In this document: in pieces, positions 1-64,000 of the stretch
How the letters are laid out: each line of letters begins with the position of its first letter
How positions within the stretch are numbered: position 1 is the stretch's first letter
Assembly: GCF_036588685.1 (NCBI RefSeq)
Contig: NC_086374.1
Location: forward strand, 103,044,001 to 103,108,000
Length of the DNA stretch: 64,000 nucleotides
Origin: Mytilus trossulus
Taxonomy: Eukaryota
Reading direction: 5' to 3'
The notes under the pieces: generated by a model
Told to the model about the DNA's origin: nothing
Database searches by the model: none
The model's input: the letters and a program-made list of their open reading frames with translations, nothing else
Position numbers and translations under genes: made by a program

Positions 1-622
1 CTTACAACATTTGTATAAACTTCAAGATTATAAAAAAACGGTTTTTTTCTAAAGTGAACATTGATTGGTTAAATATTTCTCAGTGTGTTTGAATTTGTTT
101 GTTAGCCTTTTGGTCATGAATGTTTGTCTCTAATATTTAATTAACTGTGCATTTGTATTCAGATATCGCAGATCAAATTTATTCGTTCATTGTGTAATCA
201 TACGTTTTTTGATTGAGTTAAGTCTGCCAATTGATATTTTATCGTATGTTTTTATATGTTGTGATGTTATGCTATTGTTTCAGAAAAAGGGAGAAGGTTT
301 GGGCCCATTAAAACGTTTAATCCCGCTGCAAATGTTTGCACCTGTCCTAAGTCAGGAATCTGATGTACAGTAGTTGTCGTTTGTTTATGTAATATATACG
401 TGTTTCTCGTTTCTCGTTTTGTTTATATAGATTAGACCGTTGGTTTTCCCGTTTAAATGGTTTTACACTAGTTATTTTGGGGCTCTTTATAGCTTGTTGT
501 TCGGTGTGAGCCAAGGCTCCGTGTTGAAGGCCGTACTTTAACCTATAATGGTTTAATTTTTGAATTGTTGTTTGGATGGAGAGTTGTCTCATTGGCACTC
601 ACACCACATCTTCCTATATCTA
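1..622 (+). mobile_element. Repeat family A (twister-bearing, fixed 3' end ...cacaccacatcttcctatatcta); copies at 11171-11527 - and 21513-21837 +
   Basis: Near-identical copies with variable 5' ends and a shared 3' end. Confidence 0.8.
271..374 (+). ncRNA. Predicted type-P5 twister ribozyme (repeat family A); cleavage U318/A319
   Basis: GGGA-GA-AGG...U-AA-UCCC-GC-[UGCA/UGCA]-CCUG-UCCUAAGU-CAGG-A, closed by GCUAUUG..UCAGA/UCUGA..CAGUAGU. Confidence 0.8.
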
Positions 623-1974
623 TGTTCTCCCTCACTACGTTCGTCCGAATATAAAGTAATTAATATTCTATGGCCTAACAAAGAACAAACGACATAAAGT
701 ATGTGTGCTACTCGCTATAACCTTTAATTCTATATAATACAACAATGTATGTACCACATACAAACATAATAACAATAATATCATAATTCCAATTACAAAT
801 TCACATTAAATCAACCGTGAATACACGTGTCTACTTTAGGCTATAGCGAGAGTCGATGGTCAGAAAGGTGACCGCACGGGTTTTAAGTGCGGACAAATGG
901 TCACATGTCATGAATATTCACGAACTACTTACGTCCGACGAACTAAATTTTATGACTACAATACAAATAAATGAGAGAAAATATAGGGCAGAGAAACAAA
1001 CCAAAAATAGCCAACAAAAGTTACTAGGTTTATGCGCGCCACGTCAACACAAGTCTAATAAGCGACGCTCAGATGAAAAAAGTTTGAAAACCAAAATAAG
1101 TACAAAGTTAAATATAACCGAGGACCAAAAGTTCTAAAAAGTTGTGACCAATACGACCAGGGTTATCCGCCTGAGACGAGAGTATCCTTATTATTTAGAA
1201 TAATCCATACTTTTGCAAACAGTAAATTTTATAAAATTACTATATAGAAGATGTACATGTTTAAATTGAGGTGGTGTCTAGCTACAGAAAAAACTGGATA
1301 CATTACAAAAATACACAGCCGTGTTAGCCAAAGCCAGTGCAATGCACAAAGTATACAGTGACGTCATATTTGAATTTTAAAACGAGTTCCCAAAATTAAG
1401 GAAGACACTTGGATGAAATTCAAGATTAGATTTGTATGAAATATCAAACATTTATTAATAACAGTAGAAATTACAATACGAATTAATATCAAATTGTAGT
1501 AGTAATTAGATAATTAATTTTATTATTTAGCTATGTCGGTGTTTCTTCTGAATCAAACTGTAAACTAAATATATCGTAAGCATATGGGTAAGCAACTCGA
1601 AAGACACATTGTCAAAGACGAAAATATATATTTGATTTTAGCTATAAGATATATCATGTTATATTTCCTACCAAAGGATGTTGTTTTTCTCTTGGTACCC
1701 CGGCTTCCTTTACCAATGAAAATAATAACCTCTACGAAATAACACAACAGTGATGAAAGGTTTCAATAATATTAATCACTAATTTTTTTGGAAAAAAAAA
1801 CTTGAAATGCTGCCGCTGGCGGGGTAAAAACACGCAATCTCAATGTTAGCAGTAATTTGATTACTGTAGAAGTCATAATTAGAAAGTTCCTAGTAATTTG
1901 GAAGACCACTGTCTAAATCATAATATGATCAACTATAGGTCTTTGCTTAATAATTTCAATTTTATCTTTTTTAG

Positions 1975-3167
1975 TTACTACAATAGATTTCACAGAGGTG
2001 CAAGGTCTATATAAAACAAATCCTGTAGCTGAAATAATAGGACAAGATTCTGATGTTTTTAGAGTCCAAACTGTAAACACGGAGATGGTTACTATTGCAT
2101 TGGACAAAGATTTGACGAAACCGAAGTATGAAATCTTTGTGGTAGTGTCTGTAACAGCTGATGGTATAGTGATACGAGATTTCAAACATATAACAATAAC
2201 AGTAAACAAGGACAGTGTTATAAGGAAAGAAATATTCATAATGGATGGAACATTGAAAGACAGTGTGGTTGGCCTCGTTTGCCAGTCGTGCTTATTATTT
2301 GAAAACATGACACAAATAGATCCTCATGATATCGTAACGGTACAAAACGATGGAGTTATCACAACATCAAAAACTATCGATTTAAATAGTATCCAAGGGC
2401 CCACAACAATAGCATATTCAACATATGTCGAAATTCAAAAACAATTTACTTCTGTTACCGTTGTTAATATTACAATTCATATCATACGTGCTGAGTTTGA
2501 ATGTGAGTTATTCGAAGATGGTGTTGCAAATACAGTTGTCGGTAACCTGAAATTAAATAATCCATTTTCAATTGATTCCGATTCTGAATTTCAAATAAGT
2601 GGAATGTCATTGACTCTTGGGTCCGTCGTTTTAGACTATATCGAGCAAATTAAAGTAACGAAAACACTCAGGATATCAATAAGTGACTATACATTTGACA
2701 CTACAATAATGATAAATGTACAAGATGTTAATGATAAAAGTCCAACGTTTATAGCCACACCGTATAATTTTTTTACATTGGAGTCGGCATACCCTGGGTT
2801 GATAGTCGGTGTTGTTTCAGCAATTGACCCCGATACGAACTCCGATTTGAAATTTAGGATCAATCCAGACGATAAATTGAGGATCAATGATTACGGTATC
2901 ATAACAATACGAAGTGGTTTTGGCACAAACGCAAATGGTTATAACGCCACTGTTACAGTGACTGACGGGTTGCATCCTGTAACTGAATTTGTAACTGTTG
3001 AAATTGAACAAACGACAACCAGTAATCTCCAAAATAAATTTGCTGGAAGTATTTCTGAAAATCAAAAAACTCCAAGAGTAATAGAAACCGTTTTTATCCC
3101 AAATTACAAAAACTATAAGTTCACAGATAGATCAGCATTTACAGATTTCAGTATTGACCTTCAAACG
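1975..3167 (+). CDS. Gene 1 exon a: divergent EC1-EC4 and start of EC5
   Basis: 404-aa ORF with QDVNDKSPTF and AIDPD; ttttag acceptor and ACG|gtaag donor. Confidence 0.9.
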
Positions 3168-6100
3168 GTAAGATTATACATTTATTACAAGATATTTAAT
3201 ATCATACATTAACGATTAAAAGTAAGTCAGATAAGCTATTTTTCACCTATCTTTCGTTTTATTCAACATTTACCCATCCGAAGTGGCCATGCCGTCAATG
3301 TCAATAATTTGTCCATTTTGTCACATCATAGTGTACTTGTGAAGCTGTGTTTTTGTTTAAGAACAACAATCGTTAAAGGAAGAATTTATTGTAACCTACT
3401 GAATTACAGAAGAAGTTGTAGATTAGATTTATGATATCTTCATTTAATCATCAAATTTCATTCAGGCAATTTCACAAAATTAAGTGCATCTTTAGATGGT
3501 AGTAAATGATAAGAAAACGCAAATTCCAAACCCATAAAAATGCCCGAACTATTACAAAAAAAAACACCCCAAAAAAACCCATATCAGAGAAAACAAGATA
3601 ACATTTTTCAATCCCAATTTTGTAGCATATTTCGACCTTCAGATTTTTTTCATTAAAATGCTATATTCACAAACGAATCATAATAAATGCATTAAAGAAT
3701 CGATTTTAGTTTATTCAAAATGATTAATAACAAAACATGATGTTTATCAAACGTTTATAATGTTATAATAAATAGTGGTGGCGATACAGTCATCATACAG
3801 TCATCATGGTATTATTCTTTGTAAATATATCTAAATCTAGTAGGTAATAACATTGGCCATTATTGTAACAGTTCATAGCACCCAGTAATTATTTTTTAAG
3901 GGTCAAGTTAAAAATGTAAGAGACTTTGACAGGGAAATGGAAACTGAGAGGGAGTTTAAATATACCATTGTAGCAAACGAGGATGGCGCACTGAAATGTT
4001 CATTAGTGGTAAGTAAATTTAACATAGATATCAGGATTAAAGTTTGTTACTTATAAGACAGATGTCCGTTTAACTTGTAAACGAAAATGACAGAAAAACG
4101 AAATACAACTCATGTGGGTTTATTATGTTTCGTAGGAAATCAATTTCGTAAATGTCGTTTTTACAGGTAAACCACGGCATTAAAAGAGGGACGAAAGATA
4201 CCAAAGGGACAGTCAAACTCATAAATCTAAAACAAACTGAAAACGCCATTGCTAAAAATGAAAAAGACAAACAGAAAAACAATAGTACACATGACACAAC
4301 ATAGAAAGCTAAATAATAAACAACACGAACCCCACCAAAAACTAGGGGGGATCTCAGGTGCTCCGAAAGGGTAAGCAGATCCTGCTCCACATGTGGCACC
4401 CGTCGTGATGCTTTTGTGATTACAAATCCGGTAAATAGTCTAATTCGGTAGGTCACATTCATGAAACCAACTCGTGATGGCGTCCGTAAAATTTACGAAG
4501 GGATGATTTCAACTTCACTATTTGGAACTCCTGGTTTAATAGCTTTCTTATCAAGAAAATCATAATAGGATATGCAAGCACTGGAATATCGTATCAATTG
4601 GGAAATATATACCCCTTATGCAGGTGCTGCTGGAATGTTGCTACTTAGAAATGGGAAGTTCACAATTGGAAAGCTGAAATCATCTCTTTTGTCGTAAAGT
4701 ATTGTTTTCAACCGACCCTCATTGTCAATTTCTAGATGTAAGTCAAGATATGAAGCCGACTTAACTGTATCTGTAGTATCCTTTATCTCCAATTCGATGG
4801 GATAGATGCGTTCCACATAGTCACCAAATTTTGAATTGTTTAGTGAAATAACGTCATCTATATAGCGGAAAGTAGATTTAAAGGATATTGCTAACTTCTT
4901 ATCTTTCTTCCTAAAAAGTTCCTGCATGAAGTCAGCCTCATAATAATAAAGAAACAAGTAAGCAAGTAGAGGGGCACATTAAATGTTTAACGGACAACAA
5001 TTTCCCCATAGCCTTGCAGGCAGAATTTGCAAAATCACAAAATCCAATACATAAGAACACGCAAGACTAAGTGTTCCTAAATCGACAAATACTGGTACCC
5101 ACGAAAATAAATGATTCCATAGCAACAATTTTAAATGAATATACAGAACAAACTTCTGAAACATATACTTGTACCTTGTCGTGCATGTTTAAATACCTAA
5201 CTGCATTTCACAATTTTGATCTCAATACATGACACTTCTATATGCTTTTTCATAATTTCATAAGGGACCATACAAGTCAAATGCATACTTTGATGGATAA
5301 TATATAAAAGCTAAGGTAGAAATTATTTCGTGCATTTTTTATTGCATTTTTAAAAAAATAAACAAATATGCGAGTTTGATAATTTTGTATACGGAATTGA
5401 CCTTCCTTACATTTGACAACATCTATACCCTTTCGCTTTAATATCAGAGAGTCACACTTTGTTTTATAAGATTTTGCGCATTATCTTTTGTAAAACGATG
5501 ACTAATTTATTTTGCTATTTTTATTTAATATCTGTCAAAAGAAAAAGAATTAAAGAAAGATACGTTCAAGGTAGTTTTATAGTTACGGATGCATTTGATA
5601 ATTCTTGTTTTACTTTTTCATTAGATTTACACATATTTATTGCATGTAATTGACAGGTAATAGGAGAGATAACTATTACAGTGACCGATCAAAATGACGA
5701 ACCACCTGTATTTGCCAGCCATTCTTATACAGCCACGGTTTCAGAGAACGCTCTTAATGAAAAATTGATGGTAAGGCAAGATCAAATAGATTTATAAACC
5801 CTCGCGTTTTTTTATGAACATATACTACGGTTTATGTTTTGTTGACAGGGTTTATCCCCCATTGTATGACATAAGGTAACGCCTGTATAAAGCCAGGCAT
5901 ATGACACTTGTATTTTCAAACACTAATCCAATCTTAACTTATAGAATTGCTGTATATCAAAAATCGATATAAACTGACTCGACAAAACAAGTCCAGGCAA
6001 AACCTAGAAAATCTGACATGTTAAAAAGAAATCAAAAACATAAGTATATAATGTAATGTTGGACGTAATACGTCCTCTGGTTGACTGATAGTGGTTTGTC

Positions 6101-9100
6101 ATATACATTATTTGTGTCATGTGAAAATGACGTTATCAACGTTTTTCGATGATTTATTCCGTCTTAAAATGAAATTTAGAATTAAATTAGAAGGCATGAC
6201 TGTTATATTTCTTTTCTTTTTACTCGAAATAACATCACAATTGTGGTGCTTACTTAAAAATAGACCGCTACACGGGTTATTCAGTGTGGCACACATTTTT
6301 GATGTGTTTCCTCCATAGTCAGAAAAAATATTGCAGTAATTTCTTAAATAGCAATTGAAAGTATATAATGAAATATTTGAATTCCATTTATGTATTAGGT
6401 TGTTCCTGAAATATCGACGACTGATAAAGATTTGAATCCTACAGTAACATATAGCATTTCAACAAATACTAACAAATTCGCCATAGATTCATTTACTGGT
6501 AAGATACATATTGTAACATATTGTATATAGATAAAGGAAGATGTGGTATGAGTGCCAAGAAGACAACTTTTCGTCCAAGTCACAATTTATAAAAGTAAAC
6601 CTTTATAGGTCAAAATTGTCTTTATTTTGAAATATTTAATTAAGAAAACATTCAGAAACATACCCTGAACATTACCTTATTACAAAAAAGTAGAAAATGG
6701 GAATATCTAACACATTCCCGCTTAGTAATAGATCTACAATCGAACAAAATCACACACATATTCGATGTCTGTCGGTATTGTCGCTCCCAACAGTGTTGAC
6801 GTGCGTACATTATGATTTGGTCACTAACACACCACCCTTAGTAATTTGGCTCTATGAGCTTCTTCTAATGACTGTGCTTTAATTTTATGACCCTGCATCG
6901 AAGTTAAAATTTGACATTTCACTGTTTAATGCTTTCCCAGCCGTAAAACATTTATTATAATTCCTTTTCTAAATAGCACGTTTTGTCCATCACATTTTCC
7001 TTCAAACCACACGCAAATTGTTGTCAAAGGAAAAACCTTTATTTGAAGTGGTGTTCAAATCTATGGGTTCCACCAACGTAAGCGGCGGCGACGATGTAAA
7101 ATGGCGTTATTCAATTATAATGATACGGAAAAGATCTGCCATAGATTTGGAGAAAACAAAAATCTGTCATAGATTTGATTTATTTGACGTATGTAACGTC
7201 ACTTTTCCCATACATTAGAAATCTGCAATCGATTTGGAACCCGCCGTAGATTTGAGTCCTTAATTTTTTTTTTTGAGTACATGCTTTTTTAACTGTTTAT
7301 TTCAGACTTATTGTGATTTCGATATACGTTTTAGAATATCAAATATGAGAATTTGAGTCATATCAAATCAAAAAGCTAGTGCCCCATAAATATGTGTAGC
7401 ATATTTGAATAATGTTATGTACATTCTATCAATCATTGTTTTGTTTTAAAATAGGAACTATAGCAACACAACTGGGACTCGACAGAGAAACGGAAGATCA
7501 CCTAAATGTTGAAGTTGTTGCATCAGATGGTACAAATTCCGCAACAGCTACAGTTACTGTCAAAGTACTGGATAAAAATGACAATACACCCCAATTCAAT
7601 TCTGGTCAAAGCAGGTAAATTCTGTTTGAATGATGAATTTGTATTATAAACTTACCGACTATAATATGATTTCCTTGATATATAAATCTGGTTAAATTAA
7701 TGAGTGGTGATTGAGATAAAAGCTTAATAATAATTTGTTTGGGTTTTGTTTGTAGTTCATAAAAAAGAAAATGTGGTATGATTGCCAATGAGACAACTTT
7801 CCACAAATCACTAAAATGACACAGACATTAACAACTATAGGTAACCGTACGGCCTTCAAACCCATACCGCATAGTCAGCTATAAAAGGCCCCGATAAGAC
7901 AATGTAAAACAATTCAAACTAGGAAAAAACTAACTGCCTTATTTATGTAAAAAAATGAATGAAAAACAAATATGTAACACATAAACAAACGACAACCACT
8001 GAATTACAGGCTCCTGATTTAGGTTATTCGTGTATTCTATGCAAAAAATTTCGTTTTTTTTTTATTGTGAAAGTATTACAGTGTAATAATATCTTTTAGC
8101 ATTTTTTTTATCACATCCATGACTCAAATATATACACTACGTGTTAAGACGATATTAGTTAATTTATGTTAAATTACAGAAATATTTAAACACAAATATA
8201 CATGTAATTTAATCAAGATAAAACAAAATTGAGAATGGAAATGGGAAATGTGTCAAAGAGACAACAACCCGACAGGAGAGCAGAGAACTGCAGAAGGCCA
8301 CCAACATGTCTTCAATACAGCGAGAAATTCCCGAACCCGGAGGCGTCCTTCAGCTGGCCTTTAAACAAATATAAATACTAGTTCAATAATAATGAACGCC
8401 AAACTAAACTCACAACCGTATACTAGAAACTAAAATTAAAAATAATACAAGACTAACAAAGGCCAGAGTCTCCTGACTTTGGACAGGCGCATAAATGCGG
8501 CGGGGTTAAACATGTTTATGAGATATCAACCCTCCCCTATACCTCTAGCCAATGCAGAAAGTAAACGCATAACAATACGCACATTAAATTTCAATTCAAG
8601 AGAATTCAGAGTCTGCTGTCAGAAGATGTAACCAAAGAAAATAAACAAAATGACAATGATATAAAAAACATCAGACTACTAGCAGTTAACTGACATGCAG
8701 CTCCAGAATTCAATTAAACAGATTGAAAGATTTTGTCTTTATCATATTAATATCAGACACAATCCGTCCGTTAGGGGTTTAGTATCATAACATCATAACA
8801 TATATGAAAAGAACATAAACCGTGTCATGCCAACAACTGGTTTTTGAATAAATGTCTTCAGTTTCGATGCAAAGACCCTATAAGTGAGTAAATATTAAAG
8901 CCAAAATATGCCATCTTTAATGACCTGACAACAGTATTGTAACTATATCCCTTCTTAATATGTCTTTGTTAAGGTTTTGATAGCTTCTGAGGTGAATATT
9001 GACATGTTTTGCTTTATAAAGAATATTTCGATAAAATATATGTTTAAAAGGTTAAAGATGATGCATTTTCACGGAAACATTTACATTCTTAATATTATGA

Positions 9101-12100
9101 TACATACTTGTTTGTATTATGTTTACAAGCTGGACATAAAATACATGAGACAGACAAAACCAATCTGAATACAAATCAACTATCCTTGATGATTTTTGTT
9201 TTATGAAATTGAAAAAAAAAAAACAGTTATGGCCAATGACTAAGTTTTCCTTTTAAGCTTAAAACCTCAAATTGTGTTCTTATTCGCTTAACAATCAAAT
9301 AATTCAACAACATTAAGCACGTCTACACAACATTGGCATTTAGCAGTGTTAAATTTCTAAACTAAAGTGAAGCTTTTAATAAAATGCTTCTGTATCAGAA
9401 AAAATATCAAAACAACACTTTGTGCCGGTTAAAGCGACATCTTTTAAAAATAGATATAACACGCCTTCGAACTTTGCGAAACACACGTGACAGGTAATCT
9501 TTGTTTCAACAAATCACAAACATCGATTTTGAATACACGAGTTCGATAACCGTGTAGGATATATTAGAGGCAATAAATTTGAAAATTTATTAGGTTATTG
9601 TTTCATTGAAGTGTCGTCTCGTTGAAAATTCTACTCATACATCTGCTTAATGTTTGATAAATTTTATTAATAATTGAAACATCTTATATTTCTCTCAGTA
9701 TGACAGTCTCTGAAGGTTCATCTATTGGAGCAAGTATTGGAAAAATGAGTGCTACTGACATTGACGAAGGGAAAAATGCAGAAATTACTTTTGACCTCGT
9801 CAGTAATAATGGTGGTCCTTTTAGAATTAACCAAACAACTGGAGAAATAACTGTCACTGGAAAATTAGACCGTGAAACTTCCGAGACATATGGAGTGAGT
9901 GTATATGCACGAGATAATGGTATATCAATAAGATCAAGTTCCATGTCAGTAACGATAACTGTACTTGATGTAAACGACAACCCACCAGTGTTTACTATAG
10001 ACGACCTTAAAGTTGAATTTGAAGAAAATAAGGATTGTTCCAACCAAATAGCAACTGTTATTGCAACTGATGCAGACAAAGCTGGTACAAGTAACAGCCA
10101 GATAACTTATTCATTGTTAAGGTTAGAATTATTCTATCTGATTTATTTGTCAGTGCATCATATCAAGCGATAGCAACCATGTTTTGTATATAATGTTGTA
10201 AAAGTCATTATAGTGAGCTGAGTTCTTCACTGGATTGTCAATATAATTTTTACTTTAATACCAAAATTCGCGGCTCAATGTTCGAGCCAAACCGTTGCTG
10301 TTTCTTCTCTTTATTACGGAAAAATACATTATCACTTTAAATGGAGGTGACCAGATATCCATGCATATTGCAATCACCGCGTTTTTACTAAGGTCACTTG
10401 CATACGGAAAATATGTCGGCGAATTGCTTCCTGGAAGGAAGCTTCCGGGAAGCAATTAAAAAGTGATAAACGTCTTCTTAATTTAGACTTATTAAAAACA
10501 ATTCTTCGAAAAAAGGTATATGTGCATAAGTTTAAGGTGGTATGGGTGTCTTCTTCTATCTTGGATTGTGAAAAACAGAGACCCAAAGGTCCAGATTTTC
10601 CATCGGGTTAGCAACATTTGATGCAGGAATGCAGATATTTAATGTGAATTTGTATTTATAAGAACCAATTTATAAGAATATAACTTATAAATATTAATAT
10701 TTTTGCAAATGTTAATTAATTTTGGTTGATTTTTTTTGTTTTTTTTTAAGCCCCTGCTTTAAAAGGGGGGGGATATTGTTTTACCTCTGTCTGTCAGTCC
10801 GTCCGTCCGTCGTACCGTCCGTCAGTCCGTCTGTTCGTCCGTCCGTCCGTCAGTCCGTCCCATGAAACTTTCGTAACATTTTTCTCAGGAACTACACATC
10901 CACCCTTTCTGTAATTTGGTATCAACATTTATATATGTCAGCCATACCGTGTGATGCGTTTTCAGATTCATCACTTGACAACTTCCTGTTTACCGAACAC
11001 TTGTATAATTTTACACATGATAACCAAGTTGAAAATTTTCGTCACATTTTTCTCAGGAACTACAATACAAGGATTTCTGAAATTTGGTTTCAGGATTTAT
11101 ATAAGTCAGCTATACCGTGTGATGCGTTTTCAGATTCATCACTCGACAACTTCCTGTTTACCGAACACTTAGATATAGGAGATGTGGTGTGAGTGCCAAT
11201 GAGACAACTCTCCATCCAAATAACAATTTAAAAATTAAACCATTATAGGTTAAAGTACGGCCTTCAACACGGAGCCTTGGCTCACACCGAACAACAAGCT
11301 ATAAAGGGCCCCAAAATTACTAGTGTAAAACCATTCAAACGGGACAACCAACGGTCTAATCTATATAAACAAAACGAGAAACGAGAAACACGTATATATT
11401 ACATAAACAAACGACAACTACTGTACATCAGATTCCTGACTTAGGACAGGTGCAAACATTTGCAGCGGGATTAAACGTTTTAATGGGCCCAAACCTTCTC
11501 CCTTTTTCTGAAACAATAGCATAACATTGCATATTTTTACACTATTAATATTATCCACTTGCGGCGGGGGTATCATCAGTGAGCAGTAGCTCGCAGTTTC
11601 ACTTGTTTAAATAAGCATTTTAAGGGGAGGTAACTCTAAAACAGTGCATTTTCTGAAGGATTCTACATGGTATTTTCCTATTTTGTATTTTAACCGGAAA
11701 AAACGTACGGTAACCCTATCTTTTCTTTTGATCTTCTCAAAGCAGTGCCTGAAAGCTATCTTTTCCTGAAGTATTTAATAATTCTCCCATACCACCTTGA
11801 TAATGAAAACTATCCATTTCATTTTGAGGTTTAAGATGACTTTAAGTTCATAATACTAATTATTACATTTTGATTCTTTTTATTTCAATCATTTTAAACA
11901 GTAACGTTAAATCAGTGATATTATAGTATATTCGCCTTATATCACATTATAAGATGGTAAATATTTGTTGTGCATTATTTGGCATAAAGAGATTTTTCAT
12001 AGTTTGGTTGATATTAAACGCAAAGGACAAGGTACGATAAGGCCCGTTTTTTGCCCACTATTTTCTCATTTTCTAGATATTAGTTTGGAAAGCCACTTGT

Positions 12101-15100
12101 CACGTTAAAATATTCCTTTAGGTTTGAACCTTATTTGGATGAACTTCAAAACCATTAATTTCAGAAAATGGGTGATGTGAAAAGGGGGGGGGGGGGGGGG
12201 GAGTGTGAGCATAAAAACCCGTCAAAAGAAGGAAAATAACAATTTTTGACAATAAAACTTAAAATTTAATAGCATGCGCCTACGTGACCCTGAAAACGCG
12301 ATTTAGACAGCAAAAACAGTTCTTATGACATTGGAATAAAACAATTCCTCGGTCACTTTGGCGCAGGCACTAAAACATAAAAATTTGTTTAACCCCACTC
12401 ACCTAAAATTAGTGGTTTTGAAGGTCTGTCAAACAAACTTCAAACTTCAGGGAGTATTTTAACATAATTAGTAGCTTTCCAAAACATAATTTGAAAATGA
12501 GAAAAGAAGGGGGGCCAAAAACAGGCCTTATCGTTTCTTGTCCTTTTCCTCGCAAAATTAATTTCCTCATTTTGATCATTCCATTGTGAAAAGTAAAATA
12601 GCAAAAACACCGAACTCCAAGGAAAACTCATAATAGACAATTCATTATCAAATTGCAGGATCAAATGATTTAGTACATGCATTTTAATTATTTTTTAAAT
12701 TCAATAGAGCAATAACATATAACTTTAACGTGTAAGCCCGTCCAATCAGGTCATATTGTTCCTGTAAGAAATGAACCATTACATACCCTTCTATAAGTTA
12801 TGTTTCAACTTTCAGTGGAACGCAACATTTTACAATGGATTCATCGGGTATACTGAAATGTAAAACTACCCTGGACTACGAAGATCAATCATCCTACCAG
12901 ATTACAGTAAAAGCTCAAGATAATGGGTTTCCTTCATTAAGTTCAAATCAGTCTGTGACCATCAATATAAAGGATATCAACGACAACGCTCCAATCTTCC
13001 AATCTCCTCCAACTACAATTACTATCAGGTTTGTGGCCTATGTGAACTAAAAACTTATACATATGTAAATAGTTATTAAAGGTACAATGATTATAATGTA
13101 ATACACCAGACGCGCGTTTAGTCTACATAAAACTCACCAGTGACGCTCAGATCAAAATAGTTATAAAGCCAAAGCCAAAGCCTTTATATAAAGCCAAACA
13201 AGTACAAAGTTGAAGAGTAAAGGCAACAGTAGTATACCGCTGTTCAAAACTCATAAATCCATGGACTAAAAACAAAATCGGGGTAACAAACTTAAACCGA
13301 GGGAAACGCATTTAATATAAGAGGAGAACAACGACACAACACTGAAATGTAACACACACAGAAACGGACCAAGCATCAGACAAAATCCCATGAGAATGAC
13401 AAATATAACATCAAAACCAAATACATGAATTTAGGATAGACAAGTACTGTGACACGTCTTATCGCAATGTGAATTTACACACAAAAATAAGAGAAAACAA
13501 ACGACGCAACGTTGAAGAACATTGAGGAATCATAACCTATCTAAATTTAATTAAATGCAACGATCATTAATTGGTCATGTTGCTTGCCTCATAGATATAT
13601 TTCTTCTCAATGTGTGATTTTTAACATACAAATCAAATTTTACATTGTTGTTTTGAGTTATCCAGTAACAGCTACACCGCATTGGGGGGAAACGAAAAGA
13701 AAAATTTAGAGTGTCGTTGTGACTGCATCGTGCGTAATTTTTGTATGTTTGTAACTGCTGAAAAATGCGTTTTAATGATTTATTCAGTCTTAACGTATTC
13801 CGTAATTTCTATTGAATTGACACTGCGTTGCATTAGGAATGATAAAATCCAAATAAAATTGCTAACTTGGAATGAAGATATTAATCGAACATAACTGTAG
13901 CATATTTTCGCATTTAAACATAGATATGATGATATATTTGAAATATTCTATTCGATAAAAGTTTATATAACAGCTTTAGACAAACAAACTGATTTTGTAT
14001 TTGAAAGGATATTCCATTTTTTACTATGTAACATGAGTTTTCCTCACCTTTTTGTACAGATATTTATCATCAGCAGCGGAACGTGTTATTGAGGTCTTTA
14101 AAGTAACTGATGAGGACTCTGGAGAGAATGGTAGGGTGACATTCAGTATCGGTGGTTCAGCAGCGGAATTTCTGAATATTGACCCAATTTATGGTATTTT
14201 GCGTACAAAAAGTGACAAAAACAATGGTGACTATGCTTTACAAGTTATCGCTATGGATAACGGTAAATCTTCGAAGCAGACTACTACTTCAGTGACAGTA
14301 AAAGTAAATAAAAACGTAGTTACGACTCAACCAATTCAATTTACACAGCAAGTAATAAACATGACGATACAAGAGAATCGTCCAATCAACTCTCAATTAG
14401 AAAGTGTTTCATCAAAAGTCACCAAACCATCTGGTGTAACTTTGAACTACACGATTATTGACAGCAGTAGTTCAGACGTGGCATTTGTTGTACATTCAAC
14501 ATCGGGTATGGTGTCCTTATCAAAACAGGTTGACAGGGAAACAATCCACACTCATGAATTTGTTGTTCTTGTGAAAAACCAGGCTGCACCAAATGAAAGT
14601 GATCTTGCCTTAGTAAGTTTAATTATAATTCGTAAGTACAATAGATTGATTAGGTATACGTCTTTTCCTGTTAGTTTCAAAAGAGTTTATATTCACTTGT
14701 CGTATTCATGAGTGGTTGTCTAGATTTCAATTTTGGTTTCAATAAAGACAAAATCGGTAAAAAAAAAAACCTCGTGTAATTGTCATTCAATTGAGTGCAT
14801 AATATTTAATAATTTTCTCTCTTTCTGTACTTCTTATCGTCGAACTTTTCAATAATCGATGCAGCTTATTGATAAAGGACTACGCCTTCCCGATACACCC
14901 GAGTCAAACCTCTGTCGTTTCCTTAGTTAGTTTTTGCTGCATATCAACTTTTGTCAAAAAGCACAGCCGGAAATGACAAGCTTTGAAAAAATTCAACAGA
15001 AAAACCAACAATCTTATCTATGATAAAACAAATATGACAGACTGTTCACGACGACAACATCTATAATACAGGCTCATGTCTAATGACAGGTACATTCAGA

Positions 15101-18100
15101 ACGTGGCTGGGTTAATTGTGTTTGTAAGCGCTTATTTCTAAATAAACTGACAGTACAATATAATAACGATCTGTAAAATTTAGTTGACAATAATTGACTG
15201 AAACACAGAAATAAATAACACGAGAATAAAAATGAAGATTAGTAACGATCTAAAATACTCACAGTTATTTAAAGTTACTTCAAGCCAATAACAACTAATA
15301 GATAAATTATTTTCTTTCCGAATAATCTTCAATAAAGGCCTTACTAACATATTTAGTTTAACGATATCATAAACAGCACGAGCAATTTATTTAAGAATTG
15401 AATGCTTCTTTTTGTAAATTTATTGGGGTGTGAAAGCGTTGACCGAAGTACATTTTGTATGAAGCGCGTAATTATTACATTATGCAATGTTAAAGATATA
15501 GATAAACAACGTCGAAAGGATATACGATTATAAGAATTCATAAATGTTTAGCAAAACTATCTATTTAAGTTTTACTTTATCAACAAAAAATCATTGCAAG
15601 AACCGATACGTTTGACCAGTAAATTTTGCATCGTCCTATTTTTGTCTTCTTACTTTAAACTTTAAAAACACCGAGAACATATGTCATGTATGTATGAGCG
15701 AAAAAATAAAAAACAAATTGATATGAATATTTTATATTTCGGTCGTGGGTAAGGAGGCGGATGCTTTAAAAAGCTGTACGAAGTTTAAAATGTCTGAACT
15801 TAAAAAAAGCCGGCCTCACAACAGGTTCAAATGTAGATAAATGATGAAATCATAATCTTTCAGTCAGTTTAATTGAAGTCTGGAGCTGGCATGTCAGTTA
15901 ACTGCTAGTAGTCTGTTGTTATTTATGTATTATTGTCATTTTGTTTATTTTCTTTGGTTACATCTTTTGACATCAGACTCGGACTTCTCTTGAACTGAAT
16001 TTTAATGTGCGTATTGTTATGCGTTTATTTTTTTACATTGGTTAGAGGTATAGGGGGAGGGTTGAGATCTCACAAACATGTTAAACCCCGCCGCATTTTT
16101 GCGCCTGTCCCAAGTCAGGATCCTCTGGCCTTTGTTAGTCTTGTATTATTTTTATATTAGTTTCTTGTGTAAAATTTGGAAATTAGTATGGCGTTCATTA
16201 TCACTGAACTAGTATATATTTGTTTAGGGGCCAGCTGAAGGACGCCTCCGGGTGCGGGAATTTCTCGCTACATTGAAGACCTGTTGGTGACCTTCTGCTG
16301 TTGTTTTTTATTTGGTCGGGTTGTTGTCTATTTGACACATTCCCCATTTCCATTCTCAATTTTAATTTCTAAAAAAAAGAAAACTTTCCCACCAAAAATA
16401 TTAAATGATATAAATTTTTATTTTGCGGACGTCATCACGACTTGATAGATCGTTATGGAATATATCCGTTTCACGGATGATATCGGATATGTTCCTTATG
16501 TCGCAACTACAAACTCCTTTTCTTTTCACGAATGTAACCTACCAAATTAGGCTATGTACCGGGTTTGTAATAACACAAGCAGCACGATGGGTGAAACATA
16601 AGGAGCAGGATCGATCTGCTGACCCTTCCGGAGTACATGAGATCACTCCCAGTATTGGTGGTGGTCGGTTTGTTAAGTCTTAAGTTTTATGTTGTGTACA
16701 ATTATTTGTCGATTTGTCTTCCATCCAAATCAAGTTATGTCAAACTTATCTAAGAAGGTGCAACCTATATCTGGTCGTTCTTCGGGTTCCATAAAGAACA
16801 GTCAAATATAATGATTAGATGTATACTACTGTTGCCCTAATTTATAAACTATATGGAACACATGTCAGGACTGATTTCATTTGGTTCCAGAATAACCAAT
16901 TTTAAAGATACCTTAAATAGTAATTTGACCCCCCATCCCTTCATCCAAATTGATATAAACGGCCGAAATTTAATTATGTGTGGTATGACAGAATTTGCAA
17001 TTAAGACAAACAATTCAATAAACTATAAATAAACCTACGGCTTACAACAAAGATCAAAACCTTTGTTCTATTACATCTTTTTTTAAAGAGACAACAATAA
17101 TTAAAAGTTGATGACATACTAGGAACCCATGTCAAATAAACAAAAAGCACAGACACCGGTTTTTTTTTTTTAAACCACCAACATAGTAAATTTCCGGGCT
17201 TTTTTAAAAGAAATAAACATTAATGCAGATACTTACCAATGAAAATTAAATATTATGAACATGAAACTAATTTTTCAGTATTTATAAAAAGAAACTTTTC
17301 ACAAACATTATAAATTATGATTGTAGGTGAGGGTCTATATACAAGACGAAAATGATAACAAGCCGACATTTGTTAGCCCAGCTTATTTCTTTAGAGTGAA
17401 CGAAAACAAAGCTATATCCACTGTAGTAGATCCACAAGGCAGAGAGATAGTAGCAAGAGACAATGACATTGGTGATAATGCTGTAATTGAATTTCAATTA
17501 TCTGGAGATGGTAAGTGCACGGATTTTCCAATGATACAGGTTTGTCAATACTTTTCAAAAATTTATAAGTGTTTGTGAATTCCTCTAAATAAATGTGTTT
17601 TAATTTCGAAATCATTATACATTGTTGAGCATATAATATATATATATATAAATATGGAGATGTGATATATAATTGTCAGTGAGACAACATCTTAATAACA
17701 AGGGACCAAATGGTATAGAAATTAACAATAGGTCACCTTAGTGCCTTCTATATGTGTTTATATTTTGTATTCATTAAACAAATTTGCCATCCCATTCCAT
17801 ACAGCATACAACACTTATAAAGCATGATACATGCACTATGGTTTCAATTCAACTGCAGCATCTGTTCAAATGTACTTTGACTATGTTCCATTTAAAAATT
17901 CCCAGTTTATACCTGGAATAGTCTTATTTGAGAAAGAGGGGCGAAAGATATCAGAGGGTCATTAATTTAAAATAAATTACCGAAAAGTGAAAAGACAAAC
18001 AGACAAACAATAGTACACAAAACACAACATAGAGGGGACGCATAGCGTACTCTGTCTTTATACGTGACCTGACTACATTTAATAAATCGTTTAGTACATA

Positions 18101-21100
18101 TCGCTTTGTTCCTATGTTTGGTATTTTACTCCTTTATATCTAATATTATTTGTTAATACATTTGTATAAAGGTGTTTATATAGAATGCAGTTCCGCATTC
18201 AGTCTTAAAAACGTAGGATGGAATACAAGAACTATACAACTTTCAAAGAAAGTCGATTATGAAGTTTTAAAGAAGTGTGTTTTCAGTATTGAGGTAATTT
18301 TCTTAAATAATATTTTTGAATACTAGTTATATGATTCGAAAATATAAATTATATAATATCTTTTTTTATTAATAAGTGACACAGAGTATTTATAATTACT
18401 CCGTGTGTTATCTTTGTGAAATAAGAACAAAATTCTACTCCTAAGCTTATTCTGAGGTAATGCTTTATCTTTGCATTGTTGTTAAAACACGCACCATTAC
18501 ATACAATTAGGATAGAATACTTTACAAATCACAAGAAAAGGAAGATGTTGTGTAATGGACAATTTGACAAATATCCACATAAGACTACATGAAAAGGATT
18601 TTTAACTTCTATTGACAAAGACACGACCGTCAATAATGAGCAAAATGGCTGATATCCACAACAAACACAAATACAAACATAACTTAAAGAAATAAGTACT
18701 CTTAACTAGTGTACAGCTAAACAGTTATTTTTCTGTAAATACTAAACAGATATTTATTTTCAATGGTAGGTGTCTATGATAATTAAGTTTGATGATTCAT
18801 ATCTTTCAAAAAAATATTGTTTTATGAATATTACGAATATTCGAAGCTATAAATATAAAATAGACAAAAAAAATATGAATAAAGAGAGATATCCAAAGAA
18901 AAGTTTTTTTTTTTTTAACCAAATATGTCAGTACATGTTTAAATTATAAATTTATTTTGGTCTCCAGGCATATAATCCAAATAATAGAACGATGAGTACA
19001 TCCGTTTCTGTGACAGTTGACATACTGGATTATAATGACAACTCACCCGTATTTACTGGACAGTCTTCAACCAATATATTTACAGTTGATCTTCTTGAGG
19101 ATACAACCATCAACGATCCTGTAAGTTTTAAAGTTTTAGACTTTTCTTCCGTACGCTACAATTCTTATATGATATTCTTTCCCGTAGAAAAAATATCCAG
19201 ATTGTATGCAGTTTTATTTGTATATTTATTTACAAGCCTAAGCTTTGGTTTATATATATATATATATAAAAAATATGTGGTATGATTGTCGATGAGATAA
19301 ATCTACACAAGAGACCAAACTGACACAGAACTTAGAAACTATAGGTCATCGCATAATCGTCAACAATGAGCTATGCCCACTCCGCATAGTCAGCTCTAAA
19401 CGTCCTCTAAAGGACATTGTAAAACCATTCATACGGGAAGACAAATGGCCTTATTTATGTACAAAAATGAACGAAAATCAAAAATGTAACACATAAACAA
19501 ACGACAACTACTGAATAACATCAAGTTAATTTAACTATAGACATAAACTACGAAGATCTTTTCCAATTAATTTTCTAATAATTTCAACCAAACCAAGAGA
19601 GGTGTCCTCTCTTTCTTCGACTCGTTTATTTTCTTTAACATCTTGGAGCCAATGTTTGAATTTCATCATAACTGAGAAAATTTAAAAAAACAAAAATGAA
19701 TGTCACATTTTTTTGGGGACAAATCAAACAAATAAAGGCAACAGCAGTGATCAGTAGTATACCGCTGTTCGAAATTCATTAATCGATTGAGAAAAAAAAA
19801 CAGGGCTACAAACTAAAACTGAAGGAAACGCATTAAATGTAAGTGATCGTGTATTCAAATGTCATGTACTTACGAATTTAAATCAGATATAACTATCTAA
19901 AGAATACTCTTAGCAAATTATCAACTTTACTATTACATGCAGCATTGATTTGTCAATAACCTTTGACCTACAATCTGTATTAACTAAAAAGCAAATCAAA
20001 CTGGTATAGCAAACATGTATTCGGTAAATTCTACTTTCGATATTAAGTATAGATGTAATAGTTACGTAAACAATTACGTGAATAATTCTTCAGCTTGAAA
20101 GAAATTCTCTAAAACATTATATCACGATTATAATGTTATAGTATTTGCTCCGAACTGAAAGATGTGAATTAATGAAAGTGTTACAAAGGGAAAATTAGAT
20201 ATAACAATACATACAAGGTTTGAAATATTCCCCAGCATAAACATTGTTTCTCTTGTTAAAAAAATCAAATTTTATGTTTCAATTGAGAATACATTTGTTT
20301 TGTGTAATGAATCTGGTGTTATATCTATGTTACAGCAATATTTTGGTACAGTAAAAGATGCTGACTCTGGAGCGAATGGAGACATAGATCTGACTGTAAC
20401 CAATGGTGATTGTTGGGTCGATGTCACAAAAGGTTAGAAATTTTAGAAATAATCTTTTAATATATGTTTAGGTAAACGTATATTAAACTACATATAGCTT
20501 ATTGAAGTTTTCTACATGTTTAAGTCGTAAAATACCTCCAGCGATTTTTTTTAGCGAGCGAGTGAGTTTATGATTTACGATATCTATGCGTGAGACGAAT
20601 GTAAATCCGATATCGTTTTCTCACACGTTGCGACATCGCTGATAACGCATAAGACGTTTCACAGGCCGTGATACTGGAATTAAGGAGTGACTTAGCAGAG
20701 TTTAAAATACGAAGGGAATGACAATAAACTAATTTGGCACACTTTTTAAAGCATTCTGACTTTAACATGAATTTTCTAAATTCTTTTCTAATCGTGGTGA
20801 ACCTTCATTTCGTTTGTACTCATTCATACGATATTGTTATATATATGCTTGCATCTTATCAGAATTGTGGAATGAATGATTCATGTGATTATCAAAATAT
20901 ATATACTTCAACAAGTCTTGATAAGAAATGAACATCTATCCTTTATTATGATAGAAGTGGATGATTTTTAATTTTACATTTGACTCGAATGGTTTTTGTT
21001 AATTTTTACTGACATATGCTAATAACAATTATGAGAGTTTATGTGAATGCAATAAGAAAACTGCGAAATGAAGTTTTAACAAGTGCAAATGTGTTTTTTT

Positions 21101-24100
21101 TTAATTTGTAATTTTTTAATGGATCTGAAGGCCCTGTGGTATAGCTTTGAATTGTAATCCTCAAGGAAGGATTATTTTTTTTACCTGAACGAATCTAGGA
21201 ATGAAATAAGAGATAACACTGTAATCCCCAAAAAGTGTCAACTTAAAAGAACAACGATCAATACTAAAACCATCTTTTATTATGATGGGTTAATGCACAG
21301 AATCAAATATCAATTGCATATTGCAAAAAAGTAAGTCAGAAATGTATTTCCCTCGCTTTCGCTTTCAACCTGACTAGCTAAATAAGATTTTTAATGTTAT
21401 TACTTTATGAAAATATATCAAACTACGCAGATAATTAGTTTGAGTACCCCAAACAAAATATTAGTTCGTTATCGACTGCTCATATTTTAAAACATAACCA
21501 ATCAAGGCAGTTTTGGATCCATTAAAACGTTTAATCCCGCTGCAAATGTTTGCACCTGTCCTAAATCAGGAATCTGATGTACAGTAGTTGTCGTTTGTTT
21601 ATGTAATATATACGTGTTTCTCGTTTCTCGTTTTGTTTATATAGATTTGACCGTTGGTTTTCCCGTTTGAATGGTTTTACACTAGTAATTTTGGGGCCCT
21701 TTATAGCTTGTTGTTCGGTGTGAGTCAAGGCTCCGTGTTGAAGGCCGTACTTTAACCTATAATGGTTTACTTTTTAAATTGATATTTGGATAGAGAGTTG
21801 TCTCATTGGCACTCACACCACATCTTCCTATATCTACTAAAAGACAGAATATGATTTGTTTGCGAACAAAATTCATTTTCTTCTAACAAAAGTCTGTCTC
21901 AAATGATCTTGAACATTAACTTAATACTTCTTTGTCGTATGTGTTACCATTGCTTCCTCACCGTTCACCCATTGTCATAGCGTTGTATACTCATTTATAG
22001 TCCTGGGTGTCAAACTTTAACACAAAACTGAACAAAAAAATAACACGACGGGTGCCATATACGGTGCAGGAAATGCTAACCCTTCCCGATCACCTAATTT
22101 TAATCCCGGTTTTTAGTGAAGCCTGAGTTCGTGTTGTTTTTTATTCATTATTTATTACTGTTGATGTAAATATCCTATGGTTTTTTTAAGTATTTGTTTA
22201 CTACTTGGTTTTGATTGTTATTGTCTTTAAATTGATAAGAAATATGTTTACAGTTGAAGGGACTGGTGAGATAATGTTGAGGTTGAAGGAGAATGCAAAC
22301 ATTGATTATGAAAGTGGACTGAGAAAAAAAGATTGTATAATAAAAGCTTCTGACAAGGGCACTACTACAAGTTTGAGTTCAACAGTAACACTGAGTATGA
22401 TTTTAATAGATGTTAATGATAATAGACCTGTAATAGCTAACCCACACATAAATAAAAGTGTGTCACGTGATGCTGACGTTGGAAGAAACACAACAATTGT
22501 GGATAGAATTCCAGCCTCTGATGCAGATTCGGGTGAAAACGGCAAGTTAGGTTATGCAATACGTAAGTAAATATTGGCATTGTTTTATTTGTCGAATTGC
22601 AGATATTATGGACTTTCCGAATTGATTTTCCTCTAGGTTCAGTATTTTTGTGATTTTACTTTAAATTATAATCGTAAAATAAATTTTATACTGTTATCAT
22701 TCAAAGTTAAGTAATAAAACATGATAAAAACACAAAAAGAAACATCACTTGATATTTATTCAAACAATACCTTTATATACTAGTATTTGTACAATATATC
22801 CTCTGATAAAAAGATTTTACTACATAGACCAATGATCCTAATTCTACTGAACACATGATTAAATAGTTATCAAAGGTACCAGAATTATAATTTAATACGC
22901 CAGACGCGCGTTTCGTCTACATAAGACTCATCAGTGACGCTCAGATCAAAACAGTTAAAAAGGTACGCATAAATGATTACTAACGTCGTTTTTATATACA
23001 CTGTATAAATGAAGGGCAGCACTATATATGTGTGCGTCTTAATCCTCTTTGAAATAGTATGAACTAGTAACCGCAATTAATACTGAAAAATCGAATATTC
23101 GACTATATCATCCAATTGTTCGAATAATTGAAAAAACTGTCATATTCTTGACTTTATACAGACATCGTACGATTAAACTGGAAGATTCAATCTGTTTTAA
23201 TTTGTAGCTAAACCTGCAACTTGTATGACAGTTATCCATAGTTCCAGTATATTGACAAAATTGAAATCGCAAGCTAAACAGACATATTGTGTAATAATTA
23301 TAATGCAGCAGTCAAGTATGTGTAAACATACATCAACGATTTACATCAGAAATGACTTAAATCGGACAGACAGTTGATAGTACATACAGTAAAGTAAAAC
23401 ATAACGACACATATATTTCCCGACTAAATACATATGAAGTACACTACCAATGCAAAGGTGTACAACATGAAAACCACACCGTACAAAACACATACCGCTT
23501 TGACTTTAAAATTATTCTATCTTACTTTTTAGAGGCGTCGGAACATTATTTAAAATTTGCCATCGATGAAAATACAGGGAGAATCACTTTAAACTCACCC
23601 TTATTGAGCGTCCAGAAAGATAAAATTACGATTGAGGTTATCGTTTCCGACAAAGGTGCTATTAAACTGTCAGCGACTGCAACGGTAAATATTCTTTTCT
23701 TTATATATTTGACCGAATTTATCGTTGTTTTGAACAGAGATGGCGTTTGCTTTGGTTTGTTTTTTTTTTTGTTTTTTTTTTTGGGGGGGGGTATTTTTGA
23801 TGTGTGAGTTTTAAAAGTCAGTTAGTTGTTTTTTGCCTCTCTTTTGATCTGACCATTATAATTCAAATATGTAGTTTTTATTAAATTGCTGTTCAGCTTG
23901 AAATTGTCGTATACTTTATGTCTTTCGGGGTATATTATTATAGTTTCATAGTTTATTTACATGGTTTGTACCCAATTATCTCATTATCACTGAACTAGTA
24001 TATATTTGTATAGGGCCAGCTGAAGGACGCCTTCGGGTGCGGGAATTTCTCGCTATATTGAAGACCTGTTGGTGACCTTCTGCTGTTGGTTTTTTATTTG

Positions 24101-27100
24101 GTCGGGTTGTTGTCTCTTTGACACATTTCCCATTTCCATTCTCAATTTTGTCAAATTCAAATTCAAATGAAATCAAGAAATCTGTATTTAACAATATGAC
24201 TACAACATTAATGTATTATTAACATTACTCTTTTTATTAGGTAACAATCCACATACTTGATGAGAACCCACGTCCTTATTTTTCACAATCAGAAACAGTT
24301 CACATCAAAGAGCATGTTCCACAACCAAATGGCATCCTATCTACAGTAACAGCATTTGATAGAAGTCATGGCACAATTGATAAATGTAATTGTACATATT
24401 CACTCGACACAACACGAAGTATGTTTATTTTCAGCTTATTGCCTTTGCATTCCTATTTCCTCCTCTTTTCGGTCATTAAACAAAGTAATAAGTTCAAGAT
24501 GATACAGGATTTTATAATTGATGAATGATTTTATACAGAAAAAAAGTTATTGAAAAAAAACCCATTTAAATTCAACCAAATCATTTAGTTCTGCCTTCTT
24601 GTATTTGTAACTGTAACTCTATATTGTCATATTATGTATATGCACTTGGCTCATGAGGGTACCTCTTACCGAAATGAAATATGTTCTATTCTATTCCATA
24701 TATCTGATTAAATGTTTGTTATTTTTTGTGAGTGGTATGGACGTTCCGTAATTTACTGAATTAAATGTAATTCTCAAATCATCCTACAATTTCTGTTATA
24801 ACCGAATCTGCCACAATACCCCGTTAATATCTTATTTAACCAATGGCAATCCCCTTAAGGTCAAGTTACAGTAGATGGGCTATGTCACAGATTTCAGTAA
24901 AATTTGGCATACAACTCTGGCTCGATGAACTTCAACTGAAAATCGAAAAAATATTGCATTTATCTGAATTATCATTTGAAATATTATTGATTGAATTCTT
25001 ACAAAATGGGTGAACATGTGTATAGAAAGCACATTAAATCGGCGAAAACCCTTCTAAAATTTGTCTACTCCATAGATTTTTCTTGATAAACTATATGTTG
25101 TTGATACATAAATTATCGATATAATGATGCAAAATAAAGATAGGGTCACCGACTTCGTTTGTACAGTACACTTCATTTAAAGTTGCGTTCTTTGTGAAAA
25201 AATCCAACAAAACGTCGAAATAATCGTAAAGTTATCGCGTTGCAGGCCGAAAAACGTTGATTTTTGACGTTTTTCACTACCAACAAGGTAACAAATTGAT
25301 TATTAGACAAAAAACAAAGTCGGTGACCCTATGATTATTTTATATCATTAAAACAGAAATTTATGTGTCAACAATATATAGTTTTTTAAGAAAAATCTAT
25401 GGAGTGGAATTAAAGATTTGGCGATTTTAAGACAAATTTTAAAAGGTTTTTAGCCGATTTTATGTGCTTTCTATACAAATATTCATCCATATTAAAAGAA
25501 ATCAATCTGCAATTTTTCAGATAATAAAAGAGATAAATGTATGATTTTTTCGATTTTCAGTTGAAGTTCAACGAGCCAAGGTTGTATGCAAATTTTAAGC
25601 AAAATCTGCGACATAGCCCATTTACTGTTCCTTGACCTTAAGTATGCATGATAATTCTTTACTGTTTTCATAAATCGATAGTATACATTAATTATATATT
25701 ATATGTATTTCAGAGGACATTATTATTATAGAAAGTACCACAGGAACTATCAAATTTAGAGATAGTGATTTCGTTCTTGATCGGGAAGGAGAATCTCACG
25801 GAAAAGTGATCATTGGAGTTATAGCAACCGACAAAGGTTCTAAGAATTCCAAGACAATGCCTTTTACTATAAATATAGTCGATATAAATGACCAAAGTCC
25901 AGCATTTGAGAAGCTTGCATATGCCTTTAGAATACCACAGGTAATTATGAAATACCAGAAATAATGATATGTATTGTTTGCATGGTTTGGGTAATTTCGT
26001 ACAAAAAATTGATAAGTTTTAGTATATAGTACCTCCACATCGGGATGGTAAAGTACAAGTTTGATATCGTTCGTGTATATTCACCGGACTTACCAAGGTA
26101 CCTAAAACTCTGATCCAACTTAGTTACGGCACAGAACGACTAACATTGACAGTTCGTAAGATGTTAGGTCACAATAACCAATGTGTCGATGTTTCTATGT
26201 CTCAACACAATTGGTTCACGTGTTTGCGGTTTTAATTTGTACATACCAGAATAGTTGTCTATTATGTCATTTTACCTGTTTTTTCCTTTTGACGATTATG
26301 ACATTTTGACTAATTGAAGATTTGAACAACATGTGATGCATGAATAGCAAAAACTATCGCCATGTCGGCGCACCCAATCTGATTCTTTTTGTTCTCCGTT
26401 CAATGTCCTCATGTTTATTATTCACCACGATTTCTATCCTTAATCGATTGATTTATTTAATGTACATTGGTAAATAGCTTGAGCCTAAACTAACATCTTT
26501 TCTGTGAATTTGAAAATGTATATGGTTATATGGTGCAAGTTAAAGAATACTAAATGTTGCTCACATTAGACAGAAAAAGAAGAATTCACCACAAATTGAA
26601 ATAGAAAAAGTTACTGAAAAGATATAAGTTCCGATTTAGACTATTTACCGGATTTGTTATCACATAAGCACCACGACGGGTGCCACATGTGGAGCAGGAT
26701 CTGCTTACCCTTCCGATGCACCTGAGATCACCCCTAGTTTTTGGTGGGGGGTTCGTGTTGTTTATTCTTTAGTTCACTATGTTGTGTCATGTGTACTATT
26801 GTTTGTCTGTTTGTCTTTCATTTTAAGCCATGGCGTTGTCAGTTTGTTTTAGATTTATGAGTTTGACTGTCCCTTTGGTATCTTTCGATCCTCTTTCATA
26901 GTATATCTCGAAGGTTAAACCTTATTGGTCAGCTTATTTGCTTTGTGACGGATTTTATCTTACGTTTACACCGTTACAAGTTAAACAAATGAATATACGC
27001 TTAATTACTTATTGAAATATACAATATTAAAAGAGAGACGAAAGATACCTGAGGGACAGTCAAACTCATAAATCGAAAATAAACTGACAACGGCATGGCT

Positions 27101-30100
27101 AAAAATAAAAAAAAGACAAACAGACAAACAAAAGTACACATGACACATCATAGAAAACTAAAAAATAAGCTACACGAACCTCACCAAAAACAAGGGGTGA
27201 TCTCTTGTGCTCCGAAAGGGTACTCAGATCCTACTCCACATGTGTCAATAAAAATAAAATTAACGGTACCAATTTTCTTGCACCAGATGCGCATTTCGAC
27301 AATTCATGTCTCTTCAGTGATGCTCGTGGCCAAAATATTTGAAATCCAAAGCTTATATAAATGATGAAGAGCTATAACCCAAAAGGTCCAAAAAATATAG
27401 CCAAATCCGTGAAAGGAATCAGAGCTTTGCATGAGGAAGATACATTCCTTAATTTATAATAATTTCTAATATTTCGTAACAGCAAATTTAAATAACACAA
27501 AAAATCCGTATTTTCATGCCAGTACCGAAGTACTGGCTACTGGGCTGGTGATACCCTCGGGGACTAATAGTCCACCAGCAGAGGCATCGACCCAGTGGTA
27601 GTAATAAAATTAACGGTACCAATTTTCTTGCTCCAGATGCGCATTTCGACAATTCATGTCTCTTCAGTGATGCTCGTGGCCAAAATATTTGAAATGTCAA
27701 CCGTCGTAAAAGTATGATAATGTTATTATTTTTTAACATTTATTTCAATGCTAATATCTCATAGAATGCACCTGAAGGAACTACAGTAGGAACGGTGACT
27801 GCAATCGATCCCGATGAAAATCCTATAACACTGTATAACATCAGCATAAGAGACAATGGGGGGTATGATGGAAATGTGGTTACCATAAACGAGATGACAG
27901 GGAAAATTACAACATCCGGAAATTTGACCATACGTAGTGGACAAAATGCTGTAATAAAGGTTGGTTGAATGACATACATACATTTTGTCCAAAGTTACAC
28001 GAGCGTTGACAGTTGTAAAAGTCAGTTTCTGCATTATATCTTGATAACATAAACGAAGATGAACACAATACAAAACTTACAATAGACTGTTACTGTTATA
28101 CACGAAGTTAACTCCCAACTGTAATACACGTGTATACATTGGACAAAAGAATTGAAAAAAATCAACTATCTGTTTCACATGAAATTTGTCTATATATATT
28201 TAAATAAGGTATGAGACTATGGGGAAAAGTAGCTGTCTTTTCTGAAAATATCCAATAGTGTATTGTATTCATAAAGCAACGTTATAGATAAGTGGTTGAA
28301 AGAACAAATTTTTAATGCCAAGAATAAATATGTGTCGAATGTTTACTATGATGCAAAGGTATAGAAATTCAATTTATTCTAAAGTTTTCGGTATGCAATT
28401 GTACATGGGTAAACGTATACGTAAAGATGTATGAACAGTTCCCAAACGTTTGGCTTTTCAAAACGTTGCAATAGCATCATGTTATACGTATGTTTCCATC
28501 TATTAGTTATAAAGTAATTACAAAAGTATTTTTGTATGCTATGTGTTTTAAAGTAGTTATGAACGAATAACCTAAAGAACATTTACGTTCGAAACGTTAA
28601 TTTTTTTTTTAAAGATTGTTTTATTTGAATTTGCAGGGAGTGGTTTTTGCGCAAGACGGAAACGATACTGCTAAATCACCAGCCAATTCAAACTTCGAGA
28701 TTACAGTAGAATATGATTATAACAACAAACATGCACCTGTATTTCAAAATAGTGAGGATTTTTATAATTTTGTTTGATGATAATAGTTTTTCAAAGTGAA
28801 AAGGAAGAACATACATGAAAAAACGTTTTTGTTATGATTAAAATGCAAAAAATACATAAAATGCATTTCTATATACAAGTTATTTTTATACAAAACTATT
28901 TAGTTTATCATTATAAAGAACTTATTTATTTAATGAATGGCTATTATTTTTTTTGAATTTATTGAACCATAAAATAATTTTTTGACTCTTCACATTGAAT
29001 AATCTGCGAAGCCGATTATGTAAAATGTGAAGAGTCAAAAATTAATTTTATGGTTCAATAAATTCAAAATGAATTATAGCCATTCATTATAAATAAATGT
29101 CCATAAAAAATTAAGCTCAAAGAACTTTAAATTATTTATATTATAAATAACAACGTTCACTTATGTTGGCGTTAGAATACACAATGTCAGAGTGGGTGTG
29201 TCGCCATGAAAATTGACAACATTGAAAATAAAAATAAAACTTCTTACCAATCAGAGGACAGTAAATACACCAAATTTATTTATCTAAAAATAACTACATT
29301 TAATAAGAATACATGTTATACTATGTAGCTCCATATGCAGCTCAAATTAATTGGAACTTAGCAGCTGGTTCTCTTATTACTGAAATTAATGCGACAGATG
29401 CTGACTCTGGCAGAAATAGCGATGTTTCATACTCCATAACAGATACTAGCAAACGAGTAAGTATTTCATGAATGTTATTTACACAGCCTGGCATACAATT
29501 CTCCTGTTGATGGTCGTATTTTGCTCACTTTTTTTGGAATCAATGCGCTTCATGTTTGTAGTTGTTTGGCTTTATAACTATTTTGATATGAGCGTCACTG
29601 TTGAGTCTTGTGTAGACGAAACGCGCGTCTGTCGTATTAAATTATAATCCTGGTAGCTTTGATAACTATGATGCATAATAATACTTTAGTCTGGTAGTCA
29701 TTCATAAAAAGTTATACGCGTCTGGCGTACTAAATTATAATCCTGGTACCTTTGATAACTATAAGCAATCCAAATTTTAAGATGAATAATTAATATAAAA
29801 ATTATAGATTTTAATATGACGTCCTTATTACGCTTTGTAAACAAATCCGTGTTCGTAATGAGCACAAAATATGTTTGACACATGCGCACGAACTTACTGT
29901 TTATATTAACGTTATTTCCATCGTTATCCTTTAAAATATATACATGTAAGCAGCTAACATAAACTTTTATTATATTTTTATGAAACAACATACATTTACC
30001 CTGCTCGTAGTTTTTAAAAATAATAAATATGAAATGCAATGAACAGAGTACTCGAGGAGGAAACGGGAACAGCCAAACATTTTTACGGTTATTTTGTACT

Positions 30101-33100
30101 CTTCGACCTATACAAATACTATATTTGTCCTATTAAAATCGAAACAATTCCTTCATGTCATGCTCTATGCTCATTTTAACATGGGTAGCCATTACATTTG
30201 ACCACATTTTACACCTGGCTAACGGTCAGGGTAAAATATCGACAAGTATAATGCCTACCCATGTTAAAATGAGCATAGAGTATGACATGAAGGAATTATT
30301 TCTTAATAAACAGACTTTTTAAATATTTTAGTAAGGTCAATTTCACAATTTCGAATTTCTAAAACGGTTATTTAATTGGATAGGCATAAGACATGAAAAC
30401 ATTGCTTGTTAGCGGTTTTGCATATTTATTCATCTCACTCAAAATATAATGAATTATTTATCGAAATGTAATAGAAACTTGACACAGTCAGATATCGATA
30501 TTGATATTTCTTTTTTTACAAAAATGAGGCCGTTAGTTTTCTCGTTTGAATTATTTTACATTGTTTTATCGGGGCCTTTTATAGCTAACTATGCGGCATG
30601 GGCTTTGTTCATTGTTGAAAGCAGTACGGTTACCTATAGTTTTTAATGTTTGTGTCATTTTGGTGTTTTGTGGATAGTTGTCTCATTGGCAATCATACCA
30701 CATCTCCTTTTTTATATAGTGACCATGAAAATAATGTCACTGTCTTTCATATCTCATTGCACTTAATAGTTGTTAATTACCTCTTTAATCATAATCTAAA
30801 CAAACTGGTATATAGACATGCCGTATTATTTATAAATCAAATTCAGAATATTCTATATCTTATTCAAAAGCGTACGAAAATATCAAAATAATTGTATGTG
30901 ATAGAGTCAATGGGAATATAAGAGCAACATTTGCTAATGTAAAATAGCATAATTATGTTCATTTGATATTTGTAGGAGTTTTTCACAGTAAATAATGACG
31001 GTGTGATATCGTTAGCATATCAGTTAGATTCCTCATTAGGGAGCGATAATATGGTTAAAATAAATTTAACAGTAATAGCTAAAGACAATGGTATTATTCC
31101 AAAAAGCAGGTAACTATAAGATGTAGTTTATAAGATTTGGACAGGCCATTCTTTTAAATATGAATATTGTAGACGTTGGTAAATTTATACAAGTTTTAAA
31201 CTATTTCAAGAACTCGTATAATTATTACCTTTATTGGTTTTACCGATTGTGCCCTATTCTAGATTGTGAACTCGAATGACGATTGATGCACGCTTTACAG
31301 AAGATGTTTACCCTATCCACGCACTCACTTCACTCATTTAGAGTTCACATTCACTTAGAGTCCATGCAAATCTCTCAGAATTTCCTTATTATTTAGATTT
31401 TCCTTTCCCTTTCGATTAACAGACACTGAAGACCGTAAATAGAGGCAACAGTAGTATATCGCTGTTCCAACTCATAAATCCAATGACAAAAAATAAAATT
31501 GGGGTAACAAACTAAAACCGAGGGAAACGCATTAAATATAAGAGAAGAACAACGACACAACACTAAAATGTAACACACACAGAAACGGACCAAGCATGAG
31601 ACAAAATTCCACGAGAATAACAAATATAACATCAAAACCAAATACATGAATTTGGGATAGACAAGCACCGTGACATGTCTTATCGCAATGTAAATTTACA
31701 CTCAAAAATTCTAATCTACTTTTGTCGTAATTGACGTATTTAGATTATCTTTTCAACGATCGTTTTTCCTGAATTCTCAAATGAAAAGGATTATGTTGGA
31801 TATGTTGTGGAAACATAAGAACTGGTTAAATGATATGACTTATTTTTTTTCACTGAACCGAAGGAACGTTGCAATACTATTTCAGTTGACAAGTATATAT
31901 ATCTACGACACATATAACTGATTTTAAAAAACAATTTTGCATTTTATAAAGTTTGATAAAAGAATCGTGTCAAAAGGTTTGTGAGTGTTTGCAAGCACGA
32001 ATATCGTAACCATTTGGAATGTAGTTATTAGTTATTAAACCATAACTTTTTTTAACATTGAAGAAACGTAAATTATTCAATCAAACACTTCCCACATTTT
32101 GGGTTCAAACAAGATGTTCAGAAACAATTAGCATTTGTACATCATAAAGAGAAAAAAAGTGACGTTTGCATACACTTTACCAATCGTGAAGTGAAAATAC
32201 TTGGTAGCAAGGTGAGTTTGACAAACTATATCGTTATACATATATATTGACAAAGGAATAAACCAAAATTAAACTTCTTTTTCAGTACAACCACAGTACA
32301 AATACAAATTAGTGGCGAGAATCCCGGAGTTTGTATACAAGGTGCAGCACATTCTAAAGAAACAAAAGAATTGGAAGACGAACGGCAAAATTGGTCTATT
32401 GCTGTTTATGCACTTGTTGGTCTTCTTTGTATATCCCTCGTAGCGTCATTCTTTTTTGTGTTTAAGTAAGTATTTTGTCTGCATTACGTTGAGAATTCAA
32501 TTTTTAACTTAAAAATCCTGAAATTACAGGAATGTACTAAAACGTACTGTTCATGAATAACTAGCGAGGAGCATGATAAAGGATGAGAGATTAGCTTGTT
32601 CCTGATTTCACCCTTAAAATGAATATTAAAAAACAGGACAATTGAATATATAACAAACATTGGATTGTTTACATATTCTTCCTATGCATAGTAAAAGAGA
32701 GACGAAAGATACCAAAGGGACAGTCAAACTCATAAATCTAAAACAAACTGACAACGCCATGGCTAAAGATGAAAAAGATTAACAGACAAACAATAGTACA
32801 CATGACACAACATAGAAAACTAAAGAATAAACAACACGAACCCCACAAAAAAATAGGGGTGATCTCAGGTGCTTCGGAAGGGTAAGCAGAGCTACACTAA
32901 CCTACATTTCCCGTCGATAATCTTGTAACACTTTAACACTGAAATGTAATTTGTTGTATCACTATCGTCGTTTATATATTTATTTCAATCGTAAATGTAA
33001 TTTTACACAACATGTGAAAGCAAATATCTGATATCGGCACTAGCTTACACAAAGGGGTAGTTTCAACACATTAACATCTTTTTTCAAGAAATCTCGTAGA

Positions 33101-36100
33101 AAAACATCGTTTTAGAAGGTAGAATACAAGGAAATTTGAACTACAAACATCTAAATTTACAAGAATTGCCTGAAAACTTATTACTTAGTATGAATGAAAA
33201 TATCAAAATATCAGCTATTTTTTAAAGTGCTGTTTTTCTTCAGTTTTGCATATAAAAAAGTTTGAAGTCCTATAGAAAAAAAACGTTAAGACAAAGATGA
33301 TTGATAGAAATGTTTACATCTAACGTTTGGATATTAACAAGAGTCTTTTATTGAGAAAAAAAAAGAAACGCCGTTTTGTAGTTAATCTTTTGAGACCTTT
33401 CATTGTCCAATGCATAAAAATATATAATTTTAATTCTAATTTTTAGGGTATGCATACTTATCATGCTTATTCCCAGTGATTTAATTTTGTATTACATTTG
33501 TCAAGATAAAGTTCTCGTTCAATTGATTTGAATTTACAGATGGCGAACATCTGCACCTGCCAAAAGTACAACGGAAGAGAGTAACAAGAAGGCATATTTT
33601 AGTCCGGAATATGACGAACTTGCAGCAAGAAGGAAAACTGTAGAATATTCGCAATCAAATGAAGCTTTTGAACCTCCAAGAAAAGATATAAACTTTACAG
33701 ATCAAGATCCTTATCAAAAAGTAAGTAAACCCGTTTTATTGTGGTCTGTTGTAAAAATCGGTTAGTGCTTACAAGAAGCTTCAGTAAATTATAACAACAA
33801 AAATATACATAAATGTAGAAACTTTCAGCTATGGATTATGCAGTCACTTAAACATTACTTCTGGATTAATCATGTTCATCCCTACGTTTTCGGTGTTTTT
33901 ATAACAAGAAAATTAACAAACAAGAGGAATGTTTGAAAAACTGAAAGCTTATATTTTAATGGCAGCACCAAATGATTGTTTTATTCATATAAATCCAGAC
34001 TAAAAAGGAAAGGCTATTTATATTTTTATGTTCTTTATTGCCGAATGTGACATGGTGAAGATCATTTAATCTTTATGAGTGTTCGTTTGAGTTTGTGCTT
34101 TTCATGATTCGAAGTTTGATAAAAATCAAATGTATAGAAGAAAAAAATGATAAATAAAGGCAACAGTAGATTATCGCTGTTCGAAATTCTTAAATCGATT
34201 GAGATAAAACAAATTAAATCCGGGTTACAAACTAAAATCGAGGGAAACACATAACTCTTCCAACAAGATAATTTCAATATTAGGAGAAGCGAGCAGTTCC
34301 ATAGACCAAGATCTAAATGTACAAAAACATGAAACGGTTATAATAATCACATCTATTAGATTTAGTAAAAACTGGGTTTTTTTAAATGATTACAATGGGA
34401 GACAATTTAACGTTGTCTTGGTTGACTTTTCAAAATTATGCAAACGTTTTTAAAAAAGCAACAATGGTTATAAAAACTGATTGAAATATATTTTTGGTTT
34501 CAAATTGGAAAATAGTTCAAATTGCATAAATTATATAATAACTATCCTATTTATCACAAAGTCGAAGACGATTCTATATTTGATTTGTTCTTGCTATCAA
34601 GGTTATAGTATTGTATGATTTATAATGCAGGCACTAACATATTGTAGATAATCGACATGGTCTAGTAAATGCAATATTATCATGTTAGAGTAAAGTTTTA
34701 TAAAATTCTTCAATTATATACATTCAATTATTCATTAGACCGATGAATTAGAAGGCTAAGTTGAAGGTAAACATAAGTACACTGCTTCTATATATGTAAT
34801 GAGATCTATCATTACCATACAAATATATATATATTGTAATATGTGGGTTACTTCAGTATATATATATATTGTAATATGTGGGTTACTTCAGTAATATATT
34901 GATCTCATACCAAACATGACGATTTACACTTTATATCAATCTTGAAGAGATAATTTGATTAGTAAATTTATTTAGCGTCATTTTAAGATTGGAGACGAAC
35001 ACACCTAGCCCGTGCGTGATTTCAACTCACAGCCTCTGTGTTGACTGGGTCACCAAAGCCCCTATTTATGTTGGAATGATAGTGACAGATTAATCATTTT
35101 CCTAACTAAGTAAATAAGCCTGTTATTAAAATAATTAAGATTTTTGGAAGTATCCAGCTTTCCGTTATTAAGTCTGTTAAGTTATTTATTGTTAACGATG
35201 CATTAATTCATAGATGGATACTAAATTTGATTTTAGATTAGTGAAAATACTTTGGATATATAAAATGTTGAGTGAGTATGGTATCTGAATTTCATGCAAC
35301 ACAAATGAAATTCAGAGATTTGTCGAAATGTTGTATTACTGCACTGATAAATAACAAAGCAAACCGATTTTACGTTTCTTAAATAGTTTCAAGAAATTGT
35401 TAATTGAAATACTTTAAACTGACATCACTCAGTTATCTAAAACAAACTTGTTAAATGTTCAGTAATAACATGATGCGACATTGAGTTTATTTTGTATAGC
35501 CTTTTCCCAAGACTTTTCTACTGCATCACTCACCAGATTAGACCAATATAATCTTGTTCAATTTGTTTTCTCTGCTGGAAAACAGTTACGCATACAGCAA
35601 GCAGATAAGGGAAAGGGCTAAGCGAGGACTCCTGTTCTAGTGACAGCATTTTACAACACTTTTAGTTAAAAGATGCTTTAAACGAAATGTCCGCTTCAAA
35701 ACAACATTTTCTTTAATGCTTTCAACCCTCAAGCCTCTTTACAAAGTACTCATGATTAGAAACATAACTCTGCATGAAAAAAAAGCACAATAAGTGTGTA
35801 TCCTGCTTTTATACCTTGCAATTATTTTCCTTTGTGAAGTTCTTGTTGTTTTTTGAAGAGATATCATTCACAGAAAATTCCCTTCAATTTTGATTTGATA
35901 TCTATGTATAACTGCCAAACTGTGTGTGAATACCTTGATTTATACCTTGGCTGTTTCTTCTTCAAAGCTATATAGTGCATAAATATGATAGAGTTACACT
36001 TTTCCCATTCAAAAATAAAAGTGATATGTGAATTTGATGTTACTTTAGGCTAGGTCAATACTATAGTACGATTAAAACTTTCTAATTATTTTTTTTCTAC

Positions 36101-37742
36101 CGTTATGAAAGTCTTTCATAAACACCTTGATTATGATATAACTCAATCAAACATTTATATAAAGCATAACATTGCATTAAAAAGTCATTAAACGACAGGT
36201 AGTTATTGCTTTTTTCAGACATAATAGATTTTATTAATGATATTTCAGATAGATTGCTAAAATGATAGTATAATATTCGATTTCAAAATTAGAAATATGA
36301 TTTTCTCTGTCACAAATGTGCATTACAAACTCCTTATTATAATGTTGCTTTATTAAGTCACTGATTTAGACGAACCATTGCATGTGTAAGAAATTACAAG
36401 CTTGATAGTAATTGCTTTTGTTCAGACGTTATACAGCTTGAATATTGATACCTATCACATTTTGTACTGGAAAAGATGATTATACAACTTCGAAATTATA
36501 AAAAAAGAAATATCTGTGTTTGGAGATTTTTGGCTTTTTGTTTCAATTTTTTAAAGTTTAATTCAAATGTGTGTTTTAAAGATAAATTAGGCGTTGTTAT
36601 ATTATACAGTTTCATTACGTACCATGTTATCCTTACGCATTTTGAATTTTCTTCTGCCTTATACGTCTTATTTCTAATCTCTTCGCCAAATTGAAGCTTT
36701 AGTGCCTGCAATTAGTTTAAAAGTTGTTATTTGTACAGATTATTTTACGACTCTTTATAGAAAGCAGTTACAGTGTAACCTGTCTAATCCGACACCTGAG
36801 TATTCAAACATTCTGATTTAACTATAAATACAGTGTAACCTGCCTAATCCGACACCTGAATTTTCAAACATCCTGATTTAACCAACAACATCATCATACC
36901 TTTCCTTTAAAAAAAAAACCCTGAGAATTCAGACATACAACTTAATCAGACATTTTTTTCTTGGTCCCTCGGTGTGTCGGATAAAACCGGTTACACTTTA
37001 CTTGTATTAGCCAATGACGATTATATATTGGTACTACATTGGTTAGCCATTCTTTGTTTAATAATTCATTTTCCTATATATCATTTTCAGCCTTATGCAC
37101 AAGCAGGAGGAGCAAGGTTAGTGTATTAATAATTATCACATTCGTCTTATGGTAGTTCGTCTGATGGTAGTGAGTTAAAAAACATATCATAGTGCTACAG
37201 ATATACATACATATAAAATATTACTTTATCAAAATTCACTCGTCAAAGACACCAAGCATATAATTCGTCAAGTCAGACTAGCGTTCTGTTTACATATGAC
37301 TCATTAAGGGCGCTCGATTTAAGTAAGATTTTGAATAATTGGAAGTTGCAAAACGTTCAAAAGGCTTCTCTGAAATGTGAAAACACACTTGGAATGCTGA
37401 ACTTTATTTATTTATAATCAACTACTTCAAACCTTTTATGGCGACTTCAAACTAGTGTCTGTAAAATATTTGAAGTTTCCAAACAGTCAATGTTCATCTA
37501 AAAATGTATGTTATTTCAATTTATGATCTGACTGAGTTGAATGTGTATAAATTTTCCATTTAAAACAAAATGTTTTTTTTTTTATTTTCAGTTTCAAGAC
37601 GTCGCCTTACGATGAACCGATACCAGATTTAAAAGCATCGTCAGATGAACCTAAACCAGATTATCCTGTTTATGATTGGGAAACAAAAGCAACTAAAGTT
37701 CTACCACCTGTAGTGCCTTCATCATTTGGATCATCATCATGA
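1975..37742 (+). CDS. Cadherin gene 1 (5'-partial): Fat/protocadherin-like non-classical cadherin, 24 exons in window, ~16 EC repeats + TM + cytoplasmic tail
   Basis: join(1975-3167,3901-4008,5657-5770,6399-6498,7455-7614,9699-10121,12816-13028,14060-14612,17327-17510,18184-18293,18968-19120,20336-20432,22254-22562,23533-23684,24241-24418,25714-25940,27765-27959,28637-28751,29329-29456,30976-31109,32286-32465,33540-33720,37091-37116,37592-37742). All introns are GT-AG, phases chain without frameshift (5384 nt, start phase 1), and the model ends at TGA 37740-37742. Repeated DxD, LDRE/LDYE and DxNDN motifs. Confidence 0.9.
3901..4008 (+). CDS. Gene 1 exon b (GQVKNVRDFDREM...KCSLV)
   Basis: FDRE motif; ag/gt boundaries; paralogous to 59609-59710. 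Confidence 0.88.
4182..4978 (-). mobile_element. 5'-truncated Penelope-like retroelement (RT C-terminal half + 3' UTR), family C
   Basis: FRYIDD...SASYLDL...YDKRDDFSFPIVNFPFLSSNIP; no endonuclease after the RT; internal deletion near 4465. Confidence 0.85.
5657..5770 (+). CDS. Gene 1 exon c (VIGEITITVTDQNDEPPVF...)
   Basis: DxNDE linker; paralogous to 62959-63072, same length. Confidence 0.88.
6399..6498 (+). CDS. Gene 1 exon d (VVPEISTTDKD...FAIDSFT)
   Basis: DxD motif; phase 0 to 1. Confidence 0.85.
7455..7614 (+). CDS. Gene 1 exon e (LDRET...LDKNDNTPQF)
   Basis: Canonical cadherin motifs; phase 1 to 2. Confidence 0.9.
8223..9040 (-). mobile_element. Repeat family D (twister-bearing, with ORF C-terminal remnant); copies at 15842-16363, 23980-24149, 38992-39620, 51415-51482, 61988-62470 (all +)
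   Basis: Shared 3' end ...cacattccccatttccattctcaatttt; variable 5' truncation. Confidence 0.8.
8461..8550 (-). ncRNA. Predicted twister ribozyme (family D), L4 variant UCCAAAGU
   Basis: Same fold as 16040-16130 with one pseudoknot mismatch. Confidence 0.65.
9699..10121 (+). CDS. Gene 1 exon f (EC7 and start of EC8)
   Basis: ATDIDEG, LDRET, LDVNDNPPVF. Confidence 0.92.
10745..11608 (+). mobile_element. HINE/DINE-1-like (Helentron-associated) non-autonomous element interrupted by a family A insertion
   Basis: T-rich flank, subterminal IR (agcccctgc / gcggcgggggtat), (GTCC)n microsatellite 10788-10860, two ~168-bp tandem units, 3' hairpin then ...cttgtt. Confidence 0.7.
11417..11520 (-). ncRNA. 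Predicted type-P5 twister ribozyme (family A)
   Basis: Reverse complement of 271-374. Confidence 0.8.
12025..12543. mobile_element. MITE with GG...CC termini (Kolobok-like)
   Basis: TIR ggacaaggtacgataaggcc / ggccttatcgtttcttgtcc; TSD degenerate. Confidence 0.6.
12816..13028 (+). CDS. Gene 1 exon g
   Basis: LDYED, AQDNGFP, DINDNAPIF. Confidence 0.92.
13218..13510 (-). mobile_element. Repeat family B (3' end ...aacagcggtatactactgttgccttta); copies at 19733-19843, 31438-31708, 34154-34253
   Basis: Common end; this copy is flanked by a GTTGAAGA duplication. Confidence 0.75.
14060..14612 (+). CDS. Gene 1 exon h (EC9-EC10)
   Basis: TDEDSGENG, VDRET; tacag acceptor and TTA|gtaag donor. Confidence 0.92.
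16040..16130 (+). ncRNA. Predicted type-P5 twister ribozyme (family D)
   Basis: GGUUAGAGG..GGGG-GA-GGG...AA-CCCC-GC-CGCA/UGCG-CCUG-UCCCAAGU-CAGG-A-UCCUCUGGCC. Confidence 0.8.
17327..17510 (+). CDS. Gene 1 exon i
   Basis: DENDNKPTF, ARDNDIGDNA. Confidence 0.9.
18184..18293 (+). CDS. Gene 1 exon j (alternative in-frame acceptor at 18172 possible)
   Basis: ...SKKVDYEVLKKCVFSIE; needed to complete EC11. Confidence 0.8.
18968..19120 (+). CDS. Gene 1 exon k
   Basis: ILDYNDNSPVF. Confidence 0.9.
20336..20432 (+). CDS. Gene 1 exon l
   Basis: VKDADSGANG. Confidence 0.87.
22254..22562 (+). CDS. Gene 1 exon m
   Basis: IDYES, DVNDNRP, ASDADSGENG. Confidence 0.9.
22897..22940 (-). ncRNA. Minimal type I hammerhead ribozyme (intact core)
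   Basis: GCGUCA-CUGAUGA-GUCU(UAUGU)AGAC-GAAA-CGCGC-GUC|UGGCGU. Confidence 0.9.
23533..23684 (+). CDS. Gene 1 exon n
   Basis: FAIDENTGRITL...VSDKG. Confidence 0.88.
24241..24418 (+). CDS. Gene 1 exon o
   Basis: VTIHILDENPRPYF...; phase 0 to 1. Confidence 0.85.
24859..25637. mobile_element. Foldback MITE with TTAA TSD and GG...CC ends (Kolobok-like)
   Basis: TTAA-ggtcaag...cttgacc-TTAA; imperfect inverted arms of ~300 bp. Confidence 0.8.
25714..25940 (+). CDS. Gene 1 exon p
   Basis: LDREG, ATDKG, DINDQSPAF. Confidence 0.9.
26620..27245. mobile_element. Two family C 3'-UTR fragments tail to tail (26620-26896 +, 27029-27245 -); others at 16424-16720 +, 17932-18035 -, 22020-22230 +, 32693-32890 -
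   Basis: Direct similarity to 4182-4460. Confidence 0.8.
27280..27323 (-). ncRNA. Minimal type I hammerhead ribozyme (CUGAAGA core, AUC site)
   Basis: GCAUCA-CUGAAGA-GACA(UGAAU)UGUC-GAAA-UGCGC-AUC|UGGUGC. Confidence 0.9.
27630..27673 (-). ncRNA. Minimal type I hammerhead ribozyme, tandem copy 350 nt away
   Basis: Identical core; one stem I mismatch. Confidence 0.87.
27765..27959 (+). CDS. Gene 1 exon q
   Basis: NAPEGTTVGTVTAIDPD. Confidence 0.88.
28637..28751 (+). CDS. Gene 1 exon r
   Basis: AQDG...YNNKHAPVF. Confidence 0.85.
28924..29098. repeat. ~175-bp palindrome centred on GCGAAGC
   Basis: Arms are reverse complements with few mismatches. Confidence 0.8.
29329..29456 (+). CDS. Gene 1 exon s
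   Basis: NATDADSGRNSDVSYSI. Confidence 0.88.
29592..29635 (+). ncRNA. Hammerhead ribozyme with mutated core (CUGUUGA), probably inactive
   Basis: Otherwise the same as 22897-22940; partial second copy at ~29716-29762. Confidence 0.7.
30141..30302. repeat. ~160-bp palindrome
   Basis: aattccttcatgtcatgctctatgctcattttaacatgggtag and its reverse complement. Confidence 0.8.
30976..31109 (+). CDS. Gene 1 exon t
   Basis: FTVNNDGVISL...AKDNGIIP. Confidence 0.88.
32286..32465 (+). CDS. Gene 1 transmembrane exon
   Basis: WSIAVYALVGLLCISLVASFFFVF followed by KWR; phase 2-2. Confidence 0.88.
33540..33720 (+). CDS. Gene 1 cytoplasmic exon 1
   Basis: WRTSAPAK...SPEYDEL...SNEAFEP...DPYQK|gtaag. Confidence 0.82.
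34823..34893. repeat. Short tandem duplication (atatatattgtaatatgtgggttacttcagta x2)
   Basis: Directly visible. Confidence 0.8.
36771..36998. mobile_element. Tc1/mariner-type MITE with duplicated left end
   Basis: TA-cagtgtaacctgtctaatccgacac twice, 60 bp apart; inverted end gtgtcggataaaaccggttacactt-TA. Confidence 0.6.
37091..37116 (+). CDS. Gene 1 26-nt microexon (PYAQAGGA)
   Basis: ttttcag acceptor and gttag donor; supplies the phase 0 to 2 shift needed to read the last exon open. Confidence 0.7.
37592..37742 (+). CDS. Gene 1 terminal coding exon (...SPYDEPIPDL...PKPDYPVYDWE...SFGSSS*)
   Basis: Strong polypyrimidine acceptor; open frame to TGA. Confidence 0.78.
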
Positions 37743-37858
37743 TACTGCTCATCCAATAACTGAAATGAGATTAAATTATCGTATCTGACATAGTGTAGAT
37801 TATGATAAGGGACATAACTCTTGACCACCAACGATGCGTTTGTGTAAACCATGTTTAA

Positions 37859-38426
37859 AATAAATTCTATTATTCTTAGTAACAAAGATTATTTTAGATC
37901 AGGGTAACAAGAATGCTTAAAATATCATTGATGAAACTGACTATTTTTAACACATTATTACAACTTCCAAGCAAAGACCGACGCTCATATATTCGGTAAT
38001 CAAACGCAGGACGTCGGGAAAGTTCGGAGAGCCGACAACCTGTCTTCGGAAGTTGTCATTATTGATGTATAGAGTTACGTCCCTTTATCGTTGTCTTCAT
38101 CCTTCATTTCTCCTCAATTTGGTACCTTCATTCATTATCATCCTTAAAAATCAGAATTAGAATGTCATATATTTATATTATTCATATTTCGCACATTTAT
38201 ATAATGCACAATGATATTATTTTTTGATATGATGCCAATTTGGTTCTACTTTATCACATCATTTTTTTTTATTGCATTTCAGATTGTTAGAATCAAATTG
38301 TTCATCAGATATTGTACACTAATATACTTTATGTAGAATTTAGCATCATCATTTATTTCGAGTGTAGAGTTAAAATGAAATTGTAGTTAAATTCAGTATT
38401 ATGTTATGTTCTTTCTTGAAAATAAA
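37859..38426 (+). terminator. Candidate polyadenylation signals (AATAAA at 37859 and 38421) of gene 1
   Basis: Hexamers downstream of the stop codon; AT-rich background makes them weak evidence. Confidence 0.3.
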
Positions 38427-39278
38427 ATAATAATATGGATATTTTAGAATGAATTAGTCTAAATATTTGCGTTAACTCGATGAGATATGTTATAGGAGCC
38501 CAAACATCTGAGTTTTTGGTAAGGGGCGACATCAAAAGATTGATGTAGGATAAAGAAAAAACTTAAATCAAGTAGTTAAGGGGGAGGGGGTAAAATTCTG
38601 CAACACCCAAATCACCAAAGGTCTAGTAGTTTGCCAAAACAACAATAACATCATATGCCTTCGTATATATTTCTTAACATAAGCTGACAATATGTAGCAA
38701 GTCCAATCTGTGGAGCGTTAGTTAAAGGATGACTGTTAATTTTTCTATGAACAAATTCATGGTTAAAAAAAATATCAAACAAACAACTATATGCATGAAA
38801 AACATAAACTATCGAAACTCATTAAAGGTTTGTTACTTCGAAAAACAAAATGTATACCTCCTTTCATACTATTGTTCGATAAGCAGACATGAGATACCCA
38901 TAAGTCATTACACCGAGTACGTGACAACATCACAAGATTTTAGAAAATAATGAAATACAGAACCCTCATTATCCGGACCTCCAGTAATAGACACATGACA
39001 CGGGTTATGTTCTTTTCATATATGTTATGATGGTATGATACTAAACCCCTAACGGAAAGGATTGTGCCTGATATGCATATGACGAAATGATAATCTTTCA
39101 GTCAGTTTAATTGAGGTCTGGAGCTGGCTTGTCAGTTAACTGCTAGTAGTCTATCGTTATTTATGTATACTTGTCATTTTGTTTACTTTCTTTGGTTACA
39201 TCTTCTGCCATCAGACTCGGACTTCTCTTGAATTGTATTTTAAATGTGCGTATTGCTATGCGTTTACTTTTCTACATT

Positions 39279-39369
39279 GGCTAGAGGTAAAGGGGGAGGG
39301 TTGAGATATCATAAACATGTTTAACCCCGCCGCATTTTTGCGCCTGTCCCATGTCAGGAGCCTCTGGCC
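39279..39369 (+). ncRNA. Predicted twister ribozyme (family D), L4 variant UCCCAUGU
   Basis: Same fold as 16040-16130. Confidence 0.7.
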
Positions 39370-40229
39370 TTTGTTAGTCGTGTATTATTTTAATTGGTGA
39401 ACCTTTTAATTTTAGTTTCTGGTGTACAATTTGGAAATTAGTATGGCGTTCATTATCACTGAACTAGTATATATTTGTTAAGGGGCCAGCTGAAAGACGC
39501 CTCCGGGTGCGGGAACTTCTCGTTACATTGAAGACCTGTTGGTGACCTTCTGCTGTTGTTTTAGCTATGGTCGGGTTGTTGTCTCTATGACACATTCCCC
39601 ATTTCAATTCTCAATTTTATTTGACATGAATATTAAATAGATTATGAAATGTGACATGATTGCCAATGAGACGAATATCCATCAAAATTCATATGAAGTG
39701 AACGTTAGCAATAATAAGCAACCAAATCGTCTTTAACTGTCAGACAACCTATAAAAAAAAATATTTAATATAAATTTAAAAGTTCCAACAAAAAGATATT
39801 AAACAATTCAATTGAAAAAACTAACGGCATAATTAAAAACAAAATATACGAAAAAAAATAATGAAATAGACATAAACTTACGACAACCCCTAAAATGCAA
39901 ACCCCTGACTTAGAACAGGCACCTGAATGTGGTGGAGTTAGACATGTTTGAAGGCGTCAACCCTCAGATAATCTGGCGGAGTGATGTTGGTTCCTTGGTT
40001 TTGTTATGTGATATGATTGATATATGTCTGTGATGGTAAATGACAGAGTACATGTATCTGTATTATATGTCCTAGTGCATCTACCTTTGTTCGATGTTCA
40101 GTTTGTCCATATTACTTGATGGATACGACAAGGTGTTAAAAAAACCTGTTTTAAATGAACTTACGATCAGATGTAGTAATTGCGCTACATAGAAATCAAT
40201 TATATTTAATTTAATAATGTCCACTTTTA

Positions 40230-40660
40230 TTTTTTTGTCTCTTTGATGAGTTAAGCCTTTTTCAACGGATTTTTATAGTTCGTTCTTATGTTGTACTGTT
40301 ATACCACTATCCCAGGTTAGGGGAGGGTTGGGATCCCGCTTACATGTTTAACCCCGCCACATTATTTATGTATGTGCCTGTCCCAAGTCAGCAGACTGTA
40401 ATTCAGTGGTTGTCGTTTGTTTATGTGTTACATATTTTTTTTCGTTCATTTTTTTTACATAAATAAGGACGTTAGTTTTCTCGCTTGAATTGTTTTACAT
40501 TGTCTTATCGGGGCCTTTCATAGCTGACTATATGCGGTATGGGCTTTGCTCATTGTTGAAGGCCGTACGGTGACCTATATTTGTTAATGTTTGTGTCATT
40601 TTGGTCTTTTGTGGATAGTTGTCTCATTGGCAATCATACCACATCTTCTTTTTTTTTTTT
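40230..40660 (+). mobile_element. Repeat family A2 (twister-bearing, 3' end ...ggcaatcataccacatcttc); copies at 7760-8020 -, 19265-19518 -, 30525-30715, 44435-44757, 51587-51950, 59213-59385, 63703-64000
   Basis: Many similar copies with a common 3' end. Confidence 0.8.
40303..40411 (+). ncRNA. Predicted twister ribozyme (family A2), P4 mismatch
   Basis: ACCACU..CAGGU-UA-GGGGAGGG...UAACCCCGC-CACAU/AUGUG-CCUGUCCCAAGUCAGC...AGUGGU; more decayed copies at ~44455-44562 and ~51587-51706. Confidence 0.68.
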
Positions 40661-41122
40661 ATATTATAATCACATATGACAGTACGAGTAGAGATTACTC
40701 CTATAAAGGTATATAATTTCAAGATATTAAATCTTATTAGATTTTATTATGGACAAGTATTTGCACAATTTTTAAGAAAACGTCTAGGCCTTTTAATCGC
40801 TAAATTTCAGACAAAAACTAGAATTTCAACGGTAAGTTATTATTGCGTGTCTACATTACCGTTACATTTCATATTTCTAAAAAAATTAAATCAACACTTT
40901 ATGGTTCTCATGCGTCCAAAGCGCTTGTTTTATAAGCATTCAATAGGAACGATAAAATTTGAATATTTGAAAACAAAGGATGCATAAGGACCGGAAAAGT
41001 GAAAGAGCTATTATATAAGCAAAATGAATCTAAATATTTAATAATAGCCAAAATCCATCTTTATTGAACTATGCCTGCGGGGGTTGAAACCTTTTTTTCC
41101 TAAAAATATCTAAATGTCTAAT

Positions 41123-41545
41123 TAGTTATCAAAATTACCAGGATTATAATTTAGTTCGCCAGACGCGCGTTTCGTCTACATAAGACTCATCAGTGACGCT
41201 CATATCAAAATATGTATAGAGCCAAAAAAATATGAAGTTGAAGAGCATTGAGGATCCAAAATTCCAAAAAAAATGGTGCCAAATACGGCTTAGTAATCTA
41301 TTCCTGGGATAAGAAAATCCTTTGTTTTTCGAAAATTTCAAAGATTTGCAATCGGGAAATTTATAAAAATGACCACATAATTGATATTCCTGTCAACACC
41401 GAAGTGTTGACTACTGGGCTGGTGAAACCAACGGGGACGAAACGTCCACCAGCAGTGGCATCGACCCAGTGGTGTAAATAGCTATAAAAAATACCAGGAT
41501 TATAATTTAGTACGCCAGACGCGCGTTTCATCTACATAAGACTCT
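41123..41545 (-). mobile_element. Non-LTR retrozyme, 356-nt monomer family; fragments also at ~1010-1290, 13068-13217, 22862-22960, 29530-29762, 37245-37320
   Basis: Direct repeat with period 356 (AGACGCGCG at 41161 and 41517) containing a hammerhead. Confidence 0.82.
41156..41199 (-). ncRNA. Minimal type I hammerhead ribozyme (intact core)
   Basis: Same as 22897-22940; truncated partner at ~41512-41544. Confidence 0.88.
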
Positions 41546-42258
41546 TAACCTGTATAATTTACTGCACATGATAAAAAAAAATACATATAACATTCACTGT
41601 TACAAGAAAAAGACTACATAAATCAGAATTCGGACACACACATATATGTTTGGATTTGAAAATGTAAAATCATACCTTCAGTTCCTGTTTGTACAAATGA
41701 TATTGTTGTAAACTTACGGCGCAAGTATCATTGCACATACAATGTTCTTTTTTGTCAATCCTATAGGTTACAACCCACGAGGTATATAATCACTATTATG
41801 CTTCTCATGTTCCTCTAGACAAGAAACACTAAGTCTCGTTTTTTTCTTCTGTACAATCGTAGAGAGTTCAATTCACGAGGTATAACCGACCTTTTCTTCG
41901 TCACAATCCTAAATAGTGCACTTGAGTCTAAATTTTTGAAGCAAAATGACGGCATTAAATTACATCGATTGGAGAAAACATTCAGTTTGAAATAAATTTA
42001 ATATATCAGAGCTCGCTTGGAACACAAATTTCTAAAATAAGAAAAAGCTCAGATTTTGAAAGTCATATTGTCGATGTTATGATCCAGCCAATTATATAGC
42101 TAGTCTGACTAAGCGTCACTGTTTCTCTGCAAAGCACGCGACATAATAAAGTACAAGCAAAAATTGTTTGACTCGGAGTCAGGATAATGTGTACAGGTAG
42201 ATTGACATGTCTTGTGAATTGTTACCTTGCGAATTAGCATGTTAAATAATCCGACTAA

Positions 42259-42834
42259 GGGCGCATTTCTTTCTAATACAAACGATGCAAACGACTAAGC
42301 GCGCACATGTTTTGATCATTTGTTTCAAACATACGTTTGACTCGTGATACATAAACTTTGACAAGCTATGCATTCGCTAAAAATGCGTCTACAGTTTGTC
42401 GTTCATCGTTTATAAGAACAAACGCTTTATTTGTTTCCAACTTCACTCTGATTAAACGATGTATTTGTTTCTACTTTTGTCGCTTTAAGAAAACAACAAC
42501 AAAAGTCACACAACGTTTACAAATTTTTAGTTAGAAAGAAATGCACTATTTTAGTTTTAATTAGAAAAACATGCACTCTTTTAGTTTTAGTTAAAATTTT
42601 GTAAAAACGTTGTGTGGCGTTTGTTGTTGTTTTCTAAACACTAAAAAGGTAAAAACAAACACATTGTTTAATCAGTGTTTACTGACCCTCTTTGAACTTT
42701 CAATAATGCATGCAACTGTTGTTGGTAGTTTGTCAAAGTTTATGTAAACTTTGCAAACGTCTGTTAGAAAAAAATGAGCAAAACATGTGCGCGCTTAGCC
42801 GTTTGCATCATTTGTGTTAGAAAGAAATGCACCC
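42259..42834. mobile_element. Foldback MITE (gggcgcatttctttctaa TIR) inserted in a decayed SINE (~42115-42865)
   Basis: Long imperfect inverted arms; flanks join into a sequence resembling a mollusc Meta-type SINE core (recalled, not searched). Confidence 0.65.
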
Positions 42835-44984
42835 TTTGTGTGCCAGTCTTATACAAAGCAGGGTTAATATTCTCGGCATTTAGGAGTCGGAGCAAATTAT
42901 GGTCGGTTTGTAGTAAGAATTTTGTGTTCAGGAAAAATTACATGTAGTCCTATACGGATGTTTAATTATAAATGAACAAGTTAAAACCCGGTTCATTTAA
43001 TTTGCCTCATCATCTTTTTTTATCCGTTTTACGTTTCAAGGCAATTGATGTTTAAGCTTCATTTACTGTTGACCTAGAACTACTGGAGAAAGGCTCCTCC
43101 AGAAAATCATGTTTTGAAACCAGAAAGAGAAAATTGTATGTTTATTTTACAGAAAAGTCAGTCTTTTTAAAGAAAGTTAAAGATAAACGGACATAATATC
43201 AGTTCAATACTTCTGTAAAATAGTTCGTTCCAAAAGCTTTCGTTTTTGTTTTTAAACATGTCAAATGTTTTAAAATGAATTTACTTGATAAACAAAAATT
43301 CAAAAGTGTGCATGCAGAAACGTGAAAGTCGTTTGATGTTTAGTTTTCAATTTTATAAGAATTTAACTGCCAAAAAAAAAACAATGTTTGCATGCATCTT
43401 GAAGAATGAATGTTTAATCAAAGATTATATATTTTAAATGTCGGATTAGGTTTTTATCTCGTATATTACATTGATAAATGAGCGTAAAACGACATTTCTT
43501 TCAGAGTAGTATGTTTAAAATCACGTATTAGATTTACCGACTAGGTAAGTGTTTTTTTCTATGTTTTACAAAAACGAATATATAGAATTAGAACGCCTGT
43601 ATGCAGAATTCTTGCAACATATTGTCATGAATATAATTAAAAAACATGATAAAAACTCAGAACAAAGTTTTTCGAACTCATTCTAAATTAAAAAAAAAAA
43701 CCAAACATTCCTCAACTTATACTTCCAACAATATTGCATAGCTGAAATTTTTTTTTGAATTGTTGTGTTTTTTATATTTTATTTTGTTTGTAATGAGACA
43801 TCAAAGTATTTTAGAGATTGCACGAACTTTCTTGCGTACTTTTATATTAGAATAAGAGTTTATAAGAAGTATAATATTATGTTATTAGAAGGTTAAGAAT
43901 AGTAAATAAAAGCTGATTTAGAGTTTTATGAAGAACATGCAACTATGTTTCAAACATCTTAAAGATTTTTTTTTTCATTTTGCATAATTCCAAAGCGCTC
44001 TTCTTCATTTGCCATACTTTAAAATATCCCCCCCCCTAATTAATTTCTCATATATTCCTTTATGTCGAAAATTACTGGACGACGCAAAATCACATTAGAC
44101 TAATATGCTCTACAAGTGAAGGTATGCTCCACATTTATTTACATTGATAGAGAAACATCTATTTTAGATAAAATTAAGAATAAAAATAAAGAATATGTCA
44201 AAGAGACAACTCGACCAAATAACAATTTATTTTGAGGCAAAAAAAATGAAGACTATATTCCATCATCATTGTCATTTTCAGACAATCTAAGCTAATACAC
44301 ATCGGCTTCTAAGAGATACTCCTTGTCCGTCGTTGGTTTCGTACACAGTATATGTTCTTTTTCAAACAAAGATGAAGAATTTGATCTTTCTTCACTTTTC
44401 TTAAAAACAAACTCACACAAGTGTACTTGCATGTTTCTTATGTTGTACTGTAATACCCCTATCCAAGGTATGGGGAGGGTTGGAATCCCGCTAACATGTT
44501 TATCCTCGCCCCATTATCTATGTATGTTCCTGTCCAAAGTCAGGAACCTGTAAATCAGTGGTTGTCGTTTGTTTATGTTTTCTCGTTTAAATTGGTTTAC
44601 ATTGTCATTTCGGGGCCTGTTATAGCTTACTATGCGGTATGTGTTCTGCTCATTGCTGAAGGCCGTCCGTTGACCTATCGTTATTAATTTCTGTGTCATT
44701 TTGGTATCTTGTGGAGAGCTAACTTCTTGGCAATCATACCACATCTTCTATTTTATATTTACAAACAAATATATATAGTTTGCAGGGTATGTTAAGTGAT
44801 TCACAAAACCTCTTTCCGAACTTTTAACATTAAATGTTTCAGAAAATTACAGCCAATTGCAGGGTTAATGTAAAACTACATACTCTAGAGGATGTATTAA
44901 TCTGATGTGGATACTCAGATTTAACAATTGAAAGATATCTAAGAGAACGTACCATCCAAGTGTATTCTATCTTGCAATAACACT

Positions 44985-45365
44985 TGATTTCGATAACCTT
45001 CAAAACAAGTAGACCACAATAGAAACTAATAGACAGATTAAAAAATATTGTCCCTCTTTATTTCACAAAAAAACCATCGTAGATACACATATCTTTTTTG
45101 AGGAAGAGATAAATCATACTTAATACCAAATACTGTGATTCAAACAAAAAAAATATCTGAAAAGTAAACTATCAAGATGGTTGATGTCCTTTTTGATACA
45201 AATCACTTTTTTAGCGTGTGGAAGACCATTTTTCTATTACCAAATTCGGTATTCATATGGGAACGGAGTGGGGTCATCTTCTTGATTTAGATCATACAAG
45301 GCATACTTCATTCATGAGCTCAGGGAGTAGAACTATATGATATATGTATGATGTTTTTCACTAAA
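44985..45365 (+). mobile_element. Highly decayed Penelope-like RT fragment
   Basis: ggtattcatatgggaacg = GIHMGT (GIPMGT-type motif); upstream residual similarity. Confidence 0.5.
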
Positions 45366-47774
45366 TCTTGATTTGAATGTTTTGTATTGTCAAATCTTTA
45401 AGTAAGATGGATACATATGTAATAGAAACTTCCAGATTAAAATCATGCTCATTTTTGCACCAATTTTACCACGCACAGGGAGACAATGTTAAATGATGAT
45501 GTCAAACTTGTTGAAATAATGAAATGTTCTGATATTCAAAAATGTTTAAGCAAATGTTTACATAAGAGTTTTATGAGACGAAAATTATTTTCTTAATTAT
45601 TACTAATAACATACTAGTTGTAAAAGTCTATTTTATAATTTTAAAGTCACTGCGATTAATTTTTTATAAGATAATTAAATATGTAATCGTTATTATTTAG
45701 ATGAAATTATTTTAAAACGTAGAATATATATTTTATTCTTTTTAACTTATTTCCATACTTTTTTTTTACCAATATTCATTTCGGATTTTATTTTTTTGCT
45801 CAAGTATATATGCTTTTAAATGCATAAACACGTTTTAACTTTTTTGATGATAATTTTATGAATTTTACCGTTAAACTATATTAATAATGTATATAACATG
45901 TGTTAAGTGTCTCATAAGTCAAATTTATGACTGGGTATTGATTGTTTTATTGTATACTGTGATTTGTAAATATTGTCAATCAATATGTGACACTATAATA
46001 AAATATATATTTATTTATTTATTTATCAAGACAAAAATAAAGTTAGATTGAGTGCTGTTTGATGGGAAATACTTTGGATGAAGAAAAAGGTATGAACACC
46101 AATAAAACAATTATAACAAATGAAGCTAAAGCTTTAAACTGCAGAACATATGTAAAAGATCACTGAACGAACATTTCTTTAAAGGTAGAACAAAACCCGA
46201 TTTGGTAAAAAAAAATATTTTAACATAGAACGCTTTGGTTCTCTTCACATTTTACCGTTGTTCTCGTTTGATCATTCACATATCTCTGTAGTGCATAAAC
46301 CTTTCTTGCACAAAATTTATGTTTCTATTATGTGAATCAGGTACTGTATATCATTCATGATTATCAGATCATAACTGCTTATCTTTCTCAAATTATTCAT
46401 GTTACTGTTTTCATTCCCATTTTATAGGACCTGTTTGAACATGGACTTGCAATATTTGACCCGACCCCAATCCTAACTGTATATACATCCTTAGATTTTT
46501 CTTGATCTTTCAGTTATGTTTGGTCCATGATGAAGGCCTTACTATGACTGTGGAATGAAAACCCGCACTAATGCGATGAAAATCTGGTTCATACATGTAT
46601 ATAGCAAGTGTGCTTATCGATCTTATGTTTTGAACTTATGCATCCGTTTATTCCATTATGATTATTATGGGGATATTACTTTGATAATATTTTTTTTCTT
46701 CTTAAAAATGGTAACCAATAATCTGAAGTATTAAAAGGTGTCTATGTGCAGTGTCTAACGTGTCTATCGCTTTAGTTGAATCAATGCTAAATATAAGATA
46801 TCTAAGGATTTATCAAGTTTAATGAAATGTAAGTTTAACCGTTATCAGCAATGTTATATAAGATCGATACATATTTTAAATAATCAATATTTTTGCTATA
46901 TATATTTTAAAGACTTCCTGGTTGATAAAATTGATAAGTGTTGTGTGACCAAAATCGCTTAGATAAACTAGAGTGTCGGTTTGACATAACTCTTTGATAA
47001 ATTATTACTTATCGAATACTTTATGAATGTAAAGGTTAAGGTATCAAGATTGTTATCTCCTTGACCGAAATGTTTACCACGTTTTGTAATTTTCGTAAAT
47101 GGGAACAGGATTTAATTCACTATTAATGTCATTTTAAGGTATTCCCTCAATCTTCTTTGAGTTAAAATACTCTGTATTATATTTGAAAACAACACTATAT
47201 AAATTTGGTGCTATGTCATATATTCATAAAAAGAAAAGAATAATTCCGTCTAAAATCAAGATTTCCAGACCGTTTATCATTTACACTTATGCAAAAGCTG
47301 ATGTGACCTGTCACACCGTTTTCTATCTGTCGTTTCAAAGCATTCATGATAAATAACAAGGATCTTGTTTCTCGTTTCTTTGTTCTTTAACTTTCTCTTA
47401 CTTTCATGCCATTGTTCTCTGTCTTGGTATCTATGATATGATAATTTCCTGTTAAGGCTTAATGTTCACCAATAATATCTTCTCTTCATTTTTAAGCACC
47501 TCTATCTTTATTGTTTGCCGATTTTTCTTTTTTTTTTATGCCCATTCTCAATTCTTTTTTTTGGGGTTGTTTACAATTGACCTGTATACATTGGTGACAT
47601 TGCCCAAACTATACAACAGCTAAACTCACACACTTTATATGTTGCCAAGGAGAAAAAAAAACAGCCTTTAAATTAAACGGATACACTACAAACTCCCTCT
47701 CGGACAAAATGATTTAAAATACATAATCAAAGAAAACCACTCTCGAATTCGAGGTAGCTGCCCAGAACTGGAAC

Positions 47775-48975
47775 ATGACTATGTAGCTCGAGGTTCATGT
47801 CTTTAGACATTGTCATGAGCATGGAGCTCTAATGACTATAAAGCTCGAGGTTCATGTCTTTAGACATTGGCTTGAGCATGGAGCTCTAATGACTATGTAG
47901 CTCGAGGGAAATGTCTTTAGACATTGGCTTAGCATGGAGCTTTAAAGACTATGTAGCACGAGGTTCATGTCTTCAGACATTGGCTTGAACATGGAGCTCT
48001 AATGACTATGTAGCTCGAGATTAATGTCTTTAGACATTGGCTTGAGCATGGAGCCCTTATGACTATGTAGCTCGAGGTTCATGTCTTTATACATTGGCTT
48101 GAGCATGGAGCTCTATTGACTATGTAGCTCGAGGTTCATGTCTTTATACATTGGCTTGAGCATGGAGCTCTAATGACTATGTAGCTCGAGGTTCATGTCT
48201 TCAGACATTGGCTTGATCATGGAGCTCTAATGACTATGTAGCTCGAGGTTCATGTCTTTATACATTGGCTTGAGCATGGAGCTCTAATGACTATGTAGCT
48301 CGAGGTTCATGTCTTTATACATTGGCTTGAGCATGGAGCTCTAATGACTATGTAGCTCGAGGTTCATGTCTTTATACATTGGCTTGAGCATGGAGCTCTA
48401 AAGACTATGTAGCTCGAGGTTCATGTCTTTATACATTGGCTTGAGAATGGAGCACTACTGACTATGTAGCTCGAGGTTAATGTCTTTATATATTGGCTTG
48501 AGCATGGAGCCCTAATGACTATGTAGGTCGAGGTTCATGTCTTTATACATTGGCTTGAGCATGGAGCTCTAATGACTATGTAGCTCGAGGTTAATGTCTT
48601 TGTACATTGGCTTGAGCATGGAGCCCTAATGACTATGTAGCTCGAGCTTCATGGTTTATACATTGGCTTGAGCATGGAGCTCTAATGACTATGTAGCTCG
48701 AGGTTCATGTCTTTATACATTGGCTTGAGCATGGAGCTCTAATGACTATGTAGCTCGAGGTTAATGTCTTTGTACATTGGCTTGAGCATGGAGCCCTAAT
48801 GACTATGTAGCTCGAGCTTCATGGTTTATACATTGGCTTGAGCATGGAGCTCTAATGACTATGTAGCTCGAGGTTCATGTCTTTATACATTGGCTTGAGC
48901 ATGGAGCTCTAAAGACTAAAGACTATGTAGCTCGAGGTTCATGTCTTTAGACATTGGCTTGAGCATTGAGCTTTA
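47775..48975. repeat. 57-bp minisatellite, ~21 copies
   Basis: Unit atgactatgtagctcgaggttcatgtctttatacattggcttgagcatggagctcta (e.g. starts at 48230 and 48287). Confidence 0.95.
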
Positions 48976-50466
48976 ATGTTATCGACTTTAGACAGGAACA
49001 TGACCACTGAGTTCGAGATTCAGGAATATGAACTTGGAGCTCCAGGTTCTTGACTTTGGACAGAAACATGAACTTGTAGCTTGACGTTTGTCTTTGGACA
49101 GGACATAAACATGAGCTCTGAGTTCCTGTCTTGGAACAGGAAATTGATCTAAAAGCTCAAGGTTGTTAACTTTGGACAGGAACGTGAATATATTAAGCAT
49201 GTCTCAGTTTTTAAAGAGAGAAAAAGAGTGAACCGCTTTTTTTTTTTAAATTAATCTTTAAAGCGAGCAATATTACAATACCCCTAATAAAACATCGACT
49301 AAATAAATACTTGAAGGGTTACATACATGTCGGTATGAAATTTTATGATTTATATCATACATTAAATGCTCTTATCAAATATATTTTCGTATATCGCTAC
49401 CGTAATGCATGAGTTTTTAAAATGACAGTGAATAGTTAAGATATTTAAGGTTGTGTTATAAAACAATTTTACATCAATATCGTAGATTATCTGGAAAAAC
49501 GAGATAAAGTTAAAACACTTTAAACAGATTGAAAATATTATAACTGAATTCTTGGATAAGCATATAAGGAAGTAGAAAATCCGAAACTCGCAAACGAGGA
49601 AAAAAGTCCAAAATATCTATTCTTTGCAACAGTTGGTGAACTTTTTATTTTCAATCATACCTAATTTAAGTGACGGTAAGTGCTATATTTCTTTAATATT
49701 CATTTTTTAGTCTTAGAAATATCATGTTTTTGAAACATTTCAATTTGCCATTGTTATTTATGTGCATTATCAAAAATCTGGCTGTTGCATAATATATCAT
49801 ACATGTAATAGGAATTATTTGCCTTTTCCAAGAATATAAAGATAGAAAATATATTCATAAATTGCTTTGAATTTATTTTTTAAAACAATTTTTAAAAACT
49901 TCATCTCCAAAGCTAGTCTAGTAACCGCTCGGCTCTGTCTATCATTTCATTATTCTCACGTCTGTCCAAAAGGCCTATTGTAGAAACTTTCGTCAAAGTT
50001 GTCCCCGGCTTCTATGAATTGAATACTGATACAAGTCAATGAACGCGTACACTTATTGGCAATCATACCGAATCTTCTTTTTTATGTAATTGCCGTGTGA
50101 ATTTGCTCTAGGAAAAATCTATAGTTTCCAACCCGGATAAGTTTCATGAGTACAAATGTATGTTGTGTTCAAACTATAAATCTGACTCACGTTTACTTCT
50201 GCTTCAGAACTAAACTGTACTTTGATGGAATTGTTGGATATTGAAAGTGAAATGATCGATATATTCATTGGCGGTGTGCATGATCCAATTTGAGGAGATG
50301 ACGACATTTAAATTTCTTTTGAAGAACCATGGTACATGTAAGTTTTCCAAATTAAAAAAAAATAATCCTGTTTTTAAAATGCATTTTAGACTCGACTGTG
50401 ATTTTTTCGTATTACTAATAACTTGATGTTCAGATTTTGTTTATCTCCTTTTGTTAGGTCATACGT

Positions 50467-51144
50467 GAGGATCTGGAATGGGGTGGGGGGGGGGGGGGTC
50501 TGTTAATCTGTGAACATTTAATTTACACGCATTTTTTCTCTAATCTTCAAAAAATTAACCCCTTTTTTTCTCTTATCTTCATTTTTTTGCACGTTATTCT
50601 CTAATCCTCATTTCAAGGGCATTATTCTTTTATCATTTAACCCCGTCCAAACCCTCATACGTACCCCATCAGTACTAAACGATTCACCAAAGTATTTACA
50701 TTCCGTAGAATGGAGGCAGAAGAGGTATGAAAATCTTTCTGTAAAGAAGCAAAAATTAAAGTACTTTTGGTCAATTTGTATACAGAGAATATTGGATCTT
50801 ACTGAACTCCAATTTGTATGTATATGCACCATGATTTTAAATAGATTTCTTAATTTCGAGGCGTGACATACCGCGTATTCAGCAAAGTTTTTATTCTGTA
50901 TTGTTTCGAATGAACGACATTATGTTTCACTCATGCTGTCCCTATTATGAGGGTCTGGATTGGCGTTTCTTCATTATTTTCTTCTTTATTTTTTTGATAC
51001 TTTTTTCCCTATTGTTTATATTTTTTTCCCCCAATATTCTATACTCTTAATATTTGAGCTCCTCATTATTCTCCCTTTTTTTTGCAATTATTTCTGTACA
51101 TTTGGGTCATTATTATCTTTTTTATAAACCCCATACAAACCCTC
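50467..51144. mobile_element. Two ~190-bp MITEs with GAG...CTC termini (50467-50656, ~50949-51144)
   Basis: TIR gagggtctggat / (a)tccaaaccctc; first copy flanked by an ATACGT duplication. Confidence 0.55.
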
Positions 51145-52594
51145 ATATTTTTAATATGACATTGTGAGTCGACAATCACTTAAAATAAGACATTTATATC
51201 AACAATTTTAAATTTATATCTCAGTAAGTTATATTTCAAATCCATAAAACAATATTTGAGAACAGGTAAAGATAAATGTTTATTTTGTGGACCACGTGGG
51301 TAGTAATGGTACAGAACTATATGGCTATCAAGATTTGTCGTACCTGCTATTGCGAGATCAATACCGATGCAGGGCGTCTGTCGGTCTCGTTCTCCTATCA
51401 ATTGATGTAATAACACTGTTGTCTGTACTATGGTCGGGTTGTTGTCTCTTTGACACAAGCCCCATTTCCATTTTCAATTTTATTTTTACTGTACAACAAT
51501 TCTGGCCACACAACCAACCCTCATTAAATAAGCATGAGAGATACGGCAATAGAGCATAGTAAACGATCACTCAAAAAGCATAGTTTCAGGTTAGGGGAGG
51601 GTTGGGATCCTGCTAACATGTATAACCGATCCGGCTAACTTGTTTAACACCGCGACATTATTTATGTATGTGCCTGTCCCATGTCAGGAGCCTGTAATTC
51701 AGTGGTTGTCGTTTGTGTATGTGTTTTTATTTTTTTCGTTCATTTTTTATATAAATAAGGCCGTAAGTTTTCTGGTTTGCATTGTTTTACATTATTATAT
51801 CGGGGCCTTTTGTAGCTGACTATGCGCTATGGGTTTTGCTCATTGTTGAAAGCCGTACGATGATCTATAGTTGTTTTAAATGTCTGTATCATTTTGGTCT
51901 CTTGTGGACAGTTGTCTCATTCGCAATCGTACCACATCCTCTTTTTTATAGTTATTTTCTCATAAATCTGTAATTTTCTTAATTTTTTTGTTAAATAATA
52001 ACCGATATTATAGAAAAATATAGAAAAAGAAACAATCAATGAACCTTTAACAATCGTTGCCTGGCAATTATTTGAAATCTTTAAATGAAATTTCACCTAT
52101 AACTGTTTATGATCGTTAATCTTTGCAGATTGAATTACAGGGATCTGTAAGAGAAAAGAAAACATGGTAAGCAAATAAAACTTTAAAAAAAACGACAGGT
52201 GTACATCAATAAGTAAATACATATATTGTAAAACACTTTACCTAACATGTATTGTATAATTTTCTAATGTAATAGTACGAAAACAATATGACAATGTATA
52301 GCGAAATATACAGAGAACTGGCTTGCAGTTTATTTAATTTTTAAGTAGAGTTATTGAGAAAGAATTATTCAGTATTATTTACCTGTAATCTTAAGTTTGT
52401 AGGTGTATTCCCAGCACCGTCAGATACACACGGAGGACCAGAATAAATTTTTCCATTGTGAAGATCATGGACACTATCCATCCTTGCTAATTGAGCAATT
52501 TTTTCTTTTGGTACGTTACGACTCAATAGTTAAAACTTAAATTCTTTAGTATGTTGAAACGTTCATTGAATTTAGTGATTGGTTAACGTCACAA

Positions 52595-52744
52595 ATTACA
52601 AACTTAATACAAACTTATTACAAACTTAATACAAGCTTATTTATTACAAGCTTATTTATTACAATCTTATTTATTACAAGCTAATTACAAGCTTATTGCA
52701 AACTTATTACAAACTTATTACAAACTTATTACAAGCTTATTACT
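52595..52744. repeat. 11-15-bp tandem repeat (ttacaa[a/g]ctta)n
   Basis: Directly visible. Confidence 0.85.
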
Positions 52745-53177
52745 TTTTCGCCAAAGTCGTCAATTCTACGAAAGATTTCAATACATATGATTTCACACTG
52801 CTTTTTTTCAGTTGTACAAGATTGCTCACCACAAATTTTTAAAATCAAAACTTTTTCTTCTAAATATTCAATTATTATTGAATAGTCATACACCATTTGC
52901 TATTATAAAATGAAATATAGAGTATTAACAGATATGTTTTGGAAAAAAACACCAGTAAAAGTCTAGAAAGATGTCAAAGATCAATAGCATACAGAAGAAG
53001 CTAACAAATAAGATTAGGAACTACAGGCGAATAAGTCGTATACACATTTGCAGTACTTGTTTTCACACAATTCAGGGAATAGACGAATGAGACACATCAG
53101 GAAACCTTCATTTGTGGAAAAAAGCAAGATTTTGTTGTAATATAAACACTTTTAAATGATTTTTTTTATACTTCCAG

Positions 53178-53363
53178 TTGACAGCAATGAATTCAGTAAA
53201 TCAACATTTCGTGAGTAGGTGTTGAATAAGGTTTACGTTAAAAGTCAAAGTATGTAAGTATTAAAGTATTTACATTTATATCTCCAAAGTAAGTATTAGA
53301 GTTTGCAGATTTATTATTTCAGATGCTTTTTCGTTTTAGATGCTTCTTTATTTCAGGTTGAAG
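53178..53363 (+). CDS. Tentative start/signal-peptide exons of gene 2 (53178-53210 and 53309-53363; MNSVNQHFIYYFRCFFVLDASLFQVE)
   Basis: Splice-compatible and phase-compatible with 53974; hydrophobic core is imperfect. Confidence 0.3.
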
Positions 53364-53973
53364 GTAAGTTTGCTTTGTAGGATAGTAGCACGTTTGTTGC
53401 TTATGTTGCTTTCATAGCAAACATGCATCATGCAGTTTATCAGAAAGGTTAAATTTTCGTTAAAGATTGAATTACAAAATGAGGTTTTACTCGTTAAAAA
53501 AATCTGCTCTATCGTTTATCGTGTATCGTGACTTAAAAAGTGAATAAATGGTCATTTTTTTTAGGGAAAACTATTCATTTCAGCGTTTCAGAATCCAAGC
53601 ATTTCGAATAATATTTTCAAAGCGCCCAGAAAAATGTGTTTGGTTTATTTGGTTTACATGGTGAACAATCGATAGTCGAACAATCGTGTAACATCTTTTA
53701 TAATTTAGGTGAATGAACTCTGAAATTATCGACCCTGAAACTACGAATTTCCATTAAAACAGTATGTATTTCTTATCCGAATCGGTTGTATTTGACCTAA
53801 GGTTTATTTTGTAGTATTTTATTTTAAATCCTAGCATCAACGCAATTTCAAACTCAATAAGCTGTTTGATGGTTATGTACAGAGTATAAATGCACTTTTA
53901 TTAAAACTTAAGAAAACAACTTTATGTGTAAGTTAATATTACAACTCTGCTTCTCCACGCCATTTCATTACAG

Positions 53974-54276
53974 AAAATACAACTACAGAGGAGCCGTTAA
54001 CTACCCCTCAATATGAAACTTCAACAGAACAAACAACAGAACCGTCGACTACGAGAGGAAAAACAACAACACCACCACCTGTTCCTTCCCCTACACCCTG
54101 TATTGGTGGCGGATTAAACAGAACTGATGCCAAACTTGACGAGGAATGCGGTACACACGGGCAAGATGCTAAATGTATAGTTTCAAACAGTGCATGTACT
54201 GAAACATCTGTAGCTAGCACTTGGAGATGCTTATGTGTCAAGGGATATGCTAAGAACAGTACGTCATGTCTGAAAT
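53974..54276 (+). CDS. Gene 2 exon: Thr/Pro-rich stretch + EB/EGF-like Cys module
   Basis: NTTTEEPLTT...TTTPPPVPSPTP, then AKLDEEC...CIVSNSAC...CLCVKGY...SC; phase 1-1. Confidence 0.8.
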
Positions 54277-57200
54277 GTAGGTATTAAATTCTATTGAAAA
54301 AAAAATAAAAATCTTGCATTCAATCTGTTTTTAAATACAGTGTCATGAATATAACAGACATTTTTCCTGAACAGACGTTTTCTAATAGCAAGTATTAAGT
54401 TTGTGTTGATGGCCTTTGGCGACGAAAACTAAGAATTCTTGCACACAAAAGCCATGAGATCTTTTAATCTTATAATTCGGTGCTATATTATTTGATAACT
54501 TAGTTGTACGGTTGCTATACATATAATATCGTTGCTAATCAATTGTCGACAATTGTGATGATACAAATGAAATAACAAAAATTAATCATGTATATCTTAA
54601 ATAATTTTGTTTATTTGTACACTTTTATTGTCTCCTTCATTTTACCATGACCATTTGATTCAAACATCATTAAATTTAATAGTATCGTGTTATATGTTAC
54701 ATATTTTGAATGATTTTTTTTGGGATTCTATTATAAGTCGTTTGTTCCCTTCTTTTAAAAGTTATTAGTGATTTTTTTTAGTAAGTGATCGGGTTTTTTT
54801 ATGCTAAATTCTTATCAGGGGCTTTCGTATAATTGTTAATACTTATATATGTGTATTGATATATATGTTGTAAAGATCTAAGGGTAATGTTAATATTATA
54901 TAATGAAGGTTATAAATACTGTCTTATAATGATCATAATACCTCTTAGTCTGGATATTAAGATAAAACGGATAGACATATCTGAAATTATTATGTACTAA
55001 TTTTAACATCTTAATTAGGCATTTAATATTTTAGTCAAAGTTTGACAAAAATGTAACATATAGACATACAAAATAAGGAGGTACAAAACTTGGCTTGAGA
55101 AGAACAAACAAAATTGTCTACAATAACATAAATATATGGACGTAAGTTCTCAGTTTAATTTTAAAGTATGAAAATATTTGTGACCCTCTTCCCCCGACTT
55201 GTTTCTTTATTATTATTAGGATGACTCCATACATTTGGGAACTTCTTAGGAAGAAAGATAAGAATTTAGCAATATCCTTTAACTTTACATTCCGCTATAT
55301 AGATGATGTTCTCTCATTAAATAATTCAAAATTTAATGACTATGTTGAACGCATCCATCCCATCGAACTAGATATAAAGGATACAACAGATACAGTTAAG
55401 TATGTTTTATATCTTGACTTGCATATAGAAACTGACAATGAAGGTCGGTTGAAAACAAAATTTTACGGCAAAAGAGATGATTTCAGCTTTCCAATTGTGA
55501 ACTTTCCATTCCTATGTGGCAACATTCAAGCAGCGCCTGTATACGGAGTATATATATCCCAATTGATACGTTATTCAAGGGCTTGAATTTCTTATCATGA
55601 TTCCGTGATAGAGGGTTGCTGCTTAAAAGGAAGCTATTAAACCAACAGTTCCAAATGGTGAAGTTGAAATCATCCAATTGTAAATCTTATGTGAGCCATC
55701 ACGAGTTAGTTGACCGTTATTGAATAACCGTTTAACAGATATGATGCGTAACTATAATCCACATCCCTTTTCACAACGAATGTGACTTACCTAATAAGAC
55801 TATTTTTCTCGGTTTTTTTTTATAACATGAGCAACACGAGCTGGATCTGCCTACTCTTATGGAGCATCTGAGATCACCCCCAGTTTTCGGTGGGGTTCGT
55901 GTTGCTCAGTCCTTTGTTTTCTATGTTTTGTCATTTGTACTATTATTTGTCTCTTTGTCTTTTAATTTGTTTAGCCATGGCGTTGTCAGTTTTATTTTCG
56001 GTCTAAGAGTTTGACTCTTCCTCCAGTACCTTCGCCTCTCTATTATAGATTTACAAGTACTAATATAAGAATTAGTTATAGAAAGAATAAAAGTGAAAAT
56101 ATGAGTAGCAACAAATGAAAGCATGGCTGAAATTGAAAGTAAACAATACTGAAGTTTTTTTTTTTTTTTTTTTTTTGTTTTTTTTTTTTTTTTTGTTTTT
56201 TGTTTTTTTTGTTTTTTTTTTTATCTTTTATGGATATGAGGTTAGTTATGAACGAATAAGATATATCCTTATCATAATTAATAGTAGTGAAGGAGTGATC
56301 CGAATAAGATTTGGTCAGATGAATGGGTAATATGAATTAATATACTTGGGGTACGTTTCAATTTTATGAGACAATTGTGACAGAAGAAAACGCTTAATTT
56401 ATACGTGTTCTTCTTTTTAGTGCCTACTAAATTATTCAGCCAAGAGTATCATAAAGTGTCAATAAATATTTCGGAGAGCGGTCCAATAGGCCAGCAAGGT
56501 AAGTTATTTTTGTATAATTTACAGTCACTTGTGCTGTTTTATAAGAGATTGAACACATCTCTAGGCAGATATTATCAGTTGGATTGAACAAGTTCACGTG
56601 ATCCATATGGCGATGTGTATGATTTAACAGGCAGTTGAACTATTGTTTAATAAATGATTTCTTAAAAAAAAATATGTGTTGTGCATAACTCATGTCGGAA
56701 AGTATATCATCGTGACATTTTGTACTGGTTACTGGCTGGCCGTTGTTGAGGTTGTTTTTATTCAAATTTCACAATTACCTTGAATTATCTTTTTTAGTTT
56801 TAAGAGAAAAGTTTACAGAGGTTGTTGGTTTTCACAAAATTTCCCCTACAGCTGAAATGATGGGATCCGATTTAGACAGTTTTTCACTAACCACTGCAAA
56901 TACAGAGAATGTCGTGATAACCAGGAGCAACGCGCGACTTTCTAAATCAAAATACGACATTTTTGTAGTTGTGTCGGTTACTGTTGACGGTATTGTGATA
57001 CGTGATTTTATTCATGTTGCAATCACCATTACTAGAACAAATATCATTGAGAAAATGCTATATTTAATTAACGGGACTCTGAAAGACAGTGTTGTCGGTC
57101 AAGTTTGTCAGTCGTGTTTATCCGGGGGTACCGTAACAACTATATCACCAGATGTTTTAGTGTCTGTTGAAAATGATGGTAGCATAAAGACAACAACAAA

Positions 57201-60200
57201 TATCAATCTTGATACCATAGGAGGACCACAAACAATAGCATATTCATCATACATCCAAGTTAAACAAAATGGCAATTTAGTTGCTAATATAACAATTCTT
57301 ATTGTACGTTCTCAATACACTCATACATTAACAGAGGACAGTGGAAGATATACCTTTGTGGGTTTCTTTAAACTGTCTATTCCGCATACAATTCATACGA
57401 CAGAATTAGCTTTGAATGGCAGCTCGTTAATGCTTGGATCAGTGTCACTTGACTATCATACAGAAAAGGAGGTACATAAACCGATTACGTTAACAGTTAG
57501 TGGTGCTGCTTTTAAAATACAGATTATCATTAAGGTTCTAGATGTAAACAACAAAGCTCCTGTGTTTTTAGGAGCACCGTATCGTTTTGTTACTGTACAA
57601 TCTGCTTATACAGATTTGACATTGGGTGTTGTTACTGCTTTTGATCTCGACACAGATGCACATTTAACGTATGCAATAACTCCAAGTGATAAATTATCGA
57701 TAGATAAAAATGGAGTTATTACAACTCGTAGTCAATTTGATCCTAGTTCCATTATTTATTATGCAAATGTTACCATTAGAGATGGAATATACACCAACAG
57801 TGAGGAAATCACTGTTGATATTCGTAAAGCTGCCAACTTAGAGCTAAACAAGACATTCAATGGAACAATCCTTGAAAATGAAGAATCTACAGTAATTGTA
57901 ACTGTTTATGAACCCGAATATGAAAACTATCGATTTGCCGACCAATCAACTAAAAATGATTTTACTATCGACTCTAAAACGGTAAGTGATCGGCATGTAA
58001 TTAAATCAGCTGGTTTGTAAAGAATAAATAGATGTTGCATTTTCTACAGAATTTATTTCACAAACGAGTCATTTTCCAATGTTTATTTTAATAATGTACT
58101 AAAAATATAACTGAAAAATATCCACTTCTACAATGCTGTATATCATTTCCTTGCACAAATAAGGTGACTTGTAAACACTAAACAAACTATTATAACTGTC
58201 TCATTTGTTTCTAAACTTCAGGTTTGAGTTTTGATAGAATTTGTTAAATTGAAACAATAACAACAATACGCTTTATTTCAAGAGGATTACACAGTTAGCT
58301 ATATAACTAATCCTTCCTTAGGCCCTGATCTTGAAAATTAAACAAAATGGTTTTATAAATACGTTCGGAGTCATAGCATCTAAAGGGGCGTAATATAACA
58401 ACAAAATTAGGTGAAATTTGCCTTGTTTGAGACAGAATGTCTCATCAAAAACTTTAAGTAACAAATCATGTCAGTATCTAAAGCTGATTACTGAGCATGA
58501 ATCCACCAGGAACAAAAAGACCATCAGCATGATGATTTACTTAATGCTAGAAAATTAATATAAAGCTTCAAAATTTCAGGCGTCGTAAGTACTTTTTTAA
58601 TTGACATACAACGAACAGGCTCAGCATTTAACATTTCAAAGCCTAAAATTAATTCAGAAATTAATCTAGCAATTGCCTTCCACTGAAAAAAATATTAATT
58701 TAGGTATTTGATTTTCTTCAATGCAAAATACAATAGTTACATTTCTGCTGATTATTGGATTTGTTAAACACATAATACCTAATAAAATCGAATATGGCGA
58801 TTCTAAGTACGTATTTATCCAATACACAAACAATTCTTCTGCAAATGGGAAATAAATTTTATGATGAGACTTCAAGAAACCTGTTAGTACAGTAGTTTCT
58901 TTATTTCTTTTTTTAATCTTAAGTAACAGCACTTCCAACAGCAGCCGCTGATAACTTAGCGTATTTTAATCCTGCTTACCCACATGCGTAGTGTTTTTGC
59001 TGCTTTTTCAAGTTTGCGTTAATCCTTTTTTGTGTTTTAAATGTGCAGGATTTAATTTTTGTGTTTTACTATTATGTCACATGGTCTTGATGGAAAAAAG
59101 GTATGCATTTTGTGCGTTTTATTTTTGGCTTGACTATATCTTTGACTAGTTTGATAATAATAGTCCTCACTTTTGCATACTTAGGCAAATAGAATATGAT
59201 AAAACTAAACCTCTTGTTTCAATTGTTTTACATTGATCTATCGGGGCCTAATATAGCTGACTATGCGGTATGGGCTTTGCTCATTGTTGAAGGCCCTACG
59301 GTGACCTATAGTTGTTAATATTTGTGTCATTTTGGTCTTTTGTGGATAGTTGTCTCATTGGCAATCATACATCTTCTTTTTTATACTCGCTAAATTTTCG
59401 GCTGTACAACGTCATGGTTTCTGTACCATAGGTTGTTCGTTGTTGGCAGTCTTTGTAAGTAGATGATCTTCGATAGATTCGAATTTTCTGGTGTGTATAA
59501 CATTAATATCTTTCGGTAATAAGTTATATATGAATCTTTGTAGAGCCTTTAAAACAAAATACAACTTTATTTTATAGAATGTTAATCTTCTTTGTTTTAC
59601 ATTTGTAGGGAGAAATAAGAAACAAAAGAGCATTTGACAGGGAGAAGGAGCAGGAATTCAAACTTACAATATTAGCTAGCAAAGAAAATGAAGCAGAGTG
59701 TTCTCTAGCGGTAAGGTATTCCAGTCGTCATCGTTTCGGTCGTATATCATGGCATGACTTTGTCATTGTCGCCCATGTCACTAATCAGTTTGTTTCAAGA
59801 ATATGTGTCTTCATCCTTATGAAATTATACCTTAAAAATCTATATCACCGAAGGAATCTTTGGATTGTTTTAATGATTTATTGTTCAAACCGTTAGAGGA
59901 TTTGGAGCCAAAAAGTGGTAAAAAACAAGCATTTTTCATGATTTGCGACGCGTAAGTATATTGATATTTGAAAATGTCCCACAAGGGGTTCCAAATCGTT
60001 TAAAATCTGGGTCCAAAATTTAAATAGTATTTAGATTTGGGTTTTAGCCCTGATATCAAATAGACCCACATTGAGATGCAAAAGATATATAATCAAATTT
60101 TTTTTTTTTAATTCATCCACAATTAAATTCCTGAGGTTCTTTCATAAGCTGAATCTAACCATAATTATATTAAAATTTTGATGTTGGCCCATGACTTGTA

Positions 60201-63072
60201 AATGTCCAATTCAAATTTTCAAGTTCTTATACCATATTCATTCTGTCTGAAACCAATGCTGTGTCAAATATGTATTGTCGATTATCGTTCAGACCTGTAA
60301 TACACTTAAATGTTGTTTTCATACTTGCCTTGAATGTTCGGTCTCTGTAGTCGTATTGAGCTGCGCTCATTTTAAAGTAAATTTCGTTTTCTTGCTTATT
60401 CTTTCTCCTTTCAGACGATGAAACCTTTTTAAACAAAACAAAAACAATAAGTAAAGGTGTTATATTTTCTTGGCGTTACCTTCGTACTGCATATGAATGA
60501 TTCATTGATTAACATTAAGGAAAAGATATTTTATTTATTTTTACATAAATCAAATCGATTCCTAATCGGAGGCAGACTGTTTACTACTCTAAAGAAGTCG
60601 TTCTTACTGGGCGGCAACAAGTCATTGAATATATCTTATTTAAAGAGTAATGAAAAGTAAAATCACAAAAATACTGAACTCAGAGGAAAATCAATTTGGA
60701 AAGTCCATAATCACATGGCAAAATCAAAAAACAAAACGCATCAAAAACGAATGGACAAGAACTGTCATATTCCTGACTTGGTACAGGCATTTTCAAATGT
60801 AGAAAATGGTGGATTAAACCTGGTTCTATAGCGCTAACCCTCTCACTTTAATAATAGTCTCATCAAATTCCGTTACATTTACATGATGCGTTAAATAAAC
60901 AGTCACAATCAATAAAATAGTCAAAATATGGGAACATCAGTCATCATCGTATAACAATTTAACAGGACACAACAACATCTACTATCTACGAACACATGGA
61001 TTGATTTGAGTGTCTGATGTCAGAAAAATTATATACGTCACATAAATTTGTCGTTCAATGTGCATACAATAGTTATCCAAAGTACCTGGATTATAAACAA
61101 TTTTAAATTTTACATAGGCAATGAGCGCAGACAGGGTTAAAAAATCAAAAGTATGTAAGAATAAATTACAGAAATCAAACTAGTCCAAAAGTTATACATA
61201 GAATTTATGAGAATCCAAAACTTTTAAAAGGAACAATTTAACAGGACACAAAAACCTATCCACGATATAATATTGTACTATAACAAGTGATCGTCCATTT
61301 GGTTATTCGAATTCATAGTTGTTAGCTTTTTTACCATATTTATATACGTAACTTTTTTCAATACAGTTGAATGTAATTGAAAACAAAATTGTACTTGATT
61401 TAAATTATGATTCTTATAAAAATAGATTTGACTGTTATAAAATTATTCCCAGTTAAACGATGTGAGATCAGAATAATGAAAACTCATAATATGTGTTATC
61501 GTTTGAGTTAAACAGTATTCGTTTACTGTAATTAAATTATGAAATTATTGCGAATTTTATTTTGCTGCAAATATTACGACTGGATGATGCATTTTGATAA
61601 CTGATACATATACCTGGATGCAGCTTTTCCAGAATTCGAAATTAGTAACATCGCATTTTTGTCCGTTCTTGAAAATCGCAATCAAAAATATGCTCAATAA
61701 TTTCTGCGTTTGCAATTTTGTACTATCGTTATTGATTTAAACGTTCTACTCTACACTGGTCGTAGTTTCAATAGCTGTAAGACTCCGATTCAAAATACGA
61801 GTTCGAATAAAAATCATACAGGCAAGCTTTATGACAAAATCATCAACTAATTTGTTTATTTTAATGAAGGGTTGAAGAAAGTTTTTATTTCTTCCATTAA
61901 TCCTATTTAATAGATCTTTTTAAAATTCAAATACTTTCACAACACTCTTTTGCTCGTGTTATCGGAAAACATTGTCAAAATAAATGGTCCTGGAGATGGC
62001 ATGTCAGTTAACTGCTAGTAGTCTGTTGTTATTTATGTATTATTGTCATTTTGTTTATTTTCTTTGGTTACATCTTCTGACATCAGACTCGGACTTCTCT
62101 TGAACTGAATTTTAATGGGCATATTGTTATGCGTTTACTTTTCTACATTGACTAGAGGTATAGGGGAGGGTTGAGATCTTACAAACATGTTTAACCCCGC
62201 CACATTTTTGCGCCTGTCCCAAGTCAGGAGCCTCTGGTCTTTGTTAGTCTTGCATTTTTTTTATTTTAGTTTCTTGTGTACAATTAGGAAACTAGTATGG
62301 CGTTCATTATCACTGAACTAGTATATATTTGTTTAGGGGCCAGCTGAAGGACGCCTCGGGTGCGGGAATTTTTTGCTACATTGAAGACCTGTTGGTGACC
62401 TTCTGCTGTTTTTTTCTACGGTCGGGTTGTTGTCTTATTGACACATTCCCCATTTCCATTCTCAATTTTACTTATCTTACTGATGAATCATTGAAATAAT
62501 ACTATTTTATTTTTTATTTTGAAGAAGTTTTTTCCCCAATGTGTAGTCTTGAGGAACAAAAAAAGTATTATCAATTGAATGATTGTAAATTGTTTCAAAC
62601 TGTTTTGAATTATAAAAAACACTATTGTATAGCCTTGATTTGTGCGTGTTAAGCATACCCTGGTTTGCAATTATTTGATGAAGAAAGCAATAAATTAATT
62701 ATTAATTTCTAGAATGATTCTGAATAGCCATTTAGCGATAACCTTCTTAGTAATTCCAATCATTATCTCTTTCTTATAAACTTGTGATTATTTGTCCGAA
62801 TGTAGAATTGTACAAAAAAAAAACGACGCTTCTTTGATTTTAAACATCTCAGCTATTCAGTTAAGCATTTATTTAGCAATTGAAAGAGTGTTCATGTTAG
62901 CTTTTATTCACACAATTTTACAACTAGAGCCCTTTAGATGTACCATTTTAATTTACAGGTTATTGGCATAGTGACTATTTTAGTAACAGATGTAAACGAT
63001 GAACCTCCTATATTTGTTGGTGCTCCTTACAACGCTACAATTGAAGAAGAGGATAAGGATAAAGAAATATTG
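53974..63072 (+). CDS. Cadherin gene 2 (3'-partial), tandem paralogue of gene 1: mucin-like Thr-rich segment + EB/EGF-like module + EC repeats
   Basis: join(53974-54276,56421-56498,56798-57981,59609-59710,62959-63072), phases consistent. The last three exons match gene 1 exons a-c in boundary and sequence (e.g. KYDIFVVVSVTVDGIVIRDF vs KYEIFVVVSVTADGIVIRDF). Confidence 0.87.
55179..56041 (+). mobile_element. 5'-truncated Penelope-like retroelement (family C), decayed
   Basis: FRYIDD...YGVYISQLIRYSRA, with stops and frameshifts; same 3' UTR as 4182-4460. Confidence 0.85.
56421..56498 (+). CDS. Gene 2 exon (PTKLFSQEYHKVSINISESGPIGQQ)
   Basis: Start of EC1 (F...ISE..PIG); phase 1-1. Confidence 0.82.
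56798..57981 (+). CDS. Gene 2 large exon (paralogue of 1975-3167)
   Basis: 425-aa ORF with LDVNNKAPVF and AFDLD; ACG|gtaag donor. Confidence 0.9.
59609..59710 (+). CDS. Gene 2 exon (GEIRNKRAFDREK...CSLA)
   Basis: Paralogue of 3901-4008. Confidence 0.87.
60656..61260 (-). mobile_element. Repeat family E (twister-bearing); short 3'-end fragments at ~12590-12680 - and 22605-22662 +
   Basis: Shared end ...gttcagtatttttgtgattttactt. Confidence 0.65.
60758..60860 (-). ncRNA. Predicted twister ribozyme (family E)
   Basis: GAGAGGG...UAA-UCC-AC-CAUUUUC/GAAAAUG-CCUG-UACCAAGU-CAGG-A. Confidence 0.65.
62150..62239 (+). ncRNA. Predicted twister ribozyme (family D)
   Basis: Same fold; compensatory change in P5 (GACUAGAGG/CCUCUGGUC). 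Confidence 0.78.
62959..63072 (+). CDS. Gene 2 exon (VIGIVTILVTDVNDEPPIF...)
   Basis: Paralogue of 5657-5770. Confidence 0.87.
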
Positions 63073-64000
63073 GTAAGATAACTTTGAAAGACCCATATCT
63101 AAAGTGAGAGTAAAAATAAAAGCTAGGACTTTGGATGATATTTCGCCATTTATTTCCTCTGTTAATTATTTGAATTTATATACATTCTTGTTAATTTTAC
63201 CCTCGTGCAATAGCAGTCCACAAACTGTTCTATTAACCAATTGCTATAACATATTACGTTATTAGTTTTGTGTAGTCTTTTCGTGATTTATTAAAATATA
63301 GAGCACTTTCAACCCAAAATTAAATTGAAAGACAAGACAGTATTACTTCGGAAGAATGCGAGAAGCAAAGAGTTAAAAATATTCTTATTGAAAACAAACA
63401 TACTTTGTTAAAAAAAGAAAGGATTTATTCTACAGAGTCATATAATATCTAAAGATATAAACGGTACTGTATCGTTATACTTGAAACAAGAAATATATTT
63501 TAGTAAAGTGTTATTGCATTCTATTAAAACTATGTAAAAGAAACTTGTATTTTAATTGTAGATTCATTTGCATACATATTTTGTTAAAGGAATACATTTA
63601 AATAGAATCTGTAAATTTTGGGCTTGATGTTTCGTATAAGAATAGTAAAGCAACAGTCTATGTTGCCCTCAATTGTCTTGTGGTTATTGTTACCGTCTCA
63701 AAAATCCCGCCACATTATTTATGTATGTGCCTGTCCCAAGTCAGGAGCCTGTAATTCAGTGGTTGTTGTTTGTTTGTGTGTTACATATTTTTTTTTCTTT
63801 CATTTTTTATACATACATTATGCCGTTTGTTTTCTCGTTTGAATTGTGTTACATTGTCTTATCGGGGCCTTTTATAGCTGACTATGCGGTATGGGCTTAG
63901 CTCATTGTTGAAGGCCGTACTGTGACCTATAGTTGTTAATGTGTTTGTAATTTTGTCTTTTGTGGATAGTTGTCTCATAGGCAATCATACCACATCTTCT

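Follow-up and report, generated by a model that had tools for sequence, protein, structure and literature searches.

The 3' untranslated region (UTR) of Naiad Penelope-like retrotransposons (PLEs) in Mytilus trossulus carries, as read from sequence, a type-P5 twister ribozyme fold that lacks its P1 helix and bears in the P1 slot two short palindromes, whose letters change from family to family while their self-complementarity is kept. Two RNA copies likely pair at these palindromes. We propose, and consider the chances about even, that this pairing would switch cleavage on in tandem transcripts and leave solo copies silent. The window referred to below is the whole 64,000-nucleotide stretch of DNA that was analyzed; its features are listed in Table 1.

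Table 1. Twister components, Naiad copies and second-motif sites in the window
Feature	Position	Strand	Comment
Family-A Naiad copy, 3' end (3' UTR/pLTR)	1..623	+	5' side cut by window start
P5, 5' strand	280..284	+	Partner of 359-363; here the type-P5 permutation is open
P2 strand GGGA	289..292	+	Pairs with 321-324
L1 strand: G293 (general-base position), A294, pseudoknot strand AGG	293..297	+	
Palindrome 1, UGGGCCCA	300..307	+	Centre 303-304
Palindrome 2, AAACGUUU	311..318	+	Its last U directly precedes the predicted cut
Predicted cleavage site U318^A319	318..320	+	A319 at general-acid position; by homology to Rfam twister models
P2 strand UCCC, 2-bp pseudoknot strand GC, P3 hairpin	321..340	+	
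P4 stem with conserved loop L4 (UCCUAAGU)	341..356	+	
P5, 3' strand	359..363	+	Pairs with 280-284
Second family-A copy, complete twister	11167..11527	-	97.8% identical
Family-A copy with UGGAUCCA	21509..21836	+	Truncation point immediately upstream of palindrome 1
Family-D Naiad 3' end with twister	15841..16367	+	DKA-bearing parent RT in L031
More family-D copies	8215-8829 (minus), 38994-39622, 61990-62478		
Family-A2 Naiad 3' end with twister	40242..40669	+	
More family-A2 copies	44435-44761, 51628-51958, 63703-64000		
Family-E Naiad 3' end with twister	60648..60870	-	Approximate limits; close to published Naiad_Mgal tail
Second motif	26640-26900, 16524-16720, 55838-56045	+	
Second motif	4180-4450, 27024-27250, 32690-32890	-	

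A circularly permuted twister fold

The segment at 280-363 has the predicted fold of a circularly permuted, type-P5 twister: P2, P3, P4, P5, both pseudoknots and the catalytic G and A are all present and covarying. Seven family representatives of this genome were compared, with pairs counted independently of a MAFFT alignment, which misplaced the variable helices. The L1 elements (N^AA and GA-NNN; here U318-A319-A320 with G293 and A294) are alike in all seven, N being U or C, and the L4 loop U-NNN-AA-GY is present on the P4 stem. The 3-bp pseudoknot between the L1 strand and L4 covaries across families (AGG/CCU, GGG/CCC, GGU/ACC) and is complete (3/3 pairs) in six of the seven representatives, with 2/3 pairs in the remaining one; the 2-bp pseudoknot reads GC/GU or AC/GU in every one. 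P3 and P5 pair in the representatives despite sequence differences, and P5 is predicted in families A, D, A2, E and G with a different sequence in each, which places the termini in P5. P2 has 4 bp in A, D and A2, 3 bp and a bulge in E, and a C.C opposition in G.

Rfam models at gathering threshold had no match anywhere in the window. Short scans returned twister-P1 at E 5.2 and RF02684 (Twister-P5) in two copies, scoring 21.3 bits (E 0.014) and 19.3 bits (E 0.04) and so short of the gathering threshold of 37.6 bits, the P1 part of the model being left without alignment; RF02684 run over the whole genome came back empty, and so did its control. Despite this sub-threshold score and the absent P1, the element is a twister by every other feature of its predicted fold that was tested.

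Two palindromes in the P1 slot

From 293 to 320 the order is GA-AGG, UU, UGGGCCCA, UUA, AAACGUUU, AA. The original prediction had placed two self-complementary words in the P1 slot, between GA-AGG (293-297) and U318^A319, and there they lie, at 300-307 and 311-318. A normal P1 is absent, as had also been claimed: all ten linker variants seen at least twice oppose U.U at the first two P1 positions, and at most two of the five P1 positions can pair in each. The suggestion that the loops would be too short for stable hairpins agrees with predicted hairpin energies of 0 to -0.4 kcal/mol. Palindromy is indeed kept while sequence changes, nine of the ten linkers holding two palindromes with arms of at least 4 pairs, compared with 0.03-0.4% of 20,000 composition-matched shuffles per linker. 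The palindromes are not due to chance. The predicted energy of a duplex between two copies is -10.9 to -17.8 kcal/mol for the first word (nine intact variants) and -5.3 to -8.6 for the second; the self-duplex energy of the whole linker stands out less clearly from shuffles (p 0.02-0.23, and 0.49 for the damaged variant).

Some details of the original prediction had to be amended. The variant UGGAUCCA does start at 21514, but on a 5'-truncated copy that lacks GA-AGG. As family types, the words given for D, A2 and E hold, but none of the four D copies in the window has both words intact, each carrying a change in one of them. AACCAGGUU is a palindrome of odd length with an unpaired centre, and the first palindrome is often longer than had been stated, at 10 nt in D.

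Palindrome 1 is of even length in every family, and all four Watson-Crick centres are represented. Within family A, counts by eye over the first 100 of 3,452 genome matches listed gave centres GC (47), AU (42), UA (9), GU (1) and AC (1); the 98 paired centres belong to three subfamilies that have expanded, and so count as two double changes, not as 98 events. The coupled variants AU and UA dominate the RNA reads of run X24 too. In a hairpin these centres would form the loop and be free to vary; that they change in pairs therefore favors pairing between two strands. The covariation originally proposed thus extends through the centres, where only pairing between two strands explains it well. We also noticed, after the fact, that in three sequence types the 5' half of palindrome 2 varies together with the pseudoknot strand (GGU-UU/AAACC, GUG-UU/AACAC).

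The host element and its copies

The repeat holding the twister is the 3' UTR of Naiad elements, a reading based on the motif content of the upstream frame (N-terminal GIY-YIG, DKA, reverse transcriptase (RT)). All 30 fetched genomic family-A copies share a common 3' end and have ragged 5' ends, and RNA read ends at 622-623 back the 3' limit of the first copy in the window. The four longest copies reach the Naiad ORF, in which a Penelope-type RT ends without an endonuclease. In the family-A parent (L031), a single frame runs in the order GIY-YIG, CxC, DKA, RT and stop, followed by the UTR; motif reading places the endonuclease motif GIQYVG first and RT last, while a Pfam search of the frame gave no GIY-YIG match and a weak RVT_1 match. 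CxC reads ST*DC, with UGA at the asterisk, and DKA reads ADKAANN. GIY-YIG, CxC, DKA and a C-terminal RT form the Naiad signature described by Craig et al. 2021 (PMC8557442). The predicted cut site of the parent lies ~710 nt past the stop and ~300 nt before the 3' end. Family D has an RT bearing DKA upstream, and a same-strand upstream RT was found at 3 of 25 A2 loci and 3 of 30 E/G loci, with no such match within 1.5 kb at the others.

In the same parent, in-frame UGA codons occupy five positions where cysteine is likely (3069-4470), and a SECIS-like hairpin (6057-6114, E 0.0033) lies between stop and twister; a UGA also follows DKA in family D. The family-A parent is probably, from these features, a selenoprotein-encoding Naiad.

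An exact 38-mer of the repeat occurs 1,310 times in the genome, and two looser patterns have 20,507 matches (control 993) and 7,211 matches (control 1), for a total of roughly 27,000 twister-repeat matches. Most copies are solo, with one same-strand pair within 1 kb among 100 matches listed. A near-tandem of 5'-truncated copies was seen in one of four fetched regions, and L031 has no upstream pLTR. Retrozyme and SINE readings of the repeat were dropped because long copies continue into the RT ORF. Non-LTR retrozymes are non-coding 150-400-nt tandem monomers with a type-I hammerhead, whereas the copies here are scattered 3' pieces of an element that codes for protein, and no tandem array of the retrozyme kind was found at twister loci.

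A loose L4-loop scan pointed to 17 places in the window, at which 13 twister-like copies of five or six repeat types were recognized by eye. A further, decayed twister type lies at 39895-39990 (minus strand), with P3 CACC/GGUG and a damaged first palindrome. Other contents of the window include a 57-bp tandem array at 47775-48978 (21 copies, 91% matches); a long reading frame at ~1980-3000 (plus strand), with what we take to be cadherin-like words and a 65% similar paralogous stretch at 56944-57312; and, at 10789-11170, a GTCC microsatellite beside a duplicated 168-bp unit, presumably akin to Helitron-type non-autonomous repeats, with a family-A copy inserted adjacent.

Published Naiads and a second 3' UTR motif

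Of the 54 consensus sequences of Naiads that accompany PMC8557442 as a supplement, we inspected the tails of 51 by eye, covering 11 bivalve sequences in full and the last 420-450 characters of the other 40, so that motifs farther upstream in the latter could be missed; a word search of the supplement for the canonical L4 loop also misses motifs, since the loop varies. A P5 twister with two palindromes is found in seven of the 51 tails: Mley (ctenophore), Movir-1 (cubozoan) and Mgal, Bpla, Mphi, Scon and Mmer (bivalves). Palindrome 1 is different in each, with an even length of 8-12 nt and in some a wobble pair; palindrome 2 spans 8-13 nt, in many cases with a single unpaired position in the middle, and extends to the cut or past it. 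These tails bring new pseudoknot pairs, CGA/UCG and CAC/GUG (also by eye), and the tail of family E is a near match to Naiad_Mgal. Separately, the Amil, Plae, Ovul, Movir-2 and Chem-3 tails contain hammerhead core words in an unusual order (GAAA before CUGANGA) with long-range complementarity, which suggests permuted hammerheads in the same slot. Hammerhead-core words in several Naiad tails had already been remarked by the authors (PMC8557442).

Eleven other published Naiads (two cnidarian, five bivalve and four hemichordate, by eye) have an unrelated motif in the same slot. It consists of a CGGGUG/CACCUG stem around a 10-nt palindrome, a conserved segment with a covarying 4-5-bp pseudoknot, and a 6-8-nt palindrome, together with an outer stem and a hairpin. 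This genome holds 5,520 matches, and an RT lies upstream in 17 of 25 loci (L090-L114). Rfam has no match to the motif. It is neither a twister nor a hammerhead, and an HDV fold, mapped by eye, was rejected: there is no catalytic joiner and P3 is not conserved. We regard the motif as a candidate unclassified ribozyme or dimerization element.

A model of dimer-gated cleavage and its alternatives

In the model, the free 20-24-nt loop of a single copy would pair back onto the catalytic GA-NNN strand and leave the ribozyme largely off. Two copies could meet as the upstream pLTR and the 3' UTR of one partial-tandem transcript, or as two RNAs on a reverse-transcriptase dimer. Palindrome 1 would then nucleate a duplex, palindrome 2 would follow, the pseudoknots would form and U^A would be cut. 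Cutting of both copies in a tandem transcript would release a unit-length RNA, which could be circularized; having one ribozyme only, this RNA would stay uncut and serve as a template across the site, from which 5'-truncated and partial-tandem insertions would arise. Solo copies within host transcripts would stay silent.

Traces of cleavage were sought in the genome and in RNA. Among 100 listed copies, five looked as if they began at the cut; counting across the genome, against matched controls, gave no support for this, with 24 genomic 5' ends at the predicted site, 20 at the upstream control and 111 downstream (~66, ~55 and ~238 after correction for pattern pass-rate), and hence no pile-up at the cut. 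The downstream position, window 357 in family A, lies just 3' of P4; 5' truncations there are ~3.6 times commoner than at the cut (one control), possibly because the reverse transcriptase stalls when it meets the folded ribozyme. RNA reads of run X24 (~6% read, 4,713 reads) cover both strands and show no piled-up ends. Ends that carry a 5'-OH or a cyclic phosphate are poorly captured by standard RNA-seq and by TPRT products.

With a ribozyme lying between the ORF and a fixed 3' end, and copies without a 5'-end pile-up, the inserted templates must have been uncut or rejoined, which calls for conditional activity; a constitutive cutter at this place is hard to square with insertions through the site. 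Gating is also supported by folding predictions, made with a program that ignores pseudoknots: with the linker blocked, in the way a duplex would block it, the core is predicted to come free at a cost of 0.4-2.4 kcal/mol instead of 3.7-5.7 in five of six families. The joint variation of palindrome 2 and the pseudoknot strand, noted post hoc, is a further point in its favor. Hammerheads with a palindromic stem III, which belong to the same retroelement class, cleave as dimers (PMC6765202), and the likeness is closer than the original prediction had it, the host itself being Penelope-like.

Against gating, neither genome nor reads showed a cleavage footprint, family G gains nothing from linker blocking and has the C.C opposition in P2, tandem copies are rare among those listed, and the covarying P5 stem, as predicted, already tethers the monomer. 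Both helices formed between two closed loops would, moreover, interlink the strands. Real linkers are no costlier than shuffled ones (27-89% of 150 shuffles as costly, in six families), giving no sign of a selected off-state. Deletion of P1 is reported to leave the twister near wild-type activity (PMC5408937, PMC11662667); PMC8501958 calls cleavage without P1 inefficient. The hammerhead of the Poseidon element is protein-assisted, dispensable for in vitro insertion and leaves no RNA-seq ends (PMC11167929), data that would by analogy fit either conditional model.

A second reading, which we hold to be rather unlikely and yet a serious contender, is that the palindromes form a retrovirus-like dimerization signal loading two templates on the reverse transcriptase, with cleavage dimer-independent, either constitutive in vitro or protein-gated. 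The dispensability of P1 in twisters would accord with it, as would the two palindromes of the unrelated motif in the same slot of 11 Naiads, by which dimerization looks older and more general than the twister. The Poseidon protein, too, is predicted to be dimeric and assists its hammerhead (PMC11167929), and PLE insertions are often tandem or inverted (PMC8557442). However, palindrome 2 lies against or across the scissile bond in all families, which is odd for a signal unrelated to catalysis, and constitutive cutting would take away the 3' end, which all insertions keep.

It is improbable that the twister fold is kept for its structure (protein binding, RNA stability or reverse-transcription pausing) and cleaves rarely or never. 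The lack of ends at the site, in run X24 and in the genome, and the excess of 5' ends just 3' of P4 (111 matches, one control) would be expected of such an element, but conservation from ctenophore to bivalves extends to the catalytic G and A, to L4 and to both pseudoknots, and the ends sought are of the kind that the available products detect poorly.

Action of the words within one molecule, as tight hairpins stabilized by protein or tertiary contacts or as hairpins of cDNA or genomic DNA, is more doubtful again: a small loop would fit the unpaired centre that palindrome 2 often shows, but the centres change in complementary pairs where loop positions could vary freely, hairpin energies are near 0, and there is no common sequence for a DNA-binding protein. 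Template-switch correction of quasi-palindromes is a known mutational process, and the family-A variants represent only two events, yet a functionless artefact of this kind is very improbable given the same position, two words and wholly different sequences in three phyla and a second motif, and the existence of wobble-preserving variants.

A broader and decidedly tentative proposal, which we think will more probably fail than stand, is that Naiads have a swappable 3' UTR ribozyme slot and a constant two-palindrome RNA dimer, some of them bearing the first natural obligate-dimer twister, a copy-counting allosteric switch, and others a new self-cleaving class in the pseudoknotted motif. Naiads dominate many invertebrate genomes and are set apart from other PLEs by the absence of canonical hammerheads; a conserved twister in the hammerhead slot would mean that self-cleavage has been handed to another ribozyme rather than given up. 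That hammerheads, twisters and a third motif have converged on palindromes suggests RNA dimerization as a step of Penelope-like transposition. The question of what Penelope-like ribozymes do becomes testable with 100-nt RNAs, and a natural dimer-gated twister, if true, would offer RNA engineering a ready concentration or copy-number switch.

Comparison with known systems

We found no paper linking Naiads and twisters, although subscription papers, the Roth 2014 supplement or the Rfam seed could hold related sequences. The word 'twister' does not occur in the main text or supplement of PMC8557442, whose available text reports for Naiads just the absence of canonical hammerheads. The link is likewise absent from the available portions of PMC7761336, PMC6765202, PMC10085705, PMC13725137 and bioRxiv 10.64898/2026.07.22.740005; PMC7761336 does refer to truncated twisters, as yet unpublished, at the 5' ends of RTE elements.

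The host matches published Naiads (PMC8557442) in its N-terminal GIY-YIG, CxC, DKA, C-terminal RT, 5' truncation and fixed 3' end. Its ribozyme shares with the type-P5 twister (RF02684) strand order, L1, L4, P2, P4, both pseudoknots and an open P5, and differs from it in having P3 and, instead of a P1 helix, two palindromes; the P1 region of RF02684 is ~20 positions long, and some seed members could be the same thing. The T-variant twisters of Schistosoma Perere-3 (PMC8501958) and the mini-twister are also retrotransposon twisters with P1 degenerate or absent. The Perere-3 twisters differ in being of type P1 and in their place, which is the 5' end of an RTE-type LINE; they cleave in monomeric form, with neither palindromes nor dimers reported in the available text.

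Closest in setting are the minimal type-I PLE hammerheads that cleave as dimers (Lunse et al. 2017, as cited in PMC6765202 and PMC7761336), which share the retroelement class, the pLTR slot and a palindrome replacing a stable stem. They belong to a different ribozyme class and have one palindrome instead of two, and stem III is essential in the hammerhead whereas P1 is not in the twister. What appears new here is a P1-less twister with covarying palindromes in Naiads, for which a dimer mechanism is predicted.

Follow-up and report, generated by a model that had tools for sequence, protein, structure and literature searches.

A module with a twister-type fold in the 3' ends of Naiad Penelope-like elements of Mytilus trossulus

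The four repeat families (A, A2, D and E) found in the analysed window, a 64-kb stretch of the Mytilus trossulus genome, are probably 5'-truncated 3' ends of Naiad-type Penelope-like elements (PLEs) carrying a twister-class module, the predicted cleavage of which would process tandem transcripts. For families D, A2 and A the identity of the repeats as Naiad 3' untranslated regions (UTRs) is established, the E-type module is part of a Naiad lineage still intact in this genome, and the module is selectively conserved in Naiad 3' UTRs. Bivalve genomes are dominated by Naiads. Twisters are widespread, yet to our knowledge a single biological role has been proposed for them, in Perere-3 of schistosomes, and a limited literature search found no published link between twisters and Naiads. 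The fold matters because Naiads are described as devoid of the canonical hammerheads that other PLEs carry (Craig 2021, PMC8557442; hammerheads were the only ribozyme motifs searched for in that study, from which the word twister is absent), and their being singled out in this way has cast doubt on the importance of ribozymes for these elements. If a twister does stand where relatives have a hammerhead, two unrelated ribozyme classes would have been recruited for one job, a strong argument for self-cleavage as part of the PLE replication cycle, and twisters would gain a second natural context, very abundant, with >30,000 copies in this genome.

The earlier note on this DNA had described the repeats as the ends of retroelements, constant on the 3' side and truncated to varying extents on the 5' side, and they proved to be the 3' UTRs of Naiads. 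These elements, of about 4 kb and often arranged head-to-tail, code for a GIY-YIG endonuclease placed N-terminal to a reverse transcriptase (RT), and family D copies run upstream into RT coding sequence. At genomic locus L046, made up of head-to-tail units of 4021 bp, a first reading frame (5949-7340) with GIY-YIG and CNC motifs precedes an RT frame (7516-8955) with the motifs LPKLHK, FDFSTLYTTLPH, YLDD and YDKRDDF. Loci L130 and L122 each contain a single long ORF, uninterrupted inside the contig in L122, with GIY-YIG, CxC and PADKASN (DKA) and then the RT. The assignment of GIY-YIG before RT rests on these motifs, since Pfam returned only a weak RVT_1 match. The linker CxC reads CNC in L046, CDC in L130 and CSC in L122; DKA instead of DKG was seen in L130 and L122, and the D copy analysed is frameshifted at that spot. 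The elements combine the characters of Naiads: N-terminal GIY-YIG, linker CxC and DKA, pseudo-LTR or partial tandem organisation with 5' truncation, and no canonical hammerhead. In L130, L122 and L105 a repeat of the 3' sequence precedes the ORF, and the 5' ends of copies are variable. A hammerhead search of the D 3' UTR gave no match, and hammerhead matches within the window fall in other repeats. Family D also resembles the selenoprotein-encoding Naiads described in clams (Craig et al. 2021, PMC8557442), having in-frame UGA codons at three places, namely the cysteine preceding GIY-YIG, the first of the CCHH cysteines and the CX2-5CxxC finger, and a SECIS element just 3' of the stop codon (30.4 bits, E 6e-4, at 9010-9074 of the full-length copy L046).

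The module lies 310-920 nt 3' of the RT stop. Over about 40 genomic loci its P4/L4 motif follows the RT C-terminus by about 380 nt in family D and by 308-616 nt in A2, and an exact family A module occurs about 740 nt past a Naiad RT stop in L081/L082. Longer copies (L122, L105) have it in the pseudo-LTR as well, ahead of the ORF. Exact genome-wide matches to P4/L4 numbered 14,977 and 15,207, with 0 for reversed controls. At E<=1 the module was missing from seven loci, namely L093 (RT 51% identical) and six others with RTs 38-45% identical.

In the window, all ten copies listed in the earlier note were found in place with the element order it described, together with six extra copies that are partial or decayed. 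A covariance model built from 20 lineage representatives, five of them window copies, gave the ten copies scores of 41.6-73.7 bits. The families had been called otherwise dissimilar, which holds for D against A2 and A and for E against the rest, where the module is the sole common part; A and A2 are about 70-73% identical over some 280-400 bp. The family A copy at 264..625 (+ strand) is a 5'-truncated Naiad 3' UTR with weak A2 homology back to 208, and its module (271..374, +; long P5, core 289-357, predicted cleavage 318/319, covariance model 60.2 bits) has every key position intact. A second A copy (11167..11527, - strand; twister 11417-11520, core 11434-11502) is 97.8% identical to 264-625. 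Family D copies are 5'-truncated 3' UTRs of the selenoprotein-type Naiad. That at 15841..16367 (+; twister 16040-16130, core 16053-16120, predicted cleavage 16083|16084) scores 73.7 bits and has A at position -1; that at 38994..39622 (+; twister 39279-39369, core 39292-39359, predicted cleavage 39322|39323) has an A-to-U change at L4 position 6 and a SECIS-like element upstream of the twister (39017..39081, +; SECIS_1, 24.8 bits); and that at 61990..62473 (+; twister 62150-62239, core 62162-62229, predicted cleavage 62192|62193) has a P2' short by one G.

The order of elements in the module is P5, P2', GA with the general-base G, T1', an insert, N|AA, P2, T2, a P3 hairpin, P4 with an 8-nt L4, a single A and P5', that is, the twister arrangement opened at P5 and ending in a long P5 stem. 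NAA occurs at the expected site in 20/20 lineage representatives, N-1 being U, C or A. A1, the general acid, and A2 sit in loop L1; both are invariant among the 20, as are L4 positions A5, A6 and G7. The GA containing the general base, immediately 5' to the T1 strand, was found in 19/20, the exception being a decayed genomic copy with UA. The pairings quoted in the earlier note (P2 GGGG/CCCC and GGGA/UCCC, T1 GGG:CCC and AGG:CCU) are correct, and its four P3 versions and four P5 sequences are complementary as it had claimed.

The identification of the shared block as a twister fold is borne out by pseudoknots that covary across deeply diverged lineages and organisms. In the alignment of the 20 representatives, whose RTs are 40-100% identical, predicted pairs are formed in 92.3% of cells, against 34-48% when partners are slid, and the covariation score is 0.404 compared with 0.131 for shuffled alignments (0/500 shuffles as high). 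T1, which joins L4 positions 2-4 to the 3' strand of L1, is paired in 90% of cells with outer pairs GC/AU and GC/UA/AU/UG; on the window families alone it is 97% paired, as GC, AU, UA and GU. T2, in which L4 positions 7-8 form two base pairs with the NC that follows P2, is 100% paired (types AU, CG, GU, GC, UG), with pair 40-96 distributed as AU:6, CG:6, GU:6, GC:1, UG:1 and pair 41-95 as CG in 20/20. P2 is 82.5% paired, its inner pair being GC/UA/AU/CG/UG and its second pair mismatched in ACCG-type and E-type lineages. The four pairs of P4, which close the 8-nt loop, are 100% paired and two covary, one as CG/AU/GC and another as UA/CG/AU. The D (650 nt) and A2 (741 nt) UTRs, from elements with RTs 50-54% identical, can be aligned over the 143-nt module only (77% identity, E 1e-22). 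Also, the ACCG-UUCCAAGG-CGGU lineage had 0 matches in this genome, and the module is therefore kept in another organism.

These patterns make it very unlikely that the twister resemblance arose by chance, or that the block represents some other known RNA, for example the tRNA-derived head of a SINE. Such a reading could draw on a loose descriptor giving about 12 matches per shuffled window, so that loose motif matches alone are uninformative, and on the lack of any Rfam match at gathering level. It is opposed by the covariation of twister-specific pseudoknots in 20 lineages with its sharp fall on sliding, by the block being the sole conserved part of otherwise unalignable UTRs, by the lack of matches to other Rfam families, and by ARAGORN, which detected no tRNA in the 64-kb window.

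The twister class was reportedly described by Roth et al. in 2014, its type-P5 form being Rfam RF02684 of clan CL00120. When all 4227 Rfam families were scanned, Twister-P5 was the only meaningful match for short stretches, with 21.8 bits (E 0.008) for the family A module at 271..374, 19.3 bits (E 0.045) for the D module at 62150-62239 and 24.1 bits (E 0.0017) for L138, a metagenomic variant. These matches, at 19-24 bits, lie below the gathering threshold of 37.6 bits. The twister-P1 model gave family E 20.1 bits against a threshold of 67.2, and whole-window scans returned no twister match. The module shares with type-P5 twisters the element order with ends in P5, the GA, RGG, N|AA, P2 and NC segments, both pseudoknots and a 4-bp P4 with an 8-nt loop U-N-C-Y-A-A-G-N, which in L138 is the exact canonical UCCCAAGC. 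It differs from them in always having a P3 hairpin, in its long P5 (9-12 bp), in an L4 that in most lineages has U or G, not C, as its final base, in two self-complementary blocks replacing the P1 hairpin, and in residing in a retroelement with tens of thousands of copies.

The low Rfam scores, together with the absence of P1 and its replacement by two palindromes suggestive of RNA-RNA pairing, would also suit a conserved structured RNA with a twister-like fold that lost cleavage or never had it, and that serves as an RT recognition site or as a signal for RNA pairing or packaging; 3' UTR structures are often recognised by non-LTR-type reverse transcriptases. Family E (60653..61265, -; twister 60758-60860, core 60771-60846, predicted cleavage 60816/60815, 60.3 bits) points the same way. 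It is the youngest family, and very young, with other genomic copies 99-100% identical to that of the window, and has multiplied well with a weakened core, its P2 being only three positions long, the middle one a U.C mismatch, and its T1 ending in an A.G mismatch. Full activity may not be needed, since E multiplied despite these defects. We nevertheless consider a non-cleaving structure unlikely, given that a mere scaffold would not require the invariant A1, A2 and L4 A5/A6/G7 or the general-base G (19/20), and that no pairings are better preserved than T1 and T2, from which the active site is built. Fold z-scores take modest values (-0.3 to -2.2), and in the minimum-energy fold of D and E, T1'+UU pairs with AA+P2, a pairing that would compete with the active fold.

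No complementary strands that could form P1 in cis were found beside the cleavage site, and two covarying palindromes occupy its position. The first is a perfect palindrome of 8-10 nt in 20/20 lineages, in at least 11 versions; the second, perfect in 14/20, has its end at N-1 or -2; the null probability of a palindrome is about 0.05 per sequence. Covariation extends to the central palindrome positions, where a hairpin loop would not call for it. A tentative possibility suggested by these blocks is a ribozyme active only as paired copies, in two RNAs or two tandem units, with P1 formed between copies through the palindromes and the monomer inactive. The head-to-tail arrangement of Naiads is consistent with it, as is the behaviour of metazoan PLE hammerheads, whose helix III is reduced to 1-2 bp with a palindromic loop and which cleave only as dimers or trimers (PMC4209133). 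Against it, the palindromes could function in the DNA or as binding sites for a dimeric protein, and P1 is reported as dispensable in twisters by McKinley 2024 (PMC11662667), so that monomers may cleave anyway. The same paper reports tolerance of imperfections in P1, P2 and P4, of pseudoknot wobbles and of varied N-1 bases (U, C, A), and cleavage by about 94% of twister candidates. That Naiads exchanged the PLE hammerhead for a pair-only twister, with P1 split into two self-complementary blocks and activity arising only once two copies come together in an RNA dimer or tandem transcript, is a doubtful proposition; if true, cleavage would yield unit-length RNAs that could be circularised and copied, and would explain the head-to-tail insertions. 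The covarying palindromes make a direct test of a dimer-gated twister possible.

Our best reading remains that the twister would process tandem Naiad transcripts, a function analogous to that ascribed to hammerheads in other PLEs. The module RNA would cleave itself between N-1 and A1, and in a transcript spanning a partial upstream copy and a full copy two cleavages would free a unit-length RNA, whose 5'-OH and 2',3'-cyclic phosphate ends would be kept together by P5. This role would be that proposed for hammerheads in the pseudo-LTRs of canonical PLEs. The minimal type-I hammerheads of canonical PLE pseudo-LTRs and of animal retrozymes (Cervera and de la Pena 2014, PMC4209133; 2020, PMC7229834) have the same kind of host, a location in the terminal repeat or 3' region, massive copy number and a helix beside the cleavage site reduced to a palindrome, a shared feature that points to action in dimers or tandem transcripts. 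However, the Naiad module belongs to another ribozyme class and differs in both fold and catalytic core. Perere-3 (2021, PMC8501958) likewise has a twister-class ribozyme within a retrotransposon, thought to process its RNA, but it is an RTE-type LINE with the ribozyme at its 5' end and P1 completed by the target-site duplication, whereas the present module has P5-type topology and is found in the 3' UTR and pseudo-LTR of a Penelope-like host.

The remaining window copies are altered or truncated to various degrees. The family D copy at 8221..9013 (-; twister 8461-8550) retains the last ~51 RT codons at 8861-9013, and its T1 is broken because of a C-to-A change at L4 position 4. Family A2 copies are 5'-truncated 3' UTRs of a second Naiad lineage: in that at 40219..40665 (+; twister 40303-40411, core 40319-40393, predicted cleavage 40349|40350) the P4 3' strand is CAGC and one P4 pair is broken; in the decayed copy at 44435..44761 (+; twister 44455-44562) UAU replaces UAA and T1 is broken; and that at 51587..51958 (+; twister 51587-51706) has an internal duplication in the P1-position insert. 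The changes in the twisters at 44455, 8461 and 40303 and the duplication in that at 51587 are predicted to be disabling. An old inverted A2-like copy with a decayed twister (39629..39969, -; core 39903-39969, 36.1 bits) has T2 as AC:GU. A family A copy truncated within the P1-position insert (21509..21836, +; twister remnant 21509-21588) lacks the P5 5' strand, P2' and T1' and has a mutated L4 (UCCUAAAU). There are also a D tail truncated downstream of the twister (23981..24149, +) and an A2 tail truncated inside L4 (7761..8023, -). The covariance model also recovered partial or old copies at 21506-21571, 63680-63746 and 39903-39965(-). Among about 40 truncated copies only one starts at the predicted cleavage site. 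In the A2 copy at 63703..64000 (+), which continues past the window end, homology begins at the A immediately 3' of the predicted cleavage site.

All ten repeat copies for which the earlier note had proposed a module resembling type-P5 twister ribozymes were recovered at their positions, with the order of parts that it had described (P5, P2', GA with the general-base G, T1', insert, N|AA, P2, T2, P3 hairpin, P4/L4, A, P5'; T1 and T2 being pseudoknots). Self-comparison of the window sorted the repeats, which are 3' ends of Naiad-type Penelope-like elements (PLEs; in family E probably so), into four families. Family A occurs at 264-625, 11167-11527 (-) and, truncated, 21509-21836; family A2 at 40219-40665, 44435-44761, 51587-51958 and 63703-64000, plus several tails; family D at 15841-16367, 38994-39622, 8221-9013 (-) and 61990-62473, plus tails; and family E at 60653-61265 (-). 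The families had been considered dissimilar outside the module, which holds for D against A2 and A (only the module is shared) and for E against the others (only the P4/L4 stretch), but not for A and A2, which are 70-73% identical over their 3' 280-400 bp and therefore relatives. A block directly past the 3' strand of P5, GTTGTCGTTTGTTTATGTG and variants of it, is common to A, A2 and E-like copies (window 375-395 and 40412-40430; Naiad loci L014 and L072) and is missing from family D.

Exact P4/L4 strings occur 14,977 times (D/A2 type) and 15,207 times (E type) in this genome, with no occurrence of the reversed controls. Family E is very young, many of its genomic copies being 99-100% identical. 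Ahead of the E module (compare window 60953-61265 (-)), other copies in the genome contain a tandemly repeated unit of about 274 bp (93% and 88% identity), and these internal repeats suggest a non-autonomous element. The E-type string also recurs every 37-39 bases in an array (G000:C1:1156667-1158362) that looks like a minisatellite derived from a piece of the module. The A2 copy at 63703 begins exactly at A1, beside an A-rich flank, a single case that is not significant; among about 40 truncated copies sampled it is the only start at the predicted cleavage site (N-1|A1), and the 5' truncation points speak neither for nor against cleavage.

At Rfam gathering thresholds no match was obtained in the window, nor with Twister-P5 (RF02684) on the whole genome, in a run that scored too few candidates to be informative. 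When short stretches of 125-190 nt each were scanned against all 4227 Rfam families, Twister-P5 was the sole meaningful match, with 21.8 bits (E 0.008) on family A, 19.3 bits (E 0.045) on family D and 24.1 bits (E 0.0017) on a metagenomic variant whose loop has the canonical sequence UCCCAAGC. The covariance-model check called for earlier thus came out in part: Twister-P5 is the best model in short scans, but all scores lie below its threshold of 37.6 bits, so that by Rfam's rule the modules are not called members. Score is lost at the P3 hairpin, absent in the model, at a U-A pair in P4 and at the last loop base. The Rfam alignments agree exactly with the placement of GA, RGG, UAA, P2, GC and P4/L4 made from sequence inspection. 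For family E, Rfam offered an alignment as a type-P1 twister (20.1 bits), a reading that was discarded because the strands proposed as P2' and T1' do not pair; under the P5-type reading T2 is perfect and T1 has two pairs followed by an A.G mismatch. A tRNA-derived SINE head was discarded, no tRNA being found by ARAGORN, and a loose home-made descriptor was dropped as evidence because it gave about 12 matches per shuffled window.

The fold was evaluated in an alignment of 20 lineage representatives running from P2' to the A past P4, with pairs counted in P2, P4, T1 and T2. In this alignment 92.3% of the cells are paired, a share that falls to 34-48% once partners are slid by 1-3 columns. For covariation the alignment scores 0.404 compared with 0.131 in shuffles, none of 500 shuffles scoring as high, a significance that is overstated because the sequences are related; the slid control and the count of distinct pair types are unaffected by relatedness. 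T2 is paired in all 20 sequences with five pair types (AU 6, CG 6, GU 6, GC 1, UG 1), and P4 is paired in every one, two of its pairs switching (CG/AU/GC and UA/CG/AU). Both ends of T1 switch as well (GC/AU and GC/UA/AU/UG), and the inner P2 pair is found as GC, UA, AU, CG and UG. A1, A2 and loop A5, A6 and G7 are invariant, and 19 of the 20 rows retain the general-base G. When only the families of the window are counted, pairing in T1 already reaches 97%, through four types of pair. The covariation that had been noticed between families in P2, T1 and T2 extends across the 20 representatives, and this module of Naiad 3' UTRs very probably has the twister fold. Tandem repeats with CCTGTCCAAAG at 49064-49172 (-) score 17.6 bits against the covariance model built from the alignment (R1); the rest of the module is absent, and they are not twisters.

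D copies across the genome end at the same 3' position (…TTCTCAATTTTAT) and vary in how far they reach upstream into coding sequence. One D-type head-to-tail array with a 4021-bp period (L046) contains, in one unit, a frame that encodes IIYLLT-TGA-NKPGCGIQYVGET (GIY-YIG) together with a CNC motif, and past a frameshift a reverse transcriptase (RT) of 480 codons that includes LPKLHK, FDFSTLYTTLPH, GIPMGTNCAP, YLDD and YDKRDDF, followed by the 650-nt D sequence. Three in-frame TGA codons of family D (L046 5949-7340) line up with cysteines that intact relatives conserve, in zinc fingers and before GIY-YIG, and a SECIS element lies about 55 nt past the stop (L046 9010-9074; 30.4 bits, E 6e-4) and also at window 39017-39081. 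Family D is a selenoprotein-type Naiad and fits those that Craig et al. 2021 (PMC8557442) described from clams. SECIS elements have been scattered through the genome by truncated D copies.

A2 copies reach upstream into an RT 50-54% identical to that of D, and in about 40 loci the distance from the RT C-terminus to the P4/L4 motif is about 380 nt in D and 308-616 nt in A2. An RT alignment used to scan contigs from marine metagenomes yielded 80 loci, in two of which (L081, L082) the exact family A module lies about 740 nt past an RT 67-68% identical to that of D. E-type modules accompany RTs 40-44% identical to D's (L130, L122); an autonomous partner of the particular E subfamily in this window was not encountered. 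Both loci, L130 and L122, carry one long ORF (in L122 uninterrupted within the contig) with N-terminal GIY-YIG, CxC, PADKASN (the Naiad DKA motif) and RT. Copies in this genome match the L122 RT at 100% identity and have open frames of up to 927 codons, indicating that this lineage is resident and probably active here, and that some "metagenome" contigs derive from this species.

The module lies on the element's sense strand. Its place is the 3' UTR, and longer copies have it ahead of the ORF as well. Searches with R1 found it in further loci missed by pattern, including pseudo-LTR copies upstream of the ORF (L122, L105). Every locus except L093 carries it where the RT is at least 49% identical and the 3' sequence is long enough. 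In the group with RTs 38-45% identical and enough sequence, it occurs downstream of the RT in L130, L135 and L136, and is absent at E<=1 from L120, L124, L128, L129, L141 and L144; L122, of the same identity group, has it in the upstream pseudo-LTR, its contig ending 58 nt past the ORF. The UTRs of D (650 nt) and A2 (741 nt), whose RTs are about half identical, can be aligned only over the 143 nt of the module with P5 (77% identity, E 1e-22). A lineage with the P4/L4 ACCG-UUCCAAGG-CGGU was recovered from more than a dozen contigs of different projects and has no match in this genome even with one mismatch allowed, so that the module is kept in at least one other organism. The module is demonstrably under selection for the twister pairings.

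The module departs from the textbook twister in several respects. P1 in cis is absent in all lineages examined, and two self-complementary blocks stand where the type-P5 twister has the P1 hairpin. The first begins 1-2 nt past T1'; all 20 representatives have it as a perfect palindrome of 8-10 nt, and at least 11 versions of it occur. The second ends at N-1 or -2 and is perfect in 14 of 20, the rest having the near-palindrome AACC(A/U)GGUU. About 0.05 palindromes per sequence are expected by chance. Their central bases covary, as in UGGGCCCA versus UGGAUCCA within family A, and since a hairpin loop would not need this, pairing between two copies is the simplest reading. The palindromes recall metazoan PLE hammerheads, which have a helix III of 1-2 bp with a palindromic loop and need to form dimers or trimers for activity (PMC4209133); that the twister is dimer-gated is rather unlikely. 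Minimum-energy folds of D and E favour a helix of T1'+UU with AA+P2, an alternative hairpin that neither family A nor the E-like relatives with GGU have conserved. P2 contains a mismatch in the ACCG and E lineages, and T1 of the window's E subfamily ends in A.G where relatives have A-U. According to McKinley et al. 2024 (PMC11662667), imperfections of P1, P2 and P4 are well tolerated, and pseudoknot mismatches are harmful without abolishing activity. The missing P1, the rival helix and the P2 and T1 mismatches lower the estimate of activity and still allow for it; the module is probably self-cleaving in some form.

In such a case, a transcript beginning in an upstream partial copy would be cut at both modules, releasing a unit-length RNA, which in L046 would run from ~5294 to ~9314 (4021 nt), with 5'-OH and 2',3'-cyclic phosphate ends. 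The module halves, joined by a P5 of 9-12 bp, P2 and T1, would bring these ends together and so make re-ligation or circularisation easier, an outcome also proposed for hammerhead retrozymes.

Twisters in retrotransposons are known from Perere-3, an RTE-type LINE of Schistosoma, which has them at its 5' end (PMC8501958), whereas the Naiad module occupies the 3' UTR and, in longer copies, upstream positions too. Craig et al. 2021 searched Naiads for hammerheads only and found none (PMC8557442). Bivalves now have twister candidates according to McKinley et al. 2024, whose text does not discuss retroelements (PMC11662667), and no paper naming both Naiad and twister was found in the literature searched. 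The module is new relative to known twisters in its host element, its position and the replacement of P1 by palindromes; the bivalve candidate list of McKinley et al. may overlap with it.

Type-I hammerhead motifs just under Rfam's 34-bit threshold were found at 22897-22940 (-), 41156-41199 (-) and 29592-29635 (+), with 33.0, 28.6 and 26.7 bits. They sit in repeat blocks of about 100 nt, two of them 356 nt apart, with related blocks at 13066-13168 and 41475-41544; these look like hammerhead retrozyme or PLE repeats such as those of mussels and are distinct from the twister families. Cadherin-domain open frames at 14052-14711 (+) and 1998-3212 (+) (PF00028, E 2.5e-19, and a weak CELSR2-like match) indicate that a large cadherin-type gene probably encloses the window and holds the repeats in its introns. 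A long near-perfect hairpin at 30160-30283 (-), with weak microRNA matches far below threshold (mir-302, 29 bits; MIR1514, 32 bits), is probably an inverted-repeat element.
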